Shown: one piece after another, positions 1 through 64,000 of the stretch
Position numbering within the stretch: position 1 is the first letter of the stretch
Layout: every line of letters starts with the position of its first letter
NCBI GenBank assembly: GCA_038816475.1
Contig: JAWBAI010000004.1
Span: 45,534 to 109,533 of the forward strand
Length of the DNA: 64,000 bases
Direction: 5' to 3'
Source: Desulfurococcaceae archaeon
Lineage (GTDB): Archaea > Thermoproteota > Thermoprotei_A > Sulfolobales > Desulfurococcaceae
The notes under the pieces: generated by a model
Seen by the model: the letters and a program-made list of their open reading frames with translations, nothing else
Databases searched by the model: none
What the model was told of the DNA's origin: nothing
Translations under genes and position numbers: made by a program

Positions 1-494
1 TGGTTAACCTTCCTAAGTCCGTGAAGATACTTTCTAGCTACCTCCTTTGGACTGAGGGTCCATAGTGGATTACTTGAATAAAAGGTTTCTGTAGCCTTAA
101 TTAGCGCATCAACGGGGTTTCTCCAGGCTTCGCCCATGGTTTTTAAGTAACCGTTCTCATCTCGGGCATATGTTCTAATACCAACAACTAGTATAGGAGG
201 AGCATCAAGTACCGTTATAGGTACAAATACCTCCTTACCTGTGAACGGGGTGTTTGGTCTATCTTCAATTATGATAGCATGGGTCATTCCAGCCTTGTAG
301 ACCGGGTAAGCAAGCAGAAGAGGTTTACTCGAGATGTTCCTCTCAAGAGCTTCTTTGCTGTACTTTTCAACTACGATATCAAACCAGCTGGTTTCAGGCC
401 AACTTTTAATTCGAGGTGTAAGTTCTTCCGCTCTCTTGCGTGGTCTTACTCCTAGACTTCCATGTCTTGGAGCACTTAACTTCCTATGGCCCAA
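1..494 (-). CDS. rpl3: 50S ribosomal protein L3 (5' part; runs off the window edge)
   Basis: Manual translation from TTG at 494: MGHRKLSAPRHGSLGVRPRKRA..., later YKAGMTH, the archaeal L3 N-terminus; GGTGA RBS upstream; not in ORF track. Confidence 0.95.
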   Translation of the reverse strand, partial: MGHRKLSAPRHGSLGVRPRKRAEELTPRIKSWPETSWFDIVVEKYSKEALERNISSKPLLLAYPVYKAGMTHAIIIEDRPNTPFTGKEVFVPITVLDAPPILVVGIRTYARDENGYLKTMGEAWRNPVDALIKATETFYSSNPLWTLSPKEVARKYLHGLRKVN

Positions 495-570
495 GCTAAG
501 TCACCATGATAAGCATACTACCTATCTACTAAACGTGAGTACCTTTTATACTCCACAACGAAACAGATTC

Positions 571-1407
571 CTATATACCTTTTAAGTATATGTTCACTAT
601 TGCGAGAGTTATTATGAGAGCTTCCTCTGTTCTAACCGTGGCGACTTTTTGCTCTGGAACAGTGTTCCAGATGAAGTCAGCGTAGTCTTGTATCCTGAAG
701 TGTTCTTGCTCGGATAGCTCAAACAGATCGTACTTAGGACTACCGAACAGTATTAGCAAGTCGCGTCCTCTCATCCCCTCGACCTCGTGAAGCGTGGGAA
801 CAGAGCCTTTTCTGTCTGTGACTATAATGTAATCAACTATTCCACGATACCTGGTTACAGTCTCTTTTAAACTGCTCGTGGAAGCTAGTACGGGACCTCT
901 ATAGACCTCTTTGTCTAGGCATACAGCTTCCCGGTTTTCACTGCTTATTACCTTAACAAGGACTACACTGTTTACTTTACTGCATTCTCCGATTATTTTA
1001 AAGGGTTCTATGCTTCCTAAGTGGGCTTTCAGCTCACCATTACTACCCCGGAATACGTATGCTAATCTCTCTTCACCTGAAATGGGTTTTCTGCTAACGT
1101 TAAACACGTTTAACCTTATAGGTGGCAACATACCAGCATATTTCAATTCAGGTGAGAGAGGTACCAGTATTTTACGTAGATAAGGAGGTGTAAACAGGTA
1201 TTTCCAGTGCTCTCGTATAATACGCAGATGTTCGTTGAATTCTTCAGTACTTGTTGAAAAATCTTTGTAGAACACTACCTCGCTTACTCCGAATATCGAG
1301 GTCCATCTGGCTACCTGATGAACTCTAAAAGACTTCTGTATAAGAGAAGGTTCAACGCTTAATATACTACTCGGTAGTGCAACGCGAATTCTCGTTTTTA
1401 CCATCAA
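571..1407 (-). CDS. SPOUT-family RNA methyltransferase (MTH1/C9orf114-like)
   Basis: N-terminal VALPSSIL, LFTPPYLRK..LKYAGMLPP, C-terminal NTVPEQKVATVRTEEA knot motif; usual position upstream of rpl3. Confidence 0.85.
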   Translation of the reverse strand: MMVKTRIRVALPSSILSVEPSLIQKSFRVHQVARWTSIFGVSEVVFYKDFSTSTEEFNEHLRIIREHWKYLFTPPYLRKILVPLSPELKYAGMLPPIRLNVFNVSRKPISGEERLAYVFRGSNGELKAHLGSIEPFKIIGECSKVNSVVLVKVISSENREAVCLDKEVYRGPVLASTSSLKETVTRYRGIVDYIIVTDRKGSVPTLHEVEGMRGRDLLILFGSPKYDLFELSEQEHFRIQDYADFIWNTVPEQKVATVRTEEALIITLAIVNIYLKGI

Positions 1408-1431
1408 CTACACACTGCGGATACGCTTGTT

Positions 1432-1566
1432 CTACTTTTTCTCCTCACTTTTCTGCTGCTTGGACTTTTCCTTGGCTTTTTCTCTGATCTCCTTTGATCT
1501 CTCTTCCTCTGTTTTCTTAGTGGTCTCCTTCATCATGAATATGGTTGTCTTCTGCCTACCACCCAT
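1432..1566 (-). CDS. Small Lys/Glu-rich protein (44 aa)
   Basis: MGGRQKTTIFMMKETTKKTEEERSKEIREKAKEKSKQQKSEEKK*; AGGTGA RBS before the ATG; fills the gap between cedB and the SPOUT gene. Confidence 0.6.
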   Translation of the reverse strand: MGGRQKTTIFMMKETTKKTEEERSKEIREKAKEKSKQQKSEEKK

Positions 1567-1628
1567 ACAGTTTCACCTGTTTCTATTTTCGTTAAAAACA
1601 ATACAGAGTAATCCAGTTTTATACCTGC

Positions 1629-3281
1629 TTAGCGCTTTTGCAGAGTTCTAAGTTTTAGTGGAGTATGAATGTTCAGCACCTTAGCATTCTTTAGGACAGC
1701 GTTAACGTATATAGCTTCACCTACGCTCAGCTTAGATAACACTGATGCCAGTTCCGGCTTTATTCCGAGTATTTTCCTCACTTTGTCCAGATACTCCTCG
1801 TTCTTAGACCCGAAGACTAGTATGTTATAGATGTTCTCCAGTATTTCGTTAGGGAAGTCTTCGGGACCTTGGGAGGATACCACTACGCCCAACTTTCTAC
1901 TCCTACCCTCACGGACGATCTCTAGTAGTGTCTTCAATTTGAGTATTCTCCATGCATCGTCTACTAGCAGGAGGAGACCCTTCTCGCTGCTTTCTCTAAG
2001 TAATAGATGCCTCACTATTCCGAGAAGTAGCGATGCATATGTGTTCTGGAAAGTTGTACCTCTACCTTCGAGGTTTATTAAAACGAGCGCGTTGCCTCGT
2101 GCTAGGTGCTTTTTAATCCACTCGTAATCCGTGTTTACTTCAATGAACTCTACGAATGGTATAATAACGGATGCGGAAGGATTCTTTGAAGCCTCCTTTG
2201 GGTCTCTCTCCACGACAACTAATGCTTTTAGAACAATCTCGGGACTTATTCCACCAGCGTGAGATAAGGATTCTACGACAACCCCTCTCCAGCTCATGTA
2301 CTCAATACCTGGAGGAGGATTTAAGATGTTTATTGGTGCATTATCCGGGGTGAGAACAGGTATAAGTTCATCCGAGATGTAATGACGAAGATCACCCTTA
2401 AAGTCTATGATAACAACATCTGAAAACCCCTCCGAGACAACCTGCTCTACTAGAGACGCTAGTAGTGTGGATTTTCCTCTCCCAGTTGGACCAATAACGG
2501 CTATGTGGTGATACAAGTACTTAAGTTGGAGAACAACGGGATGCATAGTGCTCTTCTCGAAACCTATCAGAATTCCGGGTTCATCGATCATGGGTTTGTC
2601 TAGTGTTACCGGTTGAAAATACGAAAGCCTATCTGCTTCGATGTGAATGCTTGATAACTCTGTTTTTGCATTTAAACCAAGAACACTGAGAATGAACGAA
2701 GCTATTTCACTATAACCCGCTCTTTCAAGTCGGAGTCCAAAACTGTTCTTAAAAACAGACGTAACAATCGACTCGTAGTAGTCAGCCATGCTCTTGGCTG
2801 TACTTTTATCTTTTGCATCAATTCTAAACACTACAGCAAGTGATATCTTTAGAAAAGGTTTGCCTTCAATTATAGCATGATACAAGGTCTTCAGCTTATC
2901 AAGCTTAACTCTAAGTTTAAGTTTTTCTGTTTCACTCTGAACGAGTTCGAGGTCAGCTTGCGTATTCAATATAGAGTTCTTGAGATTCTTTAGATATCTA
3001 TCCAGGTCGAACTCCTCCTTGTAAAGATACAAGTGAACACTCGATGGCAAGGACTTGAGCAGAGCTACGTATTCCTCAAATATGGTTTTACTGCGTTCAC
3101 TCAGAAGTTCTTCAACATCATACTCTGTATCTCTGCATATGAGTATTCTGCTTAAAACAACTCCGCTAGGGTATTGAATAATCAAGTCCGGGGGATCTAC
3201 CTCAACATTCCTTATTTTTAATTGTATAATTTTGAACCCTAACTCTGTTAAAAACTTAGCGAGGAGCTTCACGGTTATCAA
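1629..3281 (-). CDS. cedB: CedB, HerA/VirB4-like ATPase of the Ced DNA import system
   Basis: Walker A GPTGRGKS, IIDFKGD, Walker B LLVDDAW, REGRSRKLG..SSQ; last gene of the cedA1-cedA-cedA2 operon. Confidence 0.8.
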   Translation of the reverse strand: MITVKLLAKFLTELGFKIIQLKIRNVEVDPPDLIIQYPSGVVLSRILICRDTEYDVEELLSERSKTIFEEYVALLKSLPSSVHLYLYKEEFDLDRYLKNLKNSILNTQADLELVQSETEKLKLRVKLDKLKTLYHAIIEGKPFLKISLAVVFRIDAKDKSTAKSMADYYESIVTSVFKNSFGLRLERAGYSEIASFILSVLGLNAKTELSSIHIEADRLSYFQPVTLDKPMIDEPGILIGFEKSTMHPVVLQLKYLYHHIAVIGPTGRGKSTLLASLVEQVVSEGFSDVVIIDFKGDLRHYISDELIPVLTPDNAPINILNPPPGIEYMSWRGVVVESLSHAGGISPEIVLKALVVVERDPKEASKNPSASVIIPFVEFIEVNTDYEWIKKHLARGNALVLINLEGRGTTFQNTYASLLLGIVRHLLLRESSEKGLLLLVDDAWRILKLKTLLEIVREGRSRKLGVVVSSQGPEDFPNEILENIYNILVFGSKNEEYLDKVRKILGIKPELASVLSKLSVGEAIYVNAVLKNAKVLNIHTPLKLRTLQKR

Positions 3282-3429
3282 CCTCCTTGTGAATAAGTAT
3301 TAGTACCGTAAGAAACACTGCAGATAGTATTAAGTAGAGTATATCACCAGTAAAGTAGTACTCGATTGTACCATACGTAGCAACTATCGACATGACTAGT
3401 AGTTTAACAACATTGGTTTTCCTACTCAT
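3256..3429 (-). CDS. cedA2: CedA2-like small two-TM protein (57 aa)
   Basis: MSRKTNVVKLLVMSIVATYGTIEYYFTGDILYLILSAVFLTVLILIHKEVDNREAPR*; ATGA overlap with the cedA stop; size and position match cedA2; below ORF-track cutoff. Confidence 0.65.
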   Translation of the reverse strand: MSRKTNVVKLLVMSIVATYGTIEYYFTGDILYLILSAVFLTVLILIHKEVDNREAPR

Positions 3430-4820
3430 AAATTACCAGCCGCCAACCTCATAATCGTACTAGAGTATCCGCCGAGTAACCTTGCTACACTTATGGAGAT
3501 CGCGATGAGAATACCCATGTAGATCATGGGAAGTAGTACCAGCTCGATGAAGCCATACACAGCGTATACAAATAAAGCCTCAGGTGAGAACACATCCACT
3601 TCCACAGCTTTCAGTATGAAAGGCTCTATGGCTACGTTTATTGGTGTGGTCTTGTAGAAGTCCAGGACTATGGTTAAGTTGTAAGTGCCCGGATTTATTG
3701 AAATCTCGTAGATGGAGTACCAGACACCATACCATTCTCCTATTCTTCTACTTGGACTTGGAATAACAGTGTTGTTTAAGTAAATTGTAACACCATCTTC
3801 ACTTTCCGTGTATATTTCTATAGAACCATCTACACCCGTGTGTAGCTGTACCTGAACAACTCTATCGGCTCTCTCCACTCTTAGTATTGTTATATTAGAG
3901 CTAAAGAACACGAATCTATTGGGGGCAAGGAATACTCCATCCACAACTTGGTATGTTCTGTTCATAGGCTCCTCATTACTTCTTCTGAAGGTTGCTATGT
4001 ATGTGTTATTGGCTATATCAAATACGATCGTGTGGTTTCTACACGGAAACCCCAAACCAGCTGAAACAACAAGTTCACCTTGCTCATTAAGTTTGTACTT
4101 GTAAAGTAACTCTCCTGTTCTAGAATCATAACCTTCAATTACAGCAGGACCCATGGAAGTCCTAGAAGCATCCACTAATCTAAGACTAGCCGTACACACT
4201 GGCTCCTTGTACCTCAGTGGTGGTTGAACACCGCTAATGATCAGAGACGAAAAGGCGGGCATAAGTGGTATTCCTAGAATAAACACTATTGCGAAGGATA
4301 GTATCGTTGATCCAACGCTCCTGGTTAATTTGAATGGAACAGCGTGTAATACGAGCCCTAGAGCCATTAGTAGTTTAAAAGACGTGAATAGAACAGTTGC
4401 TATTACTAGAATAAATAGGAGCATCATATAGGATGATGTAACCAAATTGGTTATCGGAGTTAAAATAACTGAGGTAATAAACCTGAAACCTAGTTTATCT
4501 AAAGCAATACCTAGAGCCTTGAGAACTGCCAGAAGGTTTGTGATCATGGATAACCTGTCTGTTAACCAGTAGCCGAACGCGATCCAATCACTACCTAGTA
4601 CACGTCCCAAGTATTCCATTAACCGAAATATCAAGTTGTATGAGAACACCAGAGTCGCAGAGAATAATCCATCGGCAACTAGACTTCTACCTAGCTTCTT
4701 AATGCTAATAAACGGCAGAGGCAAAGCTTTTAGTAGAAGACCTAAGCAGTAAGATAGTACAGAGAGATAGAATGCCAAAGTTAGCAAGTCCATTAAAAAC
4801 AGCACCGTTTCTGTGAACAA
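3426..4820 (-). CDS. cedA: CedA, polytopic membrane protein of the Ced DNA import system
   Basis: N-terminal multi-TM block (LLKALPLPF..KKLGRSLVADG; VPFKLTRSVG), large extracellular beta domain, C-terminal TM ending ARLLGG. Confidence 0.85.
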   Translation of the reverse strand: MFTETVLFLMDLLTLAFYLSVLSYCLGLLLKALPLPFISIKKLGRSLVADGLFSATLVFSYNLIFRLMEYLGRVLGSDWIAFGYWLTDRLSMITNLLAVLKALGIALDKLGFRFITSVILTPITNLVTSSYMMLLFILVIATVLFTSFKLLMALGLVLHAVPFKLTRSVGSTILSFAIVFILGIPLMPAFSSLIISGVQPPLRYKEPVCTASLRLVDASRTSMGPAVIEGYDSRTGELLYKYKLNEQGELVVSAGLGFPCRNHTIVFDIANNTYIATFRRSNEEPMNRTYQVVDGVFLAPNRFVFFSSNITILRVERADRVVQVQLHTGVDGSIEIYTESEDGVTIYLNNTVIPSPSRRIGEWYGVWYSIYEISINPGTYNLTIVLDFYKTTPINVAIEPFILKAVEVDVFSPEALFVYAVYGFIELVLLPMIYMGILIAISISVARLLGGYSSTIMRLAAGNL

Positions 4821-4823
4821 GTG

Positions 4824-5090
4824 CTAAGGCATTTGAGGTGGTTGTGGCATTGGCAACTGAATTGACGATGTAATGTAAGATATGATCGCGAATACAGTCG
4901 TTCCCATGGCTAACCAGAAAGCAGCCCACAGGGCATCCTCGATCATCTTACTACCTGTCTTCTTAACTTTCACGAACGGTAATGGTAAACCTTTTATTAA
5001 CCAGCCGATAACCCAGGCGAGTAGAAAAACAAACCAAGCTATAATAACCACCATTGTTATTAAACCTTTGACAAACTCCACAACACTCAC
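4824..5090 (-). CDS. cedA1: CedA1 (VirB2-like pilin of the Ced system)
   Basis: AWVIGWLIKGLPLPFVKVKKTGSKMIEDALWAAFWLAMG, the CedA1 pattern; likely start GTG 5090 after GGGTGA RBS (track start 5105). Confidence 0.85.
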   Translation of the reverse strand: MSVVEFVKGLITMVVIIAWFVFLLAWVIGWLIKGLPLPFVKVKKTGSKMIEDALWAAFWLAMGTTVFAIISYITSSIQLPMPQPPQMP

Positions 5091-5116
5091 TATTATCACC
5101 CACAATAATGAGCATC

Positions 5117-5143
5117 TTAACTAGAGGAGAGAGTGGCGAAAGT
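5117..5143 (-). promoter_or_regulatory. Putative DNA-damage-responsive promoter of the ced operon (ACTTTC-N6-CTCTCCT-N4-TTAA)
   Basis: Minus strand ACTTTC GCCACT CTCTCCT CTAG TTAA; contains the ANTTTC hexamer known from Sulfolobales UV-inducible promoters; same layout at 35631-35657. Confidence 0.55.
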
Positions 5144-5162
5144 TACACAGCGGTGAACTGCT

Positions 5163-7091
5163 ATGAGAAAATTGTGGCCCGAAACGGTGAAAATCTACTG
5201 GGATCCTTGGCGCAACATACCTGTAGTAAAGCCAAAGCAGGAAGAACTAGACCTCTTCTATCAACTTAGATTAAGTGAACCGGGGGATGCAAGACCTGCT
5301 TTTCCTGGGGACCTAGAGAAAATAAAAGAAGCTATTGCATACGAGTTTGGAAGTACTAAGCTGTTCGATCGCCTAGTGAAAGACCGCATAGTTCTGCTCA
5401 ATAAGGTTCCACACTGGGATCTTATGTACGAAGTTGTAGTTTCAGGAAACGTCGTAGGGCAATTCTACTACGATCCATACAAATGTAAGTGGAGATTCAG
5501 GTTAACTTACCAGGGCGCTTACACAGCTGTACAAAACAACCTTGTTGACACAATAAGAGGTGATCCCCCCTACTACGGCGGTAAAGTAGTAAGGGAGAAG
5601 TATAGCTCAAGTGCTAGAGAGCTCGTGCTGATCGATCATAAAGGTACTATAAGAGGAGTATGCGAAGTACTACCAACAGGCGAAGTGGTGATCGCAAAAA
5701 CTTTTCATGATAAAACAGCGCCCGTGGAAACCAGTGATAAACCAGCATCAGTGCAAGATTTAGTAAAATACAATGAAGAAGGTATCTTAACTCTAGAGGA
5801 GAAGTCAATCAACTACTTGAGAAGACTTTTCAACAGGTACTCTAGCCTTAGACCCGTAGTATCGTATTCCGGTGGAAAAGATAGTCTCGTGGCACTAGAT
5901 CTAGCTCATAGAGCATTCGGAGACCTTGACATTCTGTTCAATGATACCGGCTTGGAGATGCCTGAAACCCTCTGCAATGTCGAATACGTGGCAAACTACT
6001 ATGGTTATAAGTTATACGTAGCATCAGCCGGCGACATCTTCTGGAGAGCAGTAGATGTATTTGGTCCACCCGGTAAGGATTACCGGTGGTGTTGTAAGGT
6101 AACTAAACTAGTACCTATTGCAAAGTTAACTAAGGCTGTATGGCTCAACGGAGGTCTCAACATAGTTGGTCAAAGAGCTTACGAGTCGCTAGATAGAGCA
6201 TCAAGTCCTCTTGTCTGGAGGAACAAATGGATAAGGCACATGGTGAGTACAACGCCTATTCAGTACTGGAGTCAACTTTCAACGTGGATCTACATATTTA
6301 AGTACAATCTCCCGTATAACAAGCTCTATACATATGGATTCGACAGACTCGGATGTTTCATGTGCCCTTCATGCGCTTTAGCTGAATTTGAGGAAACCAA
6401 GAAGTTGTACCCAGATCTCTGGGGAAGATGGGAGCAAGTGCTGAGATCCTGGAAAAATAGAATGAATATGCCCGAGGAGTGGATAAAGCTTGGATTGTGG
6501 AGATGGCTTACGCCCGCTACTGCGAAGAAAAGGTTAACGCATCATGTTCCAGCATACTCAATGGACTGGAGAAAAGAGTACATGCAAAGACTCGAAAAGA
6601 GCAAGTCAAGCTTAACCCCCTTAGCTGTTGTGAAAGAAGGAGATAAGATCACAATACAGTTTAACAAGAACCTCCTACCAGAGGATCAAGTAGACGTATT
6701 TATCGCCAACATAGGAAGTTTAGGTTTCATCGTTGTTAGCAAAGAGCCACCTGTGTTCGAGAAGGGGAACGCTAGGTACATGATCAAGCACAACACCATT
6801 AATGTATCAAACTACAACGATGAACTGTTCGAAGACCTTGTCGACGTCCTGAAGGTCATTTATAGAATGCATAACTGCGTTTACTGTGGTAGTTGTGTAC
6901 TATGGACTAGAAAAGGTAGCGTTGCATTAACACCCAAGGGACCTATAGTAAAGAATGAATTGTCTGAAAGCGAGAAAAGAGCGTACATGGAAATATGCCC
7001 TATAAGCGATCAGCTCGTCGAGAAAGTAGTACTCTCTCTGCTACTTAATGATTACAGAGCGTTCAAGAGGAAGACGAGACGTAGGATTTAG
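5163..7091 (+). CDS. PAPS-reductase-family protein with PUA-like and C-terminal Fe-S domains
   Basis: PP-loop SYSGGKDS, RWCCKVTK, RLGCFMCP, C-terminal CVYCGSC..C cluster. Confidence 0.85.
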   Translation: MRKLWPETVKIYWDPWRNIPVVKPKQEELDLFYQLRLSEPGDARPAFPGDLEKIKEAIAYEFGSTKLFDRLVKDRIVLLNKVPHWDLMYEVVVSGNVVGQFYYDPYKCKWRFRLTYQGAYTAVQNNLVDTIRGDPPYYGGKVVREKYSSSARELVLIDHKGTIRGVCEVLPTGEVVIAKTFHDKTAPVETSDKPASVQDLVKYNEEGILTLEEKSINYLRRLFNRYSSLRPVVSYSGGKDSLVALDLAHRAFGDLDILFNDTGLEMPETLCNVEYVANYYGYKLYVASAGDIFWRAVDVFGPPGKDYRWCCKVTKLVPIAKLTKAVWLNGGLNIVGQRAYESLDRASSPLVWRNKWIRHMVSTTPIQYWSQLSTWIYIFKYNLPYNKLYTYGFDRLGCFMCPSCALAEFEETKKLYPDLWGRWEQVLRSWKNRMNMPEEWIKLGLWRWLTPATAKKRLTHHVPAYSMDWRKEYMQRLEKSKSSLTPLAVVKEGDKITIQFNKNLLPEDQVDVFIANIGSLGFIVVSKEPPVFEKGNARYMIKHNTINVSNYNDELFEDLVDVLKVIYRMHNCVYCGSCVLWTRKGSVALTPKGPIVKNELSESEKRAYMEICPISDQLVEKVVLSLLLNDYRAFKRKTRRRI

Positions 7092-7106
7092 CTGAAGAGC
7101 GTTATG

Positions 7107-9923
7107 CTACTCCTCTTCTTTGTCTGCAATATACTTCTTCACCATCAAGAACTTCTTCTCGCACTCAGCTACCTCGGATACAAGGTCAGCTCCTTGCTGA
7201 ACTCTATTTATAATTCTGATCAATTCCTGCGTACCAACACCTCTACCAGCAAACGCCAATAACGCTTTTTCACCATGTCTGTAGAGAAGAACGGCTCTCT
7301 TAGCTAGATCCTCGTGTAGTCTACGCTCCTCAGGGTTGAGCTTTTTGCCTGATCTAAGCTTATTTACAACCTCCATTTCTTTTGTTAAATCACCTTTAAC
7401 CATAGTTAACGTAGCTAAACCGCATTTGGGACACGAGTAATTAGATAAACTCATGAAGTCCTTTACAGCTCCTTCTTTATGGAACCCGCAATTAATGCAT
7501 AACAAGGTTATTCTTCTCTTGAGCAGTCTCTCGTAGTAGCTCGAAGTATCGAATAGCGTTACATCAAGTAATTTTGGTATTTCTATGTAATTTAATTGTA
7601 CAATATGGTGTTTGTTGAGCGTATCGTAAACTCTGAACTCCACTTTGACAATATTCTTTTTTATCTTATCCGCCAGCTCCTTGAAAGAATCTATATCGTA
7701 GTCTCTTGTTAAGACTTCTCTTAGAGCTTCTTTACCTATGATAGTGTTTACGTACGCTTCAATGAGTTTTCTACTGATCTTAGTTTCAGGGGTTATTGCT
7801 CCAAATCTTTGAGCCACCTGGTATATTCTCCAAAGACACGTAGTGCTCTCTACTGCGATTTTTTCTATGAAACTCCTACTTGTATACTCATATAGCTTAG
7901 CAATTTTGTTGTAGATCAAGCTTTTTGCGAATTCCGTGGATACCGGATCTTCGAACTTGACTACTATAGTGTACGGAGTAGCGTAAACATGGAATTTAAC
8001 CTGTGGATATGTGGACTTAATAGTGTACTTTAGGAAGTCTTTAATCAGGTTATTGAGCCTAGATCCACCGTACAAATTGATTAATACTAAACCAGGTCTC
8101 CGTACATAATCAACGTATACTACGTGGCTATCCCCAAGCTCAGCGGCTTGTTCACATGCGATGTTGCCATCTACAAGTTTTCTTAGGTGTTCGGGAGGGT
8201 TTCCGTTCTCCTTGATGTACTTCACGGCTTTTCCTACTTCATAAGCAACATGGTAATCCACAGGTATGTTCTCACCTTCCCAGTGTGGTATAATGGCTAC
8301 CTCGGGATCAGCTTTGGCTGGTTCAACGTACAGCTTACCTTCTGCATCGTCGTACCCTACAACTCTCCAGGGTTTACCAGCTAGTACCAGGAGGTCCCCT
8401 GGATTAAGGTAGAGTACTACGTATTCCTCGTCTAAGCTACCAACTCTTTCTGCTTTATCAACAGAGACTACGTTTATTTCTCTACTAGACGGTATCATTG
8501 ACACCTTGTAGAGGTATAACCTGGTTTTCCTCGTAGGATAAAGCAGGTTTTTCTCTAGTTTTACCACCCGTGTATATGCTAAGTAGTTTATGGTCTCACT
8601 ATAGTCTTCTTTTGTTAAGTTGGAGTAGAGAGGATACTTCACCAGTTCTTCGTAGAGCATGTCAACGTCAACTCCACCTGGATTTATGAAGGTGAAAAGT
8701 GCTATGGCGTACGCTAATACGTCGAGTGGAGTATTGGAAATAAGCTCATGCTCTAAGAAGCCCTCCTTGGCTTTCAGAGCTATAATACTAGATTCAAGTA
8801 GATGGAGCAGGTTAGATGTTGATACTATTGCGCCTCTACTCACTTCTTCTATTCTATGACGACTTCTCCCGATTCTCTGAACAAGCCTAACTACCTGTCG
8901 TGGAGACATGTACTGAACAACATAGTTTACATGCCCTATATCTATTCCAAGCTCTAAACTCGAAGTAGCAATTAAGGCGTTAAGCTTCCTATGCTTGAAG
9001 TCTAATTCTACTTTCTCTCTGTGAGCTTTAGAAAGGCTTCCGTGATGAACCTCCAAGCTAATATCTAAACCATGTTTTTCAGATAAGCTTTTCATCAGAG
9101 CTCCTAACCTTTCGGCTAAACTCCTGGTGTTTGTAAAAACTAGTACATGCTTCTCACTCTCAATAGCCTTGAACAAAGTTTCCAATCTGGCGGCGAGTTG
9201 AAGATCAGTAACGTCTTTGTTCAAAGCTTCGCAGAACTCACTACTACATACCGGCACTACTACCTTAACATCCATGCTTCTAGTAGACGCATCCCTCAGC
9301 ACTATAATGTTATTGTTGTACGGGTCGAGGAGTCTTTTCGCATATTCCTCGGCTTTGCTACTCAAAGTCGCTGTTAGGGCTATCTTTGTAAGCTTTTTAC
9401 CTAAGTATTTCTCGAGAAAGTAAATATTGGTGAGAAGAAGTAATCCACGTTTACTCTCAAGAAGATCCCTAAACTCGTCTAACACAATGTACTCCAGATT
9501 TACTAGATGTTTTCTAGTTTCATCGTTTATCACTATGTAGTTAAAGGTCTCAGGTGTGGTTACAAGTATGTGTGGAGGAGCTTGAGCTATTAGTTTTCTT
9601 ACGTGTTGTGGCGTATCTCCGTGTCTTATAGCTACCTGTAGACCAAAGCACTTGCTTATTCTTTCAAGTCTACTCGCTATATCCCTATTCAGAGCTCTCA
9701 ACGGTGTAATGTACAGGACAGCTGTGGGCTTGAGCTTTCTCAGAGATACCTTAAGCATTACAGGAAACATAGCAGCCTCCGTCTTACCGCTACCTGTTGG
9801 TGCAACGATTATGAACGAGCCTGTGCTTTTGTAAATCTCGCGCAGGCTTCTTCTCTGAATTTCCGTGAGGTTTTTGTACCCGAGTTCTTTTAGGCAGACA
9901 GCTATTTTGTTAATATCCTCCAT
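7107..9923 (-). CDS. lhr: Lhr-like SF2 helicase
   Basis: APTGSGKT, YITPLRALNRD, RHGDT, TTPET, motif II DEFR, HHGSLS, ATSSLELGIDIG, QRIGRSRH, IPHWEGE, C-terminal Zn ribbon CINC..CPKC. Confidence 0.9.
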   Translation of the reverse strand: MEDINKIAVCLKELGYKNLTEIQRRSLREIYKSTGSFIIVAPTGSGKTEAAMFPVMLKVSLRKLKPTAVLYITPLRALNRDIASRLERISKCFGLQVAIRHGDTPQHVRKLIAQAPPHILVTTPETFNYIVINDETRKHLVNLEYIVLDEFRDLLESKRGLLLLTNIYFLEKYLGKKLTKIALTATLSSKAEEYAKRLLDPYNNNIIVLRDASTRSMDVKVVVPVCSSEFCEALNKDVTDLQLAARLETLFKAIESEKHVLVFTNTRSLAERLGALMKSLSEKHGLDISLEVHHGSLSKAHREKVELDFKHRKLNALIATSSLELGIDIGHVNYVVQYMSPRQVVRLVQRIGRSRHRIEEVSRGAIVSTSNLLHLLESSIIALKAKEGFLEHELISNTPLDVLAYAIALFTFINPGGVDVDMLYEELVKYPLYSNLTKEDYSETINYLAYTRVVKLEKNLLYPTRKTRLYLYKVSMIPSSREINVVSVDKAERVGSLDEEYVVLYLNPGDLLVLAGKPWRVVGYDDAEGKLYVEPAKADPEVAIIPHWEGENIPVDYHVAYEVGKAVKYIKENGNPPEHLRKLVDGNIACEQAAELGDSHVVYVDYVRRPGLVLINLYGGSRLNNLIKDFLKYTIKSTYPQVKFHVYATPYTIVVKFEDPVSTEFAKSLIYNKIAKLYEYTSRSFIEKIAVESTTCLWRIYQVAQRFGAITPETKISRKLIEAYVNTIIGKEALREVLTRDYDIDSFKELADKIKKNIVKVEFRVYDTLNKHHIVQLNYIEIPKLLDVTLFDTSSYYERLLKRRITLLCINCGFHKEGAVKDFMSLSNYSCPKCGLATLTMVKGDLTKEMEVVNKLRSGKKLNPEERRLHEDLAKRAVLLYRHGEKALLAFAGRGVGTQELIRIINRVQQGADLVSEVAECEKKFLMVKKYIADKEEE

Positions 9924-10013
9924 ACACGTATGCCAAGATTAAAATCTCGCTAGGAATAGATATTATACACTGGGTTATATCATCAAGTACAATCGGAGCA
10001 CAAGGCACACCAT

Positions 10014-11921
10014 ATGAGCTTAAATAATGAAGTTAGAAGGCACTTATTCGCCGTGTATGTGTTGTGGTTTTTCAACTGTATACTGTACTTTCTGTCTTCT
10101 GGTCCACTGAAACCCACACTGACGCTTCGAGGTATAAGCTTATTCGACCTGCTAAGCTACTCGAGGGTTCTAAACCAAGCAGTAGAGTTCGTAGGATATC
10201 TCATCGTATCCTTGATTCATCTTATCGCATCTCTTGCAATAACCAGGAATATAGTATTAGCATTGATGAACCGTGCGCTTTTAATCGTTCAGCTCTCTCT
10301 GCTCGGTTTCGACCGTATAAGCTACGGTGTTTTAATTCGCGAGTTTGCAATACTGGTATTTGCTTTGTTTATACTGAGGGTAATATCACATGGTTCTATA
10401 CCAAAACTTAGTACTATTGACCTGTTCATTGGTTTGAAGAATTTAGTAAGTAGTGTAGTTCGAGATAAAGAGAGTAGAGTGAAGATTGATGCGGTTGTTT
10501 ACATGCTTTCTCTACACAGTTTAGCACTATCTCTTCTCATACTATGGACGTTCTCATATACAAGCGTACAGGATTTATATGCGATGGGAGGTGTACTGAT
10601 GATCTTATTTGCGATAATACCTTTACTTCAAATAGGTCTTTTAACTGTGATCTCAAGAAGCATGGAGCAATCGTCCTTAATTCTTCTAATGAGCGCTATT
10701 TCCGGTACAGGACTTCTAGGTACAATACCAATGCTGATGTCCATCGGTTACGTAGGTTCATCACGCTTACAATCAGTACACGCGAAATTCACTAAGTTGA
10801 AATCCACTGGCTTATACATGGGTACAGTGTTAGCAGAGCTTACAAGTAAAAAAACGCTGGAGAAGGAGGAGTGGTATTGGAGCAGTAAATCGTTTCCTCT
10901 CTACCTGGATTTCGATAAGCTTAACACACCGCACGTCATAATCATAGGGTCGTCTGGAACCGGTAAAACAACCCTGGCCAAACACATAGTTCAGGAAGCA
11001 AAGAGAAAGTACAATTACAACGTAATTATAATAGACTTACACGGCGAATACCATGATTTACAAGATGAGCTAGGGCTTAAGATAATAGATGCCTCAAGCT
11101 GTGGCGTAAATCCACTTGCACTAGGAAATGCTTCACCAAAAGATAGAGCGATGCAGGTAGCGCACATAATATCTACGATATTTGATCTTGGACCACTTCA
11201 AAGGAGAATGATTGAAGAGGTGATAATGGAAGCTTACAACCTACGTGGTATAAATCAAAGAGATCCAACCACCTGGAGCAGAGATCCGCCCACGCTCCAA
11301 GAGCTCGTAGAGGTTTGCAAGAGACTTATCAAAGAGAATTTCGAGTACAGCCGTATCATACCCTACTTGGAAATGCTAAGTGAAAATCTGAGTACGGAGT
11401 GTTGGCTAAGCGTAGACAGCGTTCTCGAACAGGACAGCCTTATAGATCTAAGCAGAGTAGCTAGCGATTTCGCGAAAACGATCTTCATAGATACGTTAAT
11501 GTATCTTCTACTGAACAGAATGTACACTATGGGTAAGAGAAAAATACAGTTGTTATTAGACGAGGCAAGAAGTTTGATGCCTAGAGCTGTAACACGAGAG
11601 ATCATCAGTAGGCTATTTGTGGAGAGTAGGAAATTTGGATTTTCATTAATCGTAATCTCGCAGGAGATAGGTAAAATACCTCGAGATTTCGTTAACAATG
11701 CCGGGGCACGCGTGTTCTTTTTACTAAATGATCCGAAAAGCGTTGAAGAAGCATCAAAAATACTCAGTGGAACAAGTCTCAGGGATAAAGTGTCTATAGT
11801 AGCTGAGGCGCTTAGAACTCTTAGGCAACATACATACTTAATTCACATTACAGGCTTAAACAAGGTGTATATTGTCAGCTCGCCTATTGAATCAGAAGAG
11901 CATAAAAATAAGTATGGCTAA
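10014..11921 (+). CDS. Membrane-anchored HerA/VirD4-like ATPase (possible CedD-like coupling protein)
   Basis: ~250 aa multi-TM N-terminus; HVIIIGSSGTGKT, IIDLHGEY, LLLDEAR, ESRKFG..ISQ. Confidence 0.75.
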   Translation: MSLNNEVRRHLFAVYVLWFFNCILYFLSSGPLKPTLTLRGISLFDLLSYSRVLNQAVEFVGYLIVSLIHLIASLAITRNIVLALMNRALLIVQLSLLGFDRISYGVLIREFAILVFALFILRVISHGSIPKLSTIDLFIGLKNLVSSVVRDKESRVKIDAVVYMLSLHSLALSLLILWTFSYTSVQDLYAMGGVLMILFAIIPLLQIGLLTVISRSMEQSSLILLMSAISGTGLLGTIPMLMSIGYVGSSRLQSVHAKFTKLKSTGLYMGTVLAELTSKKTLEKEEWYWSSKSFPLYLDFDKLNTPHVIIIGSSGTGKTTLAKHIVQEAKRKYNYNVIIIDLHGEYHDLQDELGLKIIDASSCGVNPLALGNASPKDRAMQVAHIISTIFDLGPLQRRMIEEVIMEAYNLRGINQRDPTTWSRDPPTLQELVEVCKRLIKENFEYSRIIPYLEMLSENLSTECWLSVDSVLEQDSLIDLSRVASDFAKTIFIDTLMYLLLNRMYTMGKRKIQLLLDEARSLMPRAVTREIISRLFVESRKFGFSLIVISQEIGKIPRDFVNNAGARVFFLLNDPKSVEEASKILSGTSLRDKVSIVAEALRTLRQHTYLIHITGLNKVYIVSSPIESEEHKNKYG

Positions 11922-11968
11922 TTGTTGAACCATTAGTAGATACTGTTTATTAAGAAATTCCAGACTAT

Positions 11969-12283
11969 GTGTTTAAGGTGACTTCGATGCTTTTCTACGA
12001 GGAAGAGTATAGGAGCGAGGATGAGGAGGCTCGTGGAGAAAAGGAAGAAACGGTCATTGAAGAAGAGGAAGGAGAACTAGTTGTTGAGCAGTTGAAATTA
12101 CTAGTAAAAGTGTCCAGAACATGGCAACAAGTACTCCAGGGTCGAGAATCCGTAGATGCTTTAAAATCTCTATATAAACCGGCGACGAAGCCTGTTCGCG
12201 TGTCAACTACGGCTGAAAGAAAAGCTAAAACTACCAGGAAGAAGCCCCAGTCTAAATCCCGAAGAAGGTCTAAGCCAAGTTAG
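11969..12283 (+). CDS. rpo13: RNA polymerase subunit Rpo13-like protein
   Basis: Acidic N-terminus, core EQLKLLVKVSRTWQQVLQGRESVDALKSLY resembling Sulfolobus Rpo13 (IELLMKNTEIWDNLLNGKISVDEAKRLF), basic C-terminal tail. Confidence 0.7.
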   Translation: MFKVTSMLFYEEEYRSEDEEARGEKEETVIEEEEGELVVEQLKLLVKVSRTWQQVLQGRESVDALKSLYKPATKPVRVSTTAERKAKTTRKKPQSKSRRRSKPS

Positions 12284-12660
12284 AACTCCTTGTACTCGAA
12301 TAGCACTTCGGAATAGCCAATCTCGTTAAGTGCTTTTACTAAAAGCTCCCTCGGCATTTTTTTATCAAATACGAACTCGACTATTTTATTATCTCCGTTT
12401 TTTATCAATTTAATCTTCTGAACTACAGTTCTTCCACGGATCGATTCAGCGATATCCTTAGGAACAACTAAATAGCTTTCATATCTTCTTTTTGCTAAAC
12501 CGTAGTACTCGTCGAAGTTTTCAATTATTCTCTTCGCTTCTTCGAGGTCTTTTGTAATACCGTGTATTGATATAATGGACTCAACGAGCTTTACTGCGAG
12601 ATGTTGTTCAAGTTTTACATGAAAGCACTTTGCTAGGTCTACCTCTACTGTAATTTTCAT
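12280..12660 (-). CDS. Hypothetical protein
   Basis: 126 aa ORF with ATG start and normal composition filling the rpo13-PCNA gap. Confidence 0.7.
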   Translation of the reverse strand: MKITVEVDLAKCFHVKLEQHLAVKLVESIISIHGITKDLEEAKRIIENFDEYYGLAKRRYESYLVVPKDIAESIRGRTVVQKIKLIKNGDNKIVEFVFDKKMPRELLVKALNEIGYSEVLFEYKEF

Positions 12661-12719
12661 CTTAAGACCCTTCCAACTTATATATCAGAAGTTTTGTAAG
12701 CCTATATTAAGGGGATACG

Positions 12720-13472
12720 GTGTTTAAGGTTCAGTACCCTAATGCAAGCAAGTTAAAGCAGGTAGTTCAAGCGCTGGCTAAGATCAGCGACGAACTTCAA
12801 CTACAGGTAACTCTTGAGGCATTTAACTTAATGGCTTTATCTCCAGATAAAACCATGATGGCTGTATTAACTCTACCTAACCTTGTATTTGAAGAGTACA
12901 GCGTTGAAGAAGAAACAACGATATTAGTGCCTGCAATAGAGCTTAAAAGAGTTATTAGGAGAACTACAAGAAACGACATAATGCAGATATCCGTGAACAA
13001 AGAGACGAACGAGCTAATTATAGTTCTCCGCGATAGAAAGAGTGGGCTTGAGAGAGAACTCGCCGTGCCAATAATCCCTAGACCTCCTGAGCCTGTTCCT
13101 GAACTAGAGCTAGAGCTCTCCGTAACATTTGCAATGCTGAGTCAAGATCTAAAGAACATTGTGGGAGACTTAAAACTCGTAGGTGAAGAAGCGACCTTCA
13201 TCTACGAACCTGGGAAAATAGTCATTAGGTCAACGGAGCAGCGCAAAGAGTACACGTGTGAACTTCGAGAAGGAAACCCGCTCACAATTCTATCCTCGGC
13301 TGTGGAAAGAGCGCAATCTACTTATGGTACTGACATGCTAGTGGCGATCGCAAAAGTAGCTAGCGCATCGAAGCAGGTGATAGTATCGTTCGATACTGGT
13401 AAACCCATGAAGGTAGAATACGAGCTTGCAGGCGGAGGCAGACTCGTGTACTGGATTGTACCACGCGTGTAG
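12720..13472 (+). CDS. pcn: DNA polymerase sliding clamp (PCNA paralog)
   Basis: 250 aa; MFKVQY.., ALSPDKTMMAVL, FEEYSVEEE, C-terminal KPMKVEYELAGGGRLVYWIVPR. Confidence 0.93.
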   Translation: MFKVQYPNASKLKQVVQALAKISDELQLQVTLEAFNLMALSPDKTMMAVLTLPNLVFEEYSVEEETTILVPAIELKRVIRRTTRNDIMQISVNKETNELIIVLRDRKSGLERELAVPIIPRPPEPVPELELELSVTFAMLSQDLKNIVGDLKLVGEEATFIYEPGKIVIRSTEQRKEYTCELREGNPLTILSSAVERAQSTYGTDMLVAIAKVASASKQVIVSFDTGKPMKVEYELAGGGRLVYWIVPRV

Positions 13473-13474
13473 TA

Positions 13475-13774
13475 CTACTTGGTTTTCGAGTGAAGACTTT
13501 TTCCTTCAAGTAGAGATGTTAACTCCTCCATTAACTTTTCTCTCTCTTCTAAGCTCATACCTTTAATGCGCTGAGTAGGGGATTTAAGTGGTGATTTGAA
13601 GATCCATGCAGGGTTTTTGCAAGTTGTCATCCAGTATGGACATGCAACGCAACAGTGCGGATCAACGGCGAGTTCAGGGAATAGTGAGCAGGTCTTTGTG
13701 GGGTTGTGCAATCCACACAAGTCGCATCTATCCCAGTATATCGTCAAACTATTCACCACTACACAATAAACCAA
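13475..13774 (-). CDS. Cys-rich putative metal-binding hypothetical protein
   Basis: CDLC..C..HCCVACPY..C pattern then acidic helix. Confidence 0.6.
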   Translation of the reverse strand: MVYCVVVNSLTIYWDRCDLCGLHNPTKTCSLFPELAVDPHCCVACPYWMTTCKNPAWIFKSPLKSPTQRIKGMSLEEREKLMEELTSLLEGKSLHSKTK

Positions 13775-13889
13775 TAGTAGGCTTTTAAGAGCTTTTAGTT
13801 GTTAACGTATATGATAAACGTATGGACAGTATATACCCGTATATTACCTCTGACATCATAGTGTAATATGCAGGTACTAGTTAGTTCAG

Positions 13890-14480
13890 GTGTGCTATTT
13901 GCTTTATGAAATAGTTTTTCATGGTAGAGGAGGTCAGGGTGCTGTAACAGCGTCGAATATTTTGGTTCAAGCGGCGATATTTGAGAACCTCTATGGACAG
14001 AGCTTTCCATTCTTTGGTGCTGAGAGAAGAGGTGCACCTGTTGTAGCTTATGCAAGAATAAGTGACAAACCTATTCTAAGGCATAGTAACATAAGAGAAG
14101 CAGATGTTGTTGTTGTGCTGGATAGTAGTTTACTTAAGTTGGGCGTAGTAAGGAAAACACGAATAAAAAATAACGGAATTCTTATTGTTAACACCGAAGA
14201 GAGCACCGTTGATAAGACATGGTTTAGCAGCGAAGACGTTGTTCGGGTTTACGTCGTCAACGCCACAAAAATAGCTATAGAACTGGGGCTTGTTTTAGCA
14301 GGATGGCCTCTAGTGAATACACCTATGCTGGGTGCAATTTCAAAAGCCCTGGGAATCATCTCCATGAATAGCGTAGAGAAAGCTATTATTGAATACTTTG
14401 GTGAAAAAGCTGGAAGGAAAAACGTTGAAGCAGCATTTAGAGCTTACAACGAAACCAAGTATTTGGGTGAGGTGATCTAA
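13890..14480 (+). CDS. porG: 2-oxoacid:ferredoxin oxidoreductase gamma subunit
   Basis: FHGRGGQGAVTAS, FPFFGAERRGAPV, NTPMLGA. Confidence 0.93.
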   Translation: MCYLLYEIVFHGRGGQGAVTASNILVQAAIFENLYGQSFPFFGAERRGAPVVAYARISDKPILRHSNIREADVVVVLDSSLLKLGVVRKTRIKNNGILIVNTEESTVDKTWFSSEDVVRVYVVNATKIAIELGLVLAGWPLVNTPMLGAISKALGIISMNSVEKAIIEYFGEKAGRKNVEAAFRAYNETKYLGEVI

Positions 14481-14756
14481 GTGAAAGTTGAAAACGTAGT
14501 AGCCTGGAAATACCCTCACTCGAAACCTGTAAAGGGAGTTGCTGGTAAGACTGGTCTTTGGCGAACACAAAAACCAATCGTTGATGCGAACAAGTGTACA
14601 AGGTGTTATCAGTGCGAGATCTTCTGTCCAGGGATCTGCATAAGGGTTGAGGCTGAATCAGGTGCTGTAATTGATTACGATTACTGCAAAGGTTGTGGGA
14701 TATGCGCGGACGTGTGTCCGGCTAGAGCTATAACAATGATCCCCGAACATGGGTGA
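14481..14756 (+). CDS. porD: 2-oxoacid:ferredoxin oxidoreductase delta subunit (2x[4Fe-4S])
   Basis: KTGLWR, CTRCYQCEIFCP, DYDYCKGCGICADVCP. Confidence 0.93.
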   Translation: MKVENVVAWKYPHSKPVKGVAGKTGLWRTQKPIVDANKCTRCYQCEIFCPGICIRVEAESGAVIDYDYCKGCGICADVCPARAITMIPEHG

Positions 14757-15952
14757 ACAGTATGAGTGTTAAGAGGCTCGCTTTAACAGGAAACCACGCT
14801 ATAGCGTACGCTGTTAAGTACGCGAAACCCCAAGTTATAGCAGCTTATCCAATAACACCTCAAACACCTATTGTGGAAAAGCTATCGGAGCTCATAGAGT
14901 TAGGTGAGCTTAAAGCAACAATGATCAGAGTTGAGTCAGAGCACTCTGCTCTAGCGGCTTGCTTTGGTGCATCAATAGCGGGTGCTAGAACCTTCACAGC
15001 AACGAGTAGTCAGGGATTACTCTACATGCACGAGGTTGTACACTGGATTTCTAGAGCTAGAGCACCCGTAGTTATGGCTATCGTTTCAAGAACAATAAAC
15101 ACACCGTGGAATATATGGCCTGATCACAGCGATTTCGTGGATCAGCGTGATGCCGGGTGGATAATGTCTTATGCCATGGACTCACAGGAAGCATTCGATC
15201 TAACACTGCAGGCATTTAAGATAAGTGAACACCCGTTGGTGTATTTACCAGTTATGGTCGGTATAGAGGGGTTCATTGTAGGGCATACGGCTACGCCGGT
15301 GGATTTACCCGATGAGAAGCTCGTTGATGATTGGTTAGGTGAAAGAAAGCAACCCTATGTTATTGACGGCACTGAACCCATAGGACTAGGAAACCTTGCT
15401 TTTCCCGAGGATACAGAGGACATGTTCTACGGCATACAGGAAGCTATGGAGAACTCTAAGAAAGTAATAAAGGAGGTGGACGAGGAATACGGCAAATTGT
15501 TTGGTAGAAGATACGGTGGGCTTGTAAGTTGCTATAACTGTAACGATGCCAAGTACATAGCTATTGCTATGGGTGCTTGGACGGGAGACCTTATTGAGGC
15601 GGCATTAAAGCTGAGAAATGAAGGTTACCCGGTGGGTGTTCTAAGAATAAGGTATTACAGACCATTCCCAGCCGATGATATATGGAATTACGTAAGCAAC
15701 ACTAAGGGTATCGTAGTGTTCGACAGAGCTATTAGCTTCGGTGCGTGGGGACCATTATATACCGATCTCGTTGCAGGGCTCACTCTTCATAGCGCGAAGT
15801 TGCCAGTTATAGTAAACGTAGTAGCAGGAATAGCTGGTGTAGACGTTTCACCGGAGGACTTCTACTTGATACTCAAGTCGTTCATAGATAAAATAGAGAA
15901 GGGTGAATACACAGGTAGAAACTATTTCACATGGAAGAAGGTTAGAAGGTGA
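14753..15952 (+). CDS. porA: 2-oxoacid:ferredoxin oxidoreductase alpha subunit
   Basis: AAYPITPQT, VESEHSA, TATSSQGLLYM. Confidence 0.93.
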   Translation: MNSMSVKRLALTGNHAIAYAVKYAKPQVIAAYPITPQTPIVEKLSELIELGELKATMIRVESEHSALAACFGASIAGARTFTATSSQGLLYMHEVVHWISRARAPVVMAIVSRTINTPWNIWPDHSDFVDQRDAGWIMSYAMDSQEAFDLTLQAFKISEHPLVYLPVMVGIEGFIVGHTATPVDLPDEKLVDDWLGERKQPYVIDGTEPIGLGNLAFPEDTEDMFYGIQEAMENSKKVIKEVDEEYGKLFGRRYGGLVSCYNCNDAKYIAIAMGAWTGDLIEAALKLRNEGYPVGVLRIRYYRPFPADDIWNYVSNTKGIVVFDRAISFGAWGPLYTDLVAGLTLHSAKLPVIVNVVAGIAGVDVSPEDFYLILKSFIDKIEKGEYTGRNYFTWKKVRR

Positions 15953-16887
15953 AACACGTGAGTACGTCCACGTCCAAGGTGAAACCCCCGCTTCCCTATG
16001 CATCAAGAGATTACCTCTACCCAGGAGACGCGGCGTGCCCAGGTTGTCCTATTCCAATTGCATGGAAAACTCTAATAGCAGCTCTTGGAGGCAGGATCAT
16101 AGTTGTTATACCAGCATGTTGTACTTCAATAGTTGTGGGGCCGTATCCTGGTCAAGCTTACAGCGTGAGCATAGTGCATGTCCCCTTTGCAGCAGCAGCA
16201 TCGGTAGCATCTGGAATAGCGAGTAGCCTCGAAGAGAGAGGTATAAGAGATGTTCATGTTGTTGTCTGGGCTGGTGATGGAGGAACAGCCGATATAGGCA
16301 TGGCAACAGTTAGCGGGGCCGCGGAGAGAAACGACAACATAATTTACGTGATGTACGATAACGAAGCATACATGAATACCGGTATTCAGAGAAGCTCTTC
16401 AACACCTAGGGGTGCGTGGACTACTACTACGCCAATACTGGGTAAACAGGAGAACAAGAAGGATGTTGCAAGAATAATGATAGCTCACGGAGTACCCTAC
16501 GTGGCAACAGCGAGCATAGGGTATCCACACGACTTCTACAGTAAGTTGCAGAGAGCTAAGAACATTAGAGGATTTAGATTCATACATTTACATGCTCCAT
16601 GCCCAATCGGGTGGAGATTCGACCCTATGTATACAGTGAGGATCGCTAAGTTGGCTGTTGAAACAGGCATGTGGATACTATACGAGTACCATAATGGAAA
16701 AGCGGTTATTTCGCCGCCAAGCAGACCATACGCTGACCCATCCAAGAGAAAACCCATAGAAGAGTACTTAAGGCTACAGGGAAGATTTAGAAGCATTGAT
16801 TCCCAGCTAATCAACGAAATGAAAAGCTACGTTGATGAAAACTGGAAATGGATTATGAAATTAACGTCTTTGGACGCAACCTCATGA
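15949..16887 (+). CDS. porB: 2-oxoacid:ferredoxin oxidoreductase beta subunit (TPP-binding)
   Basis: ACPGC, GDGGTADIG, DNEAYMNTGIQRSSSTP, APCPIGW. Confidence 0.93.
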   Translation: MKHVSTSTSKVKPPLPYASRDYLYPGDAACPGCPIPIAWKTLIAALGGRIIVVIPACCTSIVVGPYPGQAYSVSIVHVPFAAAASVASGIASSLEERGIRDVHVVVWAGDGGTADIGMATVSGAAERNDNIIYVMYDNEAYMNTGIQRSSSTPRGAWTTTTPILGKQENKKDVARIMIAHGVPYVATASIGYPHDFYSKLQRAKNIRGFRFIHLHAPCPIGWRFDPMYTVRIAKLAVETGMWILYEYHNGKAVISPPSRPYADPSKRKPIEEYLRLQGRFRSIDSQLINEMKSYVDENWKWIMKLTSLDATS

Positions 16888-17420
16888 ACGCCGATACGCT
16901 AAACGTATTGGTTGATCTTGCTTGCAATCTTGGGCACACTACTCGATTAGCCAAGATTCTCAAAAACGCAGGAATAGATTTTAGAATCACATCATATGAT
17001 ACACTTAGAGTAAGAGAAAAAGTTTTTCTCAGTAAATCCTTCGAAGACGCTGCAAACAAGGTGCTCCAGGTTTTCGATCAGATAAAAAATAACAAGGATC
17101 TCTGGAACACAGCATGCGTAGAAGTATGGATCGAATCCAGTAGCGATCACATGGTTAAGCCTTCGATCATAAAATACGATGAGCTATGCATCTATGTGAG
17201 AAGAGGCGCGAGGAGCAAAATAGTATTCAAGATCGCGTGGATTGAGCCCTGTAAACAGGTAGCAGGAGAGCTTATTCCAGAAAGTATCACAAGGTTTTGT
17301 TTCTCCGATCCAAACACTATAACCTCTATAAAGAACATTGTTTTAAAGTTCACGGGTTCACTCCAACCGGTACGGGAATACGTAATGAGATCCTCATGTG
17401 GGGAACAAGAAATCTGTTAA
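16884..17420 (+). CDS. Hypothetical protein
   Basis: ATGA overlap with porB stop; ~178 aa ORF. Confidence 0.6.
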   Translation: MNADTLNVLVDLACNLGHTTRLAKILKNAGIDFRITSYDTLRVREKVFLSKSFEDAANKVLQVFDQIKNNKDLWNTACVEVWIESSSDHMVKPSIIKYDELCIYVRRGARSKIVFKIAWIEPCKQVAGELIPESITRFCFSDPNTITSIKNIVLKFTGSLQPVREYVMRSSCGEQEIC

Positions 17421-17451
17421 AACCCCTTTGAATAAATCATCATATATTGTA

Positions 17452-17539
17452 GGGCCCGTCGTCTAGCCTGGCTAGGATGCGGGGTTCGGGATTTCAGCGG
17501 AAATCCCCGTGACCCGGGGTTCAAATCCCCGCGGGCCCA
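17452..17539 (+). tRNA. tRNA-Pro(CGG) with a 13-nt intron at 37/38 (17491-17503)
   Basis: Acceptor GGGCCCG/CGGGCCC-A, anticodon stem CGGGG/CCCCG, CGG at 17487-17489, T-loop TTCAAAT; intron ATTTCAGCGGAAA whose CGGA pairs with TTCG(32-35) in a BHB/BHL motif. Confidence 0.93.
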
Positions 17540-17540
17540 C

Positions 17541-17969
17541 TTGCAATCATACTGTGAATTAGTGATTACGTTGTCGATCAGAAAGACTAGGGAGGAGCTT
17601 CGTGAACTCGATAGTACTAAGGTAGCATCAATTCTTCCAAGTGTGTATGAATTCCGGTTTGTAAAGTTGGCTATCCTCGATAATACTTCTCAGCAGGCAC
17701 TCTGGATTTACATGGGAAGGAGCTCGGATTATCTGGTAGTTCCGGGGTATTTCTGCAGTTGCATGGACTTTATGGTGAGAACCATTATTAACAAGACATC
17801 ACCTTACTGTAAGCACCTAGCAGGTGTTCAAATAGCCATGAAGGCGAAAAAGTACGCCGTTCTGCATGTTGATGTTGAAGAGTCAGCTGTAATAATAGCT
17901 GAAATACTGGAGAATAGGTTTTCGTCAACACTGAGAAAACTGCTGAGCAGGGGGAAACAAACAAGTTGA
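17541..17969 (+). CDS. SWIM zinc-finger protein
   Basis: YFCSCMDF..PYCKH (CxC..CxH); real start probably a few codons downstream of the track start. Confidence 0.8.
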   Translation: MQSYCELVITLSIRKTREELRELDSTKVASILPSVYEFRFVKLAILDNTSQQALWIYMGRSSDYLVVPGYFCSCMDFMVRTIINKTSPYCKHLAGVQIAMKAKKYAVLHVDVEESAVIIAEILENRFSSTLRKLLSRGKQTS

Positions 17970-18054
17970 CAACTTGAGCAAAACATATGATATAAGCTAG
18001 ATTAACCCTAATACATAACACACGAAGCAAGCACATTTAAGTAAGGTGTGATAA

Positions 18055-18330
18055 ATGGGTCGCAGAAGAAAGAGAAGAAAAACCATAGTTAAGAGGGTTG
18101 TTAAAATACCAATAGTGTTCGATTGCCCCAATTGTGCATCTAAAAGCTTAACCATTACAATAAAGAAAAGCGGTGATAAAGCATCCGCTCTTGTATCATG
18201 CAGTTCGTGTGGATTGCTTGATGATGAGGATTTCGCAGAGATACCTGTATTTTATGAAACTGTTGACGTGTACGCTAAGTTCTTAGACCTTTATAGCAGT
18301 GGGCGAGCAAAGGTGAAGATGATGAAGTAA
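18055..18330 (+). CDS. elf1: Transcription elongation factor Elf1
   Basis: MGRRRKRRK, FDCPNC..CSSCGL, VDVYAKFLD. Confidence 0.9.
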   Translation: MGRRRKRRKTIVKRVVKIPIVFDCPNCASKSLTITIKKSGDKASALVSCSSCGLLDDEDFAEIPVFYETVDVYAKFLDLYSSGRAKVKMMK

Positions 18331-18345
18331 TGGTGAGGTGGCACC

Positions 18346-19089
18346 TTGGGAAAGGTACATGAGTACATCATAGCGAAGATCAGTTCTGGCGAGAAATTGC
18401 ATTTTACACTAGTTGATCCCGACAAGGTAGGAGATCTTGAAAATCTTGAAGCATTATCTCAGAAGATGGTTAGTGCTGGAACAGATGGATTTCTCATAGG
18501 GGGTAGTATTGGTGTTACACCAGAGGAATCGAGTAATGTTGCTAGAGTACTAAAAAAGCATGGTTTACCTGTGATAGTATTTCCAGGCAATATTAACTGC
18601 TTAACCCCTGAAGCGGACGCAGTACTATTCATGATTTTAATGAATACTCTAGAACCCTACTACTTGATTCAAGCACAGGTTGCAGCAGCTCCGATCATAG
18701 CTAAGTACAGGCTCGAGACTTTGCCAACGGGTTACCTCGTAGTAGACCAAGGTACTGCTGTTGCACATATTGGAAGAATACACCCCATACCCAGGAACAA
18801 GCCTGAGCTCGTAGCAGCCTATGCTTTGGCGGCTGAAATGCTTGGCTTGAAGTACTTGTACCTCGAGGCTGGAAGTGGAGCTCCTGAGCCGGTTCCCTCA
18901 TCGTTTCCTCAGATGGTTAAGAGATTCACAAAGCTTATAACGATAGTTGGTGGAGGTATTAGAAGTCCGGAAACTGCTAGATTGCTCGTTAACTCTGGTG
19001 CAGATATAATAGTAACAGGTACTATAGTAGAAAAGGATGCAAACTTAGCCGAAAAAATAGTCAAAAGTATAAAAGAGCGTAATCAATAG
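18346..19089 (+). CDS. pcrB: Geranylgeranylglyceryl phosphate synthase
   Basis: HFTLVDPDK, IGGS, FPGN, YLYLEAGSGA, VGGGIRS, IVTGT. Confidence 0.93.
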   Translation: MGKVHEYIIAKISSGEKLHFTLVDPDKVGDLENLEALSQKMVSAGTDGFLIGGSIGVTPEESSNVARVLKKHGLPVIVFPGNINCLTPEADAVLFMILMNTLEPYYLIQAQVAAAPIIAKYRLETLPTGYLVVDQGTAVAHIGRIHPIPRNKPELVAAYALAAEMLGLKYLYLEAGSGAPEPVPSSFPQMVKRFTKLITIVGGGIRSPETARLLVNSGADIIVTGTIVEKDANLAEKIVKSIKERNQ

Positions 19090-19364
19090 CCACTAGAATT
19101 CCCATACTTCTTTCTGAAGGCTTCTTCCAGGTTTACATTGAGCAAATTGGCTATGCTCAATAGCCACGCGAAGACATCAGCCAGTTCTTCTTCAATGGCA
19201 TCCTTATTCATCTTTATTATAGCATCAGCTAGTTCTCCAACTTCCTCTATGAACCATGTGAACGTAGCATAGAGACCCCTTATTGAATCTCTCTCGTAGT
19301 AGTTTTTCCTTATTGTTTCCTGAGCTTTTGCTATATCCATGGGCATTGTCACCTTAACAGACAT
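19083..19364 (-). CDS. MazG-like nucleotide pyrophosphohydrolase
   Basis: EEVGELADA..EEELADVFAWL. Confidence 0.9.
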   Translation of the reverse strand: MSVKVTMPMDIAKAQETIRKNYYERDSIRGLYATFTWFIEEVGELADAIIKMNKDAIEEELADVFAWLLSIANLLNVNLEEAFRKKYGNSSGY

Positions 19365-19409
19365 ATTTTTATTTACGTGTATTCATAAGCATCTACCTGG
19401 TGGAACAGA

Positions 19410-19589
19410 GTGAGTAAGAGAAAGGATAAGAAAAGATCTCCCGCTGTTTTCTCAGCTGCTGGTTTAGTGAGGTTCTTCGAAGAAAGCGAAGCAAAAGTGC
19501 TTCTAAAGCCACATCTAATAATAATCTTAGCATTAATCTTCGTTGTAATCATCATAGCCTTATCTAAGCTTTTACCACCTCCAGTGTAA
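19410..19589 (+). CDS. secG: Preprotein translocase subunit Sec61beta/SecG (59 aa)
   Basis: Manual translation MSKRKDKKRSPAVFSAAGLVRFFEESEAKVLLKPHLIIILALIFVVIIIALSKLLPPPV; SAAGLVRFFEE signature plus one TM. Confidence 0.92.
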   Translation: MSKRKDKKRSPAVFSAAGLVRFFEESEAKVLLKPHLIIILALIFVVIIIALSKLLPPPV

Positions 19590-19666
19590 AATGCGGACTA
19601 CTTGGAAGTTTTAGATCACGACTTTTAAGCTCAAATAACGCTCTCACGCATACGTGGGTTCTCATC

Positions 19667-19722
19667 TATCAGAAACACGGACCCTCATCACTGTTCTGAT
19701 AAGTGGCGATTCATCATCATGT
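19667..19722 (-). ncRNA. Box C/D guide sRNA (D guide complementary to 23S rRNA AAACACGGACC)
   Basis: Minus strand ATGATGA-ATCGCCACTTAT-CAGA-ACA-GTGATGA-GGGTCCGTGTTT-CTGA with canonical C, D', C', D spacing and 12-nt guides. Confidence 0.85.
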
Positions 19723-19802
19723 TTAAACCTTACTTGACAGCTTAATATAGCTGGTCAAGGTAAGTCAAGTTTAGTCTAAGTACTAGTAAGATTTTAACCC
19801 CA

Positions 19803-20573
19803 ATGCAGGTTGTATACCGTGTACTAAGAGTGGTGAAGTGCTTAGTGACGAGGCCAAGTAATCAAGGCTCGAGTGCTCGAAAAATGATCATCATACAAGT
19901 AGCGTCGCTGATCACGCTTGCGTTGCTATCTGCACTAACTCCACGCGAGTACCTATGGATAGTGTTTCTACTTTACTTCGTAGTTATTATGGCTATAACC
20001 TCTAAGAGCGTTATGAAAGCTGCAAAAAAAGTAGATAAGCCCAGAAGCCTACTACTATTCGAGGAGAAGAATACTGCTGTTGCTATGTCAAGCGATGCTG
20101 TACTCCTGAACGAGCTTAAAAAGCAAATGAGCACAACTATGCTATCACTCATGTTACCACTAATACTGTTCCTGGCGTTTACACCACTATACTGGCAGTA
20201 CGTGCACCCCACTCTACTTCAAGTACTTAAGAACATCCTCAGCTACGATTTTCTTGTGTTGTTTGTAGCATATCTAGTGTTCTACTCGATACTGATACTC
20301 ATGTCACTTGGAACACGGCGCTTACTGCTAAAGTCTACGAAAATGGAGAAGCAGATACTGATACCACGAAGCTTTGCTGTGTATAGAGATGGTGTCATAG
20401 CAGATGGAAGATTCTTCGAGTTTACCAGCGATATGTGCTATGAGGTTAACACAGCTAGAAGGTTTGCAGCTATCTACAGCAAAAACCTACCATTCACTAT
20501 AAGACTCTACACGCTTGAGGCTTCTAAATTGAAGAACGCTTTGAAGGAGGTTAAGATAAGTGAGTGTCAATAG
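19803..20573 (+). CDS. Conserved crenarchaeal membrane protein (DUF2208-like)
   Basis: Four TM segments, LLFEEK..DAVLLNE, C-terminal AVYRDGV..RRF..IRLYT PH-like tail. Confidence 0.65.
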   Translation: MQVVYRVLRVVKCLVTRPSNQGSSARKMIIIQVASLITLALLSALTPREYLWIVFLLYFVVIMAITSKSVMKAAKKVDKPRSLLLFEEKNTAVAMSSDAVLLNELKKQMSTTMLSLMLPLILFLAFTPLYWQYVHPTLLQVLKNILSYDFLVLFVAYLVFYSILILMSLGTRRLLLKSTKMEKQILIPRSFAVYRDGVIADGRFFEFTSDMCYEVNTARRFAAIYSKNLPFTIRLYTLEASKLKNALKEVKISECQ

Positions 20574-20805
20574 GAAGCGCGTTTGCTTGGTCTGTGGTAG
20601 AGTATTCCCGGAAGGGCAGGGAGTTGTGATTAGATTTAACAATGAGATTCTAGAATTCCACAGTAACAAGTGTTTTGCCAAGTTTGCAAGAGCACTACTT
20701 GAGAGACTTCCTTCAAACGAAGTTAAAGGCTACATCAAGAGGCTCAAAGACGAATTCGAAGAAACCATAAACCAGAGATCAAAACTTAAGATCAAAAAAC
20801 TATAA
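20560..20805 (+). CDS. TRASH/L24e-like zinc-binding protein
   Basis: CLVCGRVFPEGQG..FHSNKC. Confidence 0.7.
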   Translation: MSVNRKRVCLVCGRVFPEGQGVVIRFNNEILEFHSNKCFAKFARALLERLPSNEVKGYIKRLKDEFEETINQRSKLKIKKL

Positions 20806-20830
20806 AGAACCCTAACTTATGTATTTAATT

Positions 20831-20892
20831 GAAATGATGAAACTTGCCCCGTTGGACTTAGAAAGGATGAAGATATTATCGCGGCCTGATCA
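20831..20892 (+). ncRNA. Box C/D guide sRNA (both guides complementary to the 16S rRNA h18 region)
   Basis: ATGATGA(20834)-AACTTGCCCCGT-TGGA..AGGATGA-AGATATTATCGCGGC-CTGA(20886); guides match 16S GGGGCAAGU and GCCGCGGUAAUA (one G:U). Confidence 0.85.
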
Positions 20893-21123
20893 ACTGCTTC
20901 GCTGATTTTTGAGTTTTTCTGCTAAAATAGACCTGATTCTTTCTAGCGAGTCCCTATCTAGATTTGCTTGAGCAAGTATACTTAGAGCTTTCCTCAAGGC
21001 TTCCTCCTCGCTGGTGGCACTAACGTTTATCACAATGTTTGTTCCTTCAACGCGGATTCTGTAGCGTTTCTCGTTGAAAAGCTCATAGACTTCTACTACT
21101 TTTAGCTCGTTTCTTGAGATCAA
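20890..21123 (-). CDS. Hypothetical protein
   Basis: 77 aa ORF directly downstream of the HIT gene. Confidence 0.65.
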   Translation of the reverse strand: MISRNELKVVEVYELFNEKRYRIRVEGTNIVINVSATSEEEALRKALSILAQANLDRDSLERIRSILAEKLKNQRSS

Positions 21124-21125
21124 GA

Positions 21126-21617
21126 TTACACCTTGTTCCAGATCGACTTAAGGAGACTATAGGATTCGTGAAGCGCCATGGGCAGTGGTTTTGTATTAGC
21201 TATTATTGCTATGAAGTTCGTATCTCCAACCCATCTAGGTACAACGTGGACGTGAAAGTGATCGGGAATGCCAGCTCCTGCAGCTCTTCCAATGTTAGCA
21301 CCAATGTTAAATCCATCTGGCTTAAACGCATCCCTGAGTACTTTCATGGATTTTTTCACCAGGATCATCATCTCTAGTAGAGTTTCCTCGTCGAGTTCGA
21401 GAATATCACCTGTGTGCTTGTAAGATGCTATCATAAGATGTCCAGTGTTATAGGGGTAAGCGTTCAGAAGTACGAATGCTCTACTTCCTCTGTGTAGAAT
21501 AAGCGCATCCTCGTCTTTTTCGCCCTGAACTCTGCAAAATAAGCACTCTTCCGTTTCATGCTTACTTGTGAACTTCTTTATGTACTCGTATCTCCACGGA
21601 TTCCAGAGGATCTGCAT
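21126..21617 (-). CDS. HIT-family hydrolase (Ap4A phosphorylase-like)
   Basis: LWNPWR, CLFC, LNAYPYNTGH, HFHVHVVPRW. Confidence 0.92.
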   Translation of the reverse strand: MQILWNPWRYEYIKKFTSKHETEECLFCRVQGEKDEDALILHRGSRAFVLLNAYPYNTGHLMIASYKHTGDILELDEETLLEMMILVKKSMKVLRDAFKPDGFNIGANIGRAAGAGIPDHFHVHVVPRWVGDTNFIAIIANTKPLPMALHESYSLLKSIWNKV

Positions 21618-21620
21618 TGT

Positions 21621-22622
21621 TTAACGCCGTGGCGAGAGCTCTTCCACGTCGCGAATACCCTCGTCTGTTATTGCGAACTCTGCTTCGCCTTCTGGTAGGT
21701 GTGGTGCATCTACTACACGGGCTATTCTCTTGTTTCCTCGTATTTTTCTAAGCTGAACCCTAACGCCTGGAACATGAGCGAGAACATGCCCTCCTACGGC
21801 AATTACGGGGTCGCCGTAGAACACGTCTGGTCTAGCCATAACTTGGTTGGTAACAATAACGGCTATGTTGTAAGCTTCTGCTAACCTCATTAGCTGATGT
21901 AGATGAGCGTTTAGCTTCTGCTGTCTCTCAGCTAAGTGCTCTCTACCTGGATATTCAGCTCTGAAGTGGCTAGTTACACTATCTATTACTACGAGCTTAA
22001 CGTTGTTCTTCGGAACGAAGGAGAATAGCTCTTCGATAATAGACATCTGGTGGTCGCTATTATAAGCTCTAATGTAGTATATGTTGTCCATAGTCGTATC
22101 GGGGTCTAGTCCGAGAGATCTCGCCATAGCTTCTATTCTCTCCCACCTGAACGTGCCCTCGGTGTCGATGTAAACGGCTTTACCTAAGAGACCTCCTCTT
22201 TCGAATGGTAGCTGAACATTTACGCTTAGCTGCATGCAGAGCTGTGTCTTACCGCTTCCATACTCGCCAAAGAACTCCGTTATAGTCTTGGTCTCTATAC
22301 CACCACCTAGCAGGTCATCAAGGGCTTTACTACCAGTTGTAATTTTCCTAACAGCAAGCCTCTCCTGTTTAACCTCGCGCGCTGTTTTGAACCTTATACC
22401 AAGCATTCTCCTAGCGTTCTCGATGATCTTTTGAGCTGTAAGAGCTGGGATACCGGTTTTCTCGGCGAGCTCGTCAGCTCTAGCAACTACGAGACTCCAT
22501 GCAGAAGCATAACCAGCAGCTTCAAGCTTTTCAGCTATAGCCGGATTAACACCTGGTACTTCCCTTACAGAGATGAATCCTACTTCTCCGTGCTTAGAGT
22601 CCTGAGGCTTCTGAGATGTCAC
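21621..22622 (-). CDS. radA: DNA repair and recombination protein RadA
   Basis: N-terminal Hh[44 protein letters not shown]; no intein. Confidence 0.97.
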
Positions 22623-22728
22623 TCGGGATCCCCATGTAGTTGTGTATTTTTAAAAAGCGTTTAATATAGTAGGGTATACTTTTAAGAATAATTTGAATTA
22701 TAGTTGGATACATGAGGGTTTCTGAGAG

Positions 22729-24552
22729 TTGAAATTGCTCTTAATACACGCGAGAAGATTCACCTATGAACCCGTAGAACCAGCTGTAAAGGAGCATGAA
22801 CAGATTCAAGCGAGTTTTAAGAAGGACTTTGAGAACACTCTAGTTGTGTTCACCACGGTTGAGAACTCCGATGACGAAAGTGTTGTAGCGGAAGCAGTAC
22901 AAAGCATTAACGAAGTTGTACTGCAGGTTAAGCCACTAGAGGTCCTGATATACCCCTACGCTCACCTCTCCTCAGATCTAGCTCCTCCAAGCAAAGCGCA
23001 GGAGATACTCAGTAAACTCTACATGGAGGCTAGTAAGACTCTTAATGTACCCGTGCACAAAGCCCCCTTTGGCTGGTACAAGGCTTTCAAATTGGATTGC
23101 TTTGGGCACCCTCTCAGCGAACTATCGAGAACCATAACTAGGAAGGCTGTAACTCAGCGGCCTAAAATAGAGAAGAAGTTCTATATCATGACCCCCGATG
23201 GAGTGCTTCATGACCCTGGAAGTTTCGACTACACTAACTACCCTGAGCTAAAGATACTTGTTGATAAAGAAGTTTACGGGGTTGAACTAGAGGGAGGCGA
23301 AAACAGGGTAAACGACTACTGCAGGAAGTTTGGATTCGAATGGGAGTTCATGGGAGATCACGGCCACATGAGGTATGGTCCATACGCTACGCCGATCATA
23401 GAAGCTGTCATGAGGTACTCGTGGAAGGTCGTTCAGAGTCTAGGTATACCTGTCTACAAGGTTATGGGTACAAATATGTTCAACTTAAAGGAAAAACCTG
23501 TGTATGAGCACGCGCTCCTATTCGGAGATAGACTCTACGAAGTTGAGGTTGATAACGAGCGTTACGTTTTAAGGTACGCGGCGTGTCACCAGCAGTTCGC
23601 AATGATCAAGGACTGGGTTATAAGTTATAAAGACCTCCCGTTGGGCGTGTTCGAGGTGGCTGATAGTTACAGACTTGAGCAACGCGGGGAACTTGCGCTT
23701 TGCTTTAGACTTAGAAAGTTCTACATGCCTGACCTCCACATACTAACCAAAAACATAGATGAGGCTGTTAAGGTTGCAAAGGTAGTTCAACAGAAAATAC
23801 ACGAAGAGGCTCAAAAAGTGGGTAGACGCTACGTAGCTCTCTACAATGTTACAGAAGACTTCCTATTAAACTTTAAGGACTATTTACTTGAGTTCGTTAA
23901 GGGTGAGAATGCACCGGTATTACTTGCCGTTATACCAGCGGGTGTATACTACTGGGTCATAAACGTTGAGTACCATATTATTGATAATCTCAAAAGGCCG
24001 AGAGAAATAGCTACGTTTCAAATAGATGTGGGTAACAGTAAGAGATTTGGAATAACCTATGTTGACGAGAACAACGAGAAACGTTACCCCATAATAATAC
24101 ATACAGCGATTATAGGTAGTGTTGAGAGATACATATACATGGTCCTGGATACAGCTGCTCTCATGGAGAAAGAAGGTAAAACACCCTATATACCAACTTG
24201 GCTCACACCGGTACAGGTCCGCGTGATACCTGTTTCGAAAGAGTTTTTAGAATACGCTGAAACAGTCGCAAAACAGCTTCGTGATAGAGGTATTAGAGTT
24301 GAATTGGATGACAGAGACTTAACTCTTGGAAAGAAGATACGAGATGCTGGAACAAGCTGGATACCATACATTGTTGTAGTAGGCAAGAGAGAAGTAGAGA
24401 CTCAAACAATTAACGTTAAAGTGCGGAGAACTAATGACCAGCACTTAATGAAGGTAGAAGAGCTAGTTGAGCACATATACTCAGAAGTAAAAGACTACGT
24501 ACAAGTAGAACAGACTGTACCTATGTACCTCAGTAGAAGACCGTCATTTTAG
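22729..24552 (+). CDS. thrS: Threonine--tRNA ligase with archaeal editing domain
   Basis: MKLLLIH, YPYAHLS, APFGWYK editing domain; RYAAC, MPDLH, IIHTAIIGSVER. Confidence 0.96.
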   Translation: MKLLLIHARRFTYEPVEPAVKEHEQIQASFKKDFENTLVVFTTVENSDDESVVAEAVQSINEVVLQVKPLEVLIYPYAHLSSDLAPPSKAQEILSKLYMEASKTLNVPVHKAPFGWYKAFKLDCFGHPLSELSRTITRKAVTQRPKIEKKFYIMTPDGVLHDPGSFDYTNYPELKILVDKEVYGVELEGGENRVNDYCRKFGFEWEFMGDHGHMRYGPYATPIIEAVMRYSWKVVQSLGIPVYKVMGTNMFNLKEKPVYEHALLFGDRLYEVEVDNERYVLRYAACHQQFAMIKDWVISYKDLPLGVFEVADSYRLEQRGELALCFRLRKFYMPDLHILTKNIDEAVKVAKVVQQKIHEEAQKVGRRYVALYNVTEDFLLNFKDYLLEFVKGENAPVLLAVIPAGVYYWVINVEYHIIDNLKRPREIATFQIDVGNSKRFGITYVDENNEKRYPIIIHTAIIGSVERYIYMVLDTAALMEKEGKTPYIPTWLTPVQVRVIPVSKEFLEYAETVAKQLRDRGIRVELDDRDLTLGKKIRDAGTSWIPYIVVVGKREVETQTINVKVRRTNDQHLMKVEELVEHIYSEVKDYVQVEQTVPMYLSRRPSF

Positions 24553-24588
24553 AGGCAAAGTTTACTTCAAAGTCACCAGGTTTTAGAA

Positions 24589-25227
24589 ATGCCGACCAGC
24601 ACGATGGAGGACCCGGGTAGTAAAAAGACTAGAATGAAGTTCCTTGGAAGACACATAATGCTGAGAGGAATTTACACAGATAAACTGCTGAGAGGTGAGA
24701 AAAGAGCAACTATAAGGAGAGGATTAGTAAAACCAAAGTACAGTGAGTTAATAGTTCACGCCGGGGGTAAACCTGTTGCTAAGGTGAAGATCACTAGGGT
24801 GTACTACAAGAAGCTCAAAGAACTAGGTGACTACGAAGCAAAGATGGAAGGCTATGATAGAGCCGAAGACCTGATCAGAGAGTTGAAGCGGGTGTATGGA
24901 GGGCTCAAGGACGACGACTATGTTACAGTTATTGAGTTCGAGGTTGTTCAGAGACTCAATCAGCTAGAACCAGGAGATCCCTACTTAGGTTTAAAACCTG
25001 CAGACATAGCTCGAATAGCCTTAAGATACCTGCAAAACGAGCTTAGCCTTTTTGAGAGAGAAGTTCTGTTGGATTTGACAAGAACAAACAGCATTAGGAG
25101 AACAGCGCTAAGGATTTTGAAAAACTTAAATAAACGTTATATAGTAAGAGGAATACTGAGAAAAACACTTAAACTTCTGATAAGCAAAAACCTAATTAAC
25201 ATCAATGAAGCAAGCAAAGATACTTAA
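24589..25227 (+). CDS. ASCH-domain protein
   Basis: LLRGEKRATIRRG, EAKMEGY, VTVIEF; C-terminal helical domain. Confidence 0.85.
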   Translation: MPTSTMEDPGSKKTRMKFLGRHIMLRGIYTDKLLRGEKRATIRRGLVKPKYSELIVHAGGKPVAKVKITRVYYKKLKELGDYEAKMEGYDRAEDLIRELKRVYGGLKDDDYVTVIEFEVVQRLNQLEPGDPYLGLKPADIARIALRYLQNELSLFEREVLLDLTRTNSIRRTALRILKNLNKRYIVRGILRKTLKLLISKNLININEASKDT

Positions 25228-25239
25228 ATCGGTGATTGA

Positions 25240-25395
25240 ATGGGTTACTGGGTTTTAAAGTGCAGAGAGTGTAAAAGAGAGTGGAGACTTCTCGTCAGCT
25301 TTCCGCTTGATAGGGAATTCACCAAGCTATACCACTATTGTCCATACTGTGCTAAGAACACCTTTCACGATATAGTTGAATATAAGGAGGAGTAG
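25240..25395 (+). CDS. Small zinc-ribbon protein (51 aa)
   Basis: MGYWVLKCRECKREWRLLVSFPLDREFTKLYHYCPYCAKNTFHDIVEYKEE*; GGTGA RBS; below ORF-track cutoff. Confidence 0.8.
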   Translation: MGYWVLKCRECKREWRLLVSFPLDREFTKLYHYCPYCAKNTFHDIVEYKEE

Positions 25396-25424
25396 TAACA
25401 CGTATACTAAGGTCCCGAGAACCC

Positions 25425-25478
25425 CAGATGATGAATCCCCATTTACGGAAACATGAAGAGACCTGTCTCAGCTGAGGA
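25425..25478 (+). ncRNA. Box C/D guide sRNA (D guide complementary to 23S rRNA UGAGACAGGUC, PTC region)
   Basis: ATGATGA(25428)-ATCCCCATTTA-CGGA-AAC-ATGAAGA-GACCTGTCTCAG-CTGA(25472). Confidence 0.85.
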
Positions 25479-26783
25479 TTACTCAATATAATCTCCTGTG
25501 CTGATCTTGTGGGGTATGTATTCATCGGCAAGGAACTTTAAACCTTTGCCGGCTAATGCTTCTATCTCCACCTTGCTCAGAGTATTAAAGAACACGCAAA
25601 GTTCCCTGATCCACGTTGGTGTTGAAAACCATGGATAACCGCTAATACCTTCCTTTTTCTTGATCTTCGTTTTTACCTCGGAGCTTTCTATACAAAGATC
25701 AGCTATCTTGTAACCAGCAAGTTCAACAGCTCTTTCTACATCTTTAGTTTTTGCTCTGATAATGAAATTTCTTCTCTCGGATTCACTTAGGTATGGTTTC
25801 TTTCGTGGAAGGTTAGATATGCCGGGTGCTATTTCCTCTAGGGCGTTTTTTACGCGATGATCGCTTGCTAGTTTTCTAAAGACTTCGTCGCCGAAGATGT
25901 CTGTCATGGCCACTCCTATGAACTTTGCACTAGGCACAGCGAGTCTTTCGCTTTCATATGAAAGTGTAATACTGCCCACTTTGAATACACTGTATATGTA
26001 GAATCCATAAGGGTCGCTATCCGTCAGAATATATACTGGTAACTTGAACTCTTCGTTCAGTCTTCTCACAAATCTTCTAGTTGCTCTATCAGGTTGACCT
26101 GCACTAGTTACAAGTATGGCTTTATGCTTTCTCCAGAATCCATATCTGTGTAACTGTTGAAAAACAGCGTCCTTCTCAACGACAAGAACGTACTCAGCAT
26201 CGATGTCTACAAAATCTATTAAGTCCGGGGTAGGTTCAATGGCGTACGCTCCATGACCCATTTTGCTGAGGTCTATGGTATCATCGCCACTCTTAATGAT
26301 AAGGTTTCCAACAACTTTTCCTTTTTCCTTGCTCAGTATGAGCAAATCTTCTCTAAGTACGTTCAAGTATACTTCCAGGTCTCTTATGACGCTATCAGAC
26401 TCGTTTTGTTCATCCCACGTGTTCTCGTGAGATCTCTTTCCATCTATCGTTGTGTAGCTTATAGTGTGCTTACCTCTGTAGTAAAGATCACGTATTGTTG
26501 GATACTCGTTGTTCGCGAGAGCTTCATATATAATGGAAGCCATTAGAACAGTCTGCATGAACTTCTTTGCTTCATTAACGTTTAAGATACTTCTTCTCTG
26601 TGTATCGGGGCCGAGTAGTAAAATCTTGTTCCTGTAGTCGTATATTGTGTTTGTAAGCGTTCTTTTGGGTATTATCAGAATTGGTTTACCTCCTTCGACT
26701 ACTTGATCAGCTAGTTTTTTAAACGATACTTTTATGAGCTCCTTAGCCTTCTCTCTAGCTTTGATATCTATTCCTGATACCAT
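25479..26783 (-). CDS. top6A: DNA topoisomerase VI subunit A
   Basis: TIRDLYY catalytic Tyr, VVEKDAVF, TOPRIM DSDPYG, KVEIEAL. Confidence 0.96.
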   Translation of the reverse strand: MVSGIDIKAREKAKELIKVSFKKLADQVVEGGKPILIIPKRTLTNTIYDYRNKILLLGPDTQRRSILNVNEAKKFMQTVLMASIIYEALANNEYPTIRDLYYRGKHTISYTTIDGKRSHENTWDEQNESDSVIRDLEVYLNVLREDLLILSKEKGKVVGNLIIKSGDDTIDLSKMGHGAYAIEPTPDLIDFVDIDAEYVLVVEKDAVFQQLHRYGFWRKHKAILVTSAGQPDRATRRFVRRLNEEFKLPVYILTDSDPYGFYIYSVFKVGSITLSYESERLAVPSAKFIGVAMTDIFGDEVFRKLASDHRVKNALEEIAPGISNLPRKKPYLSESERRNFIIRAKTKDVERAVELAGYKIADLCIESSEVKTKIKKKEGISGYPWFSTPTWIRELCVFFNTLSKVEIEALAGKGLKFLADEYIPHKISTGDYIE

Positions 26784-26792
26784 CCTTTCACC

Positions 26793-28394
26793 CTACGTTT
26801 CAATTTCAACAGACTTTACAACCCGGAGTATGAGGTCTCGCGAAATACCTGTTTTCTTCGAGATAATTTCTACTAGGTTTTCGACAAGCTTATTTCTGAG
26901 CTCGGTGTTGATGTGTGGATTGCTACTACCTTGACCTAGTATAACTGTAAGGCTTCTGGCTACCTCCGGAATGTACTTTGCGATCATCTCCACTCTCTTC
27001 TTTGCTTCCTCTTCTCTGAGCTTTTTAGCCAAGTATAACCTTAATTTTCTCGCGACTTCCTGTATAGCGGTTCTTATCTCTCTATGTAGCTCAGGTATAT
27101 CAGCGATACTCTCCTTACCTACACCTTTGAACGGGACTTTGGTACTGCATATGTGAACCATGAGTACAATAGGAGCTGGGAATGTTACCAGGTAGTTTTG
27201 CCAGTCGACTTCGTCTTTAGCTACCTGCGTGATTACGTCAGATCCCTCGTCGTAGAGCAGAGGTATTTTGTTAGCGTACCTTAGTATTAGAGGGTACTCT
27301 TCGCTAATCGGTACTCCACCTCCGTAGGCTATTCCAGCTTCAACTATGAATGGGTGTCCACCATACGAGCTGGGTTTACGGGTAACAGCCTCCGCAAACT
27401 CAGCGTCGAAGAAAATCTTTAATCCTGTTTTTATCACTTCTTCCCCGAGTGGTGATAGCGCCTTTGGTGAAGGAGGTTTATACTTGTTATAGGATTTAAT
27501 AACATTGAGTAGTTTCAATAGTTCTTCCTGACTTAGCTCTTCTGGCTTTTTGCTGGGATCCACACCACTCAGTTCTACTAATCGGCTTGCGGTGATTTTA
27601 CCTACGCCCTGCAATCCGTTGATCAAGGCTTCATGTACGGTTGAGTAGCCTGATCTCATTATGCTAGCCAAGAGTTCGAGGTCTATACCCAGGGGGTGAG
27701 GCTTTGTTTCAATAGGTGGTCTTGGAACCTTATTTATCGTTCTCGGATAGTACAGCGTTTCGTCTTCAGGAGTTACAAGAACCATGCTGACATAGGGTAA
27801 TGCTATAGCTGTTCTTTGTACGTACTCTAAAATCCTCAGCTTAGCTCTGTTCCAATCACCTTCGATGGTTACAGAAACGATGGTTCCATGCCATTTCTTT
27901 GCTTTTCTCCAGCTACAGGCTTCGAGCACAACGGGCTCGTTCTTGCCTATATCTATTTTCAGTTTAAAGTAGTAAGTTCGTCTAAAGTCCCTCTTACTGG
28001 TTATCACCTCTACTGGTTGACCAGTAGTCATCTGAGCGTAGAGAACCACCATTTTAATGCCTAAACCAAACATCCCGCGCGTTTGCCTCATAACATATTT
28101 ACTACCGAACAGTACTCTACCAAAGGCGTTGGGTACAACATTTGGTGGAATACCAATACCATTGTCTTCAACGGTTATTCTATAGAAGTCATGGGATTCG
28201 TCAACCCTTGTGATATTGATTCTGACATCGGGGAGAATACCGTGAGCATCCGTAGCATCGAGAGCGTTTTCAACAAGTTCTCTTATCGTTTGATACATAG
28301 CTCTAGCCGGATTTGAAAAGCCGGCGATCTCTCTGTACTTGTAGAAGAACTCGGCTGGGCTTATTGCTTTATATGTCTCAGTTAAATCGCTCAT
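26793..28394 (-). CDS. top6B: DNA topoisomerase VI subunit B
   Basis: ISPAEFF, RELVENALDA, EDNGIGIP, QTRGMFGLG, RYANKIPLL, GKESIA. Confidence 0.97.
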   Translation of the reverse strand: MSDLTETYKAISPAEFFYKYREIAGFSNPARAMYQTIRELVENALDATDAHGILPDVRINITRVDESHDFYRITVEDNGIGIPPNVVPNAFGRVLFGSKYVMRQTRGMFGLGIKMVVLYAQMTTGQPVEVITSKRDFRRTYYFKLKIDIGKNEPVVLEACSWRKAKKWHGTIVSVTIEGDWNRAKLRILEYVQRTAIALPYVSMVLVTPEDETLYYPRTINKVPRPPIETKPHPLGIDLELLASIMRSGYSTVHEALINGLQGVGKITASRLVELSGVDPSKKPEELSQEELLKLLNVIKSYNKYKPPSPKALSPLGEEVIKTGLKIFFDAEFAEAVTRKPSSYGGHPFIVEAGIAYGGGVPISEEYPLILRYANKIPLLYDEGSDVITQVAKDEVDWQNYLVTFPAPIVLMVHICSTKVPFKGVGKESIADIPELHREIRTAIQEVARKLRLYLAKKLREEEAKKRVEMIAKYIPEVARSLTVILGQGSSNPHINTELRNKLVENLVEIISKKTGISRDLILRVVKSVEIET

Positions 28395-28536
28395 ATAAAC
28401 ACCATACTGAATAAACTATCTTCACGGTTAGGTTATAAGCAACTAGAATACTATCGGTTAACTCTACCTGGTACACCTTATAACTTTTACCCGTGAACCC
28501 GCTTCAAAAACACCCATTCTTTATTGGGATTCAACC

Positions 28537-28929
28537 ATGAAGGGGGTTTCGGGAATAGTTGCAACGGGTATCTTACTAGCGTTAACAATAGCTGGCGGCG
28601 TTCTCCTCTACTCGTACATTACCAGGTACTTAACAGTGTTCACTAACTCGGCGGATATTGTAATTACGAACGCGTACTACATTAAATCACTGAACAAACT
28701 CTACGTTACAGTAAGGAACGTAGGTTTAACTCCAACAACTGTGACAGGAGTTGAAGTCATACTAGTAAACAGAAGCATTTCAGCTAGTAATCAAACATAT
28801 GATATCCCAGCAGGTGGAGAACGAACCATAGAAGTAAACGTCGATCTCACAGAGACACCTCTCTACGTTGTTGTACGCTACGACAGAGACAGGCGAACGG
28901 ATCCATACACGGTAAGGGTATTTGGCTGA
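28537..28929 (+). CDS. Archaeal type IV pilin
   Basis: Class III signal peptide MKG|VSGIVATGILLALTIAGG followed by a small beta domain (VTVRNVG). Confidence 0.88.
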   Translation: MKGVSGIVATGILLALTIAGGVLLYSYITRYLTVFTNSADIVITNAYYIKSLNKLYVTVRNVGLTPTTVTGVEVILVNRSISASNQTYDIPAGGERTIEVNVDLTETPLYVVVRYDRDRRTDPYTVRVFG

Positions 28930-28947
28930 TAAACACAGGTGTAATCA

Positions 28948-30474
28948 ATGAAGATCTTCAAAAGATTTTTTTCTAGATCTTTTCTTTCTTCTTTTAAATT
29001 TAGCTTATCCATTCCTTATGCAAGCAAGAACATTGATCCCACAACCTCGAACATTTTGAATATGCTACTCGAAAACCACCTCAAAGGTTACAATATTGAG
29101 AACGTAAGCCTGGACAGCATTCTATATACCTACAGTTTGCATAACGTTGTTGAAATCTCTGTTGGAGAACTCGGTAATGAGGTTTTCTACGTTGTTAAGG
29201 AGCCGACGTACGATAACGAGGTTTTAGCTCAGGTTACACGAGAACTCTCTAGTAGAGTTTTCTCCGACGAACAGGTTATTTCTAGCATAAAATCTATGCT
29301 CGAGAAGAAAGAGCTCAAACCTACTGACTACATATACTTCAAAGTAACAAGCGGTCTTGGTCCTCTCACACCTCTTGTTCTAGACCCTCACGTCGAGGAT
29401 ATTCATTTGAGTAAGTCTTCTGGCAGAATTTACGTTGTTCACAATTCTTTTTCTTGGATTGGCTGGTTAAAGACTAACATAATAGTTAAACCAGAGCTAG
29501 TAGATCAGCTGGTTCTCGCTCTATCTAGAAGAGCTGGAAAACACGTATCTCTTGTTCAACCACTCGTCGAGGGATCACTAGAGGGTGTTCTGAGAGCTAG
29601 TTTGGTTTACGGTGGAAGCATAGCGCAACTTGGTAGTAGCATAGTACTAAGGAAGAAGAGTGGGGCAGTTCACACCATCACAAAACTGATTAACGAGGGA
29701 ACAATATCATCCGCGGTTGCAGCATACCTTTGGCTTGTGATAGAGAACAAGGGTTGGATCGTAATCGCAGGCCACGTCGGCTCTGGGAAAACCACCTTGC
29801 TTCAAGCACTTCTGAGCCTTATACCAGGGAACAAAAAGGTCATCACAATAGAGGATTCCCCTGAAGTCTACGTTCCAAGCGAATTATGGGACTCTTTCGT
29901 TGAAAACTACGAGGTTTTTTCGAGATTACCTCAGGTGGATGCTTTCGCGCTTCTCAAATTTGCCCTTCGAAGAAGAGCAGACTATATAGTTATTGGCGAA
30001 GTTAGAGGAGCTGAAGCGAGGTTATTGGTTCAAGCTTCGAGATTAGGTCATGGTGTACTGAATACCATACATGCTGATGGTGCACAGTCTGTTCTTGAAA
30101 GACTCATGGCATCTCCAATATCAATTCCAAAAAATCTTCTTGGTAACATATGGACGATTGTGCTAACAGAACTTGTTGGTAAAACAAGAAAAGTGGCAAG
30201 TATTACAGAAGTAAGCAACGACGTAGAGTTGGTCGAAATATGCAGTTCCTTGGTACCATGTAGCTTAGAGAATATTGCTCAGAGGTCTGTTAGGCTCGCT
30301 AAGATCTACAATAGTGAAGAACTGTATCAGGAACTTGCTCGTAGAGCGATCTTCCTAGAAAAACTTGTCTCCGAGGGTGTTTTTGCACCAGAAGCACTAG
30401 CACGTAGGCTCTTCGAGTTTTATGCGGAAAAACATCTGGAGGTCGAAGAGCTTGTTGCTAAGAGTACTCGGTAA
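28948..30474 (+). CDS. Type IV pilus assembly ATPase (VirB11/TadA/UpsE-like)
   Basis: LDPHVEDI, GHVGSGKTT, ITIEDSPE, IVIGEVRGAE, GHGVLNTIHA. Confidence 0.93.
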   Translation: MKIFKRFFSRSFLSSFKFSLSIPYASKNIDPTTSNILNMLLENHLKGYNIENVSLDSILYTYSLHNVVEISVGELGNEVFYVVKEPTYDNEVLAQVTRELSSRVFSDEQVISSIKSMLEKKELKPTDYIYFKVTSGLGPLTPLVLDPHVEDIHLSKSSGRIYVVHNSFSWIGWLKTNIIVKPELVDQLVLALSRRAGKHVSLVQPLVEGSLEGVLRASLVYGGSIAQLGSSIVLRKKSGAVHTITKLINEGTISSAVAAYLWLVIENKGWIVIAGHVGSGKTTLLQALLSLIPGNKKVITIEDSPEVYVPSELWDSFVENYEVFSRLPQVDAFALLKFALRRRADYIVIGEVRGAEARLLVQASRLGHGVLNTIHADGAQSVLERLMASPISIPKNLLGNIWTIVLTELVGKTRKVASITEVSNDVELVEICSSLVPCSLENIAQRSVRLAKIYNSEELYQELARRAIFLEKLVSEGVFAPEALARRLFEFYAEKHLEVEELVAKSTR

Positions 30475-31726
30475 GAGGAGATTTCTACATAAATGCTACG
30501 ATGATATGTTCCTCGACTTTCTCGTGCAACTAGCAAGCTTTGAATCTAGTGGTTTAAAGATCTATCACTTGTTCGAAAGCATTAGAAGAGGTGATATCGA
30601 GCTTGGTGAGTGCTACAGCGCTCTCTCGAACCAGTATACTGTACTAGAGAGTTCTCTAGGTGCACCTCACCTGGCTTTGAGAAAGATTGCTGAATCTGTA
30701 CCTTTCTTAGAGCTCTCTAAATTTCTGAGAGATTACAGTACCGTGCTGGTTACTAGTGGTAATACGAAGTACTTCGTTGAATCTATACTTAAGCAGGAGT
30801 TTGCTAGGTTTAGGGCAAAGGTTAATGAGCATCAGAGAGCGCTCGATACGTTGTACGAAGCGTATCTAGTGGGGGTCCTAGTGCTAATGTTCCTCATGGT
30901 GCTACCCATATGGGGTTTGCTCCCGCTTCTTGGACTACTCGTAATCTACGCGCTGGGCGTTACTGGGTACTTCTTCGCGTATAGAATATGCGTAAAGCTC
31001 CATTACACCCTTCCCGGCTACGTAGTATTCAGCGACATTCTCTTCTCAACGCTAGCAGTTGTTCTAGCCTTGTCTTTCGAGGCGATGCTCCTACTACCTG
31101 CACTATTACTTGTTCTACACGTGACTACGAGAAAACACGCTGCTGTGAACAATATTCTCGAGCAGGAATCGTTCCGCGTAATCTACGATACTTACTCGCA
31201 GGTGTTAATGGGTAGACCAGTGAGTACAGCATTGTTGGAGTCCCTAGGTTCCTCCAACTCAGCTCCGTACAGGTTACTCTGGTTTAGTTTAATGCTAGGC
31301 GTTAACCCAAAGAAAGTTTTAAAGATTATTAAGCTTCCAAAACTAGCTTACAAGATACTTCTCTTCTCGCTTGCTACTATGCTTTACAGCTCAGCTGAAG
31401 GTAAGCACCTTGTTCACGCTGTTGACTACTTGGACGAAATCGCATCAGTGAGAAAACAGGTACGCGAGAAGATAAAGCAGTATGTTCTGTACTCCTTTGT
31501 AGTAATTGTTCTTGTGGTAGCAGCCTACATTATGCTATTGAGAATACCACTAGCATCACCCTTAGACAAGCACGCGTTTTCAGCTTACAGTAGTATAGGT
31601 TTTCTAATGGTAATGCAGCCAGCGGTCCTAATCAGAGACGGAGGATTCACTTCTTCGCGAAGCGCGATAGCAGTAGTATTCGCAGCGTTTGCTACGTATT
31701 TGGTGATGATGAACTTAACTATTTAA
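30422..31726 (+). CDS. Type IV pilus membrane platform protein (TadC/FlaJ/UpsF-like)
   Basis: Multi-TM; LASFESSG, duplicated T2SSF-like cytoplasmic segments; directly downstream of the ATPase. Confidence 0.8.
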   Translation: MRKNIWRSKSLLLRVLGKRRFLHKCYDDMFLDFLVQLASFESSGLKIYHLFESIRRGDIELGECYSALSNQYTVLESSLGAPHLALRKIAESVPFLELSKFLRDYSTVLVTSGNTKYFVESILKQEFARFRAKVNEHQRALDTLYEAYLVGVLVLMFLMVLPIWGLLPLLGLLVIYALGVTGYFFAYRICVKLHYTLPGYVVFSDILFSTLAVVLALSFEAMLLLPALLLVLHVTTRKHAAVNNILEQESFRVIYDTYSQVLMGRPVSTALLESLGSSNSAPYRLLWFSLMLGVNPKKVLKIIKLPKLAYKILLFSLATMLYSSAEGKHLVHAVDYLDEIASVRKQVREKIKQYVLYSFVVIVLVVAAYIMLLRIPLASPLDKHAFSAYSSIGFLMVMQPAVLIRDGGFTSSRSAIAVVFAAFATYLVMMNLTI

Positions 31727-32708
31727 GCTCCTCAACTAGAATCTTTGCAATTGTTCTCGCGGCATTAGGGTAAATCCTAGTGGGTTTGTGAGCAAGCTCC
31801 AGAGCTCTCTTTAGCTCCTCTACGTCCGCTCTCTCGATGAAAACTGCTTCTAGCTTCTCAGCGTAGATCTTTACATCATTTTTTGGTGCACCAAGAACAA
31901 CCCTGGGATTCCACACCACTATGACTGGTTTCCCGTAGGCCAAGCTAGCGGTAGCAGCGGTAACTCCTTGCTGGGTAACAACGATGCTTGCATCCGCGAT
32001 CCACCTATGTATATCACTAGTATACCTGAAAACTTTCCACGAAGGGTTTCTCCTGAGGTAGGGCTCTGGATCCACATCTCCTGTTTGCATAACAACATTG
32101 TCTAGTTTTAGTCTCTCAATGGAATCGAACAACTCCTTATACCCAATTGTTCCAGTCGTTACAAGCACATAGCCTTCATCCCTGGGTTCGTAAACGGGAG
32201 GCTCGTAAACTGGCCCAACCACAATCCCCTTTGGAAACATTCTCAGCTGCTCTTCCCAGTGCAGAAACACCTTTGCTCCAAAAAACTCGAGGAACTTAAC
32301 AGCTCTTGAAGGCTTAGAAAAGTGCTCTATCGCTTCAATAGTGTACACTCTTGCTCTCCTGAGAATCATGGCTATTAGAGACGGTGGAATGGAGAAATTG
32401 GATCCACCAGCGAATACAGCTTTAATGTGCTCATTCAATAGTAACTGAGTAGATTGGAAAAACGCCTTAATCCATCTTCCAAGTCCTTTTACTAAGGGCT
32501 CTCCGGGTCTTCTAGGTAGCACCTGGTAGTAAACTCTACCCAAGTTCTTGAACTTCTCAGCTAGGAAAGAGTACTCCTCGGCTACAAGGAAAATACTGTT
32601 CCTAAACCCGGCTTTAGCAAGCTCTATCGCTACAGCATAAACGTAGCCCGAGTGACCTCCGTAGCCTGCAACTAGCAGTATACTGTTTTCCTTCAAGGCG
32701 GCATTCAT
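31719..32708 (-). CDS. Alg14/Alg13-like fused GlcNAc transferase (MurG/Agl24-like, N-glycosylation)
   Basis: GYGGHSG, IEAIE..PSRA, LHWEEQ, VTTGTIG, QTG, VVTQQG. Confidence 0.75.
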   Translation of the reverse strand: MNAALKENSILLVAGYGGHSGYVYAVAIELAKAGFRNSIFLVAEEYSFLAEKFKNLGRVYYQVLPRRPGEPLVKGLGRWIKAFFQSTQLLLNEHIKAVFAGGSNFSIPPSLIAMILRRARVYTIEAIEHFSKPSRAVKFLEFFGAKVFLHWEEQLRMFPKGIVVGPVYEPPVYEPRDEGYVLVTTGTIGYKELFDSIERLKLDNVVMQTGDVDPEPYLRRNPSWKVFRYTSDIHRWIADASIVVTQQGVTAATASLAYGKPVIVVWNPRVVLGAPKNDVKIYAEKLEAVFIERADVEELKRALELAHKPTRIYPNAARTIAKILVEELK

Positions 32709-32785
32709 CTCGACTAAGCGTTCACTATGAATATCAGTGGAATACAGCTCTTATAACAATCGTTCTTAACGAAAATTACCGTATG

Positions 32786-32860
32786 CGGGCCCGCCGGGAT
32801 TTGAACCCGGGTCCTCCGGCTCCGCAGGCCGGCGCCCTCTCCAGGCTAGGCCACGGGCCC
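32786..32860 (-). tRNA. tRNA-Arg(GCG)
   Basis: GGGCCCGTGGCCTAGCCTGGAGAGGGCG-CCGGC-CT-GCG-GA-GCCGG-AGGACCCGGGTTCAAATCCCGG-CGGGCCC-G; no intron. Confidence 0.95.
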
Positions 32861-32886
32861 CTAGTGGTTTTAGGTATTCTTGGTTT

Positions 32887-33570
32887 TTAGTACTTTCGTT
32901 TAAGCATCTTTGAGTAGGAGTCTGCTTCCTGAAGCGGTATTGGTAGTTTTGCTTCTTTGGTAAGCAGGTTTTTAACTATGTTAACAGCGTCCTCCAGATT
33001 CACTTTGTAGCCTATGCTTACGTAGAGTTCAGTGCTTCCGTGTTTCAGTACTTCTCCAACTATTAAGCCGTGCGCTCTAATAAGTCTTCTCCCGCAGCTC
33101 TCTACTATTTCACCGTACAGCTTCTTTTTAGCTACACCTATGCTGGGCTTCTCGAGAACTAGCCCAATGTGAGTTGCTATACCGAAGGCTCTGGGATGCG
33201 CCAAGCCATGTCCATCTACGAGTATAACATCGGGTTTCACCGTGAGCTTTGAGTACGCTCTCATGTACCCTGGAACTTCTCTGAACGCTAGTAACCCCGG
33301 TATGTATGGAACACGAGCTTCAACTATACTGAACGCCTTCTCCACGATGTTTCGTGAACTCGTATCGTAGATTACTATTGCAGCGTACTGTTTGCTGTCC
33401 TTATAGGCCGAGTCAAAGCCAGCTATAAACCTTATCTTGCTCAGATCAAGGTGCGTGCCTTCGCGAATACTTAGGAGAGCTTTCTCGGAGAGAACTTTCT
33501 GTAGCATCATAGCTCTCTCAACGCTGAAACTCACAGTTAAACACCGGTGCAGTTGTTTCGCATCAATCAT
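32887..33570 (-). CDS. nfi: Endonuclease V
   Basis: AGFDSAY, PYIPGLLAFRE, VDGHGLAHPRAFGIATH, SIGVAKK, LYVSIG; real start probably ~20 codons in. Confidence 0.95.
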   Translation of the reverse strand: MIDAKQLHRCLTVSFSVERAMMLQKVLSEKALLSIREGTHLDLSKIRFIAGFDSAYKDSKQYAAIVIYDTSSRNIVEKAFSIVEARVPYIPGLLAFREVPGYMRAYSKLTVKPDVILVDGHGLAHPRAFGIATHIGLVLEKPSIGVAKKKLYGEIVESCGRRLIRAHGLIVGEVLKHGSTELYVSIGYKVNLEDAVNIVKNLLTKEAKLPIPLQEADSYSKMLKRKY

Positions 33571-33635
33571 GCTGTTTTTAATGGAAAGTATTATTAAGTA
33601 TAATTCATGTGCTTTAGGTATTTGTTAACTCTGGT

Positions 33636-34199
33636 GTGAACTTGAAGTACAAGAGATCAAAGCTCGCTGATATATTTAACGTGCTTCACAGGTGGAAGAT
33701 AAACGGAGTTGTAATAGGTGACACATCCGTTCAGCTGCACTTGAACTACCCAGAACTCGACGGAGACATTGATGTTTTTACACTAGATTTTAGCCCCCTA
33801 TCGGAGAGGGAGAAACTAGAAGAAATTGCAGCGGAGCAAGGATGGGAGTTGACAACATCAGAAATAGGTTTACCGGCGCTAGTGGTCCCTTTGGAGGAAG
33901 GCTACGTGCTTATTGAGTTCTACGAGAACTACATGGACATAGATATACCGATGGAGCTTCTCGAGGACTCAGTCGAGTACAGAATAGACTCAACGAGAAT
34001 AAAGTCCATTAGACCGGAGTACTATCTCGTTTTAAAAGCAAGGCAAGGTACAGACCTTGACAAGCTCGAGAAATACCTAGCAGAGCTTAAACGCAGAGGC
34101 TTCAACCTGAAGCTAGTTGAATACGCAGTATCACTGTACCCACCTGAGGAGCAAGAACTTATATACGAGAGGTTGAGAAGTGTTAAGCTAGAAGTTTAG
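33636..34199 (+). CDS. Nucleotidyltransferase-fold protein
   Basis: GVVIGD..DGDIDVF motif, YYLVLKAR. Confidence 0.75.
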   Translation: MNLKYKRSKLADIFNVLHRWKINGVVIGDTSVQLHLNYPELDGDIDVFTLDFSPLSEREKLEEIAAEQGWELTTSEIGLPALVVPLEEGYVLIEFYENYMDIDIPMELLEDSVEYRIDSTRIKSIRPEYYLVLKARQGTDLDKLEKYLAELKRRGFNLKLVEYAVSLYPPEEQELIYERLRSVKLEV

Positions 34200-34235
34200 C
34201 TTTAAAATCCCTATTACGGGTATATGAGGTAGTAG

Positions 34236-34421
34236 GTGCTTACTATGCCAATAAACGACCCCGAGTTGCTGAAAATAGTGCATCTGCGTGTTTTGAACAA
34301 GTACGTGTGCAGAAAGTGTGGTGCATTAAACCCGCCGGGAGCAGAGAAGTGCAGAAGATGCAAGTCCAAGGGTACACTGAGGCCAAAGAAGCTGATGAAG
34401 GCAGGTCCTAAATCTAAGTAA
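34236..34421 (+). CDS. rpl40e: 50S ribosomal protein L40e
   Basis: [26 protein letters not shown]. Confidence 0.96.
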
Positions 34422-34495
34422 TTACAATGTTAACAGTTGTTAGTGGAATACCACGTGGTGTAAGGTTGTGAGCTTTTAGCTATACCGATGAACAG

Positions 34496-35596
34496 TTGGA
34501 AAAGCTAAGAGTCGACAAGCAAAAGCTTAGAGAAATAATAAGAGAGCTTTCTACTTGGAGAGCTCATGCAACAATACTACTAAGTTTGTACATTCCACCG
34601 GGAAGACCCATAAGCGATGTTCTCGCTCTCCTAAGACAGGAGATCTCCGTAGCCGAGAACATCAAACTCAAACGTACAAGGAACGCTGTTGAGTGGGCGC
34701 TAAACATAGCCTATGATAGGTTAAGCAAGATACCCAAAGCACCAGATAAGGGATTAGTACTGTTTGCAGGTATGAATCCCGACACAGGTGAGTCAACTGT
34801 AGTGATGCTTATACCTCCTGAGCCCGTACCCGTATTCTTCTACAGAACGGACAAGGTATTTCACGTAGAGTTCCTGGAGGAAATGGTCTCGGAGAGCAAC
34901 ATAATTGGTATTCTCCTGATCGAGAGAGATGCTGCAACTATAGGTCTTCTCAAGGGTAATAGATTGGAGGTTGTTGATGAACTGGAAGGATATGTTCCCG
35001 GTAAACACCACAAAGGTGGTCAAAGCCAGAGGAGATTTGACAGGATCATAGAGCAAATGGTAGAAGAATTCTACAAGGATGTTGGCGAAAGAGCAAACCA
35101 GGTGTTTCTACCATTACTGGAGCAGGGTAAACTGAAAGCAATAATTATCGGTGGACCCGCGTATGCAAAGTACGATTTCCTACAGGGCAACTACTTGGAC
35201 TATAGGTTAAAGCAAATAGTACTACCAGAGCTCATAGACGTAGCCTACCAAGGTGAAGCTGGACTAAGAGAGCTAATCATGAAAGCGGGAGATCTACTAA
35301 AAGACCAAGAGTACGCTGAATCTTTGAAGCACCTGGAAGAGTTCAAGTACCACCTGGCAAAGGATGATGGACTTATTGTTTACGGCGAAGAGGAGGTTAA
35401 ACTAGCATTACAGCAGGGATTATTAAAAGTTTTACTTGTAAGCGATTCACGAAACGATGTTACATCATGGCTTGAAGAAGCTTCATCAAAGAACGTGAAG
35501 GTTGTTGTAATAAGCAAGGATCTTCCAGAGGGTGAGTGGTTTTCCAGAACATTCGGTGGAATAGCTGGTATTTTAAGGTTTCGAACGTACGAGTAG
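34496..35596 (+). CDS. prf1: Peptide chain release factor aRF1
   Basis: LLSLYIPP, NIK, KHHKGGQSQRRF, FGGIAGILRF. Confidence 0.97.
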   Translation: MEKLRVDKQKLREIIRELSTWRAHATILLSLYIPPGRPISDVLALLRQEISVAENIKLKRTRNAVEWALNIAYDRLSKIPKAPDKGLVLFAGMNPDTGESTVVMLIPPEPVPVFFYRTDKVFHVEFLEEMVSESNIIGILLIERDAATIGLLKGNRLEVVDELEGYVPGKHHKGGQSQRRFDRIIEQMVEEFYKDVGERANQVFLPLLEQGKLKAIIIGGPAYAKYDFLQGNYLDYRLKQIVLPELIDVAYQGEAGLRELIMKAGDLLKDQEYAESLKHLEEFKYHLAKDDGLIVYGEEEVKLALQQGLLKVLLVSDSRNDVTSWLEEASSKNVKVVVISKDLPEGEWFSRTFGGIAGILRFRTYE

Positions 35597-35630
35597 CAGA
35601 GCTCGAGATCTCACGGATTCAAAAAGGAAT

Positions 35631-35657
35631 AGTTTCATCAAGCTCTCCTTGACTTAA
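35631..35657 (+). promoter_or_regulatory. Putative DNA-damage-responsive promoter (AGTTTC-N6-CTCTCCT-N4-TTAA)
   Basis: AGTTTC ATCAAG CTCTCCT TGAC TTAA, 53 nt upstream of ATG 35684; same layout as upstream of cedA1. Confidence 0.55.
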
Positions 35658-35683
35658 CCTATACCATCTTTAAACGGGGTTCC

Positions 35684-36850
35684 ATGAAGGGAGTAGAATC
35701 TATAGTAGGAGCTTACTTAGCTGTTATAATAGTCATAGGAATAATGTTCGCATTTCACACGTGGATATCCTCTTACACTAAGAGTATCAATGATCAAGTA
35801 AACAACGTTATCAGCGCTGTTCAGGTTGTTTCATACCCTCCGGTTATATCGATAAAGTACGCTAATGAAACTCACTTTGTACTAGCAGTAACACCCTATG
35901 CACCTATTAGAATAAAGGATCTTGTACTAAGATCGCCTGATAACGAGCTTGTGTTTCACCTTGCACTAAATGAGCTTGTACTTTCCACAACGGAGTTTCC
36001 TGTTGAAAGACCAAGTAAGCCTGTTCTTGTATACTTCGTTACGGAGGGCGGCCTCGTGTTCTACTACGTTCCACGCTTGGATCCAGGCTTGCAGAACGCT
36101 CCTGACAATATCAAGAACAAGGTGTACGTTGATAACGAGCTTCTCGACTATGTAGCCAAAGGGTTAATAGATAGCGGTAGCTGGGTTCTCATGGAGGCGC
36201 AAGGCTACAAGCTAGCCTGGGGTTCTACGAGGCTTGATCTGGTAAACAGTACTCTTCTCCGTGGACCAGTGGTATGTAGCCTAGTTGTCCATATACCCTG
36301 TAATGTTAACATGACATCCTTAGAGAACTCTGTGTTAACGAACTGGTTTAATAGTACTAGCAGCATACCCGGGTTCAGGCATAGCGGTGGTTTCTTGGAA
36401 TTTGTTCATTACTCAGGAAATTACACGCAAATTTACAGGATGATTAAGTTTACCGGAGGAGACGAGATTACGTTTATAGTCAATATCACTCTACGTGCAG
36501 TAGGTGCATACACGGGTGTAAGCCACGCGGTGTACTTCATTCCAGTAGTCTATCTCTACGATGCTGGGTTTAACCCTGTATTCCCAGTAACTCTCTACCA
36601 GCTTAGAATATACTACAACACGGAACTACCGGGTGAAGCGATGAGACCATGGCATGCCAGGATTCCATTGACGGATAACATCTTGTTCTGGAACAGCACA
36701 AGCTACTACGTAGGCGTATTCGAAGTAAAGTTGAATCCGCGAGATTACGGACTTAACGAAGGGTACGTACTCGTCGGTGTTGAAGCTGTCGTAGTCATAG
36801 GAATAGAGAGTTTCAACCTCAGAGTATTAATAGACGTAAAAGCTCGATGA
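35684..36850 (+). CDS. Large type IV pilin-like surface protein (minor pilin/adhesin candidate)
   Basis: Class III signal peptide MKG|VESIVGAYLAVIIVIGIM; 388 aa, beta-rich with several N-x-S/T sequons. Confidence 0.75.
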   Translation: MKGVESIVGAYLAVIIVIGIMFAFHTWISSYTKSINDQVNNVISAVQVVSYPPVISIKYANETHFVLAVTPYAPIRIKDLVLRSPDNELVFHLALNELVLSTTEFPVERPSKPVLVYFVTEGGLVFYYVPRLDPGLQNAPDNIKNKVYVDNELLDYVAKGLIDSGSWVLMEAQGYKLAWGSTRLDLVNSTLLRGPVVCSLVVHIPCNVNMTSLENSVLTNWFNSTSSIPGFRHSGGFLEFVHYSGNYTQIYRMIKFTGGDEITFIVNITLRAVGAYTGVSHAVYFIPVVYLYDAGFNPVFPVTLYQLRIYYNTELPGEAMRPWHARIPLTDNILFWNSTSYYVGVFEVKLNPRDYGLNEGYVLVGVEAVVVIGIESFNLRVLIDVKAR

Positions 36851-37015
36851 TGTTTTAATTGTACTACAAAGGGAACCATTCGAGTAGGATAAACTGGGAA
36901 GAATGAAGTCGAAAGCACACAGTTCACTTCGCTTGTGTACAGAGTTCGTGGCTAGTTGTAAATGATAAAATAATGCTGATCCATCCGTAGAACTACAGGA
37001 TGAGATGATATGACT

Positions 37016-38020
37016 CTACCCCGTGATCATTGCCAGAACAGCTGCCAACGTGGCTGGGAGTAAGCTGTACTTGAATAACTGAATAAGTGCTTGCTCTATT
37101 CTGTAACGCCCCATGATGTTCTTTATCAACACTACTAGCATTAATAAAGCTACGTACTTGATAACCAGTAGTATAGCACCATGTGGAGACATGTGCGCAA
37201 ACGGTAAAGGACCGCCGAGCAGAACGTAAACTCCGATGATAAGGGATATTGTCAAATCCACGTCATGCAGTAATCTTGCTAGTGCTAGTAGTGGACCTGA
37301 GAACTCTGTTTCAAAGCCAGCTATTATCTCTTGTTCCGCCTCGGGGATGTTGAACGGTGGGTACATAGCTTTAGCTTGAACACTTACAATAAACGAGATC
37401 AAGCATAAAACCATTACAACAGCTGTTCTGGGATCAGCCCACAGCTCGTAGACCCTTGTATAGGCTTCACCAATACTCATGAAGCCACCTGGATCTACTC
37501 CGTAGCGAGTTGCCAGGTAAACTGGTATAACAATACTTGCGAAGTAAGCTGGTTCAGCTATGGTTGCTATTGACAGAAGTCTCGATACTCCAATAGTGGT
37601 GTAAGGTCCTGGCATAGATAGAGATGCGAGTATGAGCGCGAGTAATGGTATAACACTCGTCATGTAGAAGAATAATAGAACATCAAAGCTCGAACTTATG
37701 CTGAAGGGACTTAGAGGTAAGAAAATGACAGCTCCGAGGGCGAACGATAATCCTACGATCAACGAGATCTCGGCTGCTTTTACAAGCGAGAACCGCGTTT
37801 TAACCAGCTCCTTGTACCTTAAAAGCTTCCAGAAGTCGAAGAATGGCTGAAGAACGCCAAATGGACCTACGTAGCTAGGCCCCATTCTTCTCTGGTACTT
37901 TGCACTTAGTTTTCTAACGAGGTATTGTGTGAAAAAGGCTAGTGAAACCAGGAATATTAAACCTGGGAATACGAGAACGCTGAGCAAAGCGTAAAGAACA
38001 ATCTGGTACACTTTGATCAC
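37016..38020 (-). CDS. mbhM: Membrane-bound hydrogenase subunit MbhM (NuoH-like)
   Basis: YQRRMGP..G.LQPFFDF.KL, PFNIPEAEQEIIAGFETEFSG; start GTG 38020 overlapping the upstream stop. Confidence 0.9.
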   Translation of the reverse strand: MIKVYQIVLYALLSVLVFPGLIFLVSLAFFTQYLVRKLSAKYQRRMGPSYVGPFGVLQPFFDFWKLLRYKELVKTRFSLVKAAEISLIVGLSFALGAVIFLPLSPFSISSSFDVLLFFYMTSVIPLLALILASLSMPGPYTTIGVSRLLSIATIAEPAYFASIVIPVYLATRYGVDPGGFMSIGEAYTRVYELWADPRTAVVMVLCLISFIVSVQAKAMYPPFNIPEAEQEIIAGFETEFSGPLLALARLLHDVDLTISLIIGVYVLLGGPLPFAHMSPHGAILLVIKYVALLMLVVLIKNIMGRYRIEQALIQLFKYSLLPATLAAVLAMITG

Positions 38021-38361
38021 CCCACAAGCATGTACACAGTGTAGATTAGTATTAAGAGGACCAGGAGGAGTCCAAGCCAAGAAGATATAAACCTGAACCA
38101 GTCGTGCAGACTACCTGTGTGAACGCTCTCTACAAGAACCTTGTATAGTGATCTCGCAAACCTTTTCATGAACCCCCAGTACAATGCACCAACGCTAGGC
38201 ACAGGCATTGAGACCACTTCCTCGGGTTCACCGGACAAGTACATAGTGGTTTCGCGGACTCTTTTAGACTTCAGCAAGTAGTAAAGTACGTACATGAAGA
38301 TAGCTAGAAAAGCTACCAGGGAGGTTGAGATGAACACTGCTGTGAACGGGTCCACCCTCAT
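38017..38361 (-). CDS. Membrane-bound hydrogenase subunit MbhI-like
   Basis: TM, YLSGE, YWGF, HTGSLHDW. Confidence 0.75.
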   Translation of the reverse strand: MRVDPFTAVFISTSLVAFLAIFMYVLYYLLKSKRVRETTMYLSGEPEEVVSMPVPSVGALYWGFMKRFARSLYKVLVESVHTGSLHDWFRFISSWLGLLLVLLILIYTVYMLVG

Positions 38362-39962
38362 GGTAACCATCCTTCGAAGTTCTTGGGTATTTTCTCATGT
38401 ACAGCGGACACGTAAGTATTTACATTTTCCACTAGGCTAATTGAAGCCTCCTCGAATACCGGCGCTAACCACGAGAACACTACTCCCATGACTACAAGCG
38501 ATATTGCCATCCCCAGTAGTACAAGTTCCACCCAGATGCATTTCTCGACTCTTTCCCTGTGTTCACCAACGCCGAATACTACTGACGATACAACCTTCAT
38601 GTACCCAGGTACGGATAGTGCCGATATCGCGATGATTAGTACTGGTCCTAGAACAAAGCCTGCATTAAGGTACCCTAGTGATATTAATAGCTTGGAGTAG
38701 AATCCCGCTAAAGGTAACAATCCAGCAAGGCTCATGAAACCAACGATCATGGATATTGATGTAATCGGATAGAAGCGTCCAACACCACGCATTGCGTCAA
38801 GGTCTCTGGAGCCCGAAGCATCTATAAATATGCCACTAGCCATGAAGAGCAGAGCTTTTGCTATACCGTGGGAAACTATGTGAACTAGTGCACCCATAAC
38901 AGCAACTTTGGCTGCTTCAGAGAAGTCCGCGAGAAAACCGATAGCTATGCCCATAAACGCCACCCCCATATGACTAATCGTGCTGTAAGCTAGAAGCCTC
39001 TTTATATCTCTCTGTAGCATCATCATTAGAGCACCTAGTAACCCGCTTGAAGCACCAAGTACGAAGAGCGCTAGTAGAACAGCTTCTCGATAACCAGCTG
39101 CGATGCTATTTGCTGAGAAGAGCGTGTAGAGGAACCTTGCAGTAGCGTACACACCAACATTCACAACAAGACCTGAAAGTGCTGCAGATACAGGTGTAGG
39201 AGCTTCAGGGTGCGCGTCCGGTAACCAGAAGTGGTTTGGAAACACTGCTGCCTTGTACGTGAAAACCCAGAGAGAAAGAGCTATCGCCATTAAACTAATG
39301 TACCTCAACTCCGCTAGAACTCTTGTTCTCGACAAGCTGGAAAGTAGTGCCATGTTGACTGTTCCAAAGCCAGCATAGAGTAAGACTACGGCCATGAAGT
39401 ACATCGTCGTAGCAACAGCACCTATGAGAGCATACTTAGCAGCGGCTTCAACAGCCTCAGCTTTATCCCTATGATACGCAACTAGTCCGTATGCTGATAA
39501 GCCGAGTACTTCGATCATCACGAACAGGTTGAAAGCGTCTCCCGTGTAGAGGCAACCGAGTATACCTACTTCGAGACCTATTAACAGCGTGTAATACCAG
39601 GACGTATCATCGAGGTGTCTACTGTACCAGTGCGAGTACAGAACTATAGGTATCATAACCCATGCTGTGAGAGCTCCTATAACAGCGTTGAAGGAGTCCA
39701 CCTCGTAGACTATGCCGAAGTGTGGCGGCCATCCACCGTACATGTAAACGAGAGGTTTCTTGCTCGTTAAAACATAGTATAGAACTACCGAGGAAGCAAA
39801 TGCAGCATAAGAACTACCCATCAGAGCAGCGATGAACGGGACTACTCTGTTGTTCTTCGCAAGCTTCGATAACAGGGGAACCATGAAAGCTGTTAATGCT
39901 AGCAAAGGAGTTAATGACCCCAGCGCGTTCAAAGCCAGTCTTTCGATCTCCATGAACATCAC
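38358..39962 (-). CDS. mbhH: Mrp/Mnh D-type antiporter subunit (MbhH)
   Basis: GDAFNLFVMIE, KAAVFPNHFWLPDAHPEAPTPVSA, KRLLAYSTISH, KALLF. Confidence 0.92.
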   Translation of the reverse strand: MMFMEIERLALNALGSLTPLLALTAFMVPLLSKLAKNNRVVPFIAALMGSSYAAFASSVVLYYVLTSKKPLVYMYGGWPPHFGIVYEVDSFNAVIGALTAWVMIPIVLYSHWYSRHLDDTSWYYTLLIGLEVGILGCLYTGDAFNLFVMIEVLGLSAYGLVAYHRDKAEAVEAAAKYALIGAVATTMYFMAVVLLYAGFGTVNMALLSSLSRTRVLAELRYISLMAIALSLWVFTYKAAVFPNHFWLPDAHPEAPTPVSAALSGLVVNVGVYATARFLYTLFSANSIAAGYREAVLLALFVLGASSGLLGALMMMLQRDIKRLLAYSTISHMGVAFMGIAIGFLADFSEAAKVAVMGALVHIVSHGIAKALLFMASGIFIDASGSRDLDAMRGVGRFYPITSISMIVGFMSLAGLLPLAGFYSKLLISLGYLNAGFVLGPVLIIAISALSVPGYMKVVSSVVFGVGEHRERVEKCIWVELVLLGMAISLVVMGVVFSWLAPVFEEASISLVENVNTYVSAVHEKIPKNFEGWLP

Positions 39963-39965
39963 CCC

Positions 39966-40478
39966 CTAATCAAAGATCCTCTTAGCGTACTTTTCGAAGT
40001 CTTCAAAAACACGTTTTTTCACATCAAGGGGATCCAGGGTTTTAGCGTCAATCCAATGGATGTAGAAAACTCTACGCTTTTCATCTACGTCAACTACGAC
40101 TGTACCAGGTGTATTCGTTATGCTGTTAGCTATGGTAGTTAAAGCATAGTCTGTTTCTACATCGAAAGGAGCCATTACTACTGCGGGGTTAACAGGGGTT
40201 TTGGGGTGGAGTATTCTGCTTATAACGTCCAAGTGTGCAAGAGTCTCGTAGTACACGAAGTACTTGATCGCGTAGAGAACTAGGTACCCCCATCTAGCTG
40301 GGTTAACGAGTTTAACTGGGTTTTTAACCGTTATCCCGGAGAATAGCGCACCCACGATCAAGGCGACTATTGCACCCGTAGCTAGATCGTAGGGCGAAAT
40401 ACTACCGGTGTACACGATGTAGATAGCAAATGATAACAAAGCAACAGCGAGAACACTACCGACTCTTCTCATCATCAA
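39966..40478 (-). CDS. mnhE: Mrp/Mnh E subunit (MbhA)
   Basis: IANSITNTPGTVVVDV, YIHWID. Confidence 0.9.
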   Translation of the reverse strand: MMMRRVGSVLAVALLSFAIYIVYTGSISPYDLATGAIVALIVGALFSGITVKNPVKLVNPARWGYLVLYAIKYFVYYETLAHLDVISRILHPKTPVNPAVVMAPFDVETDYALTTIANSITNTPGTVVVDVDEKRRVFYIHWIDAKTLDPLDVKKRVFEDFEKYAKRIFD

Positions 40479-40873
40479 CCCCTTAACCTCTTGATTTCTC
40501 TCATATCCAAAGTACCGTAGTGTACGTAGAGAACGTAACCGAGGAATACGAGAAAGAGCGTTACAGCTAGACCTATGACTATAGCGGTAAGGACTAGTGC
40601 TTGCGGCAGTGGGTCAACACCTCTCATCGTGAGCTTTTCCAGAGCCTCCTTCTCATATTCTAGTAGTACAGGTGGTACTGAAGGGCCTAACTCAGTCCAA
40701 CGTCGATATCCAAGGTAAATAGCAAACGTGTTCGCGGTATCTGAAAGTATTGTTAATGCTATTATTTTCTTTGTATAGTGAGGCTTAAAGAATAGACCGT
40801 AAAGCGCGATAGCAGTGTTCACGAACAACGATGCTGCAACGACCGATAGTAGGTACGTGTTGATAAGTTCCAC
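40475..40873 (-). CDS. mnhC: Mrp/Mnh C subunit (MbhG)
   Basis: DPLPQALVLTAIVIG. Confidence 0.92.
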   Translation of the reverse strand: MELINTYLLSVVAASLFVNTAIALYGLFFKPHYTKKIIALTILSDTANTFAIYLGYRRWTELGPSVPPVLLEYEKEALEKLTMRGVDPLPQALVLTAIVIGLAVTLFLVFLGYVLYVHYGTLDMREIKRLRG

Positions 40874-40875
40874 GG

Positions 40876-41658
40876 TTACCCACCTCTTGCACTATACCTG
40901 GATAGAGTAATTGTTATAAATGCCATCGAGAAACCAGCAGCTACGGCTATCATTTCAAACAAATTAAAGAACCAAACCGTGCCACTAAGTTCACGCGGCA
41001 TACTAAGTGGTGCATCCGGTTTAGCAATGTTCTGGAATACGTACGCATGCTGACCCACTACTAAACTTGCCATGAATAATGCTACAGCGGTTAGTCCTAT
41101 GCCGGTGAGTCCTAGTGTTCTGAGAGTTAACACTTTACCCGTTGTAATACCTCGTTCAACGAGAAAAGTGATCGAGAATATTACTATGAATAGCATCGGC
41201 ACAACGGCGATCACCGAGCCTCCCTGAAAACCGCCACCTGGCGTCAGATGGCCGTGAAGCCCTATGGATGCACCAACGGCTAAGATCATTGGTACGGTTA
41301 TTTTTGTCACCGTTTTAACAATAACGGAGAGCCCAACGCCTTTCACACTCATTCTTTCACTAAAAGTACCTCTGCAGAGGGCTGTACCTGCTATTAATGC
41401 TAGGTAAAATACCATTGTTTCAAATAGAGTATCAAGACCTCTGAAATCCCACACTATTGCTGAGACGACAGCAGGAGTCATAGCGGTGTAGTTGCCTAGG
41501 TGGAACGGATTATAAGCAGCGTAAAGGTAGAACTCTGCGAGCTTTCTAATTTGTGCTTGTGGTATAATATAGTCAAACGCTAGTGCTAGTAGTAATGCTA
41601 GCGAGAGGACTACTACAATAGGTACGAATAACTCTACTACCTTCAATTCTTCTCCCAC
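40876..41658 (-). CDS. mnhB: Mrp/Mnh B subunit (fused MbhE+F)
   Basis: VSAIVWDFRGLDTLFE and GHLTPGGGFQGG. Confidence 0.9.
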   Translation of the reverse strand: MGEELKVVELFVPIVVVLSLALLLALAFDYIIPQAQIRKLAEFYLYAAYNPFHLGNYTAMTPAVVSAIVWDFRGLDTLFETMVFYLALIAGTALCRGTFSERMSVKGVGLSVIVKTVTKITVPMILAVGASIGLHGHLTPGGGFQGGSVIAVVPMLFIVIFSITFLVERGITTGKVLTLRTLGLTGIGLTAVALFMASLVVGQHAYVFQNIAKPDAPLSMPRELSGTVWFFNLFEMIAVAAGFSMAFITITLSRYSARGG

Positions 41659-41921
41659 CTCTCAGTTTTGCTCACAAGTACTAGTAGAACAGCGGGAACA
41701 AGCCCTACAGCAACGGGTATATACACTAATGCTATATCCGGTGCCAACAGAAAGTAGTAGAGTATAGCGTAGAAACCACTCTGAAGAGCACTATACACTA
41801 TGGCTTTAACTAGGTCCTTTTCCTTGATAGCCATGTAAACAGCGATCACAGAGAGCAAGCTTAGAAGAGCCATCGCGAGATACGTGAAGGTTTCACCCGG
41901 TAGCACTGATCTCACCCGCAT
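41643..41921 (-). CDS. MbhD / DUF4040 subunit
   Basis: KDLVKA, LLAPDIAL. Confidence 0.85.
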   Translation of the reverse strand: MRVRSVLPGETFTYLAMALLSLLSVIAVYMAIKEKDLVKAIVYSALQSGFYAILYYFLLAPDIALVYIPVAVGLVPAVLLVLVSKTERWEKN

Positions 41922-42286
41922 AACTCCGGGTTAAGTAAGTCCGCTCTGCATGGTTGAACCCGTGCAACCCTTGCTCTGTGAACAGCTCTAGCTAGAGCGT
42001 GAGAACCAGCGGGTGCAAGGATGAATATAACTATAGCTATTGTAAAGCTAGCACCAGCAACAAACCACCTATGAGCTCCAAGCTCTTCTAGTGTAACAGA
42101 AATCAGGCTAGCACCTATCAGCGGGTAGACCGAGCCCCATATAGTACCAACAGTTGCAGCATGTAGTCTTAAGTAGAAGTTTTTAAACCTGTGAAAGCCT
42201 ATCGCTGATACTAAGCTTGCAAATGCCCCAAGGACGAGCAAAGCAGAACCGAGAATCCTTAACACCAGTATAAGGACTTCAACCAC
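41912..42286 (-). CDS. mnhG: Mrp/Mnh G subunit (MbhC)
   Basis: RFKNFYLRLHAAT, AP.GSHALARA. Confidence 0.9.
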   Translation of the reverse strand: MVEVLILVLRILGSALLVLGAFASLVSAIGFHRFKNFYLRLHAATVGTIWGSVYPLIGASLISVTLEELGAHRWFVAGASFTIAIVIFILAPAGSHALARAVHRARVARVQPCRADLLNPELCG

Positions 42287-42548
42287 CTAGATCGCCTCTT
42301 TCAAGATACTTTGCAATGTATACGTCTAGAGCATAAACCCACAGGGCAAGCGGTAATGCTACCACGGTTAAAATAGGCTCTTTCAGGTAAATTGAGACTA
42401 AAACGAACAGAACAACCGTAATATACGCTATGACGTCGATCGCGAGCACCTGGTCGCCGATAGTTGGACCCTTGATAGCTCTTGCAGATAGAAGTGTGAT
42501 CGAGATAACGTATACGACTAGAATAGCCATGATAAGCTCGTATATCAT
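42279..42548 (-). CDS. mnhF: Mrp/Mnh F subunit (MbhB)
   Basis: GPTIGDQVLAID, AKYLE. Confidence 0.9.
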   Translation of the reverse strand: MIYELIMAILVVYVISITLLSARAIKGPTIGDQVLAIDVIAYITVVLFVLVSIYLKEPILTVVALPLALWVYALDVYIAKYLERGDLGG

Positions 42549-42946
42549 TAGTCCTTCACTCTCTTAAGAGTGCTTAGTGAAAGATCTGTCGAGTATGGAA
42601 TGCTCGTACCAGCTATTTCAAAGGTATTAGTTGTTATGTAAGCGTTGAACGGGCACACTTTAACGCACCTGTAGCAGAATACGCATTTACCATAGTCTAT
42701 TAATGGGTAGATCCTGCGAGCATTTATCCTTGGAACTTCGTAGTCCTGTGGTATGGGAGTCATTTTGATAGCATCAGCCGGACACTCTATTGCGCAGAGA
42801 GAGCAGCCAGTACACTTGGTTAAATCAGCGTACTGAACTCCGCGGGAATCCAGCTCCACCGGTGTTTTCTCACGTGGATACTGAATAGTGGCTGGTTTAC
42901 TGAGGAGGTTTCTCAAGCTTAATTCAAGTAGCTTAGGCCTTCTCAC
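42548..42946 (-). CDS. mbhN: Hydrogenase 2x[4Fe-4S] subunit (MbhN/NuoI-like)
   Basis: TIQYP, CTGCSLCAIECP, CVFCYRCVKVCP. Confidence 0.92.
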   Translation of the reverse strand: MRRPKLLELSLRNLLSKPATIQYPREKTPVELDSRGVQYADLTKCTGCSLCAIECPADAIKMTPIPQDYEVPRINARRIYPLIDYGKCVFCYRCVKVCPFNAYITTNTFEIAGTSIPYSTDLSLSTLKRVKD

Positions 42947-44157
42947 AGCTTACCACCAGCGAGTTCTCTGAGTGATAACTTGTACTTGGTACCCTTTTCC
43001 AGATCTAGAACTACTACTCTCTCCATGCACGATATGCAGGGATCTAGCGATGTCAGTATTACAGGTACATCTGCGAGGCTGTAACCCGGGTAAAGTATAC
43101 CAGCCGAGTTTATGATGTTGTTGAAGCTCGGCGTTCTAATCTTAACTCTATAAGGCGTTGGGCTTTTGCCATCGCTCATTACGTAGTAAGTGAGCTCTCC
43201 TCTCTGAGCTTCAACTCTGGCGTAGGCTTCCCCTTGAGGTATTACTCGTGGAAGCCTTTTCTCGTCGGGAACAGGGTTTCCGTCTGACGGGAGCTTCTCG
43301 AGAGCGTAGAGACACATTTCTATTGCTTCGAGAGTTTCATCCCATCTAACCATCATGCGTGCCCACGAATCACCCTCTGTTCTAGTTACAAGGTTGAAGG
43401 GTATTTCATCGTACGCGTCGTACTTGTCACTTGCCCTGGAGTCTATTTTAACACCTGAAGCTCTTGCTACTGGTCCGACAAGACTGTGTCTTGTTGCATC
43501 CGTGTACTTCAGTAGCCCGGTGTTGGTTAGCCTCTTGTAGATGGTTTCGTCTTCTTCGAACACCTTCTTGTAGTACTCTACTCTGGGTTTAAGCTTGAGC
43601 AGCAGATCTCTCAGCTTATCCCTCTTAACAGAGTCAATGTCTCTTCTAACACCACCAACAATCATGAAGTCCGCCATTACTCTGTTACCAGTTAGTATTT
43701 CCTTTGCTTTCATTACACGTTCTCTGTCCAGCATTATCTGCATGAACAGGTTTTCGAATCCCACGATCTCTGCCATGACGGCGTTTACCAGCATATGGCT
43801 GTGTATTCTTTCAAGCTCCATTGAGAGAACGCGCAGGTACTTTGCTCTCCGGGGTGGATCAATGTTCAGCAGGTACTCTAGTGCTCTCACATAGCAGTTC
43901 GTGTGAACAGCGTTGCATATACCGCAGACTCTTCCAACTATGAAGATATCACGGTAGAAGGAGTTTTTCTCGCAGAGCTTCTCGATGCCTCTGTGGTTGT
44001 ACCCGGTGTTTACTTCCGCTTTAACGACTTCTTCACCATCAGCGTAGATCTTCAGTAGAACAGGCTCGTGAAGTGCTGGGTGCTGTGGACCAATTGGTAT
44101 TTCGGCTGATACTAGTGGAACCTCAACTATCTTCGTTATAGCCATGCTAAACACCAC
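42943..44157 (-). CDS. mbhL: Group 4 [NiFe] hydrogenase large subunit (MbhL)
   Basis: GPQHP, GYNHRGIEK, L1 RVCGICNAVH, L2 DPCISCMER with C-terminal extension. Confidence 0.93.
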   Translation of the reverse strand: MVFSMAITKIVEVPLVSAEIPIGPQHPALHEPVLLKIYADGEEVVKAEVNTGYNHRGIEKLCEKNSFYRDIFIVGRVCGICNAVHTNCYVRALEYLLNIDPPRRAKYLRVLSMELERIHSHMLVNAVMAEIVGFENLFMQIMLDRERVMKAKEILTGNRVMADFMIVGGVRRDIDSVKRDKLRDLLLKLKPRVEYYKKVFEEDETIYKRLTNTGLLKYTDATRHSLVGPVARASGVKIDSRASDKYDAYDEIPFNLVTRTEGDSWARMMVRWDETLEAIEMCLYALEKLPSDGNPVPDEKRLPRVIPQGEAYARVEAQRGELTYYVMSDGKSPTPYRVKIRTPSFNNIINSAGILYPGYSLADVPVILTSLDPCISCMERVVVLDLEKGTKYKLSLRELAGGKL

Positions 44158-44596
44158 TGTCCTTTCTCAGCGGGTATTTACCCTGCTCAGCTACATCGGT
44201 TGCTACGAAGAAGCCTCGTTTGAGAAGCGGATTACCATTGAATACTACACCGAGTAGGTCGTGCGTCTCACGTTCACCAGCTAGTAAACCCGGTATGATG
44301 TCGATCAAGCTGTCGATCACGGGGTTCTCCCTGCCAAGAAAAGTTCTGATAACAACGGTTACCTCCTCTGGTAGAAGAACAACGTAGTAGTCAAGCCTGA
44401 TCCTGTTTTCACTGGGAAGATCCGTGCCTACGAGGGTTGATACGTAGAATCCTCCATAGCCGTACCTATTAATAAGCTCTAAGAACAGTTTTTTCACATC
44501 CTCGGGTTTAACAACGAAGAGTCTTCTGCTAGGCTTAACAGTACCTTTTTCAATGGCAAAGCTCTCTATGAGCGAGATCTTCTCACTTGCATCCAC
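44147..44596 (-). CDS. mbhK: Hydrogenase subunit MbhK (NuoC-like)
   Basis: ERETHDLLGVVFNGNP, YPLRKD. Confidence 0.9.
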   Translation of the reverse strand: MDASEKISLIESFAIEKGTVKPSRRLFVVKPEDVKKLFLELINRYGYGGFYVSTLVGTDLPSENRIRLDYYVVLLPEEVTVVIRTFLGRENPVIDSLIDIIPGLLAGERETHDLLGVVFNGNPLLKRGFFVATDVAEQGKYPLRKDSGV

Positions 44597-45056
44597 TGTA
44601 CTTCACCTCTCCCTTCTCTATAAGCTTAAGAAGTTTCACAATTCCATCGAGAATAGCTTCGGGTCTAGGTGGACACCCTGGTACATAGGCTGCTACGGGT
44701 ACAACCTTGTCAGCACCGCCAAGAACGTTATAAGACTTGGAGAAAACTCCACCACTTATAGCACACGCTCCCACGGCTACAACGAACCTTGGGCATGGCA
44801 TTTGATCATAGAGTCTCTTGAGCCTCTCAGCCGCTTTCTTGGTCACAGCTCCCGTAACGACTAGTATATCACCGTGCCTGATGCTGGGAGCAAGTTTAAC
44901 TCCAAAGCGCTCGGGATCGTAGAGTGGGGTAATGGAGGCAAGCACCTCTATGTCACAACCGTTGCAGGCACCCGTGTTAAAGTGGACCAGCCAGGGACTA
45001 TACCTGATAATCCTGTAGTCAGCTCTAACCTCAGCACGGGAAGCTTCCATAAGCAT
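44583..45056 (-). CDS. mbhJ: Hydrogenase small subunit (MbhJ/NuoB-like)
   Basis: GACNGCDIE, VGACAISGG, VPGCPPRPE. Confidence 0.93.
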   Translation of the reverse strand: MLMEASRAEVRADYRIIRYSPWLVHFNTGACNGCDIEVLASITPLYDPERFGVKLAPSIRHGDILVVTGAVTKKAAERLKRLYDQMPCPRFVVAVGACAISGGVFSKSYNVLGGADKVVPVAAYVPGCPPRPEAILDGIVKLLKLIEKGEVKYSGCK

Positions 45057-45180
45057 TCACGCAGCCATTGAAGGTTATTGGGGTTTAGGCTTAAAAACCG
45101 AACTGTGTAGAACCACTTGAGTGGTCTCCGAGGATATACAGCAACACTATCACGAACTTTGTTAGAAGATGTGGATTCCT

Positions 45181-45756
45181 TTAAAACCTCCTTGGAATCT
45201 TCCTAGTTGCATAGTTGATTTTTATGTAGTTGAACTTTCTGTACAATGCTGTAATAAGCATTGAAACTGTAAAAGCAGTTAGCGAGGTTATGATCGGTGC
45301 AAGTCTTATACCCCACGGTGTGTAGTTTAGTACTAATCCCACGAGAGGTACAGTAGCTAGCGATAATCCAATGGATAGAGCTGTTCTCTCCAATGGTGAT
45401 AGGTCCTCTTCGCGAGGATACAAGGCTTCAACAAGAGAGTACCCGGGTAAGAAGAGAACGTAGATCGTTCCAAGCACGTACCTAGCTGGGATCAGAGCTG
45501 GGACCTTCTCGGTTAAAAACACTACTAGTAGAGTTAGTGACGTCAGTGCGAGGGCTGTCCAAAACCAGAGTGTATATTCTAGTCTAAACGCGTAGGATAC
45601 CAGCGTTAGGGGTGGATCCGGGTCCTCGATCCTCAGCTTCTTATCTTTAACGCTTTTCCACACTTCATAAAGCACCTTGTACTTGTTAACCTTTCCACCG
45701 GCTCTTCTTCTGACGTAATCCTCCAGGGTTACAGGTTCTCTGTTCAAGTCGATCAC
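45181..45756 (-). CDS. DUF1616-like membrane protein (TM part)
   Basis: LFLPGYSLVEALYP..LSPLERTALSIGLSLA..GLVLNYTPWGI. Confidence 0.8.
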   Translation of the reverse strand: MIDLNREPVTLEDYVRRRAGGKVNKYKVLYEVWKSVKDKKLRIEDPDPPLTLVSYAFRLEYTLWFWTALALTSLTLLVVFLTEKVPALIPARYVLGTIYVLFLPGYSLVEALYPREEDLSPLERTALSIGLSLATVPLVGLVLNYTPWGIRLAPIITSLTAFTVSMLITALYRKFNYIKINYATRKIPRRF

Positions 45757-45762
45757 AGCTTG

Positions 45763-46260
45763 TTATACTAGTGGTGGAGTAATGTTCAAGTGTAGATGAA
45801 CCCATCTACCAGTATAAACCCAGCTATCGAGCCCTGTATCGTACATCCAGAGCTCGAAGATCAGTGTTACACTTGCCGGTAGCGGTTTACTGGTGTAAAC
45901 TGGGACATTAACAAGTATTGTAGTGTTCTTTTTGTTTCCTAAAACGCTGAACCACTCGGCAACAGGGCTTTCGGGTGAAGGAGTAGTCGCCGTGGGTAAT
46001 GTGCCAGTATCGCCGATCTTGTATACAACTCTGTAGTACACGGGTTTCCCCATGTAGTTCGCTATGAATATGCATAGCCTTAGAACAGTGCTGTTTAACG
46101 CTACTCTGGGTAGTTCACCTATTCTACAGTCCTCGTTCAGCAACCCTATAGCGTTAAAGGGCTCAACAACATCTGGTCTAAGCACTAATGCGATTCCCAC
46201 AGTAGATGCCACAACTGATACTGCGAGTATTACTGCGAAAACCTCTTCGTCAAGGATCAC
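45763..46260 (-). CDS. DUF1616-like exported domain protein (membrane anchor plus beta domain)
   Basis: N-terminal TM, EPFNAIGLL, IANYMGKPVYYRV, LIFELW..WVHLHLNIT. Confidence 0.65.
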   Translation of the reverse strand: MILDEEVFAVILAVSVVASTVGIALVLRPDVVEPFNAIGLLNEDCRIGELPRVALNSTVLRLCIFIANYMGKPVYYRVVYKIGDTGTLPTATTPSPESPVAEWFSVLGNKKNTTILVNVPVYTSKPLPASVTLIFELWMYDTGLDSWVYTGRWVHLHLNITPPLV

Positions 46261-46266
46261 GCGGTA

Positions 46267-46758
46267 TCACCTAATAATCCATCTTCTATGAAGCTTAAAC
46301 CAAACATAGAGGTAAACCCTTGGCAACACGAAGTAGATCAATAGTGGTATTGAAGCTAGGATGGCTACGGTTAAACCACGGGTGATCAGGATCTCAAGGT
46401 AAACTCTCTCAGCAACAGGTTTGAGGTAAACTACACGTTGTTTAGCCTCCTCGAGGTAGGCTATAGCGCTCTGGGTGTTACCTCTACTGTACTCCTCTAT
46501 AGCTTTGTTGAGTAAATCCACTACATCGTCTACGCACAATCCTCTGCTGTGCAGGTACTCGAGTTCACTCATAAGGTTCTCTATTTCATTAAGCACGCTG
46601 TTTTCAGCTTCAAGTTGAATTGCAAGCATGAAAAGCGCGATGAGCATTAAAGAAAACAGTACGGTACAGATGGATACATGTAAACTCCACATACACACAT
46701 CACCTAAAAGTTTCATACCATGAGATCTAGAAGGCTGGTTAAATACCCGGTGTAACAA
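46267..46758 (-). CDS. Hypothetical membrane protein
   Basis: TM, helical bundle (GLCVDDVVDLLNKA), C-terminal TM and W/basic tail; real start likely downstream of the track start. Confidence 0.65.
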   Translation of the reverse strand: MLHRVFNQPSRSHGMKLLGDVCMWSLHVSICTVLFSLMLIALFMLAIQLEAENSVLNEIENLMSELEYLHSRGLCVDDVVDLLNKAIEEYSRGNTQSAIAYLEEAKQRVVYLKPVAERVYLEILITRGLTVAILASIPLLIYFVLPRVYLYVWFKLHRRWIIR

Positions 46759-48448
46759 CGGTAAACCCTAGTTCCGAGAAAACGCTTGAAATTACATGGT
46801 ACTTGAATTTAAGAGCACGCGAGTGTATTAATACTACGGGTCCCTTAGTTACACCCTGAGACTCTAGGTCTTTAACAATGGCTACACCAAGAGACCTATA
46901 GTAGTCAACAATCATGCTTAGAACGCTGTCCCCCGGTATAGTTAATAGGCGCGGGCTCCCTCTATGCCAGCTCGAGTAGTCATAGGGTGTTGTCAACTTT
47001 TCCTCTTGGACTACAGCGTTTAATCCCAGTAGAACATCTATGGGTTTTCCTCTTATGAAGTACGCTTCACCACGTGGTGTAATAAGGTACAGGTAGAGCT
47101 CCGTGGTGGATTTCGGGGGTTCTTCTTTTTTGATAGTCGAGATCACATAGCTGTATAATGTTTGAAGTAGAAGGTCTAGTTCAACAGCACTTGTTGCCGT
47201 GATATCAGCTACAACTATGCTTCTGTGGGGTTGTGCCCGCTTGTCAACGTCACTACTACTGTAGACTTTAACGACCAGGTCAATAATGTCGCTTCTACGA
47301 AGGCTCTTCTTCCAATGAATATGCTTGAGGGAATCTCCTGGTGTGTACTCTCTTACACCCATGTACTCTCCTATGATTCCTCTTGTGTACTGAATAATCC
47401 TCTCTAGTAATTTACTGGGAATCTTCCACATGATTTTGACATTGAAGCGTGTTCTCAAGCGTGGTTCTCCGGGTTTCACGAGTCTCCTTATTTCTAGTAC
47501 CGGTTTTTCCTGCGTTTCTATGTCTCCTGCTATTCTAACTCCGGGTTCATCCACTTGGTACTTACCACCGGGAGCTATCACGCTAACTGGTAACGAAACG
47601 GCTCCTTCAACTCCAGGAGTAGCCGTTGAAGCTCCTGTAGAAGTTCCTGGTGTTACCTGAACAACGAGCTTGGAGATAACCGGAGGTGAAATGTATCCTG
47701 AGTATAGTGCTAGTATTTTCTCAGCTTCTCTGTAGAGTTCTGAGAACTTGGGTACAACGTTGTACTCGATTACATATGGACCGTGCTCTACGCTGGTTAG
47801 TTTTCTCGGATCTTGTAGCACAACTCTAAGGCTGTGCTTATTTGAACCAAGTCTTCGGGCGCGGATCCTAATGGTGCTTGAAGAACTGTTTTCAGCGCTC
47901 TTTGACCCGAAGAACTGGTCGTCAACTACTACGCTGTACACGAATGAACCTGGGCAATCAACATTGACTACTATGTTTACGGAGTCGTTTAAGTAAACAA
48001 TTGAACTGGGTGCTGTAACCTTTACACTAGATTTGCTTAATCTATTGTACTCGATAATTAGCAGTACAACAAGTGACGTAGCAGAAACAAGTGCAATGGG
48101 GATAGCTCTCGCGGAGAATAGGTATATAGGTGTGAGAACAAGGAGTAACGTGTAGATAAACCTCGAGGGGCTCTCTTCGCCTGAGTACAGGATATAGTAA
48201 AGTGTTGCCAGAAGAGATAATGGCGTAGCTATCGTGTAAGTGCTCAAACTAGTAGTTGATACCACGAGCACTATGCCGCTGTACATAGCGGATAGTAGCG
48301 TTATGCGCGGTCTTCTAAGCAACATGGAGAAAAGCAATACCGGTACCAGCACGAAGATCAAGTGTTCAGTATGAAAGTAAACTAGCACGCACCCTAGAGC
48401 CATGAGCACGTACACAAGTACTTCTAAAACTCTACTCCCTTGTAGCAA
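46739..48448 (-). CDS. DUF58-family protein with N-terminal TM domain
   Basis: GVREYTPGDSLKHIHWKKS..LVVK motif; in a MoxR operon. Confidence 0.85.
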   Translation of the reverse strand: MLQGSRVLEVLVYVLMALGCVLVYFHTEHLIFVLVPVLLFSMLLRRPRITLLSAMYSGIVLVVSTTSLSTYTIATPLSLLATLYYILYSGEESPSRFIYTLLLVLTPIYLFSARAIPIALVSATSLVVLLIIEYNRLSKSSVKVTAPSSIVYLNDSVNIVVNVDCPGSFVYSVVVDDQFFGSKSAENSSSSTIRIRARRLGSNKHSLRVVLQDPRKLTSVEHGPYVIEYNVVPKFSELYREAEKILALYSGYISPPVISKLVVQVTPGTSTGASTATPGVEGAVSLPVSVIAPGGKYQVDEPGVRIAGDIETQEKPVLEIRRLVKPGEPRLRTRFNVKIMWKIPSKLLERIIQYTRGIIGEYMGVREYTPGDSLKHIHWKKSLRRSDIIDLVVKVYSSSDVDKRAQPHRSIVVADITATSAVELDLLLQTLYSYVISTIKKEEPPKSTTELYLYLITPRGEAYFIRGKPIDVLLGLNAVVQEEKLTTPYDYSSWHRGSPRLLTIPGDSVLSMIVDYYRSLGVAIVKDLESQGVTKGPVVLIHSRALKFKYHVISSVFSELGFTVVTPGI

Positions 48449-49274
48449 GGTGAGCCACCACGACCAACAGTAATGTTAAAAATAGAACAGTGTATATGCT
48501 TATTGCACCCCTCTCGTACAAGAGTAGTGTTCGAACAAAGCTCAGCACCTGTAACCGCATCTCGCTTTGGTCAAGAACAACTTCTCTACCATCAGCAAGC
48601 ACAGCAAAGAAGTCTCGATTGTACTCAAAGACACTGTTTTCAAGCAGATACTCCGTGAAGAACACTAACACTCTACCTCTTCCAATTGCAATTTCAACTC
48701 CCAGGGGAAATGCACCTATGGGCTCATTGAGGTCGTATAGTCTGTTTCCATTAAAGTCAACGTAAGCAAAAACGCTACTCCACACAATTACCCTAGCAAA
48801 CCCGAAATCCCCGCTCAGAGCATAGGGCCTCTCGAAGACAGTTCTTACTTGTAACTGTGATGTATTAACTAGGATTCTATCCATGCTATCAGCGTTAAGA
48901 ACACCGTCGAGAACGTAGCCTTTAAACTCGAGAAATACACCTAGATCTCTAAGTAACTTTACTACGAACTGTGGTGAACCATAGGCGATTACTACACCTC
49001 CGCTACTCGTGAACTCGCGAACTGGTGTAACGTCTTTGAGAGAGCTTTGACGAGCTAGCACGAGGACTGTTTGCTCTGGGTTTAAACCCGTTAGCTCGTT
49101 CATAGAGTACACCGTTCTTGCGCTGAGCGAAAAATAGAATTTCGAAAGCCCATAAGCTCCATCGTTACCAATGTTATGGGGCGTTGTTGAAGGCAGTAGA
49201 AGTACTATGAGGAACCCTAGTAGAGCCCCCAGCGTGATCGATAGCAGTACAAGTCTACTCTTCGGAGGAGGCAC
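48432..49274 (-). CDS. DUF4350-like exported protein
   Basis: N-terminal TM, N..AYGLSKF, FTSSGGVVIA, IGRGRVLVF..LLENS..NRDF, VVLDQS, C-terminal TM. Confidence 0.7.
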   Translation of the reverse strand: MPPPKSRLVLLSITLGALLGFLIVLLLPSTTPHNIGNDGAYGLSKFYFSLSARTVYSMNELTGLNPEQTVLVLARQSSLKDVTPVREFTSSGGVVIAYGSPQFVVKLLRDLGVFLEFKGYVLDGVLNADSMDRILVNTSQLQVRTVFERPYALSGDFGFARVIVWSSVFAYVDFNGNRLYDLNEPIGAFPLGVEIAIGRGRVLVFFTEYLLENSVFEYNRDFFAVLADGREVVLDQSEMRLQVLSFVRTLLLYERGAISIYTVLFLTLLLVVVAHLATRE

Positions 49275-50997
49275 TTAGAACACCGTAGTAGGCTTCTTCG
49301 GCTTCTTCGTACAAAGGCTTCTTACTGGAGTAAAGGTCTCTTTCAACCAGTTGCAGAAATCTCCACAGTAGCTTTCCAAGTCCTTCAGGGATTTGATGTG
49401 AGATCTGCCTGTAGTGCTCTCTAAGGGTTTCACTCTCCCTTGGAAGTCCGAGTTTCAGTTTCTTCAGGAGATTGTAGTAGAGCATGGCTATCCGCGAACC
49501 TAAGCCCATCTCGTAGGGCTTTAGAAGAGCGTCTCTCGCAAGGTTTTCCAGCTTACGTGGAATCGCCTGAGCTTTCCTCCAGTAGCTAACAAATGTAACT
49601 ACGAAGCTTTTCTCGTGCTCGCTTACCAGAGGTATGAGAATAATTGAAATGAGAGTGAGTACTAGTAGAACGGGTATGTTGACCACGTAGACACTTAAGC
49701 TCAAGTTAAAAGCATCGTATTTTTCGCTTAGGGGTTCAACCTTGATCCGGAGATCTAAGACCTGTACTGGTAAAATACCACTGTAAACCGGAATGCTGAG
49801 AACACCTCTACCCGGGACAGTGAATGTTCTCCTAGTGTAGTCGATCATAGTTACGTAGACATCTACCTGGTCTTCGTTTACGATTAAAATTCTCACGTAT
49901 CCAAGCCATGCTATGGAGATATCGTCGGATAGTACTTTTACGCGTGGATAAACGGGTTCAACGTAGATTGGTCTAGCAAGGCAGTATTGGATAGTTTTAT
50001 CCGTAGCATCCACGCAGAGTTTTATCACGTTGTGCCCAATTCTGCAGTGTGGTGGGCAGTTCACGCTTACGGTGTTATTGCCAGGTTGTAAAGTTGTGTT
50101 CAAAACCTCTACGTCATTCATGTATAAGGTCGCATCGAACACCTCATCTGATAGCATTGTCACAGTAATGTTGTCCCTGTACCTGGTGGTAATTGGTGCA
50201 TCTAGCTGAACACGGGGTAAACCATACTCCGCTTTAAGCAGTGAAGCCAGCATGTAAGAGTTGTTTTGAAACCTAAAGTATAATGCTAACCAAACTTCCC
50301 TGGATCTCACACCGTAATCCGAGAGAAGATGTGCTCCAGGAATCTCCACCGAAATCTCGTAGTGGGTTTCGTTACGTACATAGGGTTCGTACTCAGCAAT
50401 TCTCACCATGTTTGGCCAAACGAAAACCTCAGTACTAACAATCGGCATATTTCTAGGAACTACGAGTTTAATAACGTCCCCTGGGCTGTACTTGTCTTTA
50501 TACGGTTCAATCGTAAACAGCTCTTCTAGCTCAGCTCTTTGTAGGTAGATCCTCTGTAAACGCTCCTCCAGGTTCTTAATCTTCAACTCTATTCTCACGG
50601 CAAGCGCGGAAGCAGCTGATGAATCGTGACTGCAAGCTTTAATTCTACTAGCGTAGTTTACAATGGTGTTTAATCTTGACATGATACTGTACAAAAGTGA
50701 GAGGTTCGGCGCTTCGCTCTCTAATCCGTTCACGAATCTGTAGTAGTCTAGTAGCACTCTGTAAGCTTCAACATGAAGTTCTCTGAGCCCCGGTGTAACA
50801 CTCGTATTTACTAGGTGTTTCACCATAACTTCGCCTATGGTATCACCTGTGAGAGCGTAGTCCAGTACTTTGTCTAGTAGTGCAAGATGGTACAAGCAGT
50901 CGGTGTTGAACTGTGAAGAGTGGATCATAACATCATGCGAAAACAAAGTTATCAGTAGTACTGATACGACTAGTAGTATTATCGAACACGACTTCAT
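49255..50997 (-). CDS. Exported membrane-anchored protein with C-terminal DUF4129-like domain
   Basis: Signal peptide, Ig-like ectodomain, TM, then LYYNLL..PRESETLREHY..LVERDLYS. Confidence 0.65.
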   Translation of the reverse strand: MKSCSIILLVVSVLLITLFSHDVMIHSSQFNTDCLYHLALLDKVLDYALTGDTIGEVMVKHLVNTSVTPGLRELHVEAYRVLLDYYRFVNGLESEAPNLSLLYSIMSRLNTIVNYASRIKACSHDSSAASALAVRIELKIKNLEERLQRIYLQRAELEELFTIEPYKDKYSPGDVIKLVVPRNMPIVSTEVFVWPNMVRIAEYEPYVRNETHYEISVEIPGAHLLSDYGVRSREVWLALYFRFQNNSYMLASLLKAEYGLPRVQLDAPITTRYRDNITVTMLSDEVFDATLYMNDVEVLNTTLQPGNNTVSVNCPPHCRIGHNVIKLCVDATDKTIQYCLARPIYVEPVYPRVKVLSDDISIAWLGYVRILIVNEDQVDVYVTMIDYTRRTFTVPGRGVLSIPVYSGILPVQVLDLRIKVEPLSEKYDAFNLSLSVYVVNIPVLLVLTLISIILIPLVSEHEKSFVVTFVSYWRKAQAIPRKLENLARDALLKPYEMGLGSRIAMLYYNLLKKLKLGLPRESETLREHYRQISHQIPEGLGKLLWRFLQLVERDLYSSKKPLYEEAEEAYYGVLSASSEE

Positions 50998-50999
50998 AG

Positions 51000-51260
51000 C
51001 TAGAACAACACCTCGTAGACTCTATAGATTACTATGGTTGTGAACAGAAGTAGCAGTGTAGCATTTAGTAGTTTTATAATTAAGGGTGCTTCGTGTAACG
51101 GTTTAACAATCGTGTAGGATATAAAGTAGACTAAGATGTTCACTGATACATAAGCATCAACTCTGCTTTCTCCTACCAGTAGAAGCGCGATGTTCATTAA
51201 TACAGTGAGTACCGTGTAGACCACTAGGAAGAGTTCTAGTTTCCTAACCAAACCTCTCAA
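51000..51260 (-). CDS. Small three-TM hypothetical protein
   Basis: GESRVDAYVS..YF; overlaps flanking genes in the operon. Confidence 0.7.
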   Translation of the reverse strand: MRGLVRKLELFLVVYTVLTVLMNIALLLVGESRVDAYVSVNILVYFISYTIVKPLHEAPLIIKLLNATLLLLFTTIVIYRVYEVLF

Positions 51261-51933
51261 CCCTGACGATCAGTCTTGTATAGCCGGGTAAAACCTCCTT
51301 CTCGATCAAGTGCACTCTACTCTCTCCCACGAGTTTAGCTACAGCGGTGAGTACGAGAAGCACAACCGGGTCAACAGGGTACTTGGTGTACTCAGCTAGA
51401 AGCTTACTTAACCCTATCACATCAATTACGTAGAAATCTCCTCTACGCTCAACTCGTATAATTCTACACAAGCCTAGTTCGCTGGCTAGTAATGTGTTCA
51501 AAGAGTTCTCGAGAGCGTGATCCGTAAGGTCTTCCAGTTTTTCAACATCCTGGAAGAGATCAACCGGGATCGAGAAGTACGGGAAGCCGCCTGCGAACCC
51601 CATACCTGGATTTGGTTTACTGGGGCAGTCTTTCTTAGAGAAAACCAGTAGAGTGTAACCTGCTTCTGAGTGAGCACAGATCCTATGGGTTAACAGATCT
51701 AAGTCTTCAACAACAGTGGTAGTAGCGTTTACCAAGAGCGAAGTATAGCTAAGTAGAGCTCCTACTGATGGTTCTCCAGGTATCAAGCTGTAGACCACGA
51801 AAACACCTCCCACAATACCAGTAGATGCACCAATGCCAACAAGCTCTACACTACCGGTGATTACACCGTAGATGGCTACAAACGCTGAAACCAGCAGTAC
51901 ATCTACTCCAAGGATAAGTAAGCGAGTGTTCAA
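51244..51933 (-). CDS. Hypothetical membrane protein
   Basis: Two N-terminal TMs plus soluble domain; coupled in the operon. Confidence 0.7.
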   Translation of the reverse strand: MNTRLLILGVDVLLVSAFVAIYGVITGSVELVGIGASTGIVGGVFVVYSLIPGEPSVGALLSYTSLLVNATTTVVEDLDLLTHRICAHSEAGYTLLVFSKKDCPSKPNPGMGFAGGFPYFSIPVDLFQDVEKLEDLTDHALENSLNTLLASELGLCRIIRVERRGDFYVIDVIGLSKLLAEYTKYPVDPVVLLVLTAVAKLVGESRVHLIEKEVLPGYTRLIVRVERFG

Positions 51934-52655
51934 GCTAAAGTCACCACTATCGGTTTTAATAGCAGATCCAAAGTCAGAACAGTACCTGCCAGCCTCTTGT
52001 GTCTATTGCTGAATGCGATATGATTTCTTGCGAAGTGCAGTACGAGGAACACGAGTAGAGCTTTCAACTCAACATCAACCACTGGTGATATGTATAGCAG
52101 CGCGAAGAACAGTAAAGAGGAAGCGTACTGGTAAACTTTACTTCTCGTCGCGGAAGCTACTATTGTAGACACCAGCACGTCAACTACGGTTAAGCTTAGA
52201 AGCCTCAACGTGAAGTCTACACCAAGGTACACACCTATGATTGTTGAAGCTAGAACAATAAATGGGATATGCGGCTGAAAAATCCTCTCTAGACTACTCA
52301 CATGGTAGTGGTAGTAGTACATGTACGTGAAAAGAATAGTTAGAATGATCAGTGAATCAACCGTGTAGTTAACCATGTTAGCTGGAATATTAAGAAAGTG
52401 TAGCAATGTGTGGAGAAACACTGTTGCTGTGTAAAAGGCGATCACGAGATAGTTCATCACTAATCTTCTTAGTAAAACGGTAGCGTTGAACACTATGAAC
52501 AGAGCTATAAGGAACAATTGAGGAGACACTAATAGCGTCTTGTTAAGGTAGAAGAGTATGAGGATAAGCAATGGGAGAATTAAAGATAAGGAGGTTCTAA
52601 GGTGCTCTGCGAACTCTCTGAACCAGTCGGTATAGCTACTTCGGAACAGGAACAC
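51930..52655 (-). CDS. Hypothetical polytopic membrane protein
   Basis: About 8 hydrophobic segments; overlaps moxR. Confidence 0.7.
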   Translation of the reverse strand: MFLFRSSYTDWFREFAEHLRTSLSLILPLLILILFYLNKTLLVSPQLFLIALFIVFNATVLLRRLVMNYLVIAFYTATVFLHTLLHFLNIPANMVNYTVDSLIILTILFTYMYYYHYHVSSLERIFQPHIPFIVLASTIIGVYLGVDFTLRLLSLTVVDVLVSTIVASATRSKVYQYASSLLFFALLYISPVVDVELKALLVFLVLHFARNHIAFSNRHKRLAGTVLTLDLLLKPIVVTLA

Positions 52656-53586
52656 TCTTTAACGCCTCTAATACTACGGATTCTGCTGTTACGTTCTCAA
52701 GTTCGTACTCTTCTTTCAGCTTAACTCTGTGTGCAACTACGTTTACGAATATAGATTTCACATCATCTGGTACAACGTAGTCTCTTCCATCTAGTATGGA
52801 CAGTATTCTAGCAATTCTCATTAAGTCTATTGTAGCGCGGTGCGAAGGACCGTACATAACAGCTGGATGTGTTCTTACGTAGTTTACTAGTCTAACTATG
52901 TAGTCCACGATGTACTGGTTCACCTCAACCAGCCTCGGAACAGCGTTTATGATCATGTTTATATCACTGGGAGCTGCAACGGACTCTATGGGGAGAGTTA
53001 GGATGAGATCAGATTTAGCAACGATCTCGGCTTCTTCCTCGGGTGGATTGTAGTAACTTGGTAAATTGAATGTGAACCTGTCAGCTAATGTCTCGAGTAT
53101 TCTGTAAGAGCTCACGGCGTACTTCTCGGGAACTTGTGTAGCAATAACCATGAATGGCTTTGGAATAGGGTACGTTGTACCATCCACTGTAACCTGGTAT
53201 TCCTGCATGGCTTCAAGTAATGCTGCTTGTGTTCTGGTTGGTGCTCTGTTTAACTCGTCGAAGAGCAGAATGTTGGTGAATATAGGTCCCTTAATGAATG
53301 TTCTCTCACCAGTAGGTTTGTACATGTGGAACCCTAGTATATCGCTTGGAAGTATATCTGGATGACCTTGTACTCTCCTGTACTCGCCACCAATAGCCTT
53401 CGCTAGGGCTTTTGCAAGTAGTGTTTTACCTGTGCCTGGGTATCCCTCGATCAGAAGATGTCCTCCAGCGAATAACGTTGATACAGCGTACTTCACGACA
53501 CCCCTTTTGCCCACGTACACCTTGGATACGGTATTAACAACTTCTCTCAACATGTCCCTGATCTTATCGAACTCGGTCAAGTCCAC
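52636..53586 (-). CDS. MoxR-family AAA+ ATPase
   Basis: GHLLIEGYPGTGKT, PDILPSDILG, GPIF, DELNRAPTRTQAALLEAMQE, DRF, VVPDDVK..HRV. Confidence 0.95.
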   Translation of the reverse strand: MDLTEFDKIRDMLREVVNTVSKVYVGKRGVVKYAVSTLFAGGHLLIEGYPGTGKTLLAKALAKAIGGEYRRVQGHPDILPSDILGFHMYKPTGERTFIKGPIFTNILLFDELNRAPTRTQAALLEAMQEYQVTVDGTTYPIPKPFMVIATQVPEKYAVSSYRILETLADRFTFNLPSYYNPPEEEAEIVAKSDLILTLPIESVAAPSDINMIINAVPRLVEVNQYIVDYIVRLVNYVRTHPAVMYGPSHRATIDLMRIARILSILDGRDYVVPDDVKSIFVNVVAHRVKLKEEYELENVTAESVVLEALKSVPVPK

Positions 53587-55252
53587 CTATACCTCTTGAT
53601 CGTAGTATTCGAACGAGCCTGTAAGCGCTTAACACCAAAATATAGACAACCAGTATGGTAAATAAGGCTAAACCAACGATGTTTAGTACGTATACTACGC
53701 TTTTCTCATGACCTGTAGTATTCACAGCGTTTAAGTTGAGCGCTATGAGTAGAGCTTCCCTGGTAGATTCTAAGTCAGATGTGTCCTTGTACTGTTTGAA
53801 CAGCGATACTCGGGAGTAAATGGTGTACTCGCCTGTGGGCGTTTCAACTACGACCGGTACTAACACGTAGGCTAGTATGTACTCCTTGTCGTTCTTCTCC
53901 ATTAGAATATAGCTTATCTGAGCGGGTATAGATGGCTCACTCCACGAGCTTAGTATTCTGTAACCCTGTAAGCTTACGCATAGCTGCAGGGTGTGCAGTC
54001 TTGCTGGAATATCAACAACCTCCAGGAACCCAGTGTACCTAACACCGTTAACTACAAGGCTTATTCTGTACGTTGACAAAGAACCTATTACTCTCGTTAA
54101 GAAAGCATCATATAGTAGCGCGGTCACGGTAACCCTATCTGTGAACAAGTACTTATGCGGGCTTTTCACGATCTCGTCGAGACTGTATGCTACCACCCTT
54201 ACGCCGGCTGGTTCTCCGTTGTTTGCACCTATTGATAATACAATGGAGCTTTGCAACAACAATGCGATGAGAACAGTAGATGCTAGTATTCCACCAACCT
54301 GCTCCCACCTCAAAGAGGGGATTCCAAACCTGGTAGCCAGTGGTCTGGGCACTACGAACTTCACATGAGTGTACTTATTGATTAAAAGGAATGCTAAGGC
54401 AACGGAGATTGATGCGTACACTACGGAGGGTGAATAGTGGAAAACGTTCATGGCGAGCTCAGGGCTATAGTGTTTTGCCACGATGATTATTGCTAATACT
54501 CTCAGAAGGTTACCTGTGAAACCTACTGCTAAGCTTGTTAGCAAAGCAAGTTGCGAGATCCAGAGCTTTCTCGTAGTTTTTTCTTGTCCAACACTCGCGT
54601 AGTATGCTAGCACCGGAAAAACAGCTATTACAGTGCTAAGGACTAGAATACCGCTACAAGCAGCTTCAACACTGAACATATACACTCCCTGCTTTGTCTC
54701 AACCTCTATCGCCGTGAAAGCACCAGCATCAATGTACCTTGTGTTTGTTAACACAGCTACTAATCTACCTATAACTCGTGAAAGCCCGATTGTAGTTGCT
54801 TCAACAATGCTCACCGGTACTGGAACCATGAGTATTGGTGTAAGAACGGGGATTACATCGCTTTTCGATATTGGTTTAAAAAGCATTAGTAGAATAGCTA
54901 TCATCGCGATCGAGAAGCTTAATCCCTGTAGTTGCAACTGGTTCTCTGGTGTTAATACAGACGCGTGGTACAGTATCATCGAGATTACAACCAGAAGCAG
55001 AGACGCGATCAATCTGCTGAGCTGGAACTCGTAGGTAAAACCCATATACCTGAGCGATAGGTAAAGAGCGAGCATAACTGTTACTAATGAGACAAGTAAG
55101 TAGCTGTAATCCTCGGTGAACATCAGCTTAAGAATAGACTCCAAGTAATCTCTGTACACACCTTGAAGTAAGAGAGCTATGATCAATACAACTGTCAAGT
55201 ACCCTACACTTAGGCTCCTTCTATACTCCTGCACATAGCTCAAGAAAAACAC
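53564..55252 (-). CDS. Exosortase/archaeosortase-family transpeptidase with EpsI-like C-terminal domain
   Basis: DYSY, PVP, VEAACSGI (Cys), GNLLRV (Arg), VFHY (His); C-terminal extracellular domain with LHTLQLCVSLQGY resembling the EpsI HxPxxCxxxxGW motif. Confidence 0.85.
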   Translation of the reverse strand: MFFLSYVQEYRRSLSVGYLTVVLIIALLLQGVYRDYLESILKLMFTEDYSYLLVSLVTVMLALYLSLRYMGFTYEFQLSRLIASLLLVVISMILYHASVLTPENQLQLQGLSFSIAMIAILLMLFKPISKSDVIPVLTPILMVPVPVSIVEATTIGLSRVIGRLVAVLTNTRYIDAGAFTAIEVETKQGVYMFSVEAACSGILVLSTVIAVFPVLAYYASVGQEKTTRKLWISQLALLTSLAVGFTGNLLRVLAIIIVAKHYSPELAMNVFHYSPSVVYASISVALAFLLINKYTHVKFVVPRPLATRFGIPSLRWEQVGGILASTVLIALLLQSSIVLSIGANNGEPAGVRVVAYSLDEIVKSPHKYLFTDRVTVTALLYDAFLTRVIGSLSTYRISLVVNGVRYTGFLEVVDIPARLHTLQLCVSLQGYRILSSWSEPSIPAQISYILMEKNDKEYILAYVLVPVVVETPTGEYTIYSRVSLFKQYKDTSDLESTREALLIALNLNAVNTTGHEKSVVYVLNIVGLALFTILVVYILVLSAYRLVRILRSRGIGGLDRVR

Positions 55253-55475
55253 CGTGAAGATTAGGCATCAGATAGTTCGGGGATCAGTGCATAATCGGGT
55301 AAAATTTATTCAAACTTGGATTTTTAAGCTTCAACGGGTTACGCGATTGTACACCATGTATTTTGATCAGAGAAAAATGGCAACGGTGAACTCTTGGAGG
55401 TTCGGTTACCTGAGCAGTAAGTGATTTTTTAGTCCAACGATTACTATAGCTTAACATAAGAATGGGGATTCTTCA

Positions 55476-56408
55476 TTGATCAAGCTGGACGATGTTACAG
55501 TGCTTATTCCGGTTAAAAACGAGGAGAAAGCTATTGGAAAAGTCATAGACGAGGTTTTGTCCACAGGCATTCCACCGAGTCGAATATTAGTTGTTGATGG
55601 ACACAGCACTGATAGAACAGTTGAGATCGCGAGAAGCAAGGGCGTAGTTGTGGTTGAACAGGAGGGTGTGGGTAAAAGTGATGCTATTAAAACCGGTTTG
55701 AGATATGTTTCAACAAAGTACGTAGTAGTTATGGATGGTGACTACAGTTATCCCGCTAAGTACATACCGATTCTCGTAAGATTGGCTAAGGAGAAAAACT
55801 ACTCGTACATTTCAGCAAGAAGGGTTCGCGGTAGAGAAAACATACCGGTTTTGAATAGGTTTGGTAACTGGATTTTAACAAAACTGTTCAATATTCTACT
55901 CGGTGGAGACCTGGGAGATGTATGTACAGGTATGTACCTCCTTGACGTGGAAGAACTACGTGATGTTTTATTTGAAACAAAAGGATTTAGCATCGAGGTT
56001 GAACTCGCAGCGCACGTTGTTGGCTCTGCTGCACCCTACACAGAGTATGGAATCGAGTATCGAAGTAGAATTGGTAGATCTAAGCTTAGAATCGCAGATG
56101 GCTTCAAAATAGCGTTAGATATTGTTAGAATGGCGTGGAGGTATAACCCCGTAACACTACTCCTAATAGGTGCTAGTATCATAGTAGTTCCCGGTCTACT
56201 ACTGGGCGCTTACGTAGCGTACCATTACATCTTCAACGGAGTAATCTACCATGTGAAAGGAGTAGTTGCTATTGTTTTAACAGCAACAGGTTTGCAGGCG
56301 TTAATGCTAGCTATGGTTGCAACGTACCTGAAAAGAGCCGAGCTCAGGATTAGGAGACTACTTCGTGAAATCCTCAACCACAGTAAAACACGTACAATGG
56401 GTTTCTAA
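55476..56408 (+). CDS. GT2 glycosyltransferase (dolichol-phosphate glycosyltransferase-like) with C-terminal TMs
   Basis: LIPVKNEE, VVDGHSTDRT, GKSDAIKTG, MDGDYSYP, GFSIEVE, RIGRSKL. Confidence 0.92.
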   Translation: MIKLDDVTVLIPVKNEEKAIGKVIDEVLSTGIPPSRILVVDGHSTDRTVEIARSKGVVVVEQEGVGKSDAIKTGLRYVSTKYVVVMDGDYSYPAKYIPILVRLAKEKNYSYISARRVRGRENIPVLNRFGNWILTKLFNILLGGDLGDVCTGMYLLDVEELRDVLFETKGFSIEVELAAHVVGSAAPYTEYGIEYRSRIGRSKLRIADGFKIALDIVRMAWRYNPVTLLLIGASIIVVPGLLLGAYVAYHYIFNGVIYHVKGVVAIVLTATGLQALMLAMVATYLKRAELRIRRLLREILNHSKTRTMGF

Positions 56409-56434
56409 GCAATTTAACATCAAAACCAATAGTA

Positions 56435-57394
56435 GTGAGACGAGAGAACTCGGTTGAACATGCTTACTACGATGTGTTAACCATGGATAATCTTCACCTG
56501 ATCTCCGCGATAATGGTCTCGGTTCTCAGGAAAAAGACCTACTTGTACTTGCTAATAGCTTTAACTTCACCGTTGCTTCTCTCAACAGTTCTTCTATCTA
56601 TGCCGAGTTTATCCATGTTCTTAGAGGTGATGTCACAGCGCGTTAGCCCAGGTACTATGAGCCTACTGGTACGTAGTAGTGCTAGTTTAGGGGATTGTTA
56701 TCCCGTTGAGCTACTGGGCACAATTACCTTGAACAATACGGAGCTCCCCGTGCTAGTGGTTCCCGTGGATGTTTTTCTCGAAAACTTGTTTGAGTTCAAG
56801 GAAGTTTCTTATACAAGTGATTTTACATCCTTACCGCAGGAAGTGTACGAAGAACTCCAAGTTGAAAGCGTTCTTCTGAACGGCTATACAAGGCGTGTAT
56901 CACATGTTCACAGAGGTATTAACGCTGTGATTGTTCTCGGCGAGGTTTCCACTGAAAGCGATACTAAGCTGTGCAGAGTAAGCACCTCACACGTATTGAA
57001 AGAAGCGTTATTCTTCGTAGAGAGTAGCCTCATCGAGGTTTCTAAAAGATGGTTGCTACTCGTACTTCTAGCTCATACTCCACTAGTTTACGTTGCTGTG
57101 CTTAAAGCTCGTAGAGCTCTTGAAGAAGAGTTCAATGCTTTGCACAACCTTGGTGTTAGTAGAGGAAAAATACTCCTAGGATTCTCGCTGGTAATGCTCT
57201 TTGTATGCGTAATAGTCTCTGTTTTCATTGTTTCAATGTCGGTGGTGATTGTTAACTCTGTTCACAAGTTCACGAGTTTGTATTGGTTTACTCCCCAACC
57301 TTACACGAGGAGTGTGCTGTTTTACTACGTTGCTGGTTCAGTGATCCTGGTGTTTGCATCATCTCTGGTAGCGGGGTTCAAGAAGCATGTTTAG
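56435..57394 (+). CDS. FtsX/MacB-like ABC permease (divergent)
   Basis: TM, extracellular domain, three TMs with EFNALHNLGVSRGKI. Confidence 0.7.
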   Translation: MRRENSVEHAYYDVLTMDNLHLISAIMVSVLRKKTYLYLLIALTSPLLLSTVLLSMPSLSMFLEVMSQRVSPGTMSLLVRSSASLGDCYPVELLGTITLNNTELPVLVVPVDVFLENLFEFKEVSYTSDFTSLPQEVYEELQVESVLLNGYTRRVSHVHRGINAVIVLGEVSTESDTKLCRVSTSHVLKEALFFVESSLIEVSKRWLLLVLLAHTPLVYVAVLKARRALEEEFNALHNLGVSRGKILLGFSLVMLFVCVIVSVFIVSMSVVIVNSVHKFTSLYWFTPQPYTRSVLFYYVAGSVILVFASSLVAGFKKHV

Positions 57395-58484
57395 CGGTTT
57401 AATCACTCTTCTACAGTATTTCGTCACTAGAAAAACAGTGTTGTTTGTGTTCGTGCTCGGTGTTTTAGTTGTGCTCTCATCGCTTTCCCTATACGCATTA
57501 AGCTACGTGAAGACCCTGAGCAGGGTTTACGATGTGTTTTATCCACCTGATCCTACCGCCGTAGCCACCATTGTGGTGTCTAGTGATGCTTTATCTCCTT
57601 TTACCTCGATTGTTGATGCAAGAAGTATTGAGGAGAAGCTTAGTAGTTTTAACAACATTAGGGTTCGATCGATCCTTGTAACAGTAGGGTTGATCGATAG
57701 TAGACCCGTCGTAGTGTACGCAACTGATTACGCCAATAGTACATGTGCCTATGCTAGTAAAAACCTACTTGAAGCAGGTAGCTTCCTGATAGGTGACTTC
57801 ATCGCTGTTCAGTCACCATTCACTGGTGAAATCCTAGTACTGAGGATCTGCGGTGAGGGAGATAAACCCGGTATTAGTGTCAGCTACGAGAACGCGGTGA
57901 AGCTTCGAGGTGTAAAGCAGGGTTACTACAGCTTCGTAGTAGTGTACGTGTACAGTGAGGACATGGTGGACAAGGTGTTCAGCGTTCTGGTTCCCCGACC
58001 CCGCGATGATTACACCGAGAGGTTAATTCGAAGAGCGTTTCTCCTCCTAACACGTAGAGGAGAAGATGTCGAGGTTGCTCACGCAGAGACTCCTACTGAA
58101 ATTTACTTAGCTAAGCTCGGCATTCATAGGGAGTACATTGTATACTTAGCTTATGCTGTTGGTGTTGCAACTCTTGCAAGTCTTCCATTGATGAGTATAG
58201 GAGTAGTACTTCATCTTGAGAGCCGACTTAGAACACTCATAAGCATGGGAGCTTCACGCGGTGTTATCCTTGCATCACTACTAGTGTACTTTCTTATCGC
58301 TGTTGCTGTTTCAGTTGCGCTTTCATCATTGTTCTTTCACCTGGGTTTAGCACCTCCATTAGTGTTTCTTGACCATGAAATCCCCCTTACTGTTGGTATT
58401 CGTGAAGTCATCACTGTAGCTATTGTCAACTGCACGTTACTATCAGTGGGTGTATTTACAGGGTTGAGAAGACTTGAGAGCTAA
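57387..58484 (+). CDS. FtsX/MacB-like ABC permease
   Basis: TM, extracellular domain, three TMs with RTLISMGASRGVI. Confidence 0.75.
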   Translation: MFSGLITLLQYFVTRKTVLFVFVLGVLVVLSSLSLYALSYVKTLSRVYDVFYPPDPTAVATIVVSSDALSPFTSIVDARSIEEKLSSFNNIRVRSILVTVGLIDSRPVVVYATDYANSTCAYASKNLLEAGSFLIGDFIAVQSPFTGEILVLRICGEGDKPGISVSYENAVKLRGVKQGYYSFVVVYVYSEDMVDKVFSVLVPRPRDDYTERLIRRAFLLLTRRGEDVEVAHAETPTEIYLAKLGIHREYIVYLAYAVGVATLASLPLMSIGVVLHLESRLRTLISMGASRGVILASLLVYFLIAVAVSVALSSLFFHLGLAPPLVFLDHEIPLTVGIREVITVAIVNCTLLSVGVFTGLRRLES

Positions 58485-59955
58485 TCACGTGGTGTTATTC
58501 ACAGTAATCGTTGCATTTACTGTTCTTACTAGATTAATTCCCGTGCTTTACACTGGATACCCGTTTTCCAACGATGTGTGGGTTCTAGTTAGAATATCAG
58601 AGTACTTATCCGAGAACCCGAGTACACCAGTATACTCTCTCGTTGAAGTCTTCAGTTACCATGTCGAATACCCTGCTTCAATCCTGGAATCAATAGTGTA
58701 CTCCAGTATAACTGGTTTACCAATTGCAGAGTTTTACAGACATGTTGGAGTGGTAGTTTTATCGCTGGCAATGGCTTTCTCGGTTTACTCCTTCGCGGGT
58801 TTTCTAGCGGTCAACTTCAAACCACGTGTTTTATCAGTGCTTGCACTATCGTTGATCCCATCCTTTACTATTTACACATCAAGCTACTTAAAGGAAGTTT
58901 ACGCGCATGCACTAATACCTCTTCTGCTATGTGTACTTCTTCAACCTCGTGAACTAACGGTCTCTCGGCTTCTAACAGTACTCGTTTTATCAGTAGCAGT
59001 TGTTCTGAGTCATCCGCTGGCTAGTGCAGTGCTTTCAGCTACTCTGGTAAGCTACTTGTTTATCGATTACACCGGTTCACTTGTAAGTAGGAAGCAGAGA
59101 GTTCGTTTTGATTCCACGCGTATATTGTTGCTGGTACCAGTCTTGCTCTTTACCACGTACTCTCTTTTTGTTACTTCCCCGGTAGCCGTGTCATTCAAGG
59201 ACACGGTTATTCTAGCAGTATACGCGTTGTTCACCTACTCATCGTACACTCTACTAGGTGATGTTGCTTCAGGTGTTTTAATAACAATAGCTCTTGCTCC
59301 AGCTCTAGTTGCTCTCATCTACACGGTTACAGCACCTGTTGCACCAGTTCTTCTAGCTCTATTCGTTGTACCCATAGGTTTGTTGGTAGCATACAAGACT
59401 GGGTTAGAGGAGGTTGACAAGATTAGAAATGCTTGCTTATTACCAGTGGCTACACTAGTTCTCTACGTTTTAACCTACATGGTTGAAGCTTTAAGTATAA
59501 TCCACAGAATTGCTAACTACGTTGTCTATGCGTTTATACCTGTGTGTATTGGAATAGGTGAAAAAAGTAGAAAAGTGCACTACTCCTTACTCCTCTTACT
59601 CACACTGTTCACCGTTACACTGAGTACATTAACTGCTCTCGGTGGTAACCCTTACACGTTTTACTGGAGGTATGGTGATTACGACTTTGTTCTAAGAGAG
59701 CTTACTATTGCGGTTGATCACAGCGTCGTCATCTACGGTGATCCAAAGTACAGCTACATGGTAGAAGAGGTTAAGCAAGTAGATTACTCCGTAGCTAGGG
59801 ATTTCTGCACTACACGAGGATTCCTTGCTGTTTCAAGGGATAACTTTCACTACGGTGTTCCGGTTACACCACTCGACTACATTAGATTACCTGGTAACCT
59901 GGATCAGTGCAGAAGCAGAGTTTTCGACACGGGCTATGTCTATGTGTATAGTTAA
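58474..59955 (+). CDS. Polytopic membrane protein, GT-C-like (lipid-linked sugar transferase candidate)
   Basis: About 12 TMs; acidic residue after TM1 (PFSNDVW), EYP, KE, SHP motifs; soluble C-terminal domain ending RVFDTG. Confidence 0.55.
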   Translation: MRANHVVLFTVIVAFTVLTRLIPVLYTGYPFSNDVWVLVRISEYLSENPSTPVYSLVEVFSYHVEYPASILESIVYSSITGLPIAEFYRHVGVVVLSLAMAFSVYSFAGFLAVNFKPRVLSVLALSLIPSFTIYTSSYLKEVYAHALIPLLLCVLLQPRELTVSRLLTVLVLSVAVVLSHPLASAVLSATLVSYLFIDYTGSLVSRKQRVRFDSTRILLLVPVLLFTTYSLFVTSPVAVSFKDTVILAVYALFTYSSYTLLGDVASGVLITIALAPALVALIYTVTAPVAPVLLALFVVPIGLLVAYKTGLEEVDKIRNACLLPVATLVLYVLTYMVEALSIIHRIANYVVYAFIPVCIGIGEKSRKVHYSLLLLLTLFTVTLSTLTALGGNPYTFYWRYGDYDFVLRELTIAVDHSVVIYGDPKYSYMVEEVKQVDYSVARDFCTTRGFLAVSRDNFHYGVPVTPLDYIRLPGNLDQCRSRVFDTGYVYVYS

Positions 59956-60628
59956 ACTCGTAGATGTCTGGGTTAAGTACGAAGGAGAATACGTGCTACG
60001 CGGTATTAACCTAGAGGTATGTGAAGGCAACGTTGTCGTAGTTAAAGGTAGAAGTGGTGTAGGAAAAACCACGCTGGCAAAGGTTCTTGCACTACTTTTG
60101 AAACCAGAGAAGGGTAGAGTACTTTACAGTGGAGAAGATGTTTGGAGTCTAAGTGAACAGTTCAGAGCAGGAATCAGGCTTAGAGACATCGGGTATGTTG
60201 ACCAGGAGCACGTGCTTCTACCTGAGTTGACTGTCTGGGAAAACATTGAATTACCACTAAGGATCATGGGTGTTGAGAAAAACGACAGAAAACGGAGAGT
60301 GAGAGAAATCGTTGAAGTTCTCGGCTTACTGGGACTTGAGGAAAGATACCCAGGTCAGCTATCGGGTGGTCAAAGACAAAGAGTTGCATTAGCTAGAGCT
60401 CTCGTTAAGAAACCCAAGCTCCTAGTACTCGATGAACCCTACTCTAGCTTAGACGATGACACGCGGAGAACAGTTCACAGCTACATTGTTAACTACGCGA
60501 AGCAGGTGAAATCAGCAGTAGTAGTAACAACAGTTGATCTCTACGTGGATTTCAACGTGGACAAGGAGTACACGCTTGAGAACTCATTGCTAACCGAGAC
60601 AAAGAGAATAAGCCTTGAACAACGTTAA
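59936..60628 (+). CDS. ABC transporter ATPase (LolD/FtsE-like)
   Basis: GRSGVGKTT, IGYVDQ, LSGGQRQRVALARAL, LDEP; H-loop reads TTVD. Confidence 0.92.
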   Translation: MSMCIVKLVDVWVKYEGEYVLRGINLEVCEGNVVVVKGRSGVGKTTLAKVLALLLKPEKGRVLYSGEDVWSLSEQFRAGIRLRDIGYVDQEHVLLPELTVWENIELPLRIMGVEKNDRKRRVREIVEVLGLLGLEERYPGQLSGGQRQRVALARALVKKPKLLVLDEPYSSLDDDTRRTVHSYIVNYAKQVKSAVVVTTVDLYVDFNVDKEYTLENSLLTETKRISLEQR

Positions 60629-60770
60629 GCGCGCTCAACAACCCCTTGTACACCATAACCCTGTGGTACAGGCTAGCATCTGTTCTGTGGAACACGCCGA
60701 GTTTAAGCTTACGTGTTTCAATTGAACCAAAGGTATTTAACCCCGTAGTGTCTTATAGTGTATTGATCAG

Positions 60771-61805
60771 GTGGACTTTGTGAACAAGCTAAGAGTAATA
60801 GGTGTACTCGCATTATTACTAGTTCTACAATATCCACTAGCAGTACACAGCGGTGAACCCGGTTTCGAAGCATTAACACTATCCACGTCATCCCCGATAA
60901 CAGTTGATGGTGATCCCTCGGATTGGGGAACCTTCGACTGTCCCAGTTTACCGATAGATGGTAACTACGGAGTTTATTACTATAGAACGATCAACGGCGT
61001 TCAGCAGTGGATATGGTGTGATGCTATCGGAGACGAAAGAACAGACTTCGCGAACCCGGACAAAAGAGTTGACTTAGTTCAATTCAGGATAACCGGTGAC
61101 AAGAACTTCATATACATGCTCTTCATATTCAACGATATGAGCGGCTTCAACATAGGAGACAATGGAGGGACCTTCATTGCTGTAACCATAAACGTGAATG
61201 GAACAGGAGTCAATGAAGACTTTGCCGGTTACTCAGACACAAAAGTTCACGTTGACGCTAAGTGGAAGTACCAGGTTGTTGTGAACCTAGCAGACAGCAG
61301 ATATAGTGGTCAAGGCAAAAGATCTACTATTGACACGCTACACGCGAACTGGGGTGCAATATTCTACCTCGTGGATGAAGGGTGGAGTTTCAAGACTGAT
61401 ATTCGAGCACAAGTGGGAGTAAACCTTGACAAAAACGCTGTGGAGATCAGGATACCATGGGAGATCATTGGTGTACCTAGTGGACCGGTCTACTACTTGA
61501 GGTTATCCTTGATTACTGCTCGTGGATGGAGCGACTATGATAGAAATCTTGGAAATACCTGGGACATAAAAGATCAAAGTAATGCCTTAGACGCTATGAC
61601 CACTGCTGGACCCAACACTTGGGATGAAGTATATGATGGTAGAGTAGACTACTACGCTGATGTCTACTTCACTACTACACCACCCTACGTACCCATACCT
61701 GAACCCTGGTTCACCAGCATAGCAGTAGCCTCGGTAACAGTGGGTAGCATAGGACTAGGAACCATCCTGAAGAAACGGAAAAACAAAAACGAAAAACCAG
61801 AGTAG
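60771..61805 (+). CDS. Secreted DOMON/CBM9-like protein with PEP-CTERM-like C-terminal sorting signal
   Basis: Signal peptide; ITVDGDPSDW, DAIGDE, VDLVQFRI, VEIRIPW; C-terminus TTTPPYVPIPEP-WFTSIAVASVTVGSIGLGTIL-KKRKNK. Confidence 0.75.
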   Translation: MDFVNKLRVIGVLALLLVLQYPLAVHSGEPGFEALTLSTSSPITVDGDPSDWGTFDCPSLPIDGNYGVYYYRTINGVQQWIWCDAIGDERTDFANPDKRVDLVQFRITGDKNFIYMLFIFNDMSGFNIGDNGGTFIAVTINVNGTGVNEDFAGYSDTKVHVDAKWKYQVVVNLADSRYSGQGKRSTIDTLHANWGAIFYLVDEGWSFKTDIRAQVGVNLDKNAVEIRIPWEIIGVPSGPVYYLRLSLITARGWSDYDRNLGNTWDIKDQSNALDAMTTAGPNTWDEVYDGRVDYYADVYFTTTPPYVPIPEPWFTSIAVASVTVGSIGLGTILKKRKNKNEKPE

Positions 61806-61902
61806 AGTAAACTAAGAAGCTTTTTCCTCTTTAATACACTTTGCTCAGCTATTCTCGAGGCTTAGTTAAGATAATATACTGAGATCACGTCATAGCTAGG
61901 TT

Positions 61903-63057
61903 GTGGAAAGCGGGGTAGAAGCCGTGGAAGCATACATAGTGCATCTTTTCACGGTTTGCGGTGGTAGTGGAAGAGTTAGTTTAGAAATAGCGAGTGTACT
62001 GCGTGAAAAAGGGTTCAGAGTTACGTATGTAACCAACAGCGAAGATAGTATGAAGAAGTGTGCTGAACTCCTCCAGTTACCGGGAGACTACGAGGTTATA
62101 GAAGTAAAGAGCATGTTCGAGAGAGCACTAGCTCTTACTGGTAGGTTCATACGGTACAGAAGACTAGTGCTTCTCACAAAGGCGTACGAAAAACTTGCAT
62201 CAATGGGAGTAGATGGTTTAACAGTAGACACGGATACGAACACAGCGTTCAACGTAGACATTTCCTACATACACTACCCAGCAGTACTAAGCACAGTTAA
62301 ATCCAACATGCTCCACTGGAAACTGTACAACTGGCTTGTTGCTAGAAAAGCACGAAGCATGATGGGTAAACCAAGGCTTGTTCTCGCGAACAGTTCTTGG
62401 ACAGCCAAGTTGATCAAGGAAACCTATGGGTTAAACGCCGAGGTCCTTCATCCACCGGTAGACGTAGACTACTACTCGTACGAGGGTGGAGGAAAGGAGA
62501 GGATAATTGTTACTACCTCGAGGATTACACCCGAGAAGAATCTTCATCTCCTACCACGCGTTGCATCCAAGCTACCAAACTACGAGTGGTACCTAGTAGG
62601 CTCTACTGGTTACTCGAGAATAGAAAAATACCTTGCGAAGAGAATAGTAAATAGAATTGAGCATGAGAAGAGAAAACACAACGCCTGGAACTTCCACGTA
62701 GTCATGGATCTTCCTAGAAGAGAACTCAGAGAACTACTACAAAGAGCAACATTCTACGTACACCCCTTGTTTCCAGAGCACTTTGGTATAGCAGTTGTCG
62801 AAGCTATGTCAGCTGGAGCTATACCGGTAGTATACAGAGACGGAGGTGCATGGCTAGATGTAGTTTCAGATGTAAGCATGGAACTCGGCTACATGGAACT
62901 CGATGAAATCCCGGTTGTTGTTAAGAGAATCGAAAGCAACACGGATAAACTAAAGAGACTAAGAGAAGAAGTAATGAGGAAAAGCAAACAATTCAAGCGA
63001 GAGGTGTTCAGAGAGAGATTCGCAGTAATCTTAGAAAACTTAGTTAAGGGTGACTGA
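61903..63057 (+). CDS. GT4 glycosyltransferase (Alg11-like)
   Basis: CGGSGRV, YIHYP, ANSSWT, LHPPVD, SRITPEK, EHFGIAVVEAMSAG. Confidence 0.92.
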   Translation: MESGVEAVEAYIVHLFTVCGGSGRVSLEIASVLREKGFRVTYVTNSEDSMKKCAELLQLPGDYEVIEVKSMFERALALTGRFIRYRRLVLLTKAYEKLASMGVDGLTVDTDTNTAFNVDISYIHYPAVLSTVKSNMLHWKLYNWLVARKARSMMGKPRLVLANSSWTAKLIKETYGLNAEVLHPPVDVDYYSYEGGGKERIIVTTSRITPEKNLHLLPRVASKLPNYEWYLVGSTGYSRIEKYLAKRIVNRIEHEKRKHNAWNFHVVMDLPRRELRELLQRATFYVHPLFPEHFGIAVVEAMSAGAIPVVYRDGGAWLDVVSDVSMELGYMELDEIPVVVKRIESNTDKLKRLREEVMRKSKQFKREVFRERFAVILENLVKGD

Positions 63058-64000
63058 GACGAGCAAGATTTCATACTTAATACATGTATCCTATGTCTGC
63101 GGTGGCGGGGAGAAGCTTAGTCTTGAAATAGCGAGGATACTATCAATGGCAGGTTACAAAGTCAACTACGTGGTACCTGATTCAAGAATGCTTTACCATT
63201 GCATGGACTTGTTTGATATGCATGGAAACTACAAGGTAATCGAGGTTAAGAGTTTACGGGAAAAGCTCTTATCCTTAACTGGAAAGTTCAGAAGGCTTAG
63301 AAGGCTTTTAATAGCCCGCAAGTTAGCCCTGTACATAGATGGCTTAGAAGGATTGAAAATTGATACAGGAACAGATATTCCCCTGGGAAGCATAGATATA
63401 TCGTACATTCATTACCCGATACTCCTTGATAGTAAAGAAAGTAGATCCACAATGTGGAGGCTGTACAAATGGTATCTTAAGTCTTTACAAAGCAAAGTAC
63501 TTGGTAAACCCACGATCGTTCTCACAAACTCTACGTGGACTGCTAAGCTGATTGAAGATTCATATGGTGTGAATGCAAAGGTTCTTCATCCACCTGTTGA
63601 TGTTGATTACTTCAAGTATGATGGAACATCAAAGGAAAACATAATAGTTACAATTTCGAGAATCAACCTGAACAAGAGAATACATTTGTTACCAAAGATC
63701 GCGAAGAAACTTGAAGACTATGAGTGGTATTTGATCGGTTCCACATATGGATATGGTTCAAGTAGAGCTCTAAGAGAACTTGAGAAGCAGATAAGAGTAC
63801 ACAACGCAAGTAACTTTCACGTTCTTACAAACTTGAAGAACGATGAGCTGAGAAAACTGCTCATGAGAGCGAAGTTTTATGTTCATCCTCAGTACCAGGA
63901 GCATTTCGGTATAGCAGTTGTTGAGGCTATGTCGGCTGGAGCTGTTCCAATAGTGTACAGGGATGGTGGTGCATGGGTGGACGTTGTCTCGAATATTAGT
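63050..64000 (+). CDS. GT4 glycosyltransferase, tandem paralog (truncated by window end)
   Basis: GTG 63050: MTETSKISYLIHVSYVCGGGEK..YIHYP..TNSTWT..LHPPVDVDY..EHFGIAVVEAMSAG; not in ORF track. Confidence 0.9.
   Translation, partial: MTETSKISYLIHVSYVCGGGEKLSLEIARILSMAGYKVNYVVPDSRMLYHCMDLFDMHGNYKVIEVKSLREKLLSLTGKFRRLRRLLIARKLALYIDGLEGLKIDTGTDIPLGSIDISYIHYPILLDSKESRSTMWRLYKWYLKSLQSKVLGKPTIVLTNSTWTAKLIEDSYGVNAKVLHPPVDVDYFKYDGTSKENIIVTISRINLNKRIHLLPKIAKKLEDYEWYLIGSTYGYGSSRALRELEKQIRVHNASNFHVLTNLKNDELRKLLMRAKFYVHPQYQEHFGIAVVEAMSAGAVPIVYRDGGAWVDVVSNIS

Follow-up and report, generated by a model that had tools for sequence, protein, structure and literature searches.

A candidate two-part, Orc1-2-type damage-responsive promoter element upstream of ced, pilin and tfb3-like genes in a Desulfurococcaceae genome

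The archaeal DNA-damage response has so far been worked out almost wholly in Sulfolobaceae. In Saccharolobus islandicus, Orc1-2 binds a damage-responsive promoter element (DDRE) with the core 5'-ANTTTC-3' (PMC6061795), and UV-inducible promoters of Sulfolobus acidocaldarius depend on the same hexamer (PMC5817253). The published S. islandicus element is a 20-bp consensus, AATAGTTTCRGWDTACTCWS, which ends with CTCWS after a 6-nt spacer, and the footprint fragments cover -47..-99 of Ptfb3 and -17..-69 of PupsE (PMC6061795). In the account of Le et al., the hexamer occupies -44..-39 relative to the transcription start, and no motif was found at the ced loci of S. acidocaldarius; the promoter of saci_1302 is among those that defined the motif (PMC5817253). 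This gene (also SiRe_1957) encodes UpsC, a minor pilin of large size in the Ups pili, which are induced by UV. The 2025 papers on Ups and Ced state that UpsC and the ups genes are confined to Sulfolobales, and they ask what takes the place of Ups pili in those crenarchaea that possess Ced yet lack the ups genes (PMC11823120, PMC11868833). As for the DNA-binding protein, the ISM of Orc1-2 is required for specific binding, with its contact site on DNA described as unknown and no structure of an Orc1-2-DNA complex said to exist (PMC9738581); ORC2 (1W5S) has been named an Orc1-2 homologue (PMC12490963). Our literature search found no report of a DDRE in Desulfurococcaceae.

The window analysed here, a stretch of 64,000 nucleotides, comes from a metagenome-assembled Desulfurococcaceae genome of 1,153,660 bp. 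An earlier note on this DNA had claimed that cedA1 and a large pilin-like gene 30 kb away share an extended ANTTTC promoter motif. Re-reading of the DNA found the sequences and coordinates of both 27-mers, their identical spacing and the 16 common block positions to be exact, and both 27-mers begin 53 nt 5' of the probable start codon (GTG 5090 and ATG 35684). GTG 5090 is the likely start of cedA1, because GGTGAT lies at -10..-5 and the NCBIfam CedA1 profile starts to align only at residue 8 of the longer reading frame from TTG 5105. The features of the window, together with one gene on another contig, are collected in Table 1. In the ced locus, the cedA-like gene is present in 37 of 41 related genomes, and within the genus cedA1 and the PAPS-reductase gene keep their divergent arrangement, the coding sequence on the reverse strand being recognizable as conserved.

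Table 1. Promoter elements and genes discussed in the text. Positions refer to the window, except for the last line.
Feature	Position	Strand	Details
cedB-like HerA/VirB4-type ATPase	1629..3281	minus	Pfam DUF87/HerA; best NCBIfam match CedB, 70.6 bits, below cut-off
57-aa membrane ORF in the cedA2 position	3256..3429	minus	assigned by position and size; no family match
cedA-like gene, 464 aa	3426..4820	minus	best NCBIfam match Ced_CedA, 122.5 bits (cut-off 330), residues 11-193
cedA1	4824..5090	minus	NCBIfam Ced_CedA1, 110.3 bits, passes the equivalog cut-off of 100; longest ORF from TTG 5105
CTAGTTAA, start of AT-rich (putatively TATA-like) stretch	5117..5124	minus	directly 3' of the C-rich block
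cedA1 27-mer	5143..5117	minus	ACTTTC GCCACT CTCTCCT CTAG TTAA
DDRE of ced operon	5126..5146	minus	GTA-ACTTTC-GCCACT-CTCTCC; 18.2 bits with the matrix from other genomes
642-aa gene with PAPS-reductase domain, divergent	5163..7091	plus	72 nt from cedA1; DDRE 20 nt from its ATG
DDRE variant of pilus operon	28447..28467	plus	AAT-ACTATC-GGTTAA-CTCTAC; A 87 nt before pilin ATG; 16.5 bits
TTATAA of pilus operon	28478-28483		10 nt 3' of the C-rich block
Type IV pilin, 130 aa	28537..28929	plus	N-terminus MKGVSGIVATGILLALTIAGG; UpsA 30.6 bits (cut-off 130), arch_flag_Nterm 16.9 bits
Type IV pilus assembly ATPase	28948..30474	plus	sole PF00437 match in the genome
Probable platform protein, 434 aa	30422..31726	plus	Pfam T2SSF 22.6 bits (cut-off 25.2) and operon position
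DDRE of 388-aa gene	35628..35648	plus	AAT-AGTTTC-ATCAAG-CTCTCC; 21.1 bits
388-aa-gene 27-mer	35631..35657	plus	AGTTTC ATCAAG CTCTCCT TGAC TTAA
388-aa large pilin-like protein (P0001)	35684..36850	plus	ATG 35684; leader MKG-VESIVGAYLAVIIVIG, class III signal peptide-like
Orc1-2-type Orc1/Cdc6 paralogue	contig C1:113842-115104		

The raw likeness of the two 27-mers, which are identical at 19 of 27 positions including the 16 of the three blocks, is unremarkable in this genome. Five further places match the cedA1 27-mer in 19 or more letters; 10 shuffles gave 3.3 such places on average (range 1–5). Two of the five are intergenic, on the gene strand and exactly 53 nt 5' of a start codon, namely those of the 388-aa gene and of a 248-aa gene on contig C13. 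The exact-block pattern A.TTTC-N6-CTCTCCT-N4-TTAA has two matches in the genome, i.e., the cedA1 and 388-aa sites, with about 0.001 expected from base composition, in a test that is post hoc because the pattern was derived from these very sites. What distinguishes the two sites is their position, their block structure and their conservation in relatives, and the decisive support comes from this conservation and from an independently built matrix.

The matrix was obtained by a de novo motif search in 70 orthologous upstream regions of other genomes, the source genome and orthologues of more than 90% identity being excluded. The resulting consensus, AATACTTTCGC..AACCCTCC, fits the extended 20-bp consensus of the S. 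islandicus element, with which it aligns (PMC6061795), and the information of the matrix is highest in the hexamer and at three C residues in columns 15, 17, and 19 (1.24, 1.62, and 1.13 bits). The element is a two-part site of about 17–20 bp, AAT-A[C/G]TTTC-R-N5-CYCYC, with a 6-nt spacer. The distance between ANTTTC and the C-rich block equals 6 nt in 40 of the 70 upstream regions; no other spacing occurs more than 7 times, and the reverse-complement control yielded 1.

The scan of the genome with this matrix gave 5 matches of at least 18 bits, compared with 1.6 in shuffles, and 4 of at least 20 bits, compared with 0.4; all five are intergenic and on the same strand as the next gene. Scores of at least 14 bits are at chance level genome-wide (21 matches versus 16.4). 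When the best upstream score was ranked for each of 1154 crude genes, the first four were the tfb3-like gene (25.2 bits), the 248-aa gene (23.0), the 388-aa gene (21.1), and cedA1 (18.2), followed by a 126-aa gene with no assigned function (16.9), the pilin gene (16.6), and the gene of a short family-B polymerase (14.2, the level reached by chance genome-wide); the next score was 12.9. These include the tfb3-like, ced and pilus targets that the earlier note had anticipated. The pilus-operon site reads ACTATC in place of ANTTTC. An eighth, top-scoring site lies 191 nt 5' of a small Zn-ribbon ORF, and Rfam has no match between this DDRE and the ORF. Upstream of the CedD-like gene the matrix scan found no DDRE (best -5.4 bits). 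Relaxed regular expressions, with a pyrimidine run or with YCTCYT at a spacing of 5–7 nt, had 65 and 45 matches, mostly antisense within genes, and were unusable for delineating the regulon.

The site recurs in most orthologues of the seven gene families checked. Three of these served for training of the matrix, so that their counts are not independent, and the related genomes are themselves non-independent samples. Among the training families, 20 of 27 non-self upstream regions of cedA1 score at least 15 bits, as do 14 of 15 for the 388-aa gene, with the A at -51..-58. Outside the training set, 12 of the 14 orthologues of the 248-aa gene with at most 65% identity keep the site (19.9–25.1 bits, at -52..-60), and at least 15 bits are reached by 14/26 non-self orthologues of the pilin operon (at about -86..-95 in relatives), 7/12 of the polymerase, and 10/21 of the Zn-ribbon locus (at -184..-196). 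The matrix, trained on Desulfurococcaceae, also finds one ANTTTC-N6-CCCTC site in front of upsA in each of the 13 Sulfolobaceae genomes (15.4–22.9 bits); this genome family was taken as Sulfolobaceae because only there does the UpsA model exceed its cut-off. Both sites of the window are kept in orthologues. The motif is confined to the named promoters, conserved, and of fixed internal spacing.

The resemblance to the DDRE extends over the hexamer with its AAT prefix and the purine that follows it, the 6-nt spacer and the CTC/CCC block, as well as to orientation relative to the gene and to the kinds of targets (cedA1, tfb3, pilins). As in S. islandicus, the tfb3 site is farther upstream than the pilus and ced sites. 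The identification of ANTTTC as the known damage-responsive hexamer holds at 5143-5138 of the minus strand and at 35631-35636 of the plus strand, and is borne out by the orthologues; judged from sequence comparison, the element and a damage-type gene set appear to be conserved in Desulfurococcaceae, as the earlier note proposed. Differences lie in the C-rich block, in this genus (CTCTCCT) both longer and less variable than in the known DDRE, and in cedA1, which carries a site, unlike the S. acidocaldarius ced loci of Le et al. (PMC5817253). We consider it probable, at roughly 80%, that the shared sequence represents the Sulfolobus/Saccharolobus DDRE preserved in Desulfurococcaceae, as a single two-part operator of a damage regulon governed by an Orc1-2-type protein and a TFB3-like factor.

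The C-rich block had been read in the earlier note as an extra element of this lineage, located in the BRE position and perhaps recognized by an alternative TFB. The first part of this reading does not stand: as the matrix finds the site at all 13 Sulfolobaceae upsA promoters scanned and the S. islandicus consensus has its CTCWS at the same spacing, the block is no addition of this lineage. The second part, i.e., a specialized BRE distinct from the activator site, is unlikely. In the cedA1, 388-aa, 248-aa, and polymerase promoters the block does end a median of 0–1.5 nt before the first AT-rich 8-mer (median 0 in cedA1 orthologues) and so occupies the BRE position, where it is atypical, 7/7 pyrimidines being found there in 3 of 200 ordinary promoters of this genome; moreover, the genome encodes two full-length TFBs beside the TFB3-like protein. 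However, the offset to the AT-rich box is not constant, with medians of 10 nt in pilin promoters and 23 nt in tfb3-like promoters, while that to ANTTTC remains 6 nt, the TFB3-like protein lacks TFIIB repeats, and the same block accompanies ANTTTC in Sulfolobaceae upsA promoters and in the published consensus (PMC6061795). The fixed distance to the hexamer together with the variable distance to the TATA-like box argues that the block is part of the regulator's site and not a special BRE. Given the rarity of pyrimidine blocks at this position, the data would also fit a BRE that is poor by design. Conserved Shine-Dalgarno sequences of the GGTG type at about -12..-5 imply a leader, with which an AT-rich box at -34..-27 is at odds, as it would put the transcription start at about -4.

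The factors required by the two-part operator model are encoded in the genome. The TFB3-like protein (214 aa) has the Zn ribbon PF08271 only and is devoid of TFIIB cyclin repeats, the feature by which a TFB3-like factor was recognized here, whereas the other two TFBs carry PF00382 and are full-length. One of the two Orc1/Cdc6 genes, listed in Table 1 as Orc1-2-type, has its closest matches in A. pernix ORC2 and P. aerophilum Cdc6. On the model of S. islandicus, its product would bind the element after DNA damage and, jointly with the truncated TFB3-like factor, would switch on promoters with a poor BRE position. The C-rich block would form the second half of the operator, one helical turn from the hexamer; we propose that the winged helix reads ANTTTC and the ISM may contact the C-rich block. 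With their winged helix and ISM, Orc1/Cdc6-type proteins presumably make two contacts to DNA, as Orc1-1 does on ORB (2QBY, 2V1U), and a two-part site spanning roughly one turn suits this mode of binding. The DDRE differs from ORB in being asymmetric, with no dyad, and in its location in promoters rather than origins.

The predicted regulon would comprise the ced DNA-import operon, the sole type IV pilus operon, the 388-aa putative UpsC-like minor pilin, the tfb3-like gene, the short family-B polymerase, its divergent neighbour encoding the 248-aa protein, and a transcript upstream of the small Zn-ribbon gene. The 248-aa protein has no sequence match in Pfam, NCBIfam or PDB, and its AlphaFold model has a pLDDT of 40.5. 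In hhalign comparisons its N-terminal 97 residues align with the genome's RadA at a probability of 36% (E 3.9e-4), with no Walker A, and the probability for the RadA paralogue is 5%.

Could the element, although real and conserved, serve another regulator or another signal in Desulfurococcaceae, e.g., starvation or surface attachment? We regard this as distinctly improbable. It would account for the lack of a DDRE before the Orc1-2-like gene, where the earlier note had expected one and where the best score in 200 nt upstream is -8.4 bits, in contrast to orc1-2 of S. islandicus, which has a site. It would also suit the presence of the element on the genome's only type IV pilus, which must also serve everyday adhesion. 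On the other hand, the motif is identical to that in Sulfolobaceae upsA promoters, and the gene set (ced, tfb3-like, pilins, large minor pilin, short family-B polymerase) parallels the damage and TFB3 regulon of S. islandicus and S. acidocaldarius (PMC6061795, PMC11823120, PMC11868833). A chance resemblance of two unrelated promoters, for which the chance-level frequency of 19/27 identity might speak, is rejected as extremely improbable by the retention of both sites in orthologues of just 23–37% protein identity and by the independent matrix, which places both sites among the top 5 matches of a genome it was not trained on.

The pilus operon resembles the Ups operon of Sulfolobaceae (upsX-E-F-A-B) in having genes for a type IV pilin, an assembly ATPase and a platform protein behind a DDRE. 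It differs in the order, here pilin-ATPase-platform, with no upsX seen, and in the pilin itself, whose match to the UpsA model is far below the cut-off; a similarly weak match, below the threshold, is present in 133 of the 151 genomes of the order. With a single type IV pilus ATPase in the genome, the pilus probably serves more than the damage response alone. The genome also encodes one A24 prepilin peptidase.

The 388-aa protein looks like a functional counterpart of UpsC, by analogy. It combines an N-terminus resembling that of pilins with a C-terminal part that is unusually large next to the 130-aa neighbouring pilin, has several N-x-S/T sequons, is encoded outside the pilus operon, and shares with saci_1302 an ANTTTC promoter (PMC5817253). 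In this family the leader M-[KRH]-G runs into VESI[IV]GAYLA and a long helix, and all 16 genomes of the genus have an orthologue. In the AlphaFold model (pLDDT 77), an N-terminal helix (residues 3–50) precedes beta-sandwich domains. The N-terminal 30 residues align weakly with the neighbouring small pilin (hhalign E 0.0073), and Foldseek against PDB gave weak beta-sandwich or carbohydrate-binding-module matches with TM of about 0.2, a lead at most. The protein belongs to no Pfam or NCBIfam family, and in the ESM Atlas it matched its own cluster of hypothetical proteins only. No sequence relationship to UpsC was detected: a profile of 15 orthologues matched none of 26 sampled Sulfolobaceae genomes.

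The occurrence of the same operator on a coherent gene set in a second family suggests for the circuit a greater age and a broader distribution than the literature describes, and it yields a list of candidate damage genes for organisms known mostly as metagenome bins. The fixed C-rich block is a candidate promoter contact of the Orc1-2 ISM, and the 388-aa gene with the pilus operon suggests an answer to what replaces Ups pili before Ced import. More tentatively, as a reading somewhat less likely than not, we suggest that the damage regulon as a whole, i.e., the Orc1-2 operator, TFB3, Ced, a type IV pilus under damage control that bears a large pilin of tip type, and an inducible family-B polymerase, may predate the split of Sulfolobaceae and Desulfurococcaceae. 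In this scenario, one Orc1-2 protomer would read ANTTTC with its winged helix and CYCYC, one turn away, with its ISM, and Desulfurococcaceae would aggregate and exchange DNA after damage by means of a pilus that is analogous, yet not recognizably homologous, to Ups. Such aggregation, if true, would contradict the view of Ups-type aggregation as specific to Sulfolobales.

Three hot-spring metatranscriptome runs had 0, 0, and 1 raw reads on positions 27000-37500 of the window. Metatranscriptome contigs of a relative that is 93–99% (about 95%) identical cover the pilin gene at word depths of 24 and 15, and the 388-aa gene at 7–8.5; these assembled contigs carry no information on condition, induction, strand or start. 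A spike of depth at 32616-32966 corresponds to tRNA-Arg.

The DNA-damage-responsive element (DDRE) predicted upstream of cedA1 and of a large pilin-like gene (388 aa) is, by sequence comparison, a real and conserved regulatory element, of a known kind and new at the family level. No report of the element outside the Sulfolobaceae was found in open-access papers and preprints. Both 27-mers of the earlier note are present with their exact sequence, share 19 of 27 letters, and begin 53 nt before the start codon, i.e., ATG 35684 of the 388-aa ORF and, for cedA1, the likely start GTG 5090, which is preceded by GGTGAT at −10..−5 and lies just 5' of the region matching the NCBIfam CedA1 profile (110.3 bits, cut-off 100).

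Taken alone, the likeness between the two sites is unremarkable. Only these two places in the 1.15-Mb genome match the exact block pattern, a post hoc test, as the pattern was taken from the pair itself. Five other genomic positions have at least 19/27 identity to the cedA1 site, versus a mean of 3.3 in shuffled genomes. Two of the five are intergenic, correctly oriented, and situated exactly 53 nt before a start, namely those of the 388-aa gene and of a 248-aa gene on contig C13.

Conservation in relatives, the more telling test, was observed at both promoters. Orthologues of the 388-aa protein occur in 16/16 genomes of the genus, and despite protein identities of only 23–37%, their upstream regions retain A.TTT[CT]-N6-CTCTCCT with an AT-rich box after it. 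Across the genus and the family, cedA1 promoters retain the same element, with the C-rich block ranging from CTCTCCT to CCCCCCT. An expectation-maximisation search of 70 orthologous upstream regions (388-aa gene, 15; cedA1, 27; a tfb3-like gene, 28), excluding the host genome and orthologues of >90% identity, yielded the motif AAT-A[C/G]TTTC-R[C/G]..AA-CYCYC, whose three C positions equal the hexamer in information content. The motif aligns with the 20-bp S. islandicus consensus AATAGTTTCRGWDTACTCWS, which, according to Sun et al., was derived from 21 strongly NQO-induced promoters, the ANTTTC core being footprinted by Orc1-2 and needed for induction (PMC6061795). The hexamer was defined in S. 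acidocaldarius ups promoters by Le et al., who also remark on weak BREs in these promoters (PMC5817253).

The UpsA model scores above its cut-off only in one family (13/18 sampled genomes of 1.8–3.0 Mb), taken on this ground as Sulfolobaceae. The matrix trained on Desulfurococcaceae finds one site of 15.4–22.9 bits in 13/13 of these upsA loci, in the form AATACTTTCG..T.TCCCTCA, with TTTAAA-type boxes 3–5 nt further on. Hence the C-rich block is an ancient component of the element rather than the lineage-specific extra that had been suggested.

In the host genome, which contributed no sequence to the matrix, matches exceed background: five score at least 18 bits, all of them intergenic, versus 1.6 in shuffles, and four score at least 20 bits, versus 0.4; below about 15 bits matches are at chance level. 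Ranking 1154 crude genes by the best score within 130 nt upstream places seven genes on top (see table), followed by a score of 12.9 bits. The matches anticipated at tfb3, ced, and pilus genes are among these seven, while the one anticipated at orc1-2 failed to appear: the ranking contains no DDRE upstream of the Orc1-2-like gene.

Predicted damage elements and associated genes (positions without a contig code refer to the window; scores are the best within 130 nt upstream of a gene, or those of the site itself)
Feature	Position	Strand	Score (bits)	Remarks
CedA-like gene	3426-4820	minus		464 aa
cedA2-position ORF	downstream of cedA1	minus		57 aa, membrane; assigned by position
CedB-like HerA-type ATPase	downstream of cedA1	minus		domain/profile match
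cedA1		minus	18.2	
cedA1-side 27-mer	5143..5117	minus		ACTTTC-GCCACT-CTCTCCT-CTAG-TTAA
PAPS-reductase-domain gene (PRK13795-type)	5163-7091	plus		642 aa, divergent from cedA1
Pilin-operon site	28447-28467	plus		ACTATC in host genome
Type IV pilin	28537-28929	plus	16.6	operon head; ATPase and probable platform protein in same operon
Type IV pilus/secretion ATPase	28948-30474	plus		only PF00437 match in 92%-complete genome
tRNA-Arg (gcg)	32785-32860	minus		between glycosyltransferase gene and endonuclease V
388-aa-gene 27-mer	35631..35657	plus		AGTTTC-ATCAAG-CTCTCCT-TGAC-TTAA
388-aa gene	35684-36850	plus	21.1	
tfb3-like gene			25.2	
248-aa gene	C13:209-955 (locus L090)	minus	23.0	no known family
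Short family-B DNA polymerase	C13:1419-3323 (locus L090)	plus	14.2	divergent from 248-aa gene
Candidate site AGGTTC (not ANTTTC)	C5:52408 (locus L092)	plus	16.9	84 nt before 126-aa ORF
126-aa gene	C5:52492-52872		16.9	no known family
Genome-best site	C6:60302 (locus L091, about 1112-1303)	minus	26.0	191 nt upstream of 85-aa Zn-ribbon ORF

Of the seven families compared across relatives, three had been used to train the matrix. The four left out of matrix building give counts that, like all those over related genomes, represent non-independent samples. For the 248-aa family, a site of 19.9–25.1 bits lies at −52..−60 in 12/14 orthologues of at most 65% identity, and the two without a site are the most distant (31% and 28%). 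Sites of at least 15 bits precede 14/26 pilins (about −86..−95; at least 18 bits in 8/26), 7/12 polymerases (−51..−59), and 10/21 Zn-ribbon loci (−184..−196), where a further four of the 21 show a weaker site at that distance and the remaining seven lack one. The distance kept across the genus at the Zn-ribbon locus may reflect a long leader that is conserved, a small RNA, or a small ORF missed by annotation; an Rfam search of the locus found nothing. An AT-rich box directly follows the host site there.

The elements of the 248-aa gene and of the polymerase (634 aa; top NCBIfam match NF004416, 246 bits) are each exactly 53 nt before the start, and the divergent pair with its sites recurs in relatives. 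The 248-aa N-terminus weakly resembles the RadA core, without the Walker A motif (hhalign probability 36%). In bacteria, a degenerate RecA-like protein is paired with an error-prone polymerase, and the arrangement recalls that pairing.

The earlier note read the block as an extra element in the BRE position, perhaps recognized by an alternative TFB. Indeed, the median distance from the block end to the first AT-rich 8-mer is 0–1.5 nt in the cedA1, 388-aa, 248-aa, and polymerase promoters, i.e., the BRE position, and an all-pyrimidine heptamer occupies this position in only 3/200 ordinary host promoters, which are A-enriched at −7..−4. However, the distance to the AT-rich box varies, with medians of 10 nt in pilin and 23 nt in tfb3-like promoters, and the S. 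islandicus tfb3 site likewise lies further upstream than the upsE site (PMC6061795). The spacing to the hexamer, on the other hand, is 6 nt in 40/70 upstream regions, any other spacing accounting for at most seven and the reverse-complement control for one. Moreover, the TFB3-like protein (214 aa) contains a TFIIB Zn ribbon only and lacks the DNA-reading cyclin repeats present in the other two host TFBs. These observations argue that the BRE reading should be replaced: the block is a part of the regulator's predicted site, a two-part operator. In promoters where the block coincides with the BRE position, it probably renders transcription activation-dependent as well. The AT-rich box at −34..−27 would predict a transcription start near −4, at odds with the leader implied by conserved Shine–Dalgarno sequences.

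Orc1-type proteins contact DNA through a winged helix and the ISM module. As the hexamer and block are separated by about 11–12 bp, centre to centre, the block may be the ISM contact of such a regulator. Of the two Orc1/Cdc6 genes in the host, the first has its best matches in S. solfataricus Cdc6-1 (415 bits) and A. pernix ORC1 (412 bits), the second in P. aerophilum Cdc6 (212 bits) and A. pernix ORC2 (164 bits); ORC2 (1W5S) is handled as an Orc1-2 homologue in PMC12490963. The C-terminal domain of the second protein contains R-K-H-T and R-G-R, which, judged by eye, resemble the RRxT/RxR DNA-binding features described there (PMC12490963).

The 388-aa protein matches no Pfam or NCBIfam family. 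Its family has a conserved N-terminus, M-[KRH]-G-VESI[IV]GAYLA, resembling MKGVSGIVATG of the neighbouring pilin, and its AlphaFold model (pLDDT 77) has a helix at 3–50 followed by beta-sandwich domains, with weak matches to carbohydrate-binding-type sandwiches in the PDB (TM about 0.2). Full-length relatives were confined to the genus and a single sister genus; its first ~160 residues also occur in 580–715-aa proteins of other Desulfurococcaceae and one further family, and the profile had no match in the sampled Sulfolobaceae. In two relatives, G003 (contig C15) and G001 (contig C24), the tfb3-like gene lies 4–8 kb from the 388-aa orthologue; in the host they are on separate contigs.

Given the sole PF00437 match, the organism apparently relies on one type IV pilus system and lacks an archaellum ATPase. 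UpsC, reported in 2025, is described as a 49-kDa minor pilin whose gene lies outside the ups operon, is induced by UV and TFB3, and is required for aggregation; the same papers restrict both UpsC and the ups genes to Sulfolobales and pose their replacement elsewhere as a question (PMC11823120, PMC11868833). The properties of the 388-aa protein mirror these by analogy. On our reading, based on this analogy and the shared predicted regulation rather than on homology, the 388-aa gene and the single pilus operon may be the functional counterpart of UpsC/ups.

At the ced locus, cedA1 is followed by three further minus-strand genes. The CedA-like protein matches the CedA profile (259 positions) only in residues 11–193, leaving ~270 residues of no known family beyond the membrane part. 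The start codons of cedA1 and the 642-aa gene are separated by only 72 nt, and this divergence is kept across the genus; as the damage element lies 20 nt from the ATG of the 642-aa gene, predicted binding might also affect that gene. RNA libraries recovered only contigs of a relative, and a depth spike in these metatranscriptome contigs is due to tRNA-Arg (gcg).

What the first reader, a model, noticed from the sequence alone, without database searches (positions are those of the whole stretch)
45181..64000. Candidate crenarchaeal exosortase / PEP-CTERM-like surface system coupled to glycosylation, an ABC exporter and a MoxR module
Seen: two divergent, mostly overlapping operons. The left one starts with an exosortase-family gene with an intact Cys/Arg/His triad (53564-55252) followed by MoxR, three membrane proteins, DUF4129-, DUF58-, DUF4350- and two DUF1616-like genes. 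The right one has GT2, two FtsX-like permeases, a GT-C-like protein and a LolD-like ATPase, then a secreted protein with a PIPEP-TM-basic tail and tandem GT4s. Known: bacterial exosortase (EpsH/EpsI) with PEP-CTERM substrates co-occurs with exopolysaccharide genes, and archaeosortases process PGF/PEF-type tails mainly in Euryarchaeota. Inference: a dedicated pathway that cleaves and anchors a glycosylated surface protein and builds a surface layer or matrix, with MoxR/DUF58 as an assembly chaperone. I am not aware of a functional characterisation of this combination in Crenarchaeota.
Basis: partly seen in the sequence, partly recalled or inferred. Interest (0 to 1): 0.85.

Follow-up and report, generated by a model that had tools for sequence, protein, structure and literature searches.

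The report
Archaeal exosortase fused to MoxR operon
A hot-spring archaeon carries a bacterial-style exosortase gene at the head of a little-understood MoxR surface-machinery operon, next to a secreted sugar-binding-like protein whose tail looks like the signal such enzymes cut, which ties together two uncharacterised systems.

Summary
The genes are real and lie where stated. 53564-55252(-) encodes a 562-aa exosortase/archaeosortase-superfamily protein with the Cys/Arg/His triad. It passes only the generic models and no named Xrt/Art subfamily. It carries an extra outward-facing domain with weak EpsI likeness.

It overlaps MoxR and heads an 11-gene unit. This unit matches the "arCOG01314 putative secretion system" predicted by Makarova et al. 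2015, who do not mention an exosortase. Exosortase and MoxR are adjacent in 11 of 12 evaluable Desulfurococcaceae loci.

The 60771 product has a signal peptide and a CBM9/glucodextranase-C-like fold. Its tail is P-I-P-E-P, then a TM helix, then a basic cluster. 32 of 47 family members keep P[IV]PE[PS]. More distant members have PEF-type or other tails, as expected of an exchangeable sorting signal.

The link to the GT2/ABC cassette is weak, being seen beside the operon in few loci. "FtsX-like" rests on topology only, and "GT-C-like" has no support from any search.

Verdict: a new variant of a known kind. The sortase-substrate pairing is plausible, the MoxR coupling is new, and the glycosylation/exporter coupling is unproven.

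The parts
53564..55252 (-). Exosortase-superfamily membrane enzyme, 562 aa. About 8 TM helices form the catalytic core with C199/R251/H272. TM9, an outward-facing ~160-aa beta-rich domain (EpsI-like?), TM10 and a basic tail follow.
   Evidence: Pfam and NCBIfam hits. Alignment and triad. Hydropathy. AF2 model with pLDDT 80.6 and pTM 0.80. hhalign of the C-domain against EpsI domains: prob 79%, E 1.5e-5 over 52 columns.
52636..53586 (-). MoxR-type AAA+ ATPase. It overlaps the exosortase gene by 23 nt.
   Evidence: AAA_3 150.7 bits and AAA_lid_2 66.6 bits. Overlap. Adjacent to the exosortase in 11 of 12 evaluable loci.
51930..52655 (-). Polytopic (~7 TM) membrane protein with no known family. 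Invariant residues N57, D159, Y188, P191, R210 and D230.
   Evidence: No Pfam or NCBIfam hit. Hydropathy. Alignment of 8 orthologues. No counterpart in the D. mucosus operon listing.
51244..51933 (-). 229-aa membrane protein. By position and size it corresponds to arCOG11910.
   Evidence: Conserved in 8 loci. The arCOG equivalence rests on gene order and length only.
51000..51260 (-). 86-aa two-TM protein. By position it corresponds to arCOG11497.
49255..50997 (-). 580-aa protein with a signal/anchor helix, a large ectodomain, a TM at 441-459 and a cytoplasmic DUF4129-like end. It sits where the 'cell surface protein' arCOG02487/03665 sits.
   Evidence: Hydropathy. DUF4129 trace in 1 of 9 members. 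Atlas 0.86 to DUF4129/Ig-domain clusters, a lead only. Position.
48432..49274 (-). DUF4350 / arCOG01314-type protein with a signal peptide, an ectodomain and a C-terminal TM.
   Evidence: 5 of 6 orthologues match DUF4350, 2 of them above the cut-off. Topology.
46739..48448 (-). DUF58-like (vWA-type) membrane protein, the usual MoxR partner.
   Evidence: DUF58 N-terminal motif at E 0.003-0.12 in 4 of 5 members. Atlas 0.96 and 0.93 to DUF58 clusters.
46267..46758 (-). 163-aa two-TM protein. By position it corresponds to arCOG11424.
45763..46260 (-). DUF1616 C-terminal part (profile positions ~153-286), with a signal/anchor helix.
   Evidence: E 0.004 here. 3 of 3 orthologues score 31.6-34.7 bits against a cut-off of 31.6.
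45181..45756 (-). DUF1616 N-terminal membrane part (profile positions 6-118), 4 TM. Last gene of the unit.
   Evidence: 111 bits. A 124-nt gap precedes the next operon.
60771..61805 (+). Candidate substrate. It has a signal peptide, a CBM9/glucodextranase-C-like beta-sandwich, a TTTPPY linker, then PIPEP, a TM helix and KKRKNK. The true start is probably at 60780.
   Evidence: Translation. 46 homologues and their tails. AF2 pLDDT 87.3. The best PDB match is 1ug9 at E 5e-4, followed by CBM9 1i82 at 1.2e-3.
55476..56408 (+). GT2 of the polyprenyl-phosphate-sugar synthase type (AglJ/DPM-like) with two C-terminal TM helices. It is divergent from the exosortase.
   Evidence: Glycos_transf_2 86.9 bits. 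AglJ model 186.9 bits, below its cut-off of 325. TM helices.
56435..58484 (+). Two membrane proteins (56435-57394 and 57387-58484). Each has 1 TM, a large loop and 3 TM, the MacB/FtsX-type topology. Family not shown.
   Evidence: Hydropathy. No family or PDB hit.
58474..59955 (+). 493-aa polytopic membrane protein of unknown family with a conserved FSxDxW loop after TM1. 'GT-C-like' is unproven.
   Evidence: 8 homologues, all named 'hypothetical', with no Pfam domain. Invariant columns. No PDB sequence hit.
59825..60628 (+). ABC ATPase. The likely start is an internal Met near 59936.
   Evidence: ABC_tran 117.7 bits. LolD model 157.7 bits, below its cut-off of 307.75. N-terminal extension seen.
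61903..64000 (+). Two tandem GT4 glycosyltransferases (61903-63057 and 63050-64000). The second runs off the window.
   Evidence: Glycos_transf_1 and Glyco_transf_4 hits.

Best explanation
The left unit is one operon of a Desulfurococcaceae chromosome. It joins two things.

(a) A bacterial-type, unclassified exosortase. Its Cys/Arg/His site and its extra EpsI-like domain face outward.

(b) The archaeal MoxR/DUF58/DUF4350/DUF1616 machinery, already predicted but never characterised as a secretion or surface-assembly complex.

Most likely mechanism:
1. Secreted proteins ending in P-[IV]-P-E-P, a TM helix and a basic cluster are exported by Sec and held by the tail. The 60771 CBM9/glucodextranase-C-like protein is the local example.
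2. The exosortase cleaves at or near the PEP motif through a thio-acyl intermediate.
3. It passes the protein to an acceptor, either a lipid or a surface glycan or protein.
4. The MoxR-driven complex encoded downstream helps to assemble or hold the released proteins in the cell envelope.

What is shown: family membership, the triad, the topology, the operon structure, conserved synteny, and the conservation and exchangeability of the tail.

What is inferred: cleavage, the acceptor, any role of MoxR in it, and any link to the neighbouring GT2/ABC cassette and GT4 genes. Those genes are more likely a separate envelope-glycan unit that sometimes lies nearby.
For: Family and triad. Outward-facing topology.

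Operon: 11 genes with gaps of -23 to +6 nt.

Synteny:
- MoxR is adjacent to the exosortase in 11 of 12 evaluable loci from Thermosphaera, Thermogladius, Ignisphaera and unnamed Desulfurococcaceae MAGs, at 35-97% sortase identity.
- The core down to DUF4350 is present in 8 loci.

Tail:
- 32 of 47 family members have P[IV]PE[PS]+TM+basic, 9 have xPE[FL], 3 have VPFF, and 3 have another tail or none. One of those three carries a T9SS tail domain.
- NCBI's PEP-CTERM model passes in 2 of 11 P[IV]PEP members scanned and is sub-threshold in 1.
- Unrelated proteins with PVPEPW (L013, next to MoxR) and PVPISEP (L010) tails lie beside the operon. A 60771 homologue lies right after MoxR in L006.
- The 60771 gene stands apart, with gaps of 142 and 97 nt. 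Haft 2006 notes the same for PEP-CTERM genes (PMC1569441, passages).

MoxR module: it matches Table 2 and supplementary table 3 of PMC5898192.
Against: - Nothing shows cleavage.
- The window protein itself gave no PEP-CTERM model hit, and 8 of 11 orthologues gave none.
- Only one such tail occurs in the 64-kb window. Genome-wide counts could not be made.
- The sortase can stand alone. L012, a complete Thermogladius chromosome, has an intact-triad copy with no MoxR nearby.
- The operon can do without it. D. mucosus has the same MoxR-to-DUF1616 order with a divergent small gene upstream.
- 13 of 109 relatives lack the Cys.
- The EpsI likeness is weak. There is no TIGR02914 hit, and hhalign gives only 79% over 52 columns.
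- There is no solved structure to compare with.
Confidence: 0.55

Rival explanations
1. The sortase and the MoxR module are neighbours by lineage history only. The exosortase processes P[IV]PEP proteins on its own, and the arCOG01314 machinery does something unrelated.
For: - L012 has the sortase without MoxR.
- D. mucosus has the operon without an adjacent sortase.
- In L013 the order is MoxR then sortase.
- In L006 the genes after MoxR are replaced by a 60771 homologue.
Against: - Adjacency survives to 35% sortase identity across several genera. The genes usually overlap or nearly abut.
- Upstream neighbours vary freely while this junction does not.
Confidence: 0.3
2. One reading: one integrated pathway in which the GT2, ABC exporter, 493-aa protein and GT4s glycosylate and export the sortase substrate or a matrix polymer.
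For: - Divergent arrangement in the window, in L001 and in L011.
- L013 has the cassette 3.3 kb from MoxR. L005 has a distant permease-like gene after the DUF1616 genes.
- L002 has GT2, GT4 and a Wzx-like flippase within 7 kb.
- Bacterial EpsH genes sit among EPS genes (PMC1569441, passages).
Against: - L004, L006, L007, L009 and L012 have unrelated housekeeping genes upstream. L002's glyco genes are interspersed with Trm56 and OTCase.
- The 60771 product has one sequon.
- FtsX and GT-C identities are not shown.
Confidence: 0.15
3. The tail is a plain membrane anchor. The exosortase-like protein has a role other than protein sorting, for example in envelope polymer handling.
For: No exosortase or archaeosortase cleavage was tested here. 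13 of 109 relatives lack the Cys.
Against: - The P[IV]PEP motif is far better conserved than a simple anchor needs, in 32 of 47 members.
- It is replaced by other recognised sorting-signal types in distant homologues.
- The triad is kept in most members.
- ArtA cleavage is established in Haloferax (PMC6098224, passages).
Confidence: 0.1

Closest known systems
Bacterial PEP-CTERM/exosortase systems (EpsH/XrtA, and the XrtD and XrtW forms whose NCBIfam models are about 490 positions long)
   Same: - Polytopic enzyme with a Cys/Arg/His triad.
- The best sub-threshold NCBIfam hits are XrtA, 8TM_EpsH, XrtD, XrtW and XrtV, not Art models.
- Extra C-terminal domain with an H..xCLxxQG[YW] core like EpsI.
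- Substrate tail of [IV]PEP, a TM helix and a basic cluster.
- The substrate gene stands alone (PMC1569441).
   Different: - No subfamily model reaches its cut-off (34 bits against 208 for XrtA).
- The host is an archaeon without an outer membrane. Haft 2006 found PEP-CTERM only in outer-membrane bacteria and in no archaea.
- A second TM helix follows the extra domain.
- The operon partner is a MoxR module, not EPS genes.
Archaeosortases (ArtA with PGF-CTERM; ArtC with PEF-CTERM)
   Same: - Same superfamily signature (TIGR04178 passes).
- Archaeal host with a single membrane.
- Distant homologues of the 60771 protein carry PEF-type tails.
- ArtA cleaves and lipid-anchors surface proteins (PMC6098224, passages). 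ArtC-PEF pairing as cited in PMC5244752.
   Different: - No Art model hit at E<0.01 for the window protein.
- The reviews describe archaeosortases in Euryarchaeota.
- The motif is PEP, not PGF or PEF.
arCOG01314 'putative novel secretion system' (Makarova, Galperin and Koonin 2015, PMC5898192)
   Same: - DUF4350 protein with a signal peptide and a C-terminal TM.
- MoxR ATPase, DUF58/vWA protein, a large 'cell surface protein', pfam07760 (DUF1616) proteins and small 2-3 TM proteins.
- Gene order and sizes match D. mucosus and Thermogladius 1633.
   Different: - Here an exosortase and a 7-TM protein are added at the head.
- The paper's text has 0 mentions of exosortase or archaeosortase.
- Its +/-5-gene listings for Thermogladius and Thermosphaera end at MoxR.

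Membership tests
Exosortase/archaeosortase superfamily (PF09721, TIGR04178) | Scores above the curated cut-off of the family models | tested here: met
   PF09721 49.1 bits against 25.7. TIGR04178 34.6 bits against 23.
Exosortase/archaeosortase superfamily (PF09721, TIGR04178) | Conserved Cys, Arg and His | tested here: met
   C199, R251 and H272 are nearly invariant in 23 sequences. In 109 sequences: 96, 103 and 89.
Exosortase/archaeosortase superfamily (PF09721, TIGR04178) | Polytopic (about 8 TM) core with the active site at the outer face | tested here: met
   10 hydrophobic segments. Helices in the AF2 model. The outward orientation is inferred from the positive-inside rule.
Exosortase/archaeosortase superfamily (PF09721, TIGR04178) | Cleaves a cognate C-terminal sorting signal | not testable with these tools
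   Needs proteomics or a reporter assay.
Named subfamilies (XrtA-Z, CrtA-C, ArtA-F, thaumarchaeosortase) | Score above the subfamily's curated cut-off | tested here: not met
   The window protein's best hit is XrtA at 34.4 bits against 208. None of the 23 full-length relatives scanned (P0089 to P0174) reaches any subfamily cut-off.
PEP-CTERM sorting domain (TIGR02595) | PEP motif, TM helix and basic cluster at the extreme C-terminus, with an N-terminal signal peptide | tested here: met
   Read directly. 32 of 47 family members have it.
PEP-CTERM sorting domain (TIGR02595) | Model score above the cut-off (16 bits) | tested here: inconclusive
   The window protein is not reported. Of 11 P[IV]PEP members scanned, 2 pass (18.4 and 18.1 bits), 1 is sub-threshold (12.9) and 8 give nothing.
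PEP-CTERM sorting domain (TIGR02595) | Several instances per genome, in hosts with an outer membrane (Haft 2006) | tested here: not met
   The host is a Desulfurococcaceae archaeon. There is one instance in 64 kb. The genome-wide count is not testable here.
EpsI (TIGR02914) | Model hit or profile similarity over the domain | tested here: inconclusive
   No TIGR02914 hit at E<0.01. hhalign prob 79%, E 1.5e-5, 52 columns. The XrtD model runs into the C-domain in 1 relative, P0135.
arCOG01314 putative secretion system | DUF4350 protein, MoxR (COG0714) and pfam07760 proteins in one operon | tested here: met
   Compared with Table 2 and supplementary table 3 of PMC5898192.
arCOG01314 putative secretion system | DUF58/vWA protein | tested here: inconclusive
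   Pfam DUF58 is below its cut-off and covers the N-terminal motif only. Atlas 0.96 and 0.93. No fold model was made.
MacB/FtsX-type ABC permease | FtsX domain hit | tested here: not met
   No hit in Pfam, NCBIfam or PDB sequences for 6 members. The 1+3 TM topology fits.
GT-C glycosyltransferase | Family hit or GT-C fold | tested here: not met
   No Pfam, NCBIfam or PDB hit. The homologues are unnamed.

The most novel reading that the evidence does not exclude
The widespread archaeal arCOG01314/MoxR 'dark matter' machinery is a sortase-fed surface-protein assembly system. In these Desulfurococcaceae, an exosortase encoded as its first gene cleaves PEP-CTERM-type tails and hands the proteins to a MoxR/vWA/DUF4350/DUF1616 complex, which builds or remodels the envelope. 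This would be a protein-anchoring pathway with no characterised counterpart, and the first PEP-CTERM-type system working in a cell without an outer membrane.
Probability: 0.25. Interest if true: 0.8.

Novelty: new variant of a known kind. Interest (0 to 1): 0.55.

Why it matters
Exosortases remain poorly characterised biochemically. The 2018 review I read says they had not been analysed experimentally (PMC6098224). The arCOG01314/MoxR system is listed among conserved archaeal proteins of unknown function (PMC5898192; PMC6393860).

An operon that welds the two together gives each a testable partner. It also comes with a small, well-folded candidate substrate (pLDDT 87) whose tail can be used as a reporter.

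It extends PEP-CTERM-type sorting to Thermoproteota. That questions the old association of this signal with outer membranes.

In the library I could search, no paper holds both 'exosortase' and 'MoxR'. None was found that links archaeosortases to Desulfurococcales.

Tried and rejected
- **Structure comparison of the sortase.** A PDB sequence profile search gave nothing. Foldseek gave 0 matches at E<=0.001, and the weak START/Bet-v-like hits to the C-domain were not used.
- **EpsI test against one sequence.** hhalign of the full family against a single XrtD-like protein aligned only the catalytic core. The C-domain test had to be redone with domain profiles.
- **60771 family against the Glucodextran_C protein of L005.** hhalign gave prob 2.7%, so this was rejected as evidence. 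The PDB sequence search was empty. The fold search then gave glucodextranase and CBM9 weakly.
- **Permeases and the 493-aa protein.** PDB sequence profiles gave only chance hits.
- **Cluster members.** The listing of cluster members, meant to name the wider sortase family, was unavailable. The taxonomic range of the ~100 representative clusters therefore stays unknown.
- **Haft 2012 (PMC3256604).** It is not held. My recollection of ArtD/ArtE hosts and of a 'PIP-CTERM' signal could not be checked and is not used.
- **Not run or not available.** No complex prediction was run.

Full report
**What is there.**

The region holds two divergent gene sets separated by a 223-nt spacer (55253-55475). 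The rest of the window is ordinary crenarchaeal chromosome. It includes RadA, ThrRS, topoisomerase VI, PCNA, eRF1, pyruvate:ferredoxin oxidoreductase and an Mrp/Mbh-type complex directly downstream of the left set. The closest public DNA is a Desulfurococcaceae MAG contig, L001, at 97-99% protein identity.

**The sortase.**

- **Family.** 53564-55252(-) encodes 562 aa. It passes Pfam Exosortase_EpsH (49.1 bits against 25.7) and NCBI's exosortase/archaeosortase signature model (34.6 against 23). It reaches no named subfamily cut-off. The best is XrtA at 34.4 bits against 208, and no Art model appears at E<0.01.
- **Close homologues.** 24 were found, where named all Desulfurococcaceae, Zestosphaera or Thermosphaera. 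All share the ~550-aa architecture.
- **Triad.** C199, R251 and H272 are nearly invariant in the 23-sequence alignment.
- **Wider family.** An exhaustive profile search found 235 representatives at E<=1e-3 and 84 at E<=1e-30, about a hundred of them full length. In 109 such sequences Cys is kept in 96, Arg in 103 and His in 89.
- **Subfamily scan.** I scanned 57 of the 150 listed. None of the 23 full-length relatives (P0089 to P0174) reaches a subfamily cut-off. Their weak hits are to bacterial models (XrtA, 8TM_EpsH, XrtD, XrtW, XrtV).
- **Topology.** Hydropathy and an AF2 model (pLDDT 80.6, pTM 0.80) give eight core helices, a ninth helix, a beta-rich ~160-aa domain, a tenth helix and a basic tail. 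By the positive-inside rule, the Cys, the His and the extra domain face outward. This orientation is an inference.
- **Extra domain.** It has a conserved R-x-H-T-x-Q-x-C...Q-G-Y core. Against four EpsI domains taken from distant hits, hhalign gives 79% probability, E 1.5e-5, over 52 columns. The likeness to EpsI is suggestive but not established. Haft 2006 already noted EpsH proteins fused to an EpsI-like region (PMC1569441, passages).
- **Structures.** No solved structure resembles the protein.

**The left operon.**

Eleven genes from 55252 down to 45181 overlap or lie within 6 nt of each other. After the sortase, in order:

| Coordinates | Product | Evidence |
|---|---|---|
| 52636-53586 | MoxR | |
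| 51930-52655 | ~7-TM protein of no known family | |
| 51244-51933 | 229-aa membrane protein | |
| 51000-51260 | 86-aa membrane protein | |
| 49255-50997 | 580-aa surface-type protein with a DUF4129-like cytoplasmic end | 1 of 9 members at E 0.0057; Atlas 0.86, a lead only |
| 48432-49274 | DUF4350 protein | 5 of 6 orthologues, 2 above the cut-off |
| 46739-48448 | DUF58-like protein | sub-threshold Pfam in 4 of 5; Atlas 0.96 and 0.93 |
| 46267-46758 | 163-aa protein | |
| 45763-46260, 45181-45756 | two genes that together make one DUF1616 profile, in swapped order | |

[quoted passage not shown] I read section 3.2, Table 2 and parts 51 and 61 of supplementary table 3.

- Desulfurococcus mucosus has the same order and gene sizes from MoxR to the DUF1616 pair. 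It lacks the 7-TM gene, and a divergent small gene lies upstream of MoxR.
- The listings for Thermogladius 1633 and Thermosphaera aggregans stop at MoxR, one gene short of where the sortase lies here.
- That paper's text never mentions exosortase or archaeosortase.
- My arCOG equivalences rest on order, length and Pfam, not on sequence comparison.

**Is the junction conserved?**

- A scan of one genome per species returned 15 loci.
- L003, L014 and L015 hold too little sequence to judge.
- In 11 of the other 12, MoxR is adjacent to the sortase: L001, L002, L004-L011 and L013. In L013 the order is MoxR then sortase.
- Eight loci carry the core down to DUF4350: L002, L004, L005, L007, L008, L010, L011 and L013. 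L001 and L009 end too early.
- In L006 a 60771 homologue follows MoxR on the other strand.
- L012, a complete Thermogladius chromosome, has an intact-triad copy at 32% identity with no MoxR nearby.
- Upstream neighbours differ from locus to locus.

**The candidate substrate.**

- The 60771 product has a signal peptide, one N-x-S/T sequon and the tail TTTPPYVPIPEP, then a TM helix, then KKRKNK.
- Counting the 46 homologues and the query itself (47 sequences): 32 end in P[IV]PE[PS]+TM+basic, 9 in xPE[FL]+TM+basic, 3 in VPFF+TM+basic, and 3 have another tail or none. Of those three, one is truncated and one carries a T9SS tail domain.
- NCBI's PEP-CTERM model passes in 2 of 11 P[IV]PEP members scanned. 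The PEF-CTERM model is sub-threshold in 1 of 7 PE[FL] members.
- One mature domain carrying different recognised tail types is what an exchangeable sorting signal looks like.
- Unrelated proteins with PVPEPW (L013, next to MoxR) and PVPISEP (L010) tails also sit by the operon.
- These were the flagged tails of this kind among 387 ORFs of at least 80 aa in the window and loci. All loci were chosen around the sortase, so this is not an unbiased background.
- The AF2 model (pLDDT 87.3) finds glucodextranase (1ug9, E 5e-4, TM-score on the query 0.37) and then CBM9 modules. This points, weakly, to a carbohydrate-binding-like beta-sandwich.

**The right set.**

- GT2 of the polyprenyl-phosphate-sugar type, an ABC ATPase and two GT4s are confirmed.
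- The two 'permeases' have only the right topology.
- The 493-aa protein has eight unnamed homologues and no hit of any kind.
- The cassette lies beside the sortase operon in L001 (same species) and L011. It is nearby in L013. In L005 it is hinted at by one 24%-identical permease-like gene.
- L002 has other glycosylation genes within 7 kb, mixed with housekeeping genes.
- I therefore treat it as a separate envelope-glycan unit with an unproven link.

**Comparison and novelty.**

- The enzyme works like, and belongs to, the exosortase/archaeosortase superfamily. It fails every named subfamily test.
- Its signal looks like bacterial PEP-CTERM. Haft 2006 found that signal in no archaea and only in cells with an outer membrane.
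- A 2018 review places archaeosortases in a subset of Euryarchaeota (PMC6098224, passages).
- Searches of the held library found no paper with both 'exosortase' and 'MoxR', none with 'archaeosortase' and 'PIP-CTERM', and nothing in the listings of the two 'archaeosortase' searches, one with 'Crenarchaeota' and one with Desulfurococcales-type genus names, that describes this system.
- Haft 2012 could not be read and may bear on this. So may supplements I did not open.
- I rate it a new variant of a known kind, of moderate interest.

Noticed in passing
window 45181-46260; also L005, L007, L011: One DUF1616 (pfam07760) profile is encoded as two genes in swapped order. The upstream gene matches profile positions ~153-286 and the downstream gene matches 6-118. 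This is conserved in three loci and parallels the arCOG02884/arCOG02887 pair in published listings.
   Followed up: partly
L014:10001-10204 (Zestomicrobium tamdykulense contig); compare L003: Only the first ~70 codons of the sortase remain (71% identity). An unrelated P5C-reductase gene follows on the other strand. L003 has the same upstream genes and keeps residues 4-335 up to its contig end. This may be a deletion of the whole operon or an assembly join.
   Followed up: no
window 37016-45056 (-): An Mrp/Mbh-type membrane complex lies directly downstream of the operon. It includes NiFe-hydrogenase-like large subunit, 30-kDa and 20-kDa subunits, a ferredoxin, MnhB/E/G-like proteins and antiporter-like subunits.
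   Followed up: no
L005:16-2778: A GH57 + Glucodextran_C protein (920 aa, N-terminus cut by the locus end) ends in ...APAPEITG, a TM helix and KRKRTP, about 7 kb upstream of the sortase. It may be another anchored glycan-active surface protein.
   Followed up: partly
C-termini of the DUF4350 orthologues (L004:8493-9359, L005:15922-16797, L008:5864-6736, L010:5965-6837): A conserved [PT]-[RQ]-G-V-[SA]-x-I-Y stretch sits just before the C-terminal TM helix and basic end. The window copy has ERGAISIY. Its meaning is unknown.
   Followed up: no
Sortase relatives P0025, P0081, P0094 and others: 13 of 109 full-length relatives lack the catalytic Cys, and several of them also lack the His. They may be inactive paralogues.
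   Followed up: no
window 59825-59935: The ABC ATPase ORF has a ~37-codon N-terminal extension that overlaps the 493-aa gene by 131 nt. The real start is probably the internal Met near 59936.
   Followed up: no
window 28948-31726: A type IV filament locus: a T2SSE-type ATPase followed by a 434-aa protein with no Pfam hit.
   Followed up: no
window 1629-3281, 7107-9923, 10014-11921: Two HerA/DUF87-type ATPase genes flank an Lhr-type helicase gene.
   Followed up: no
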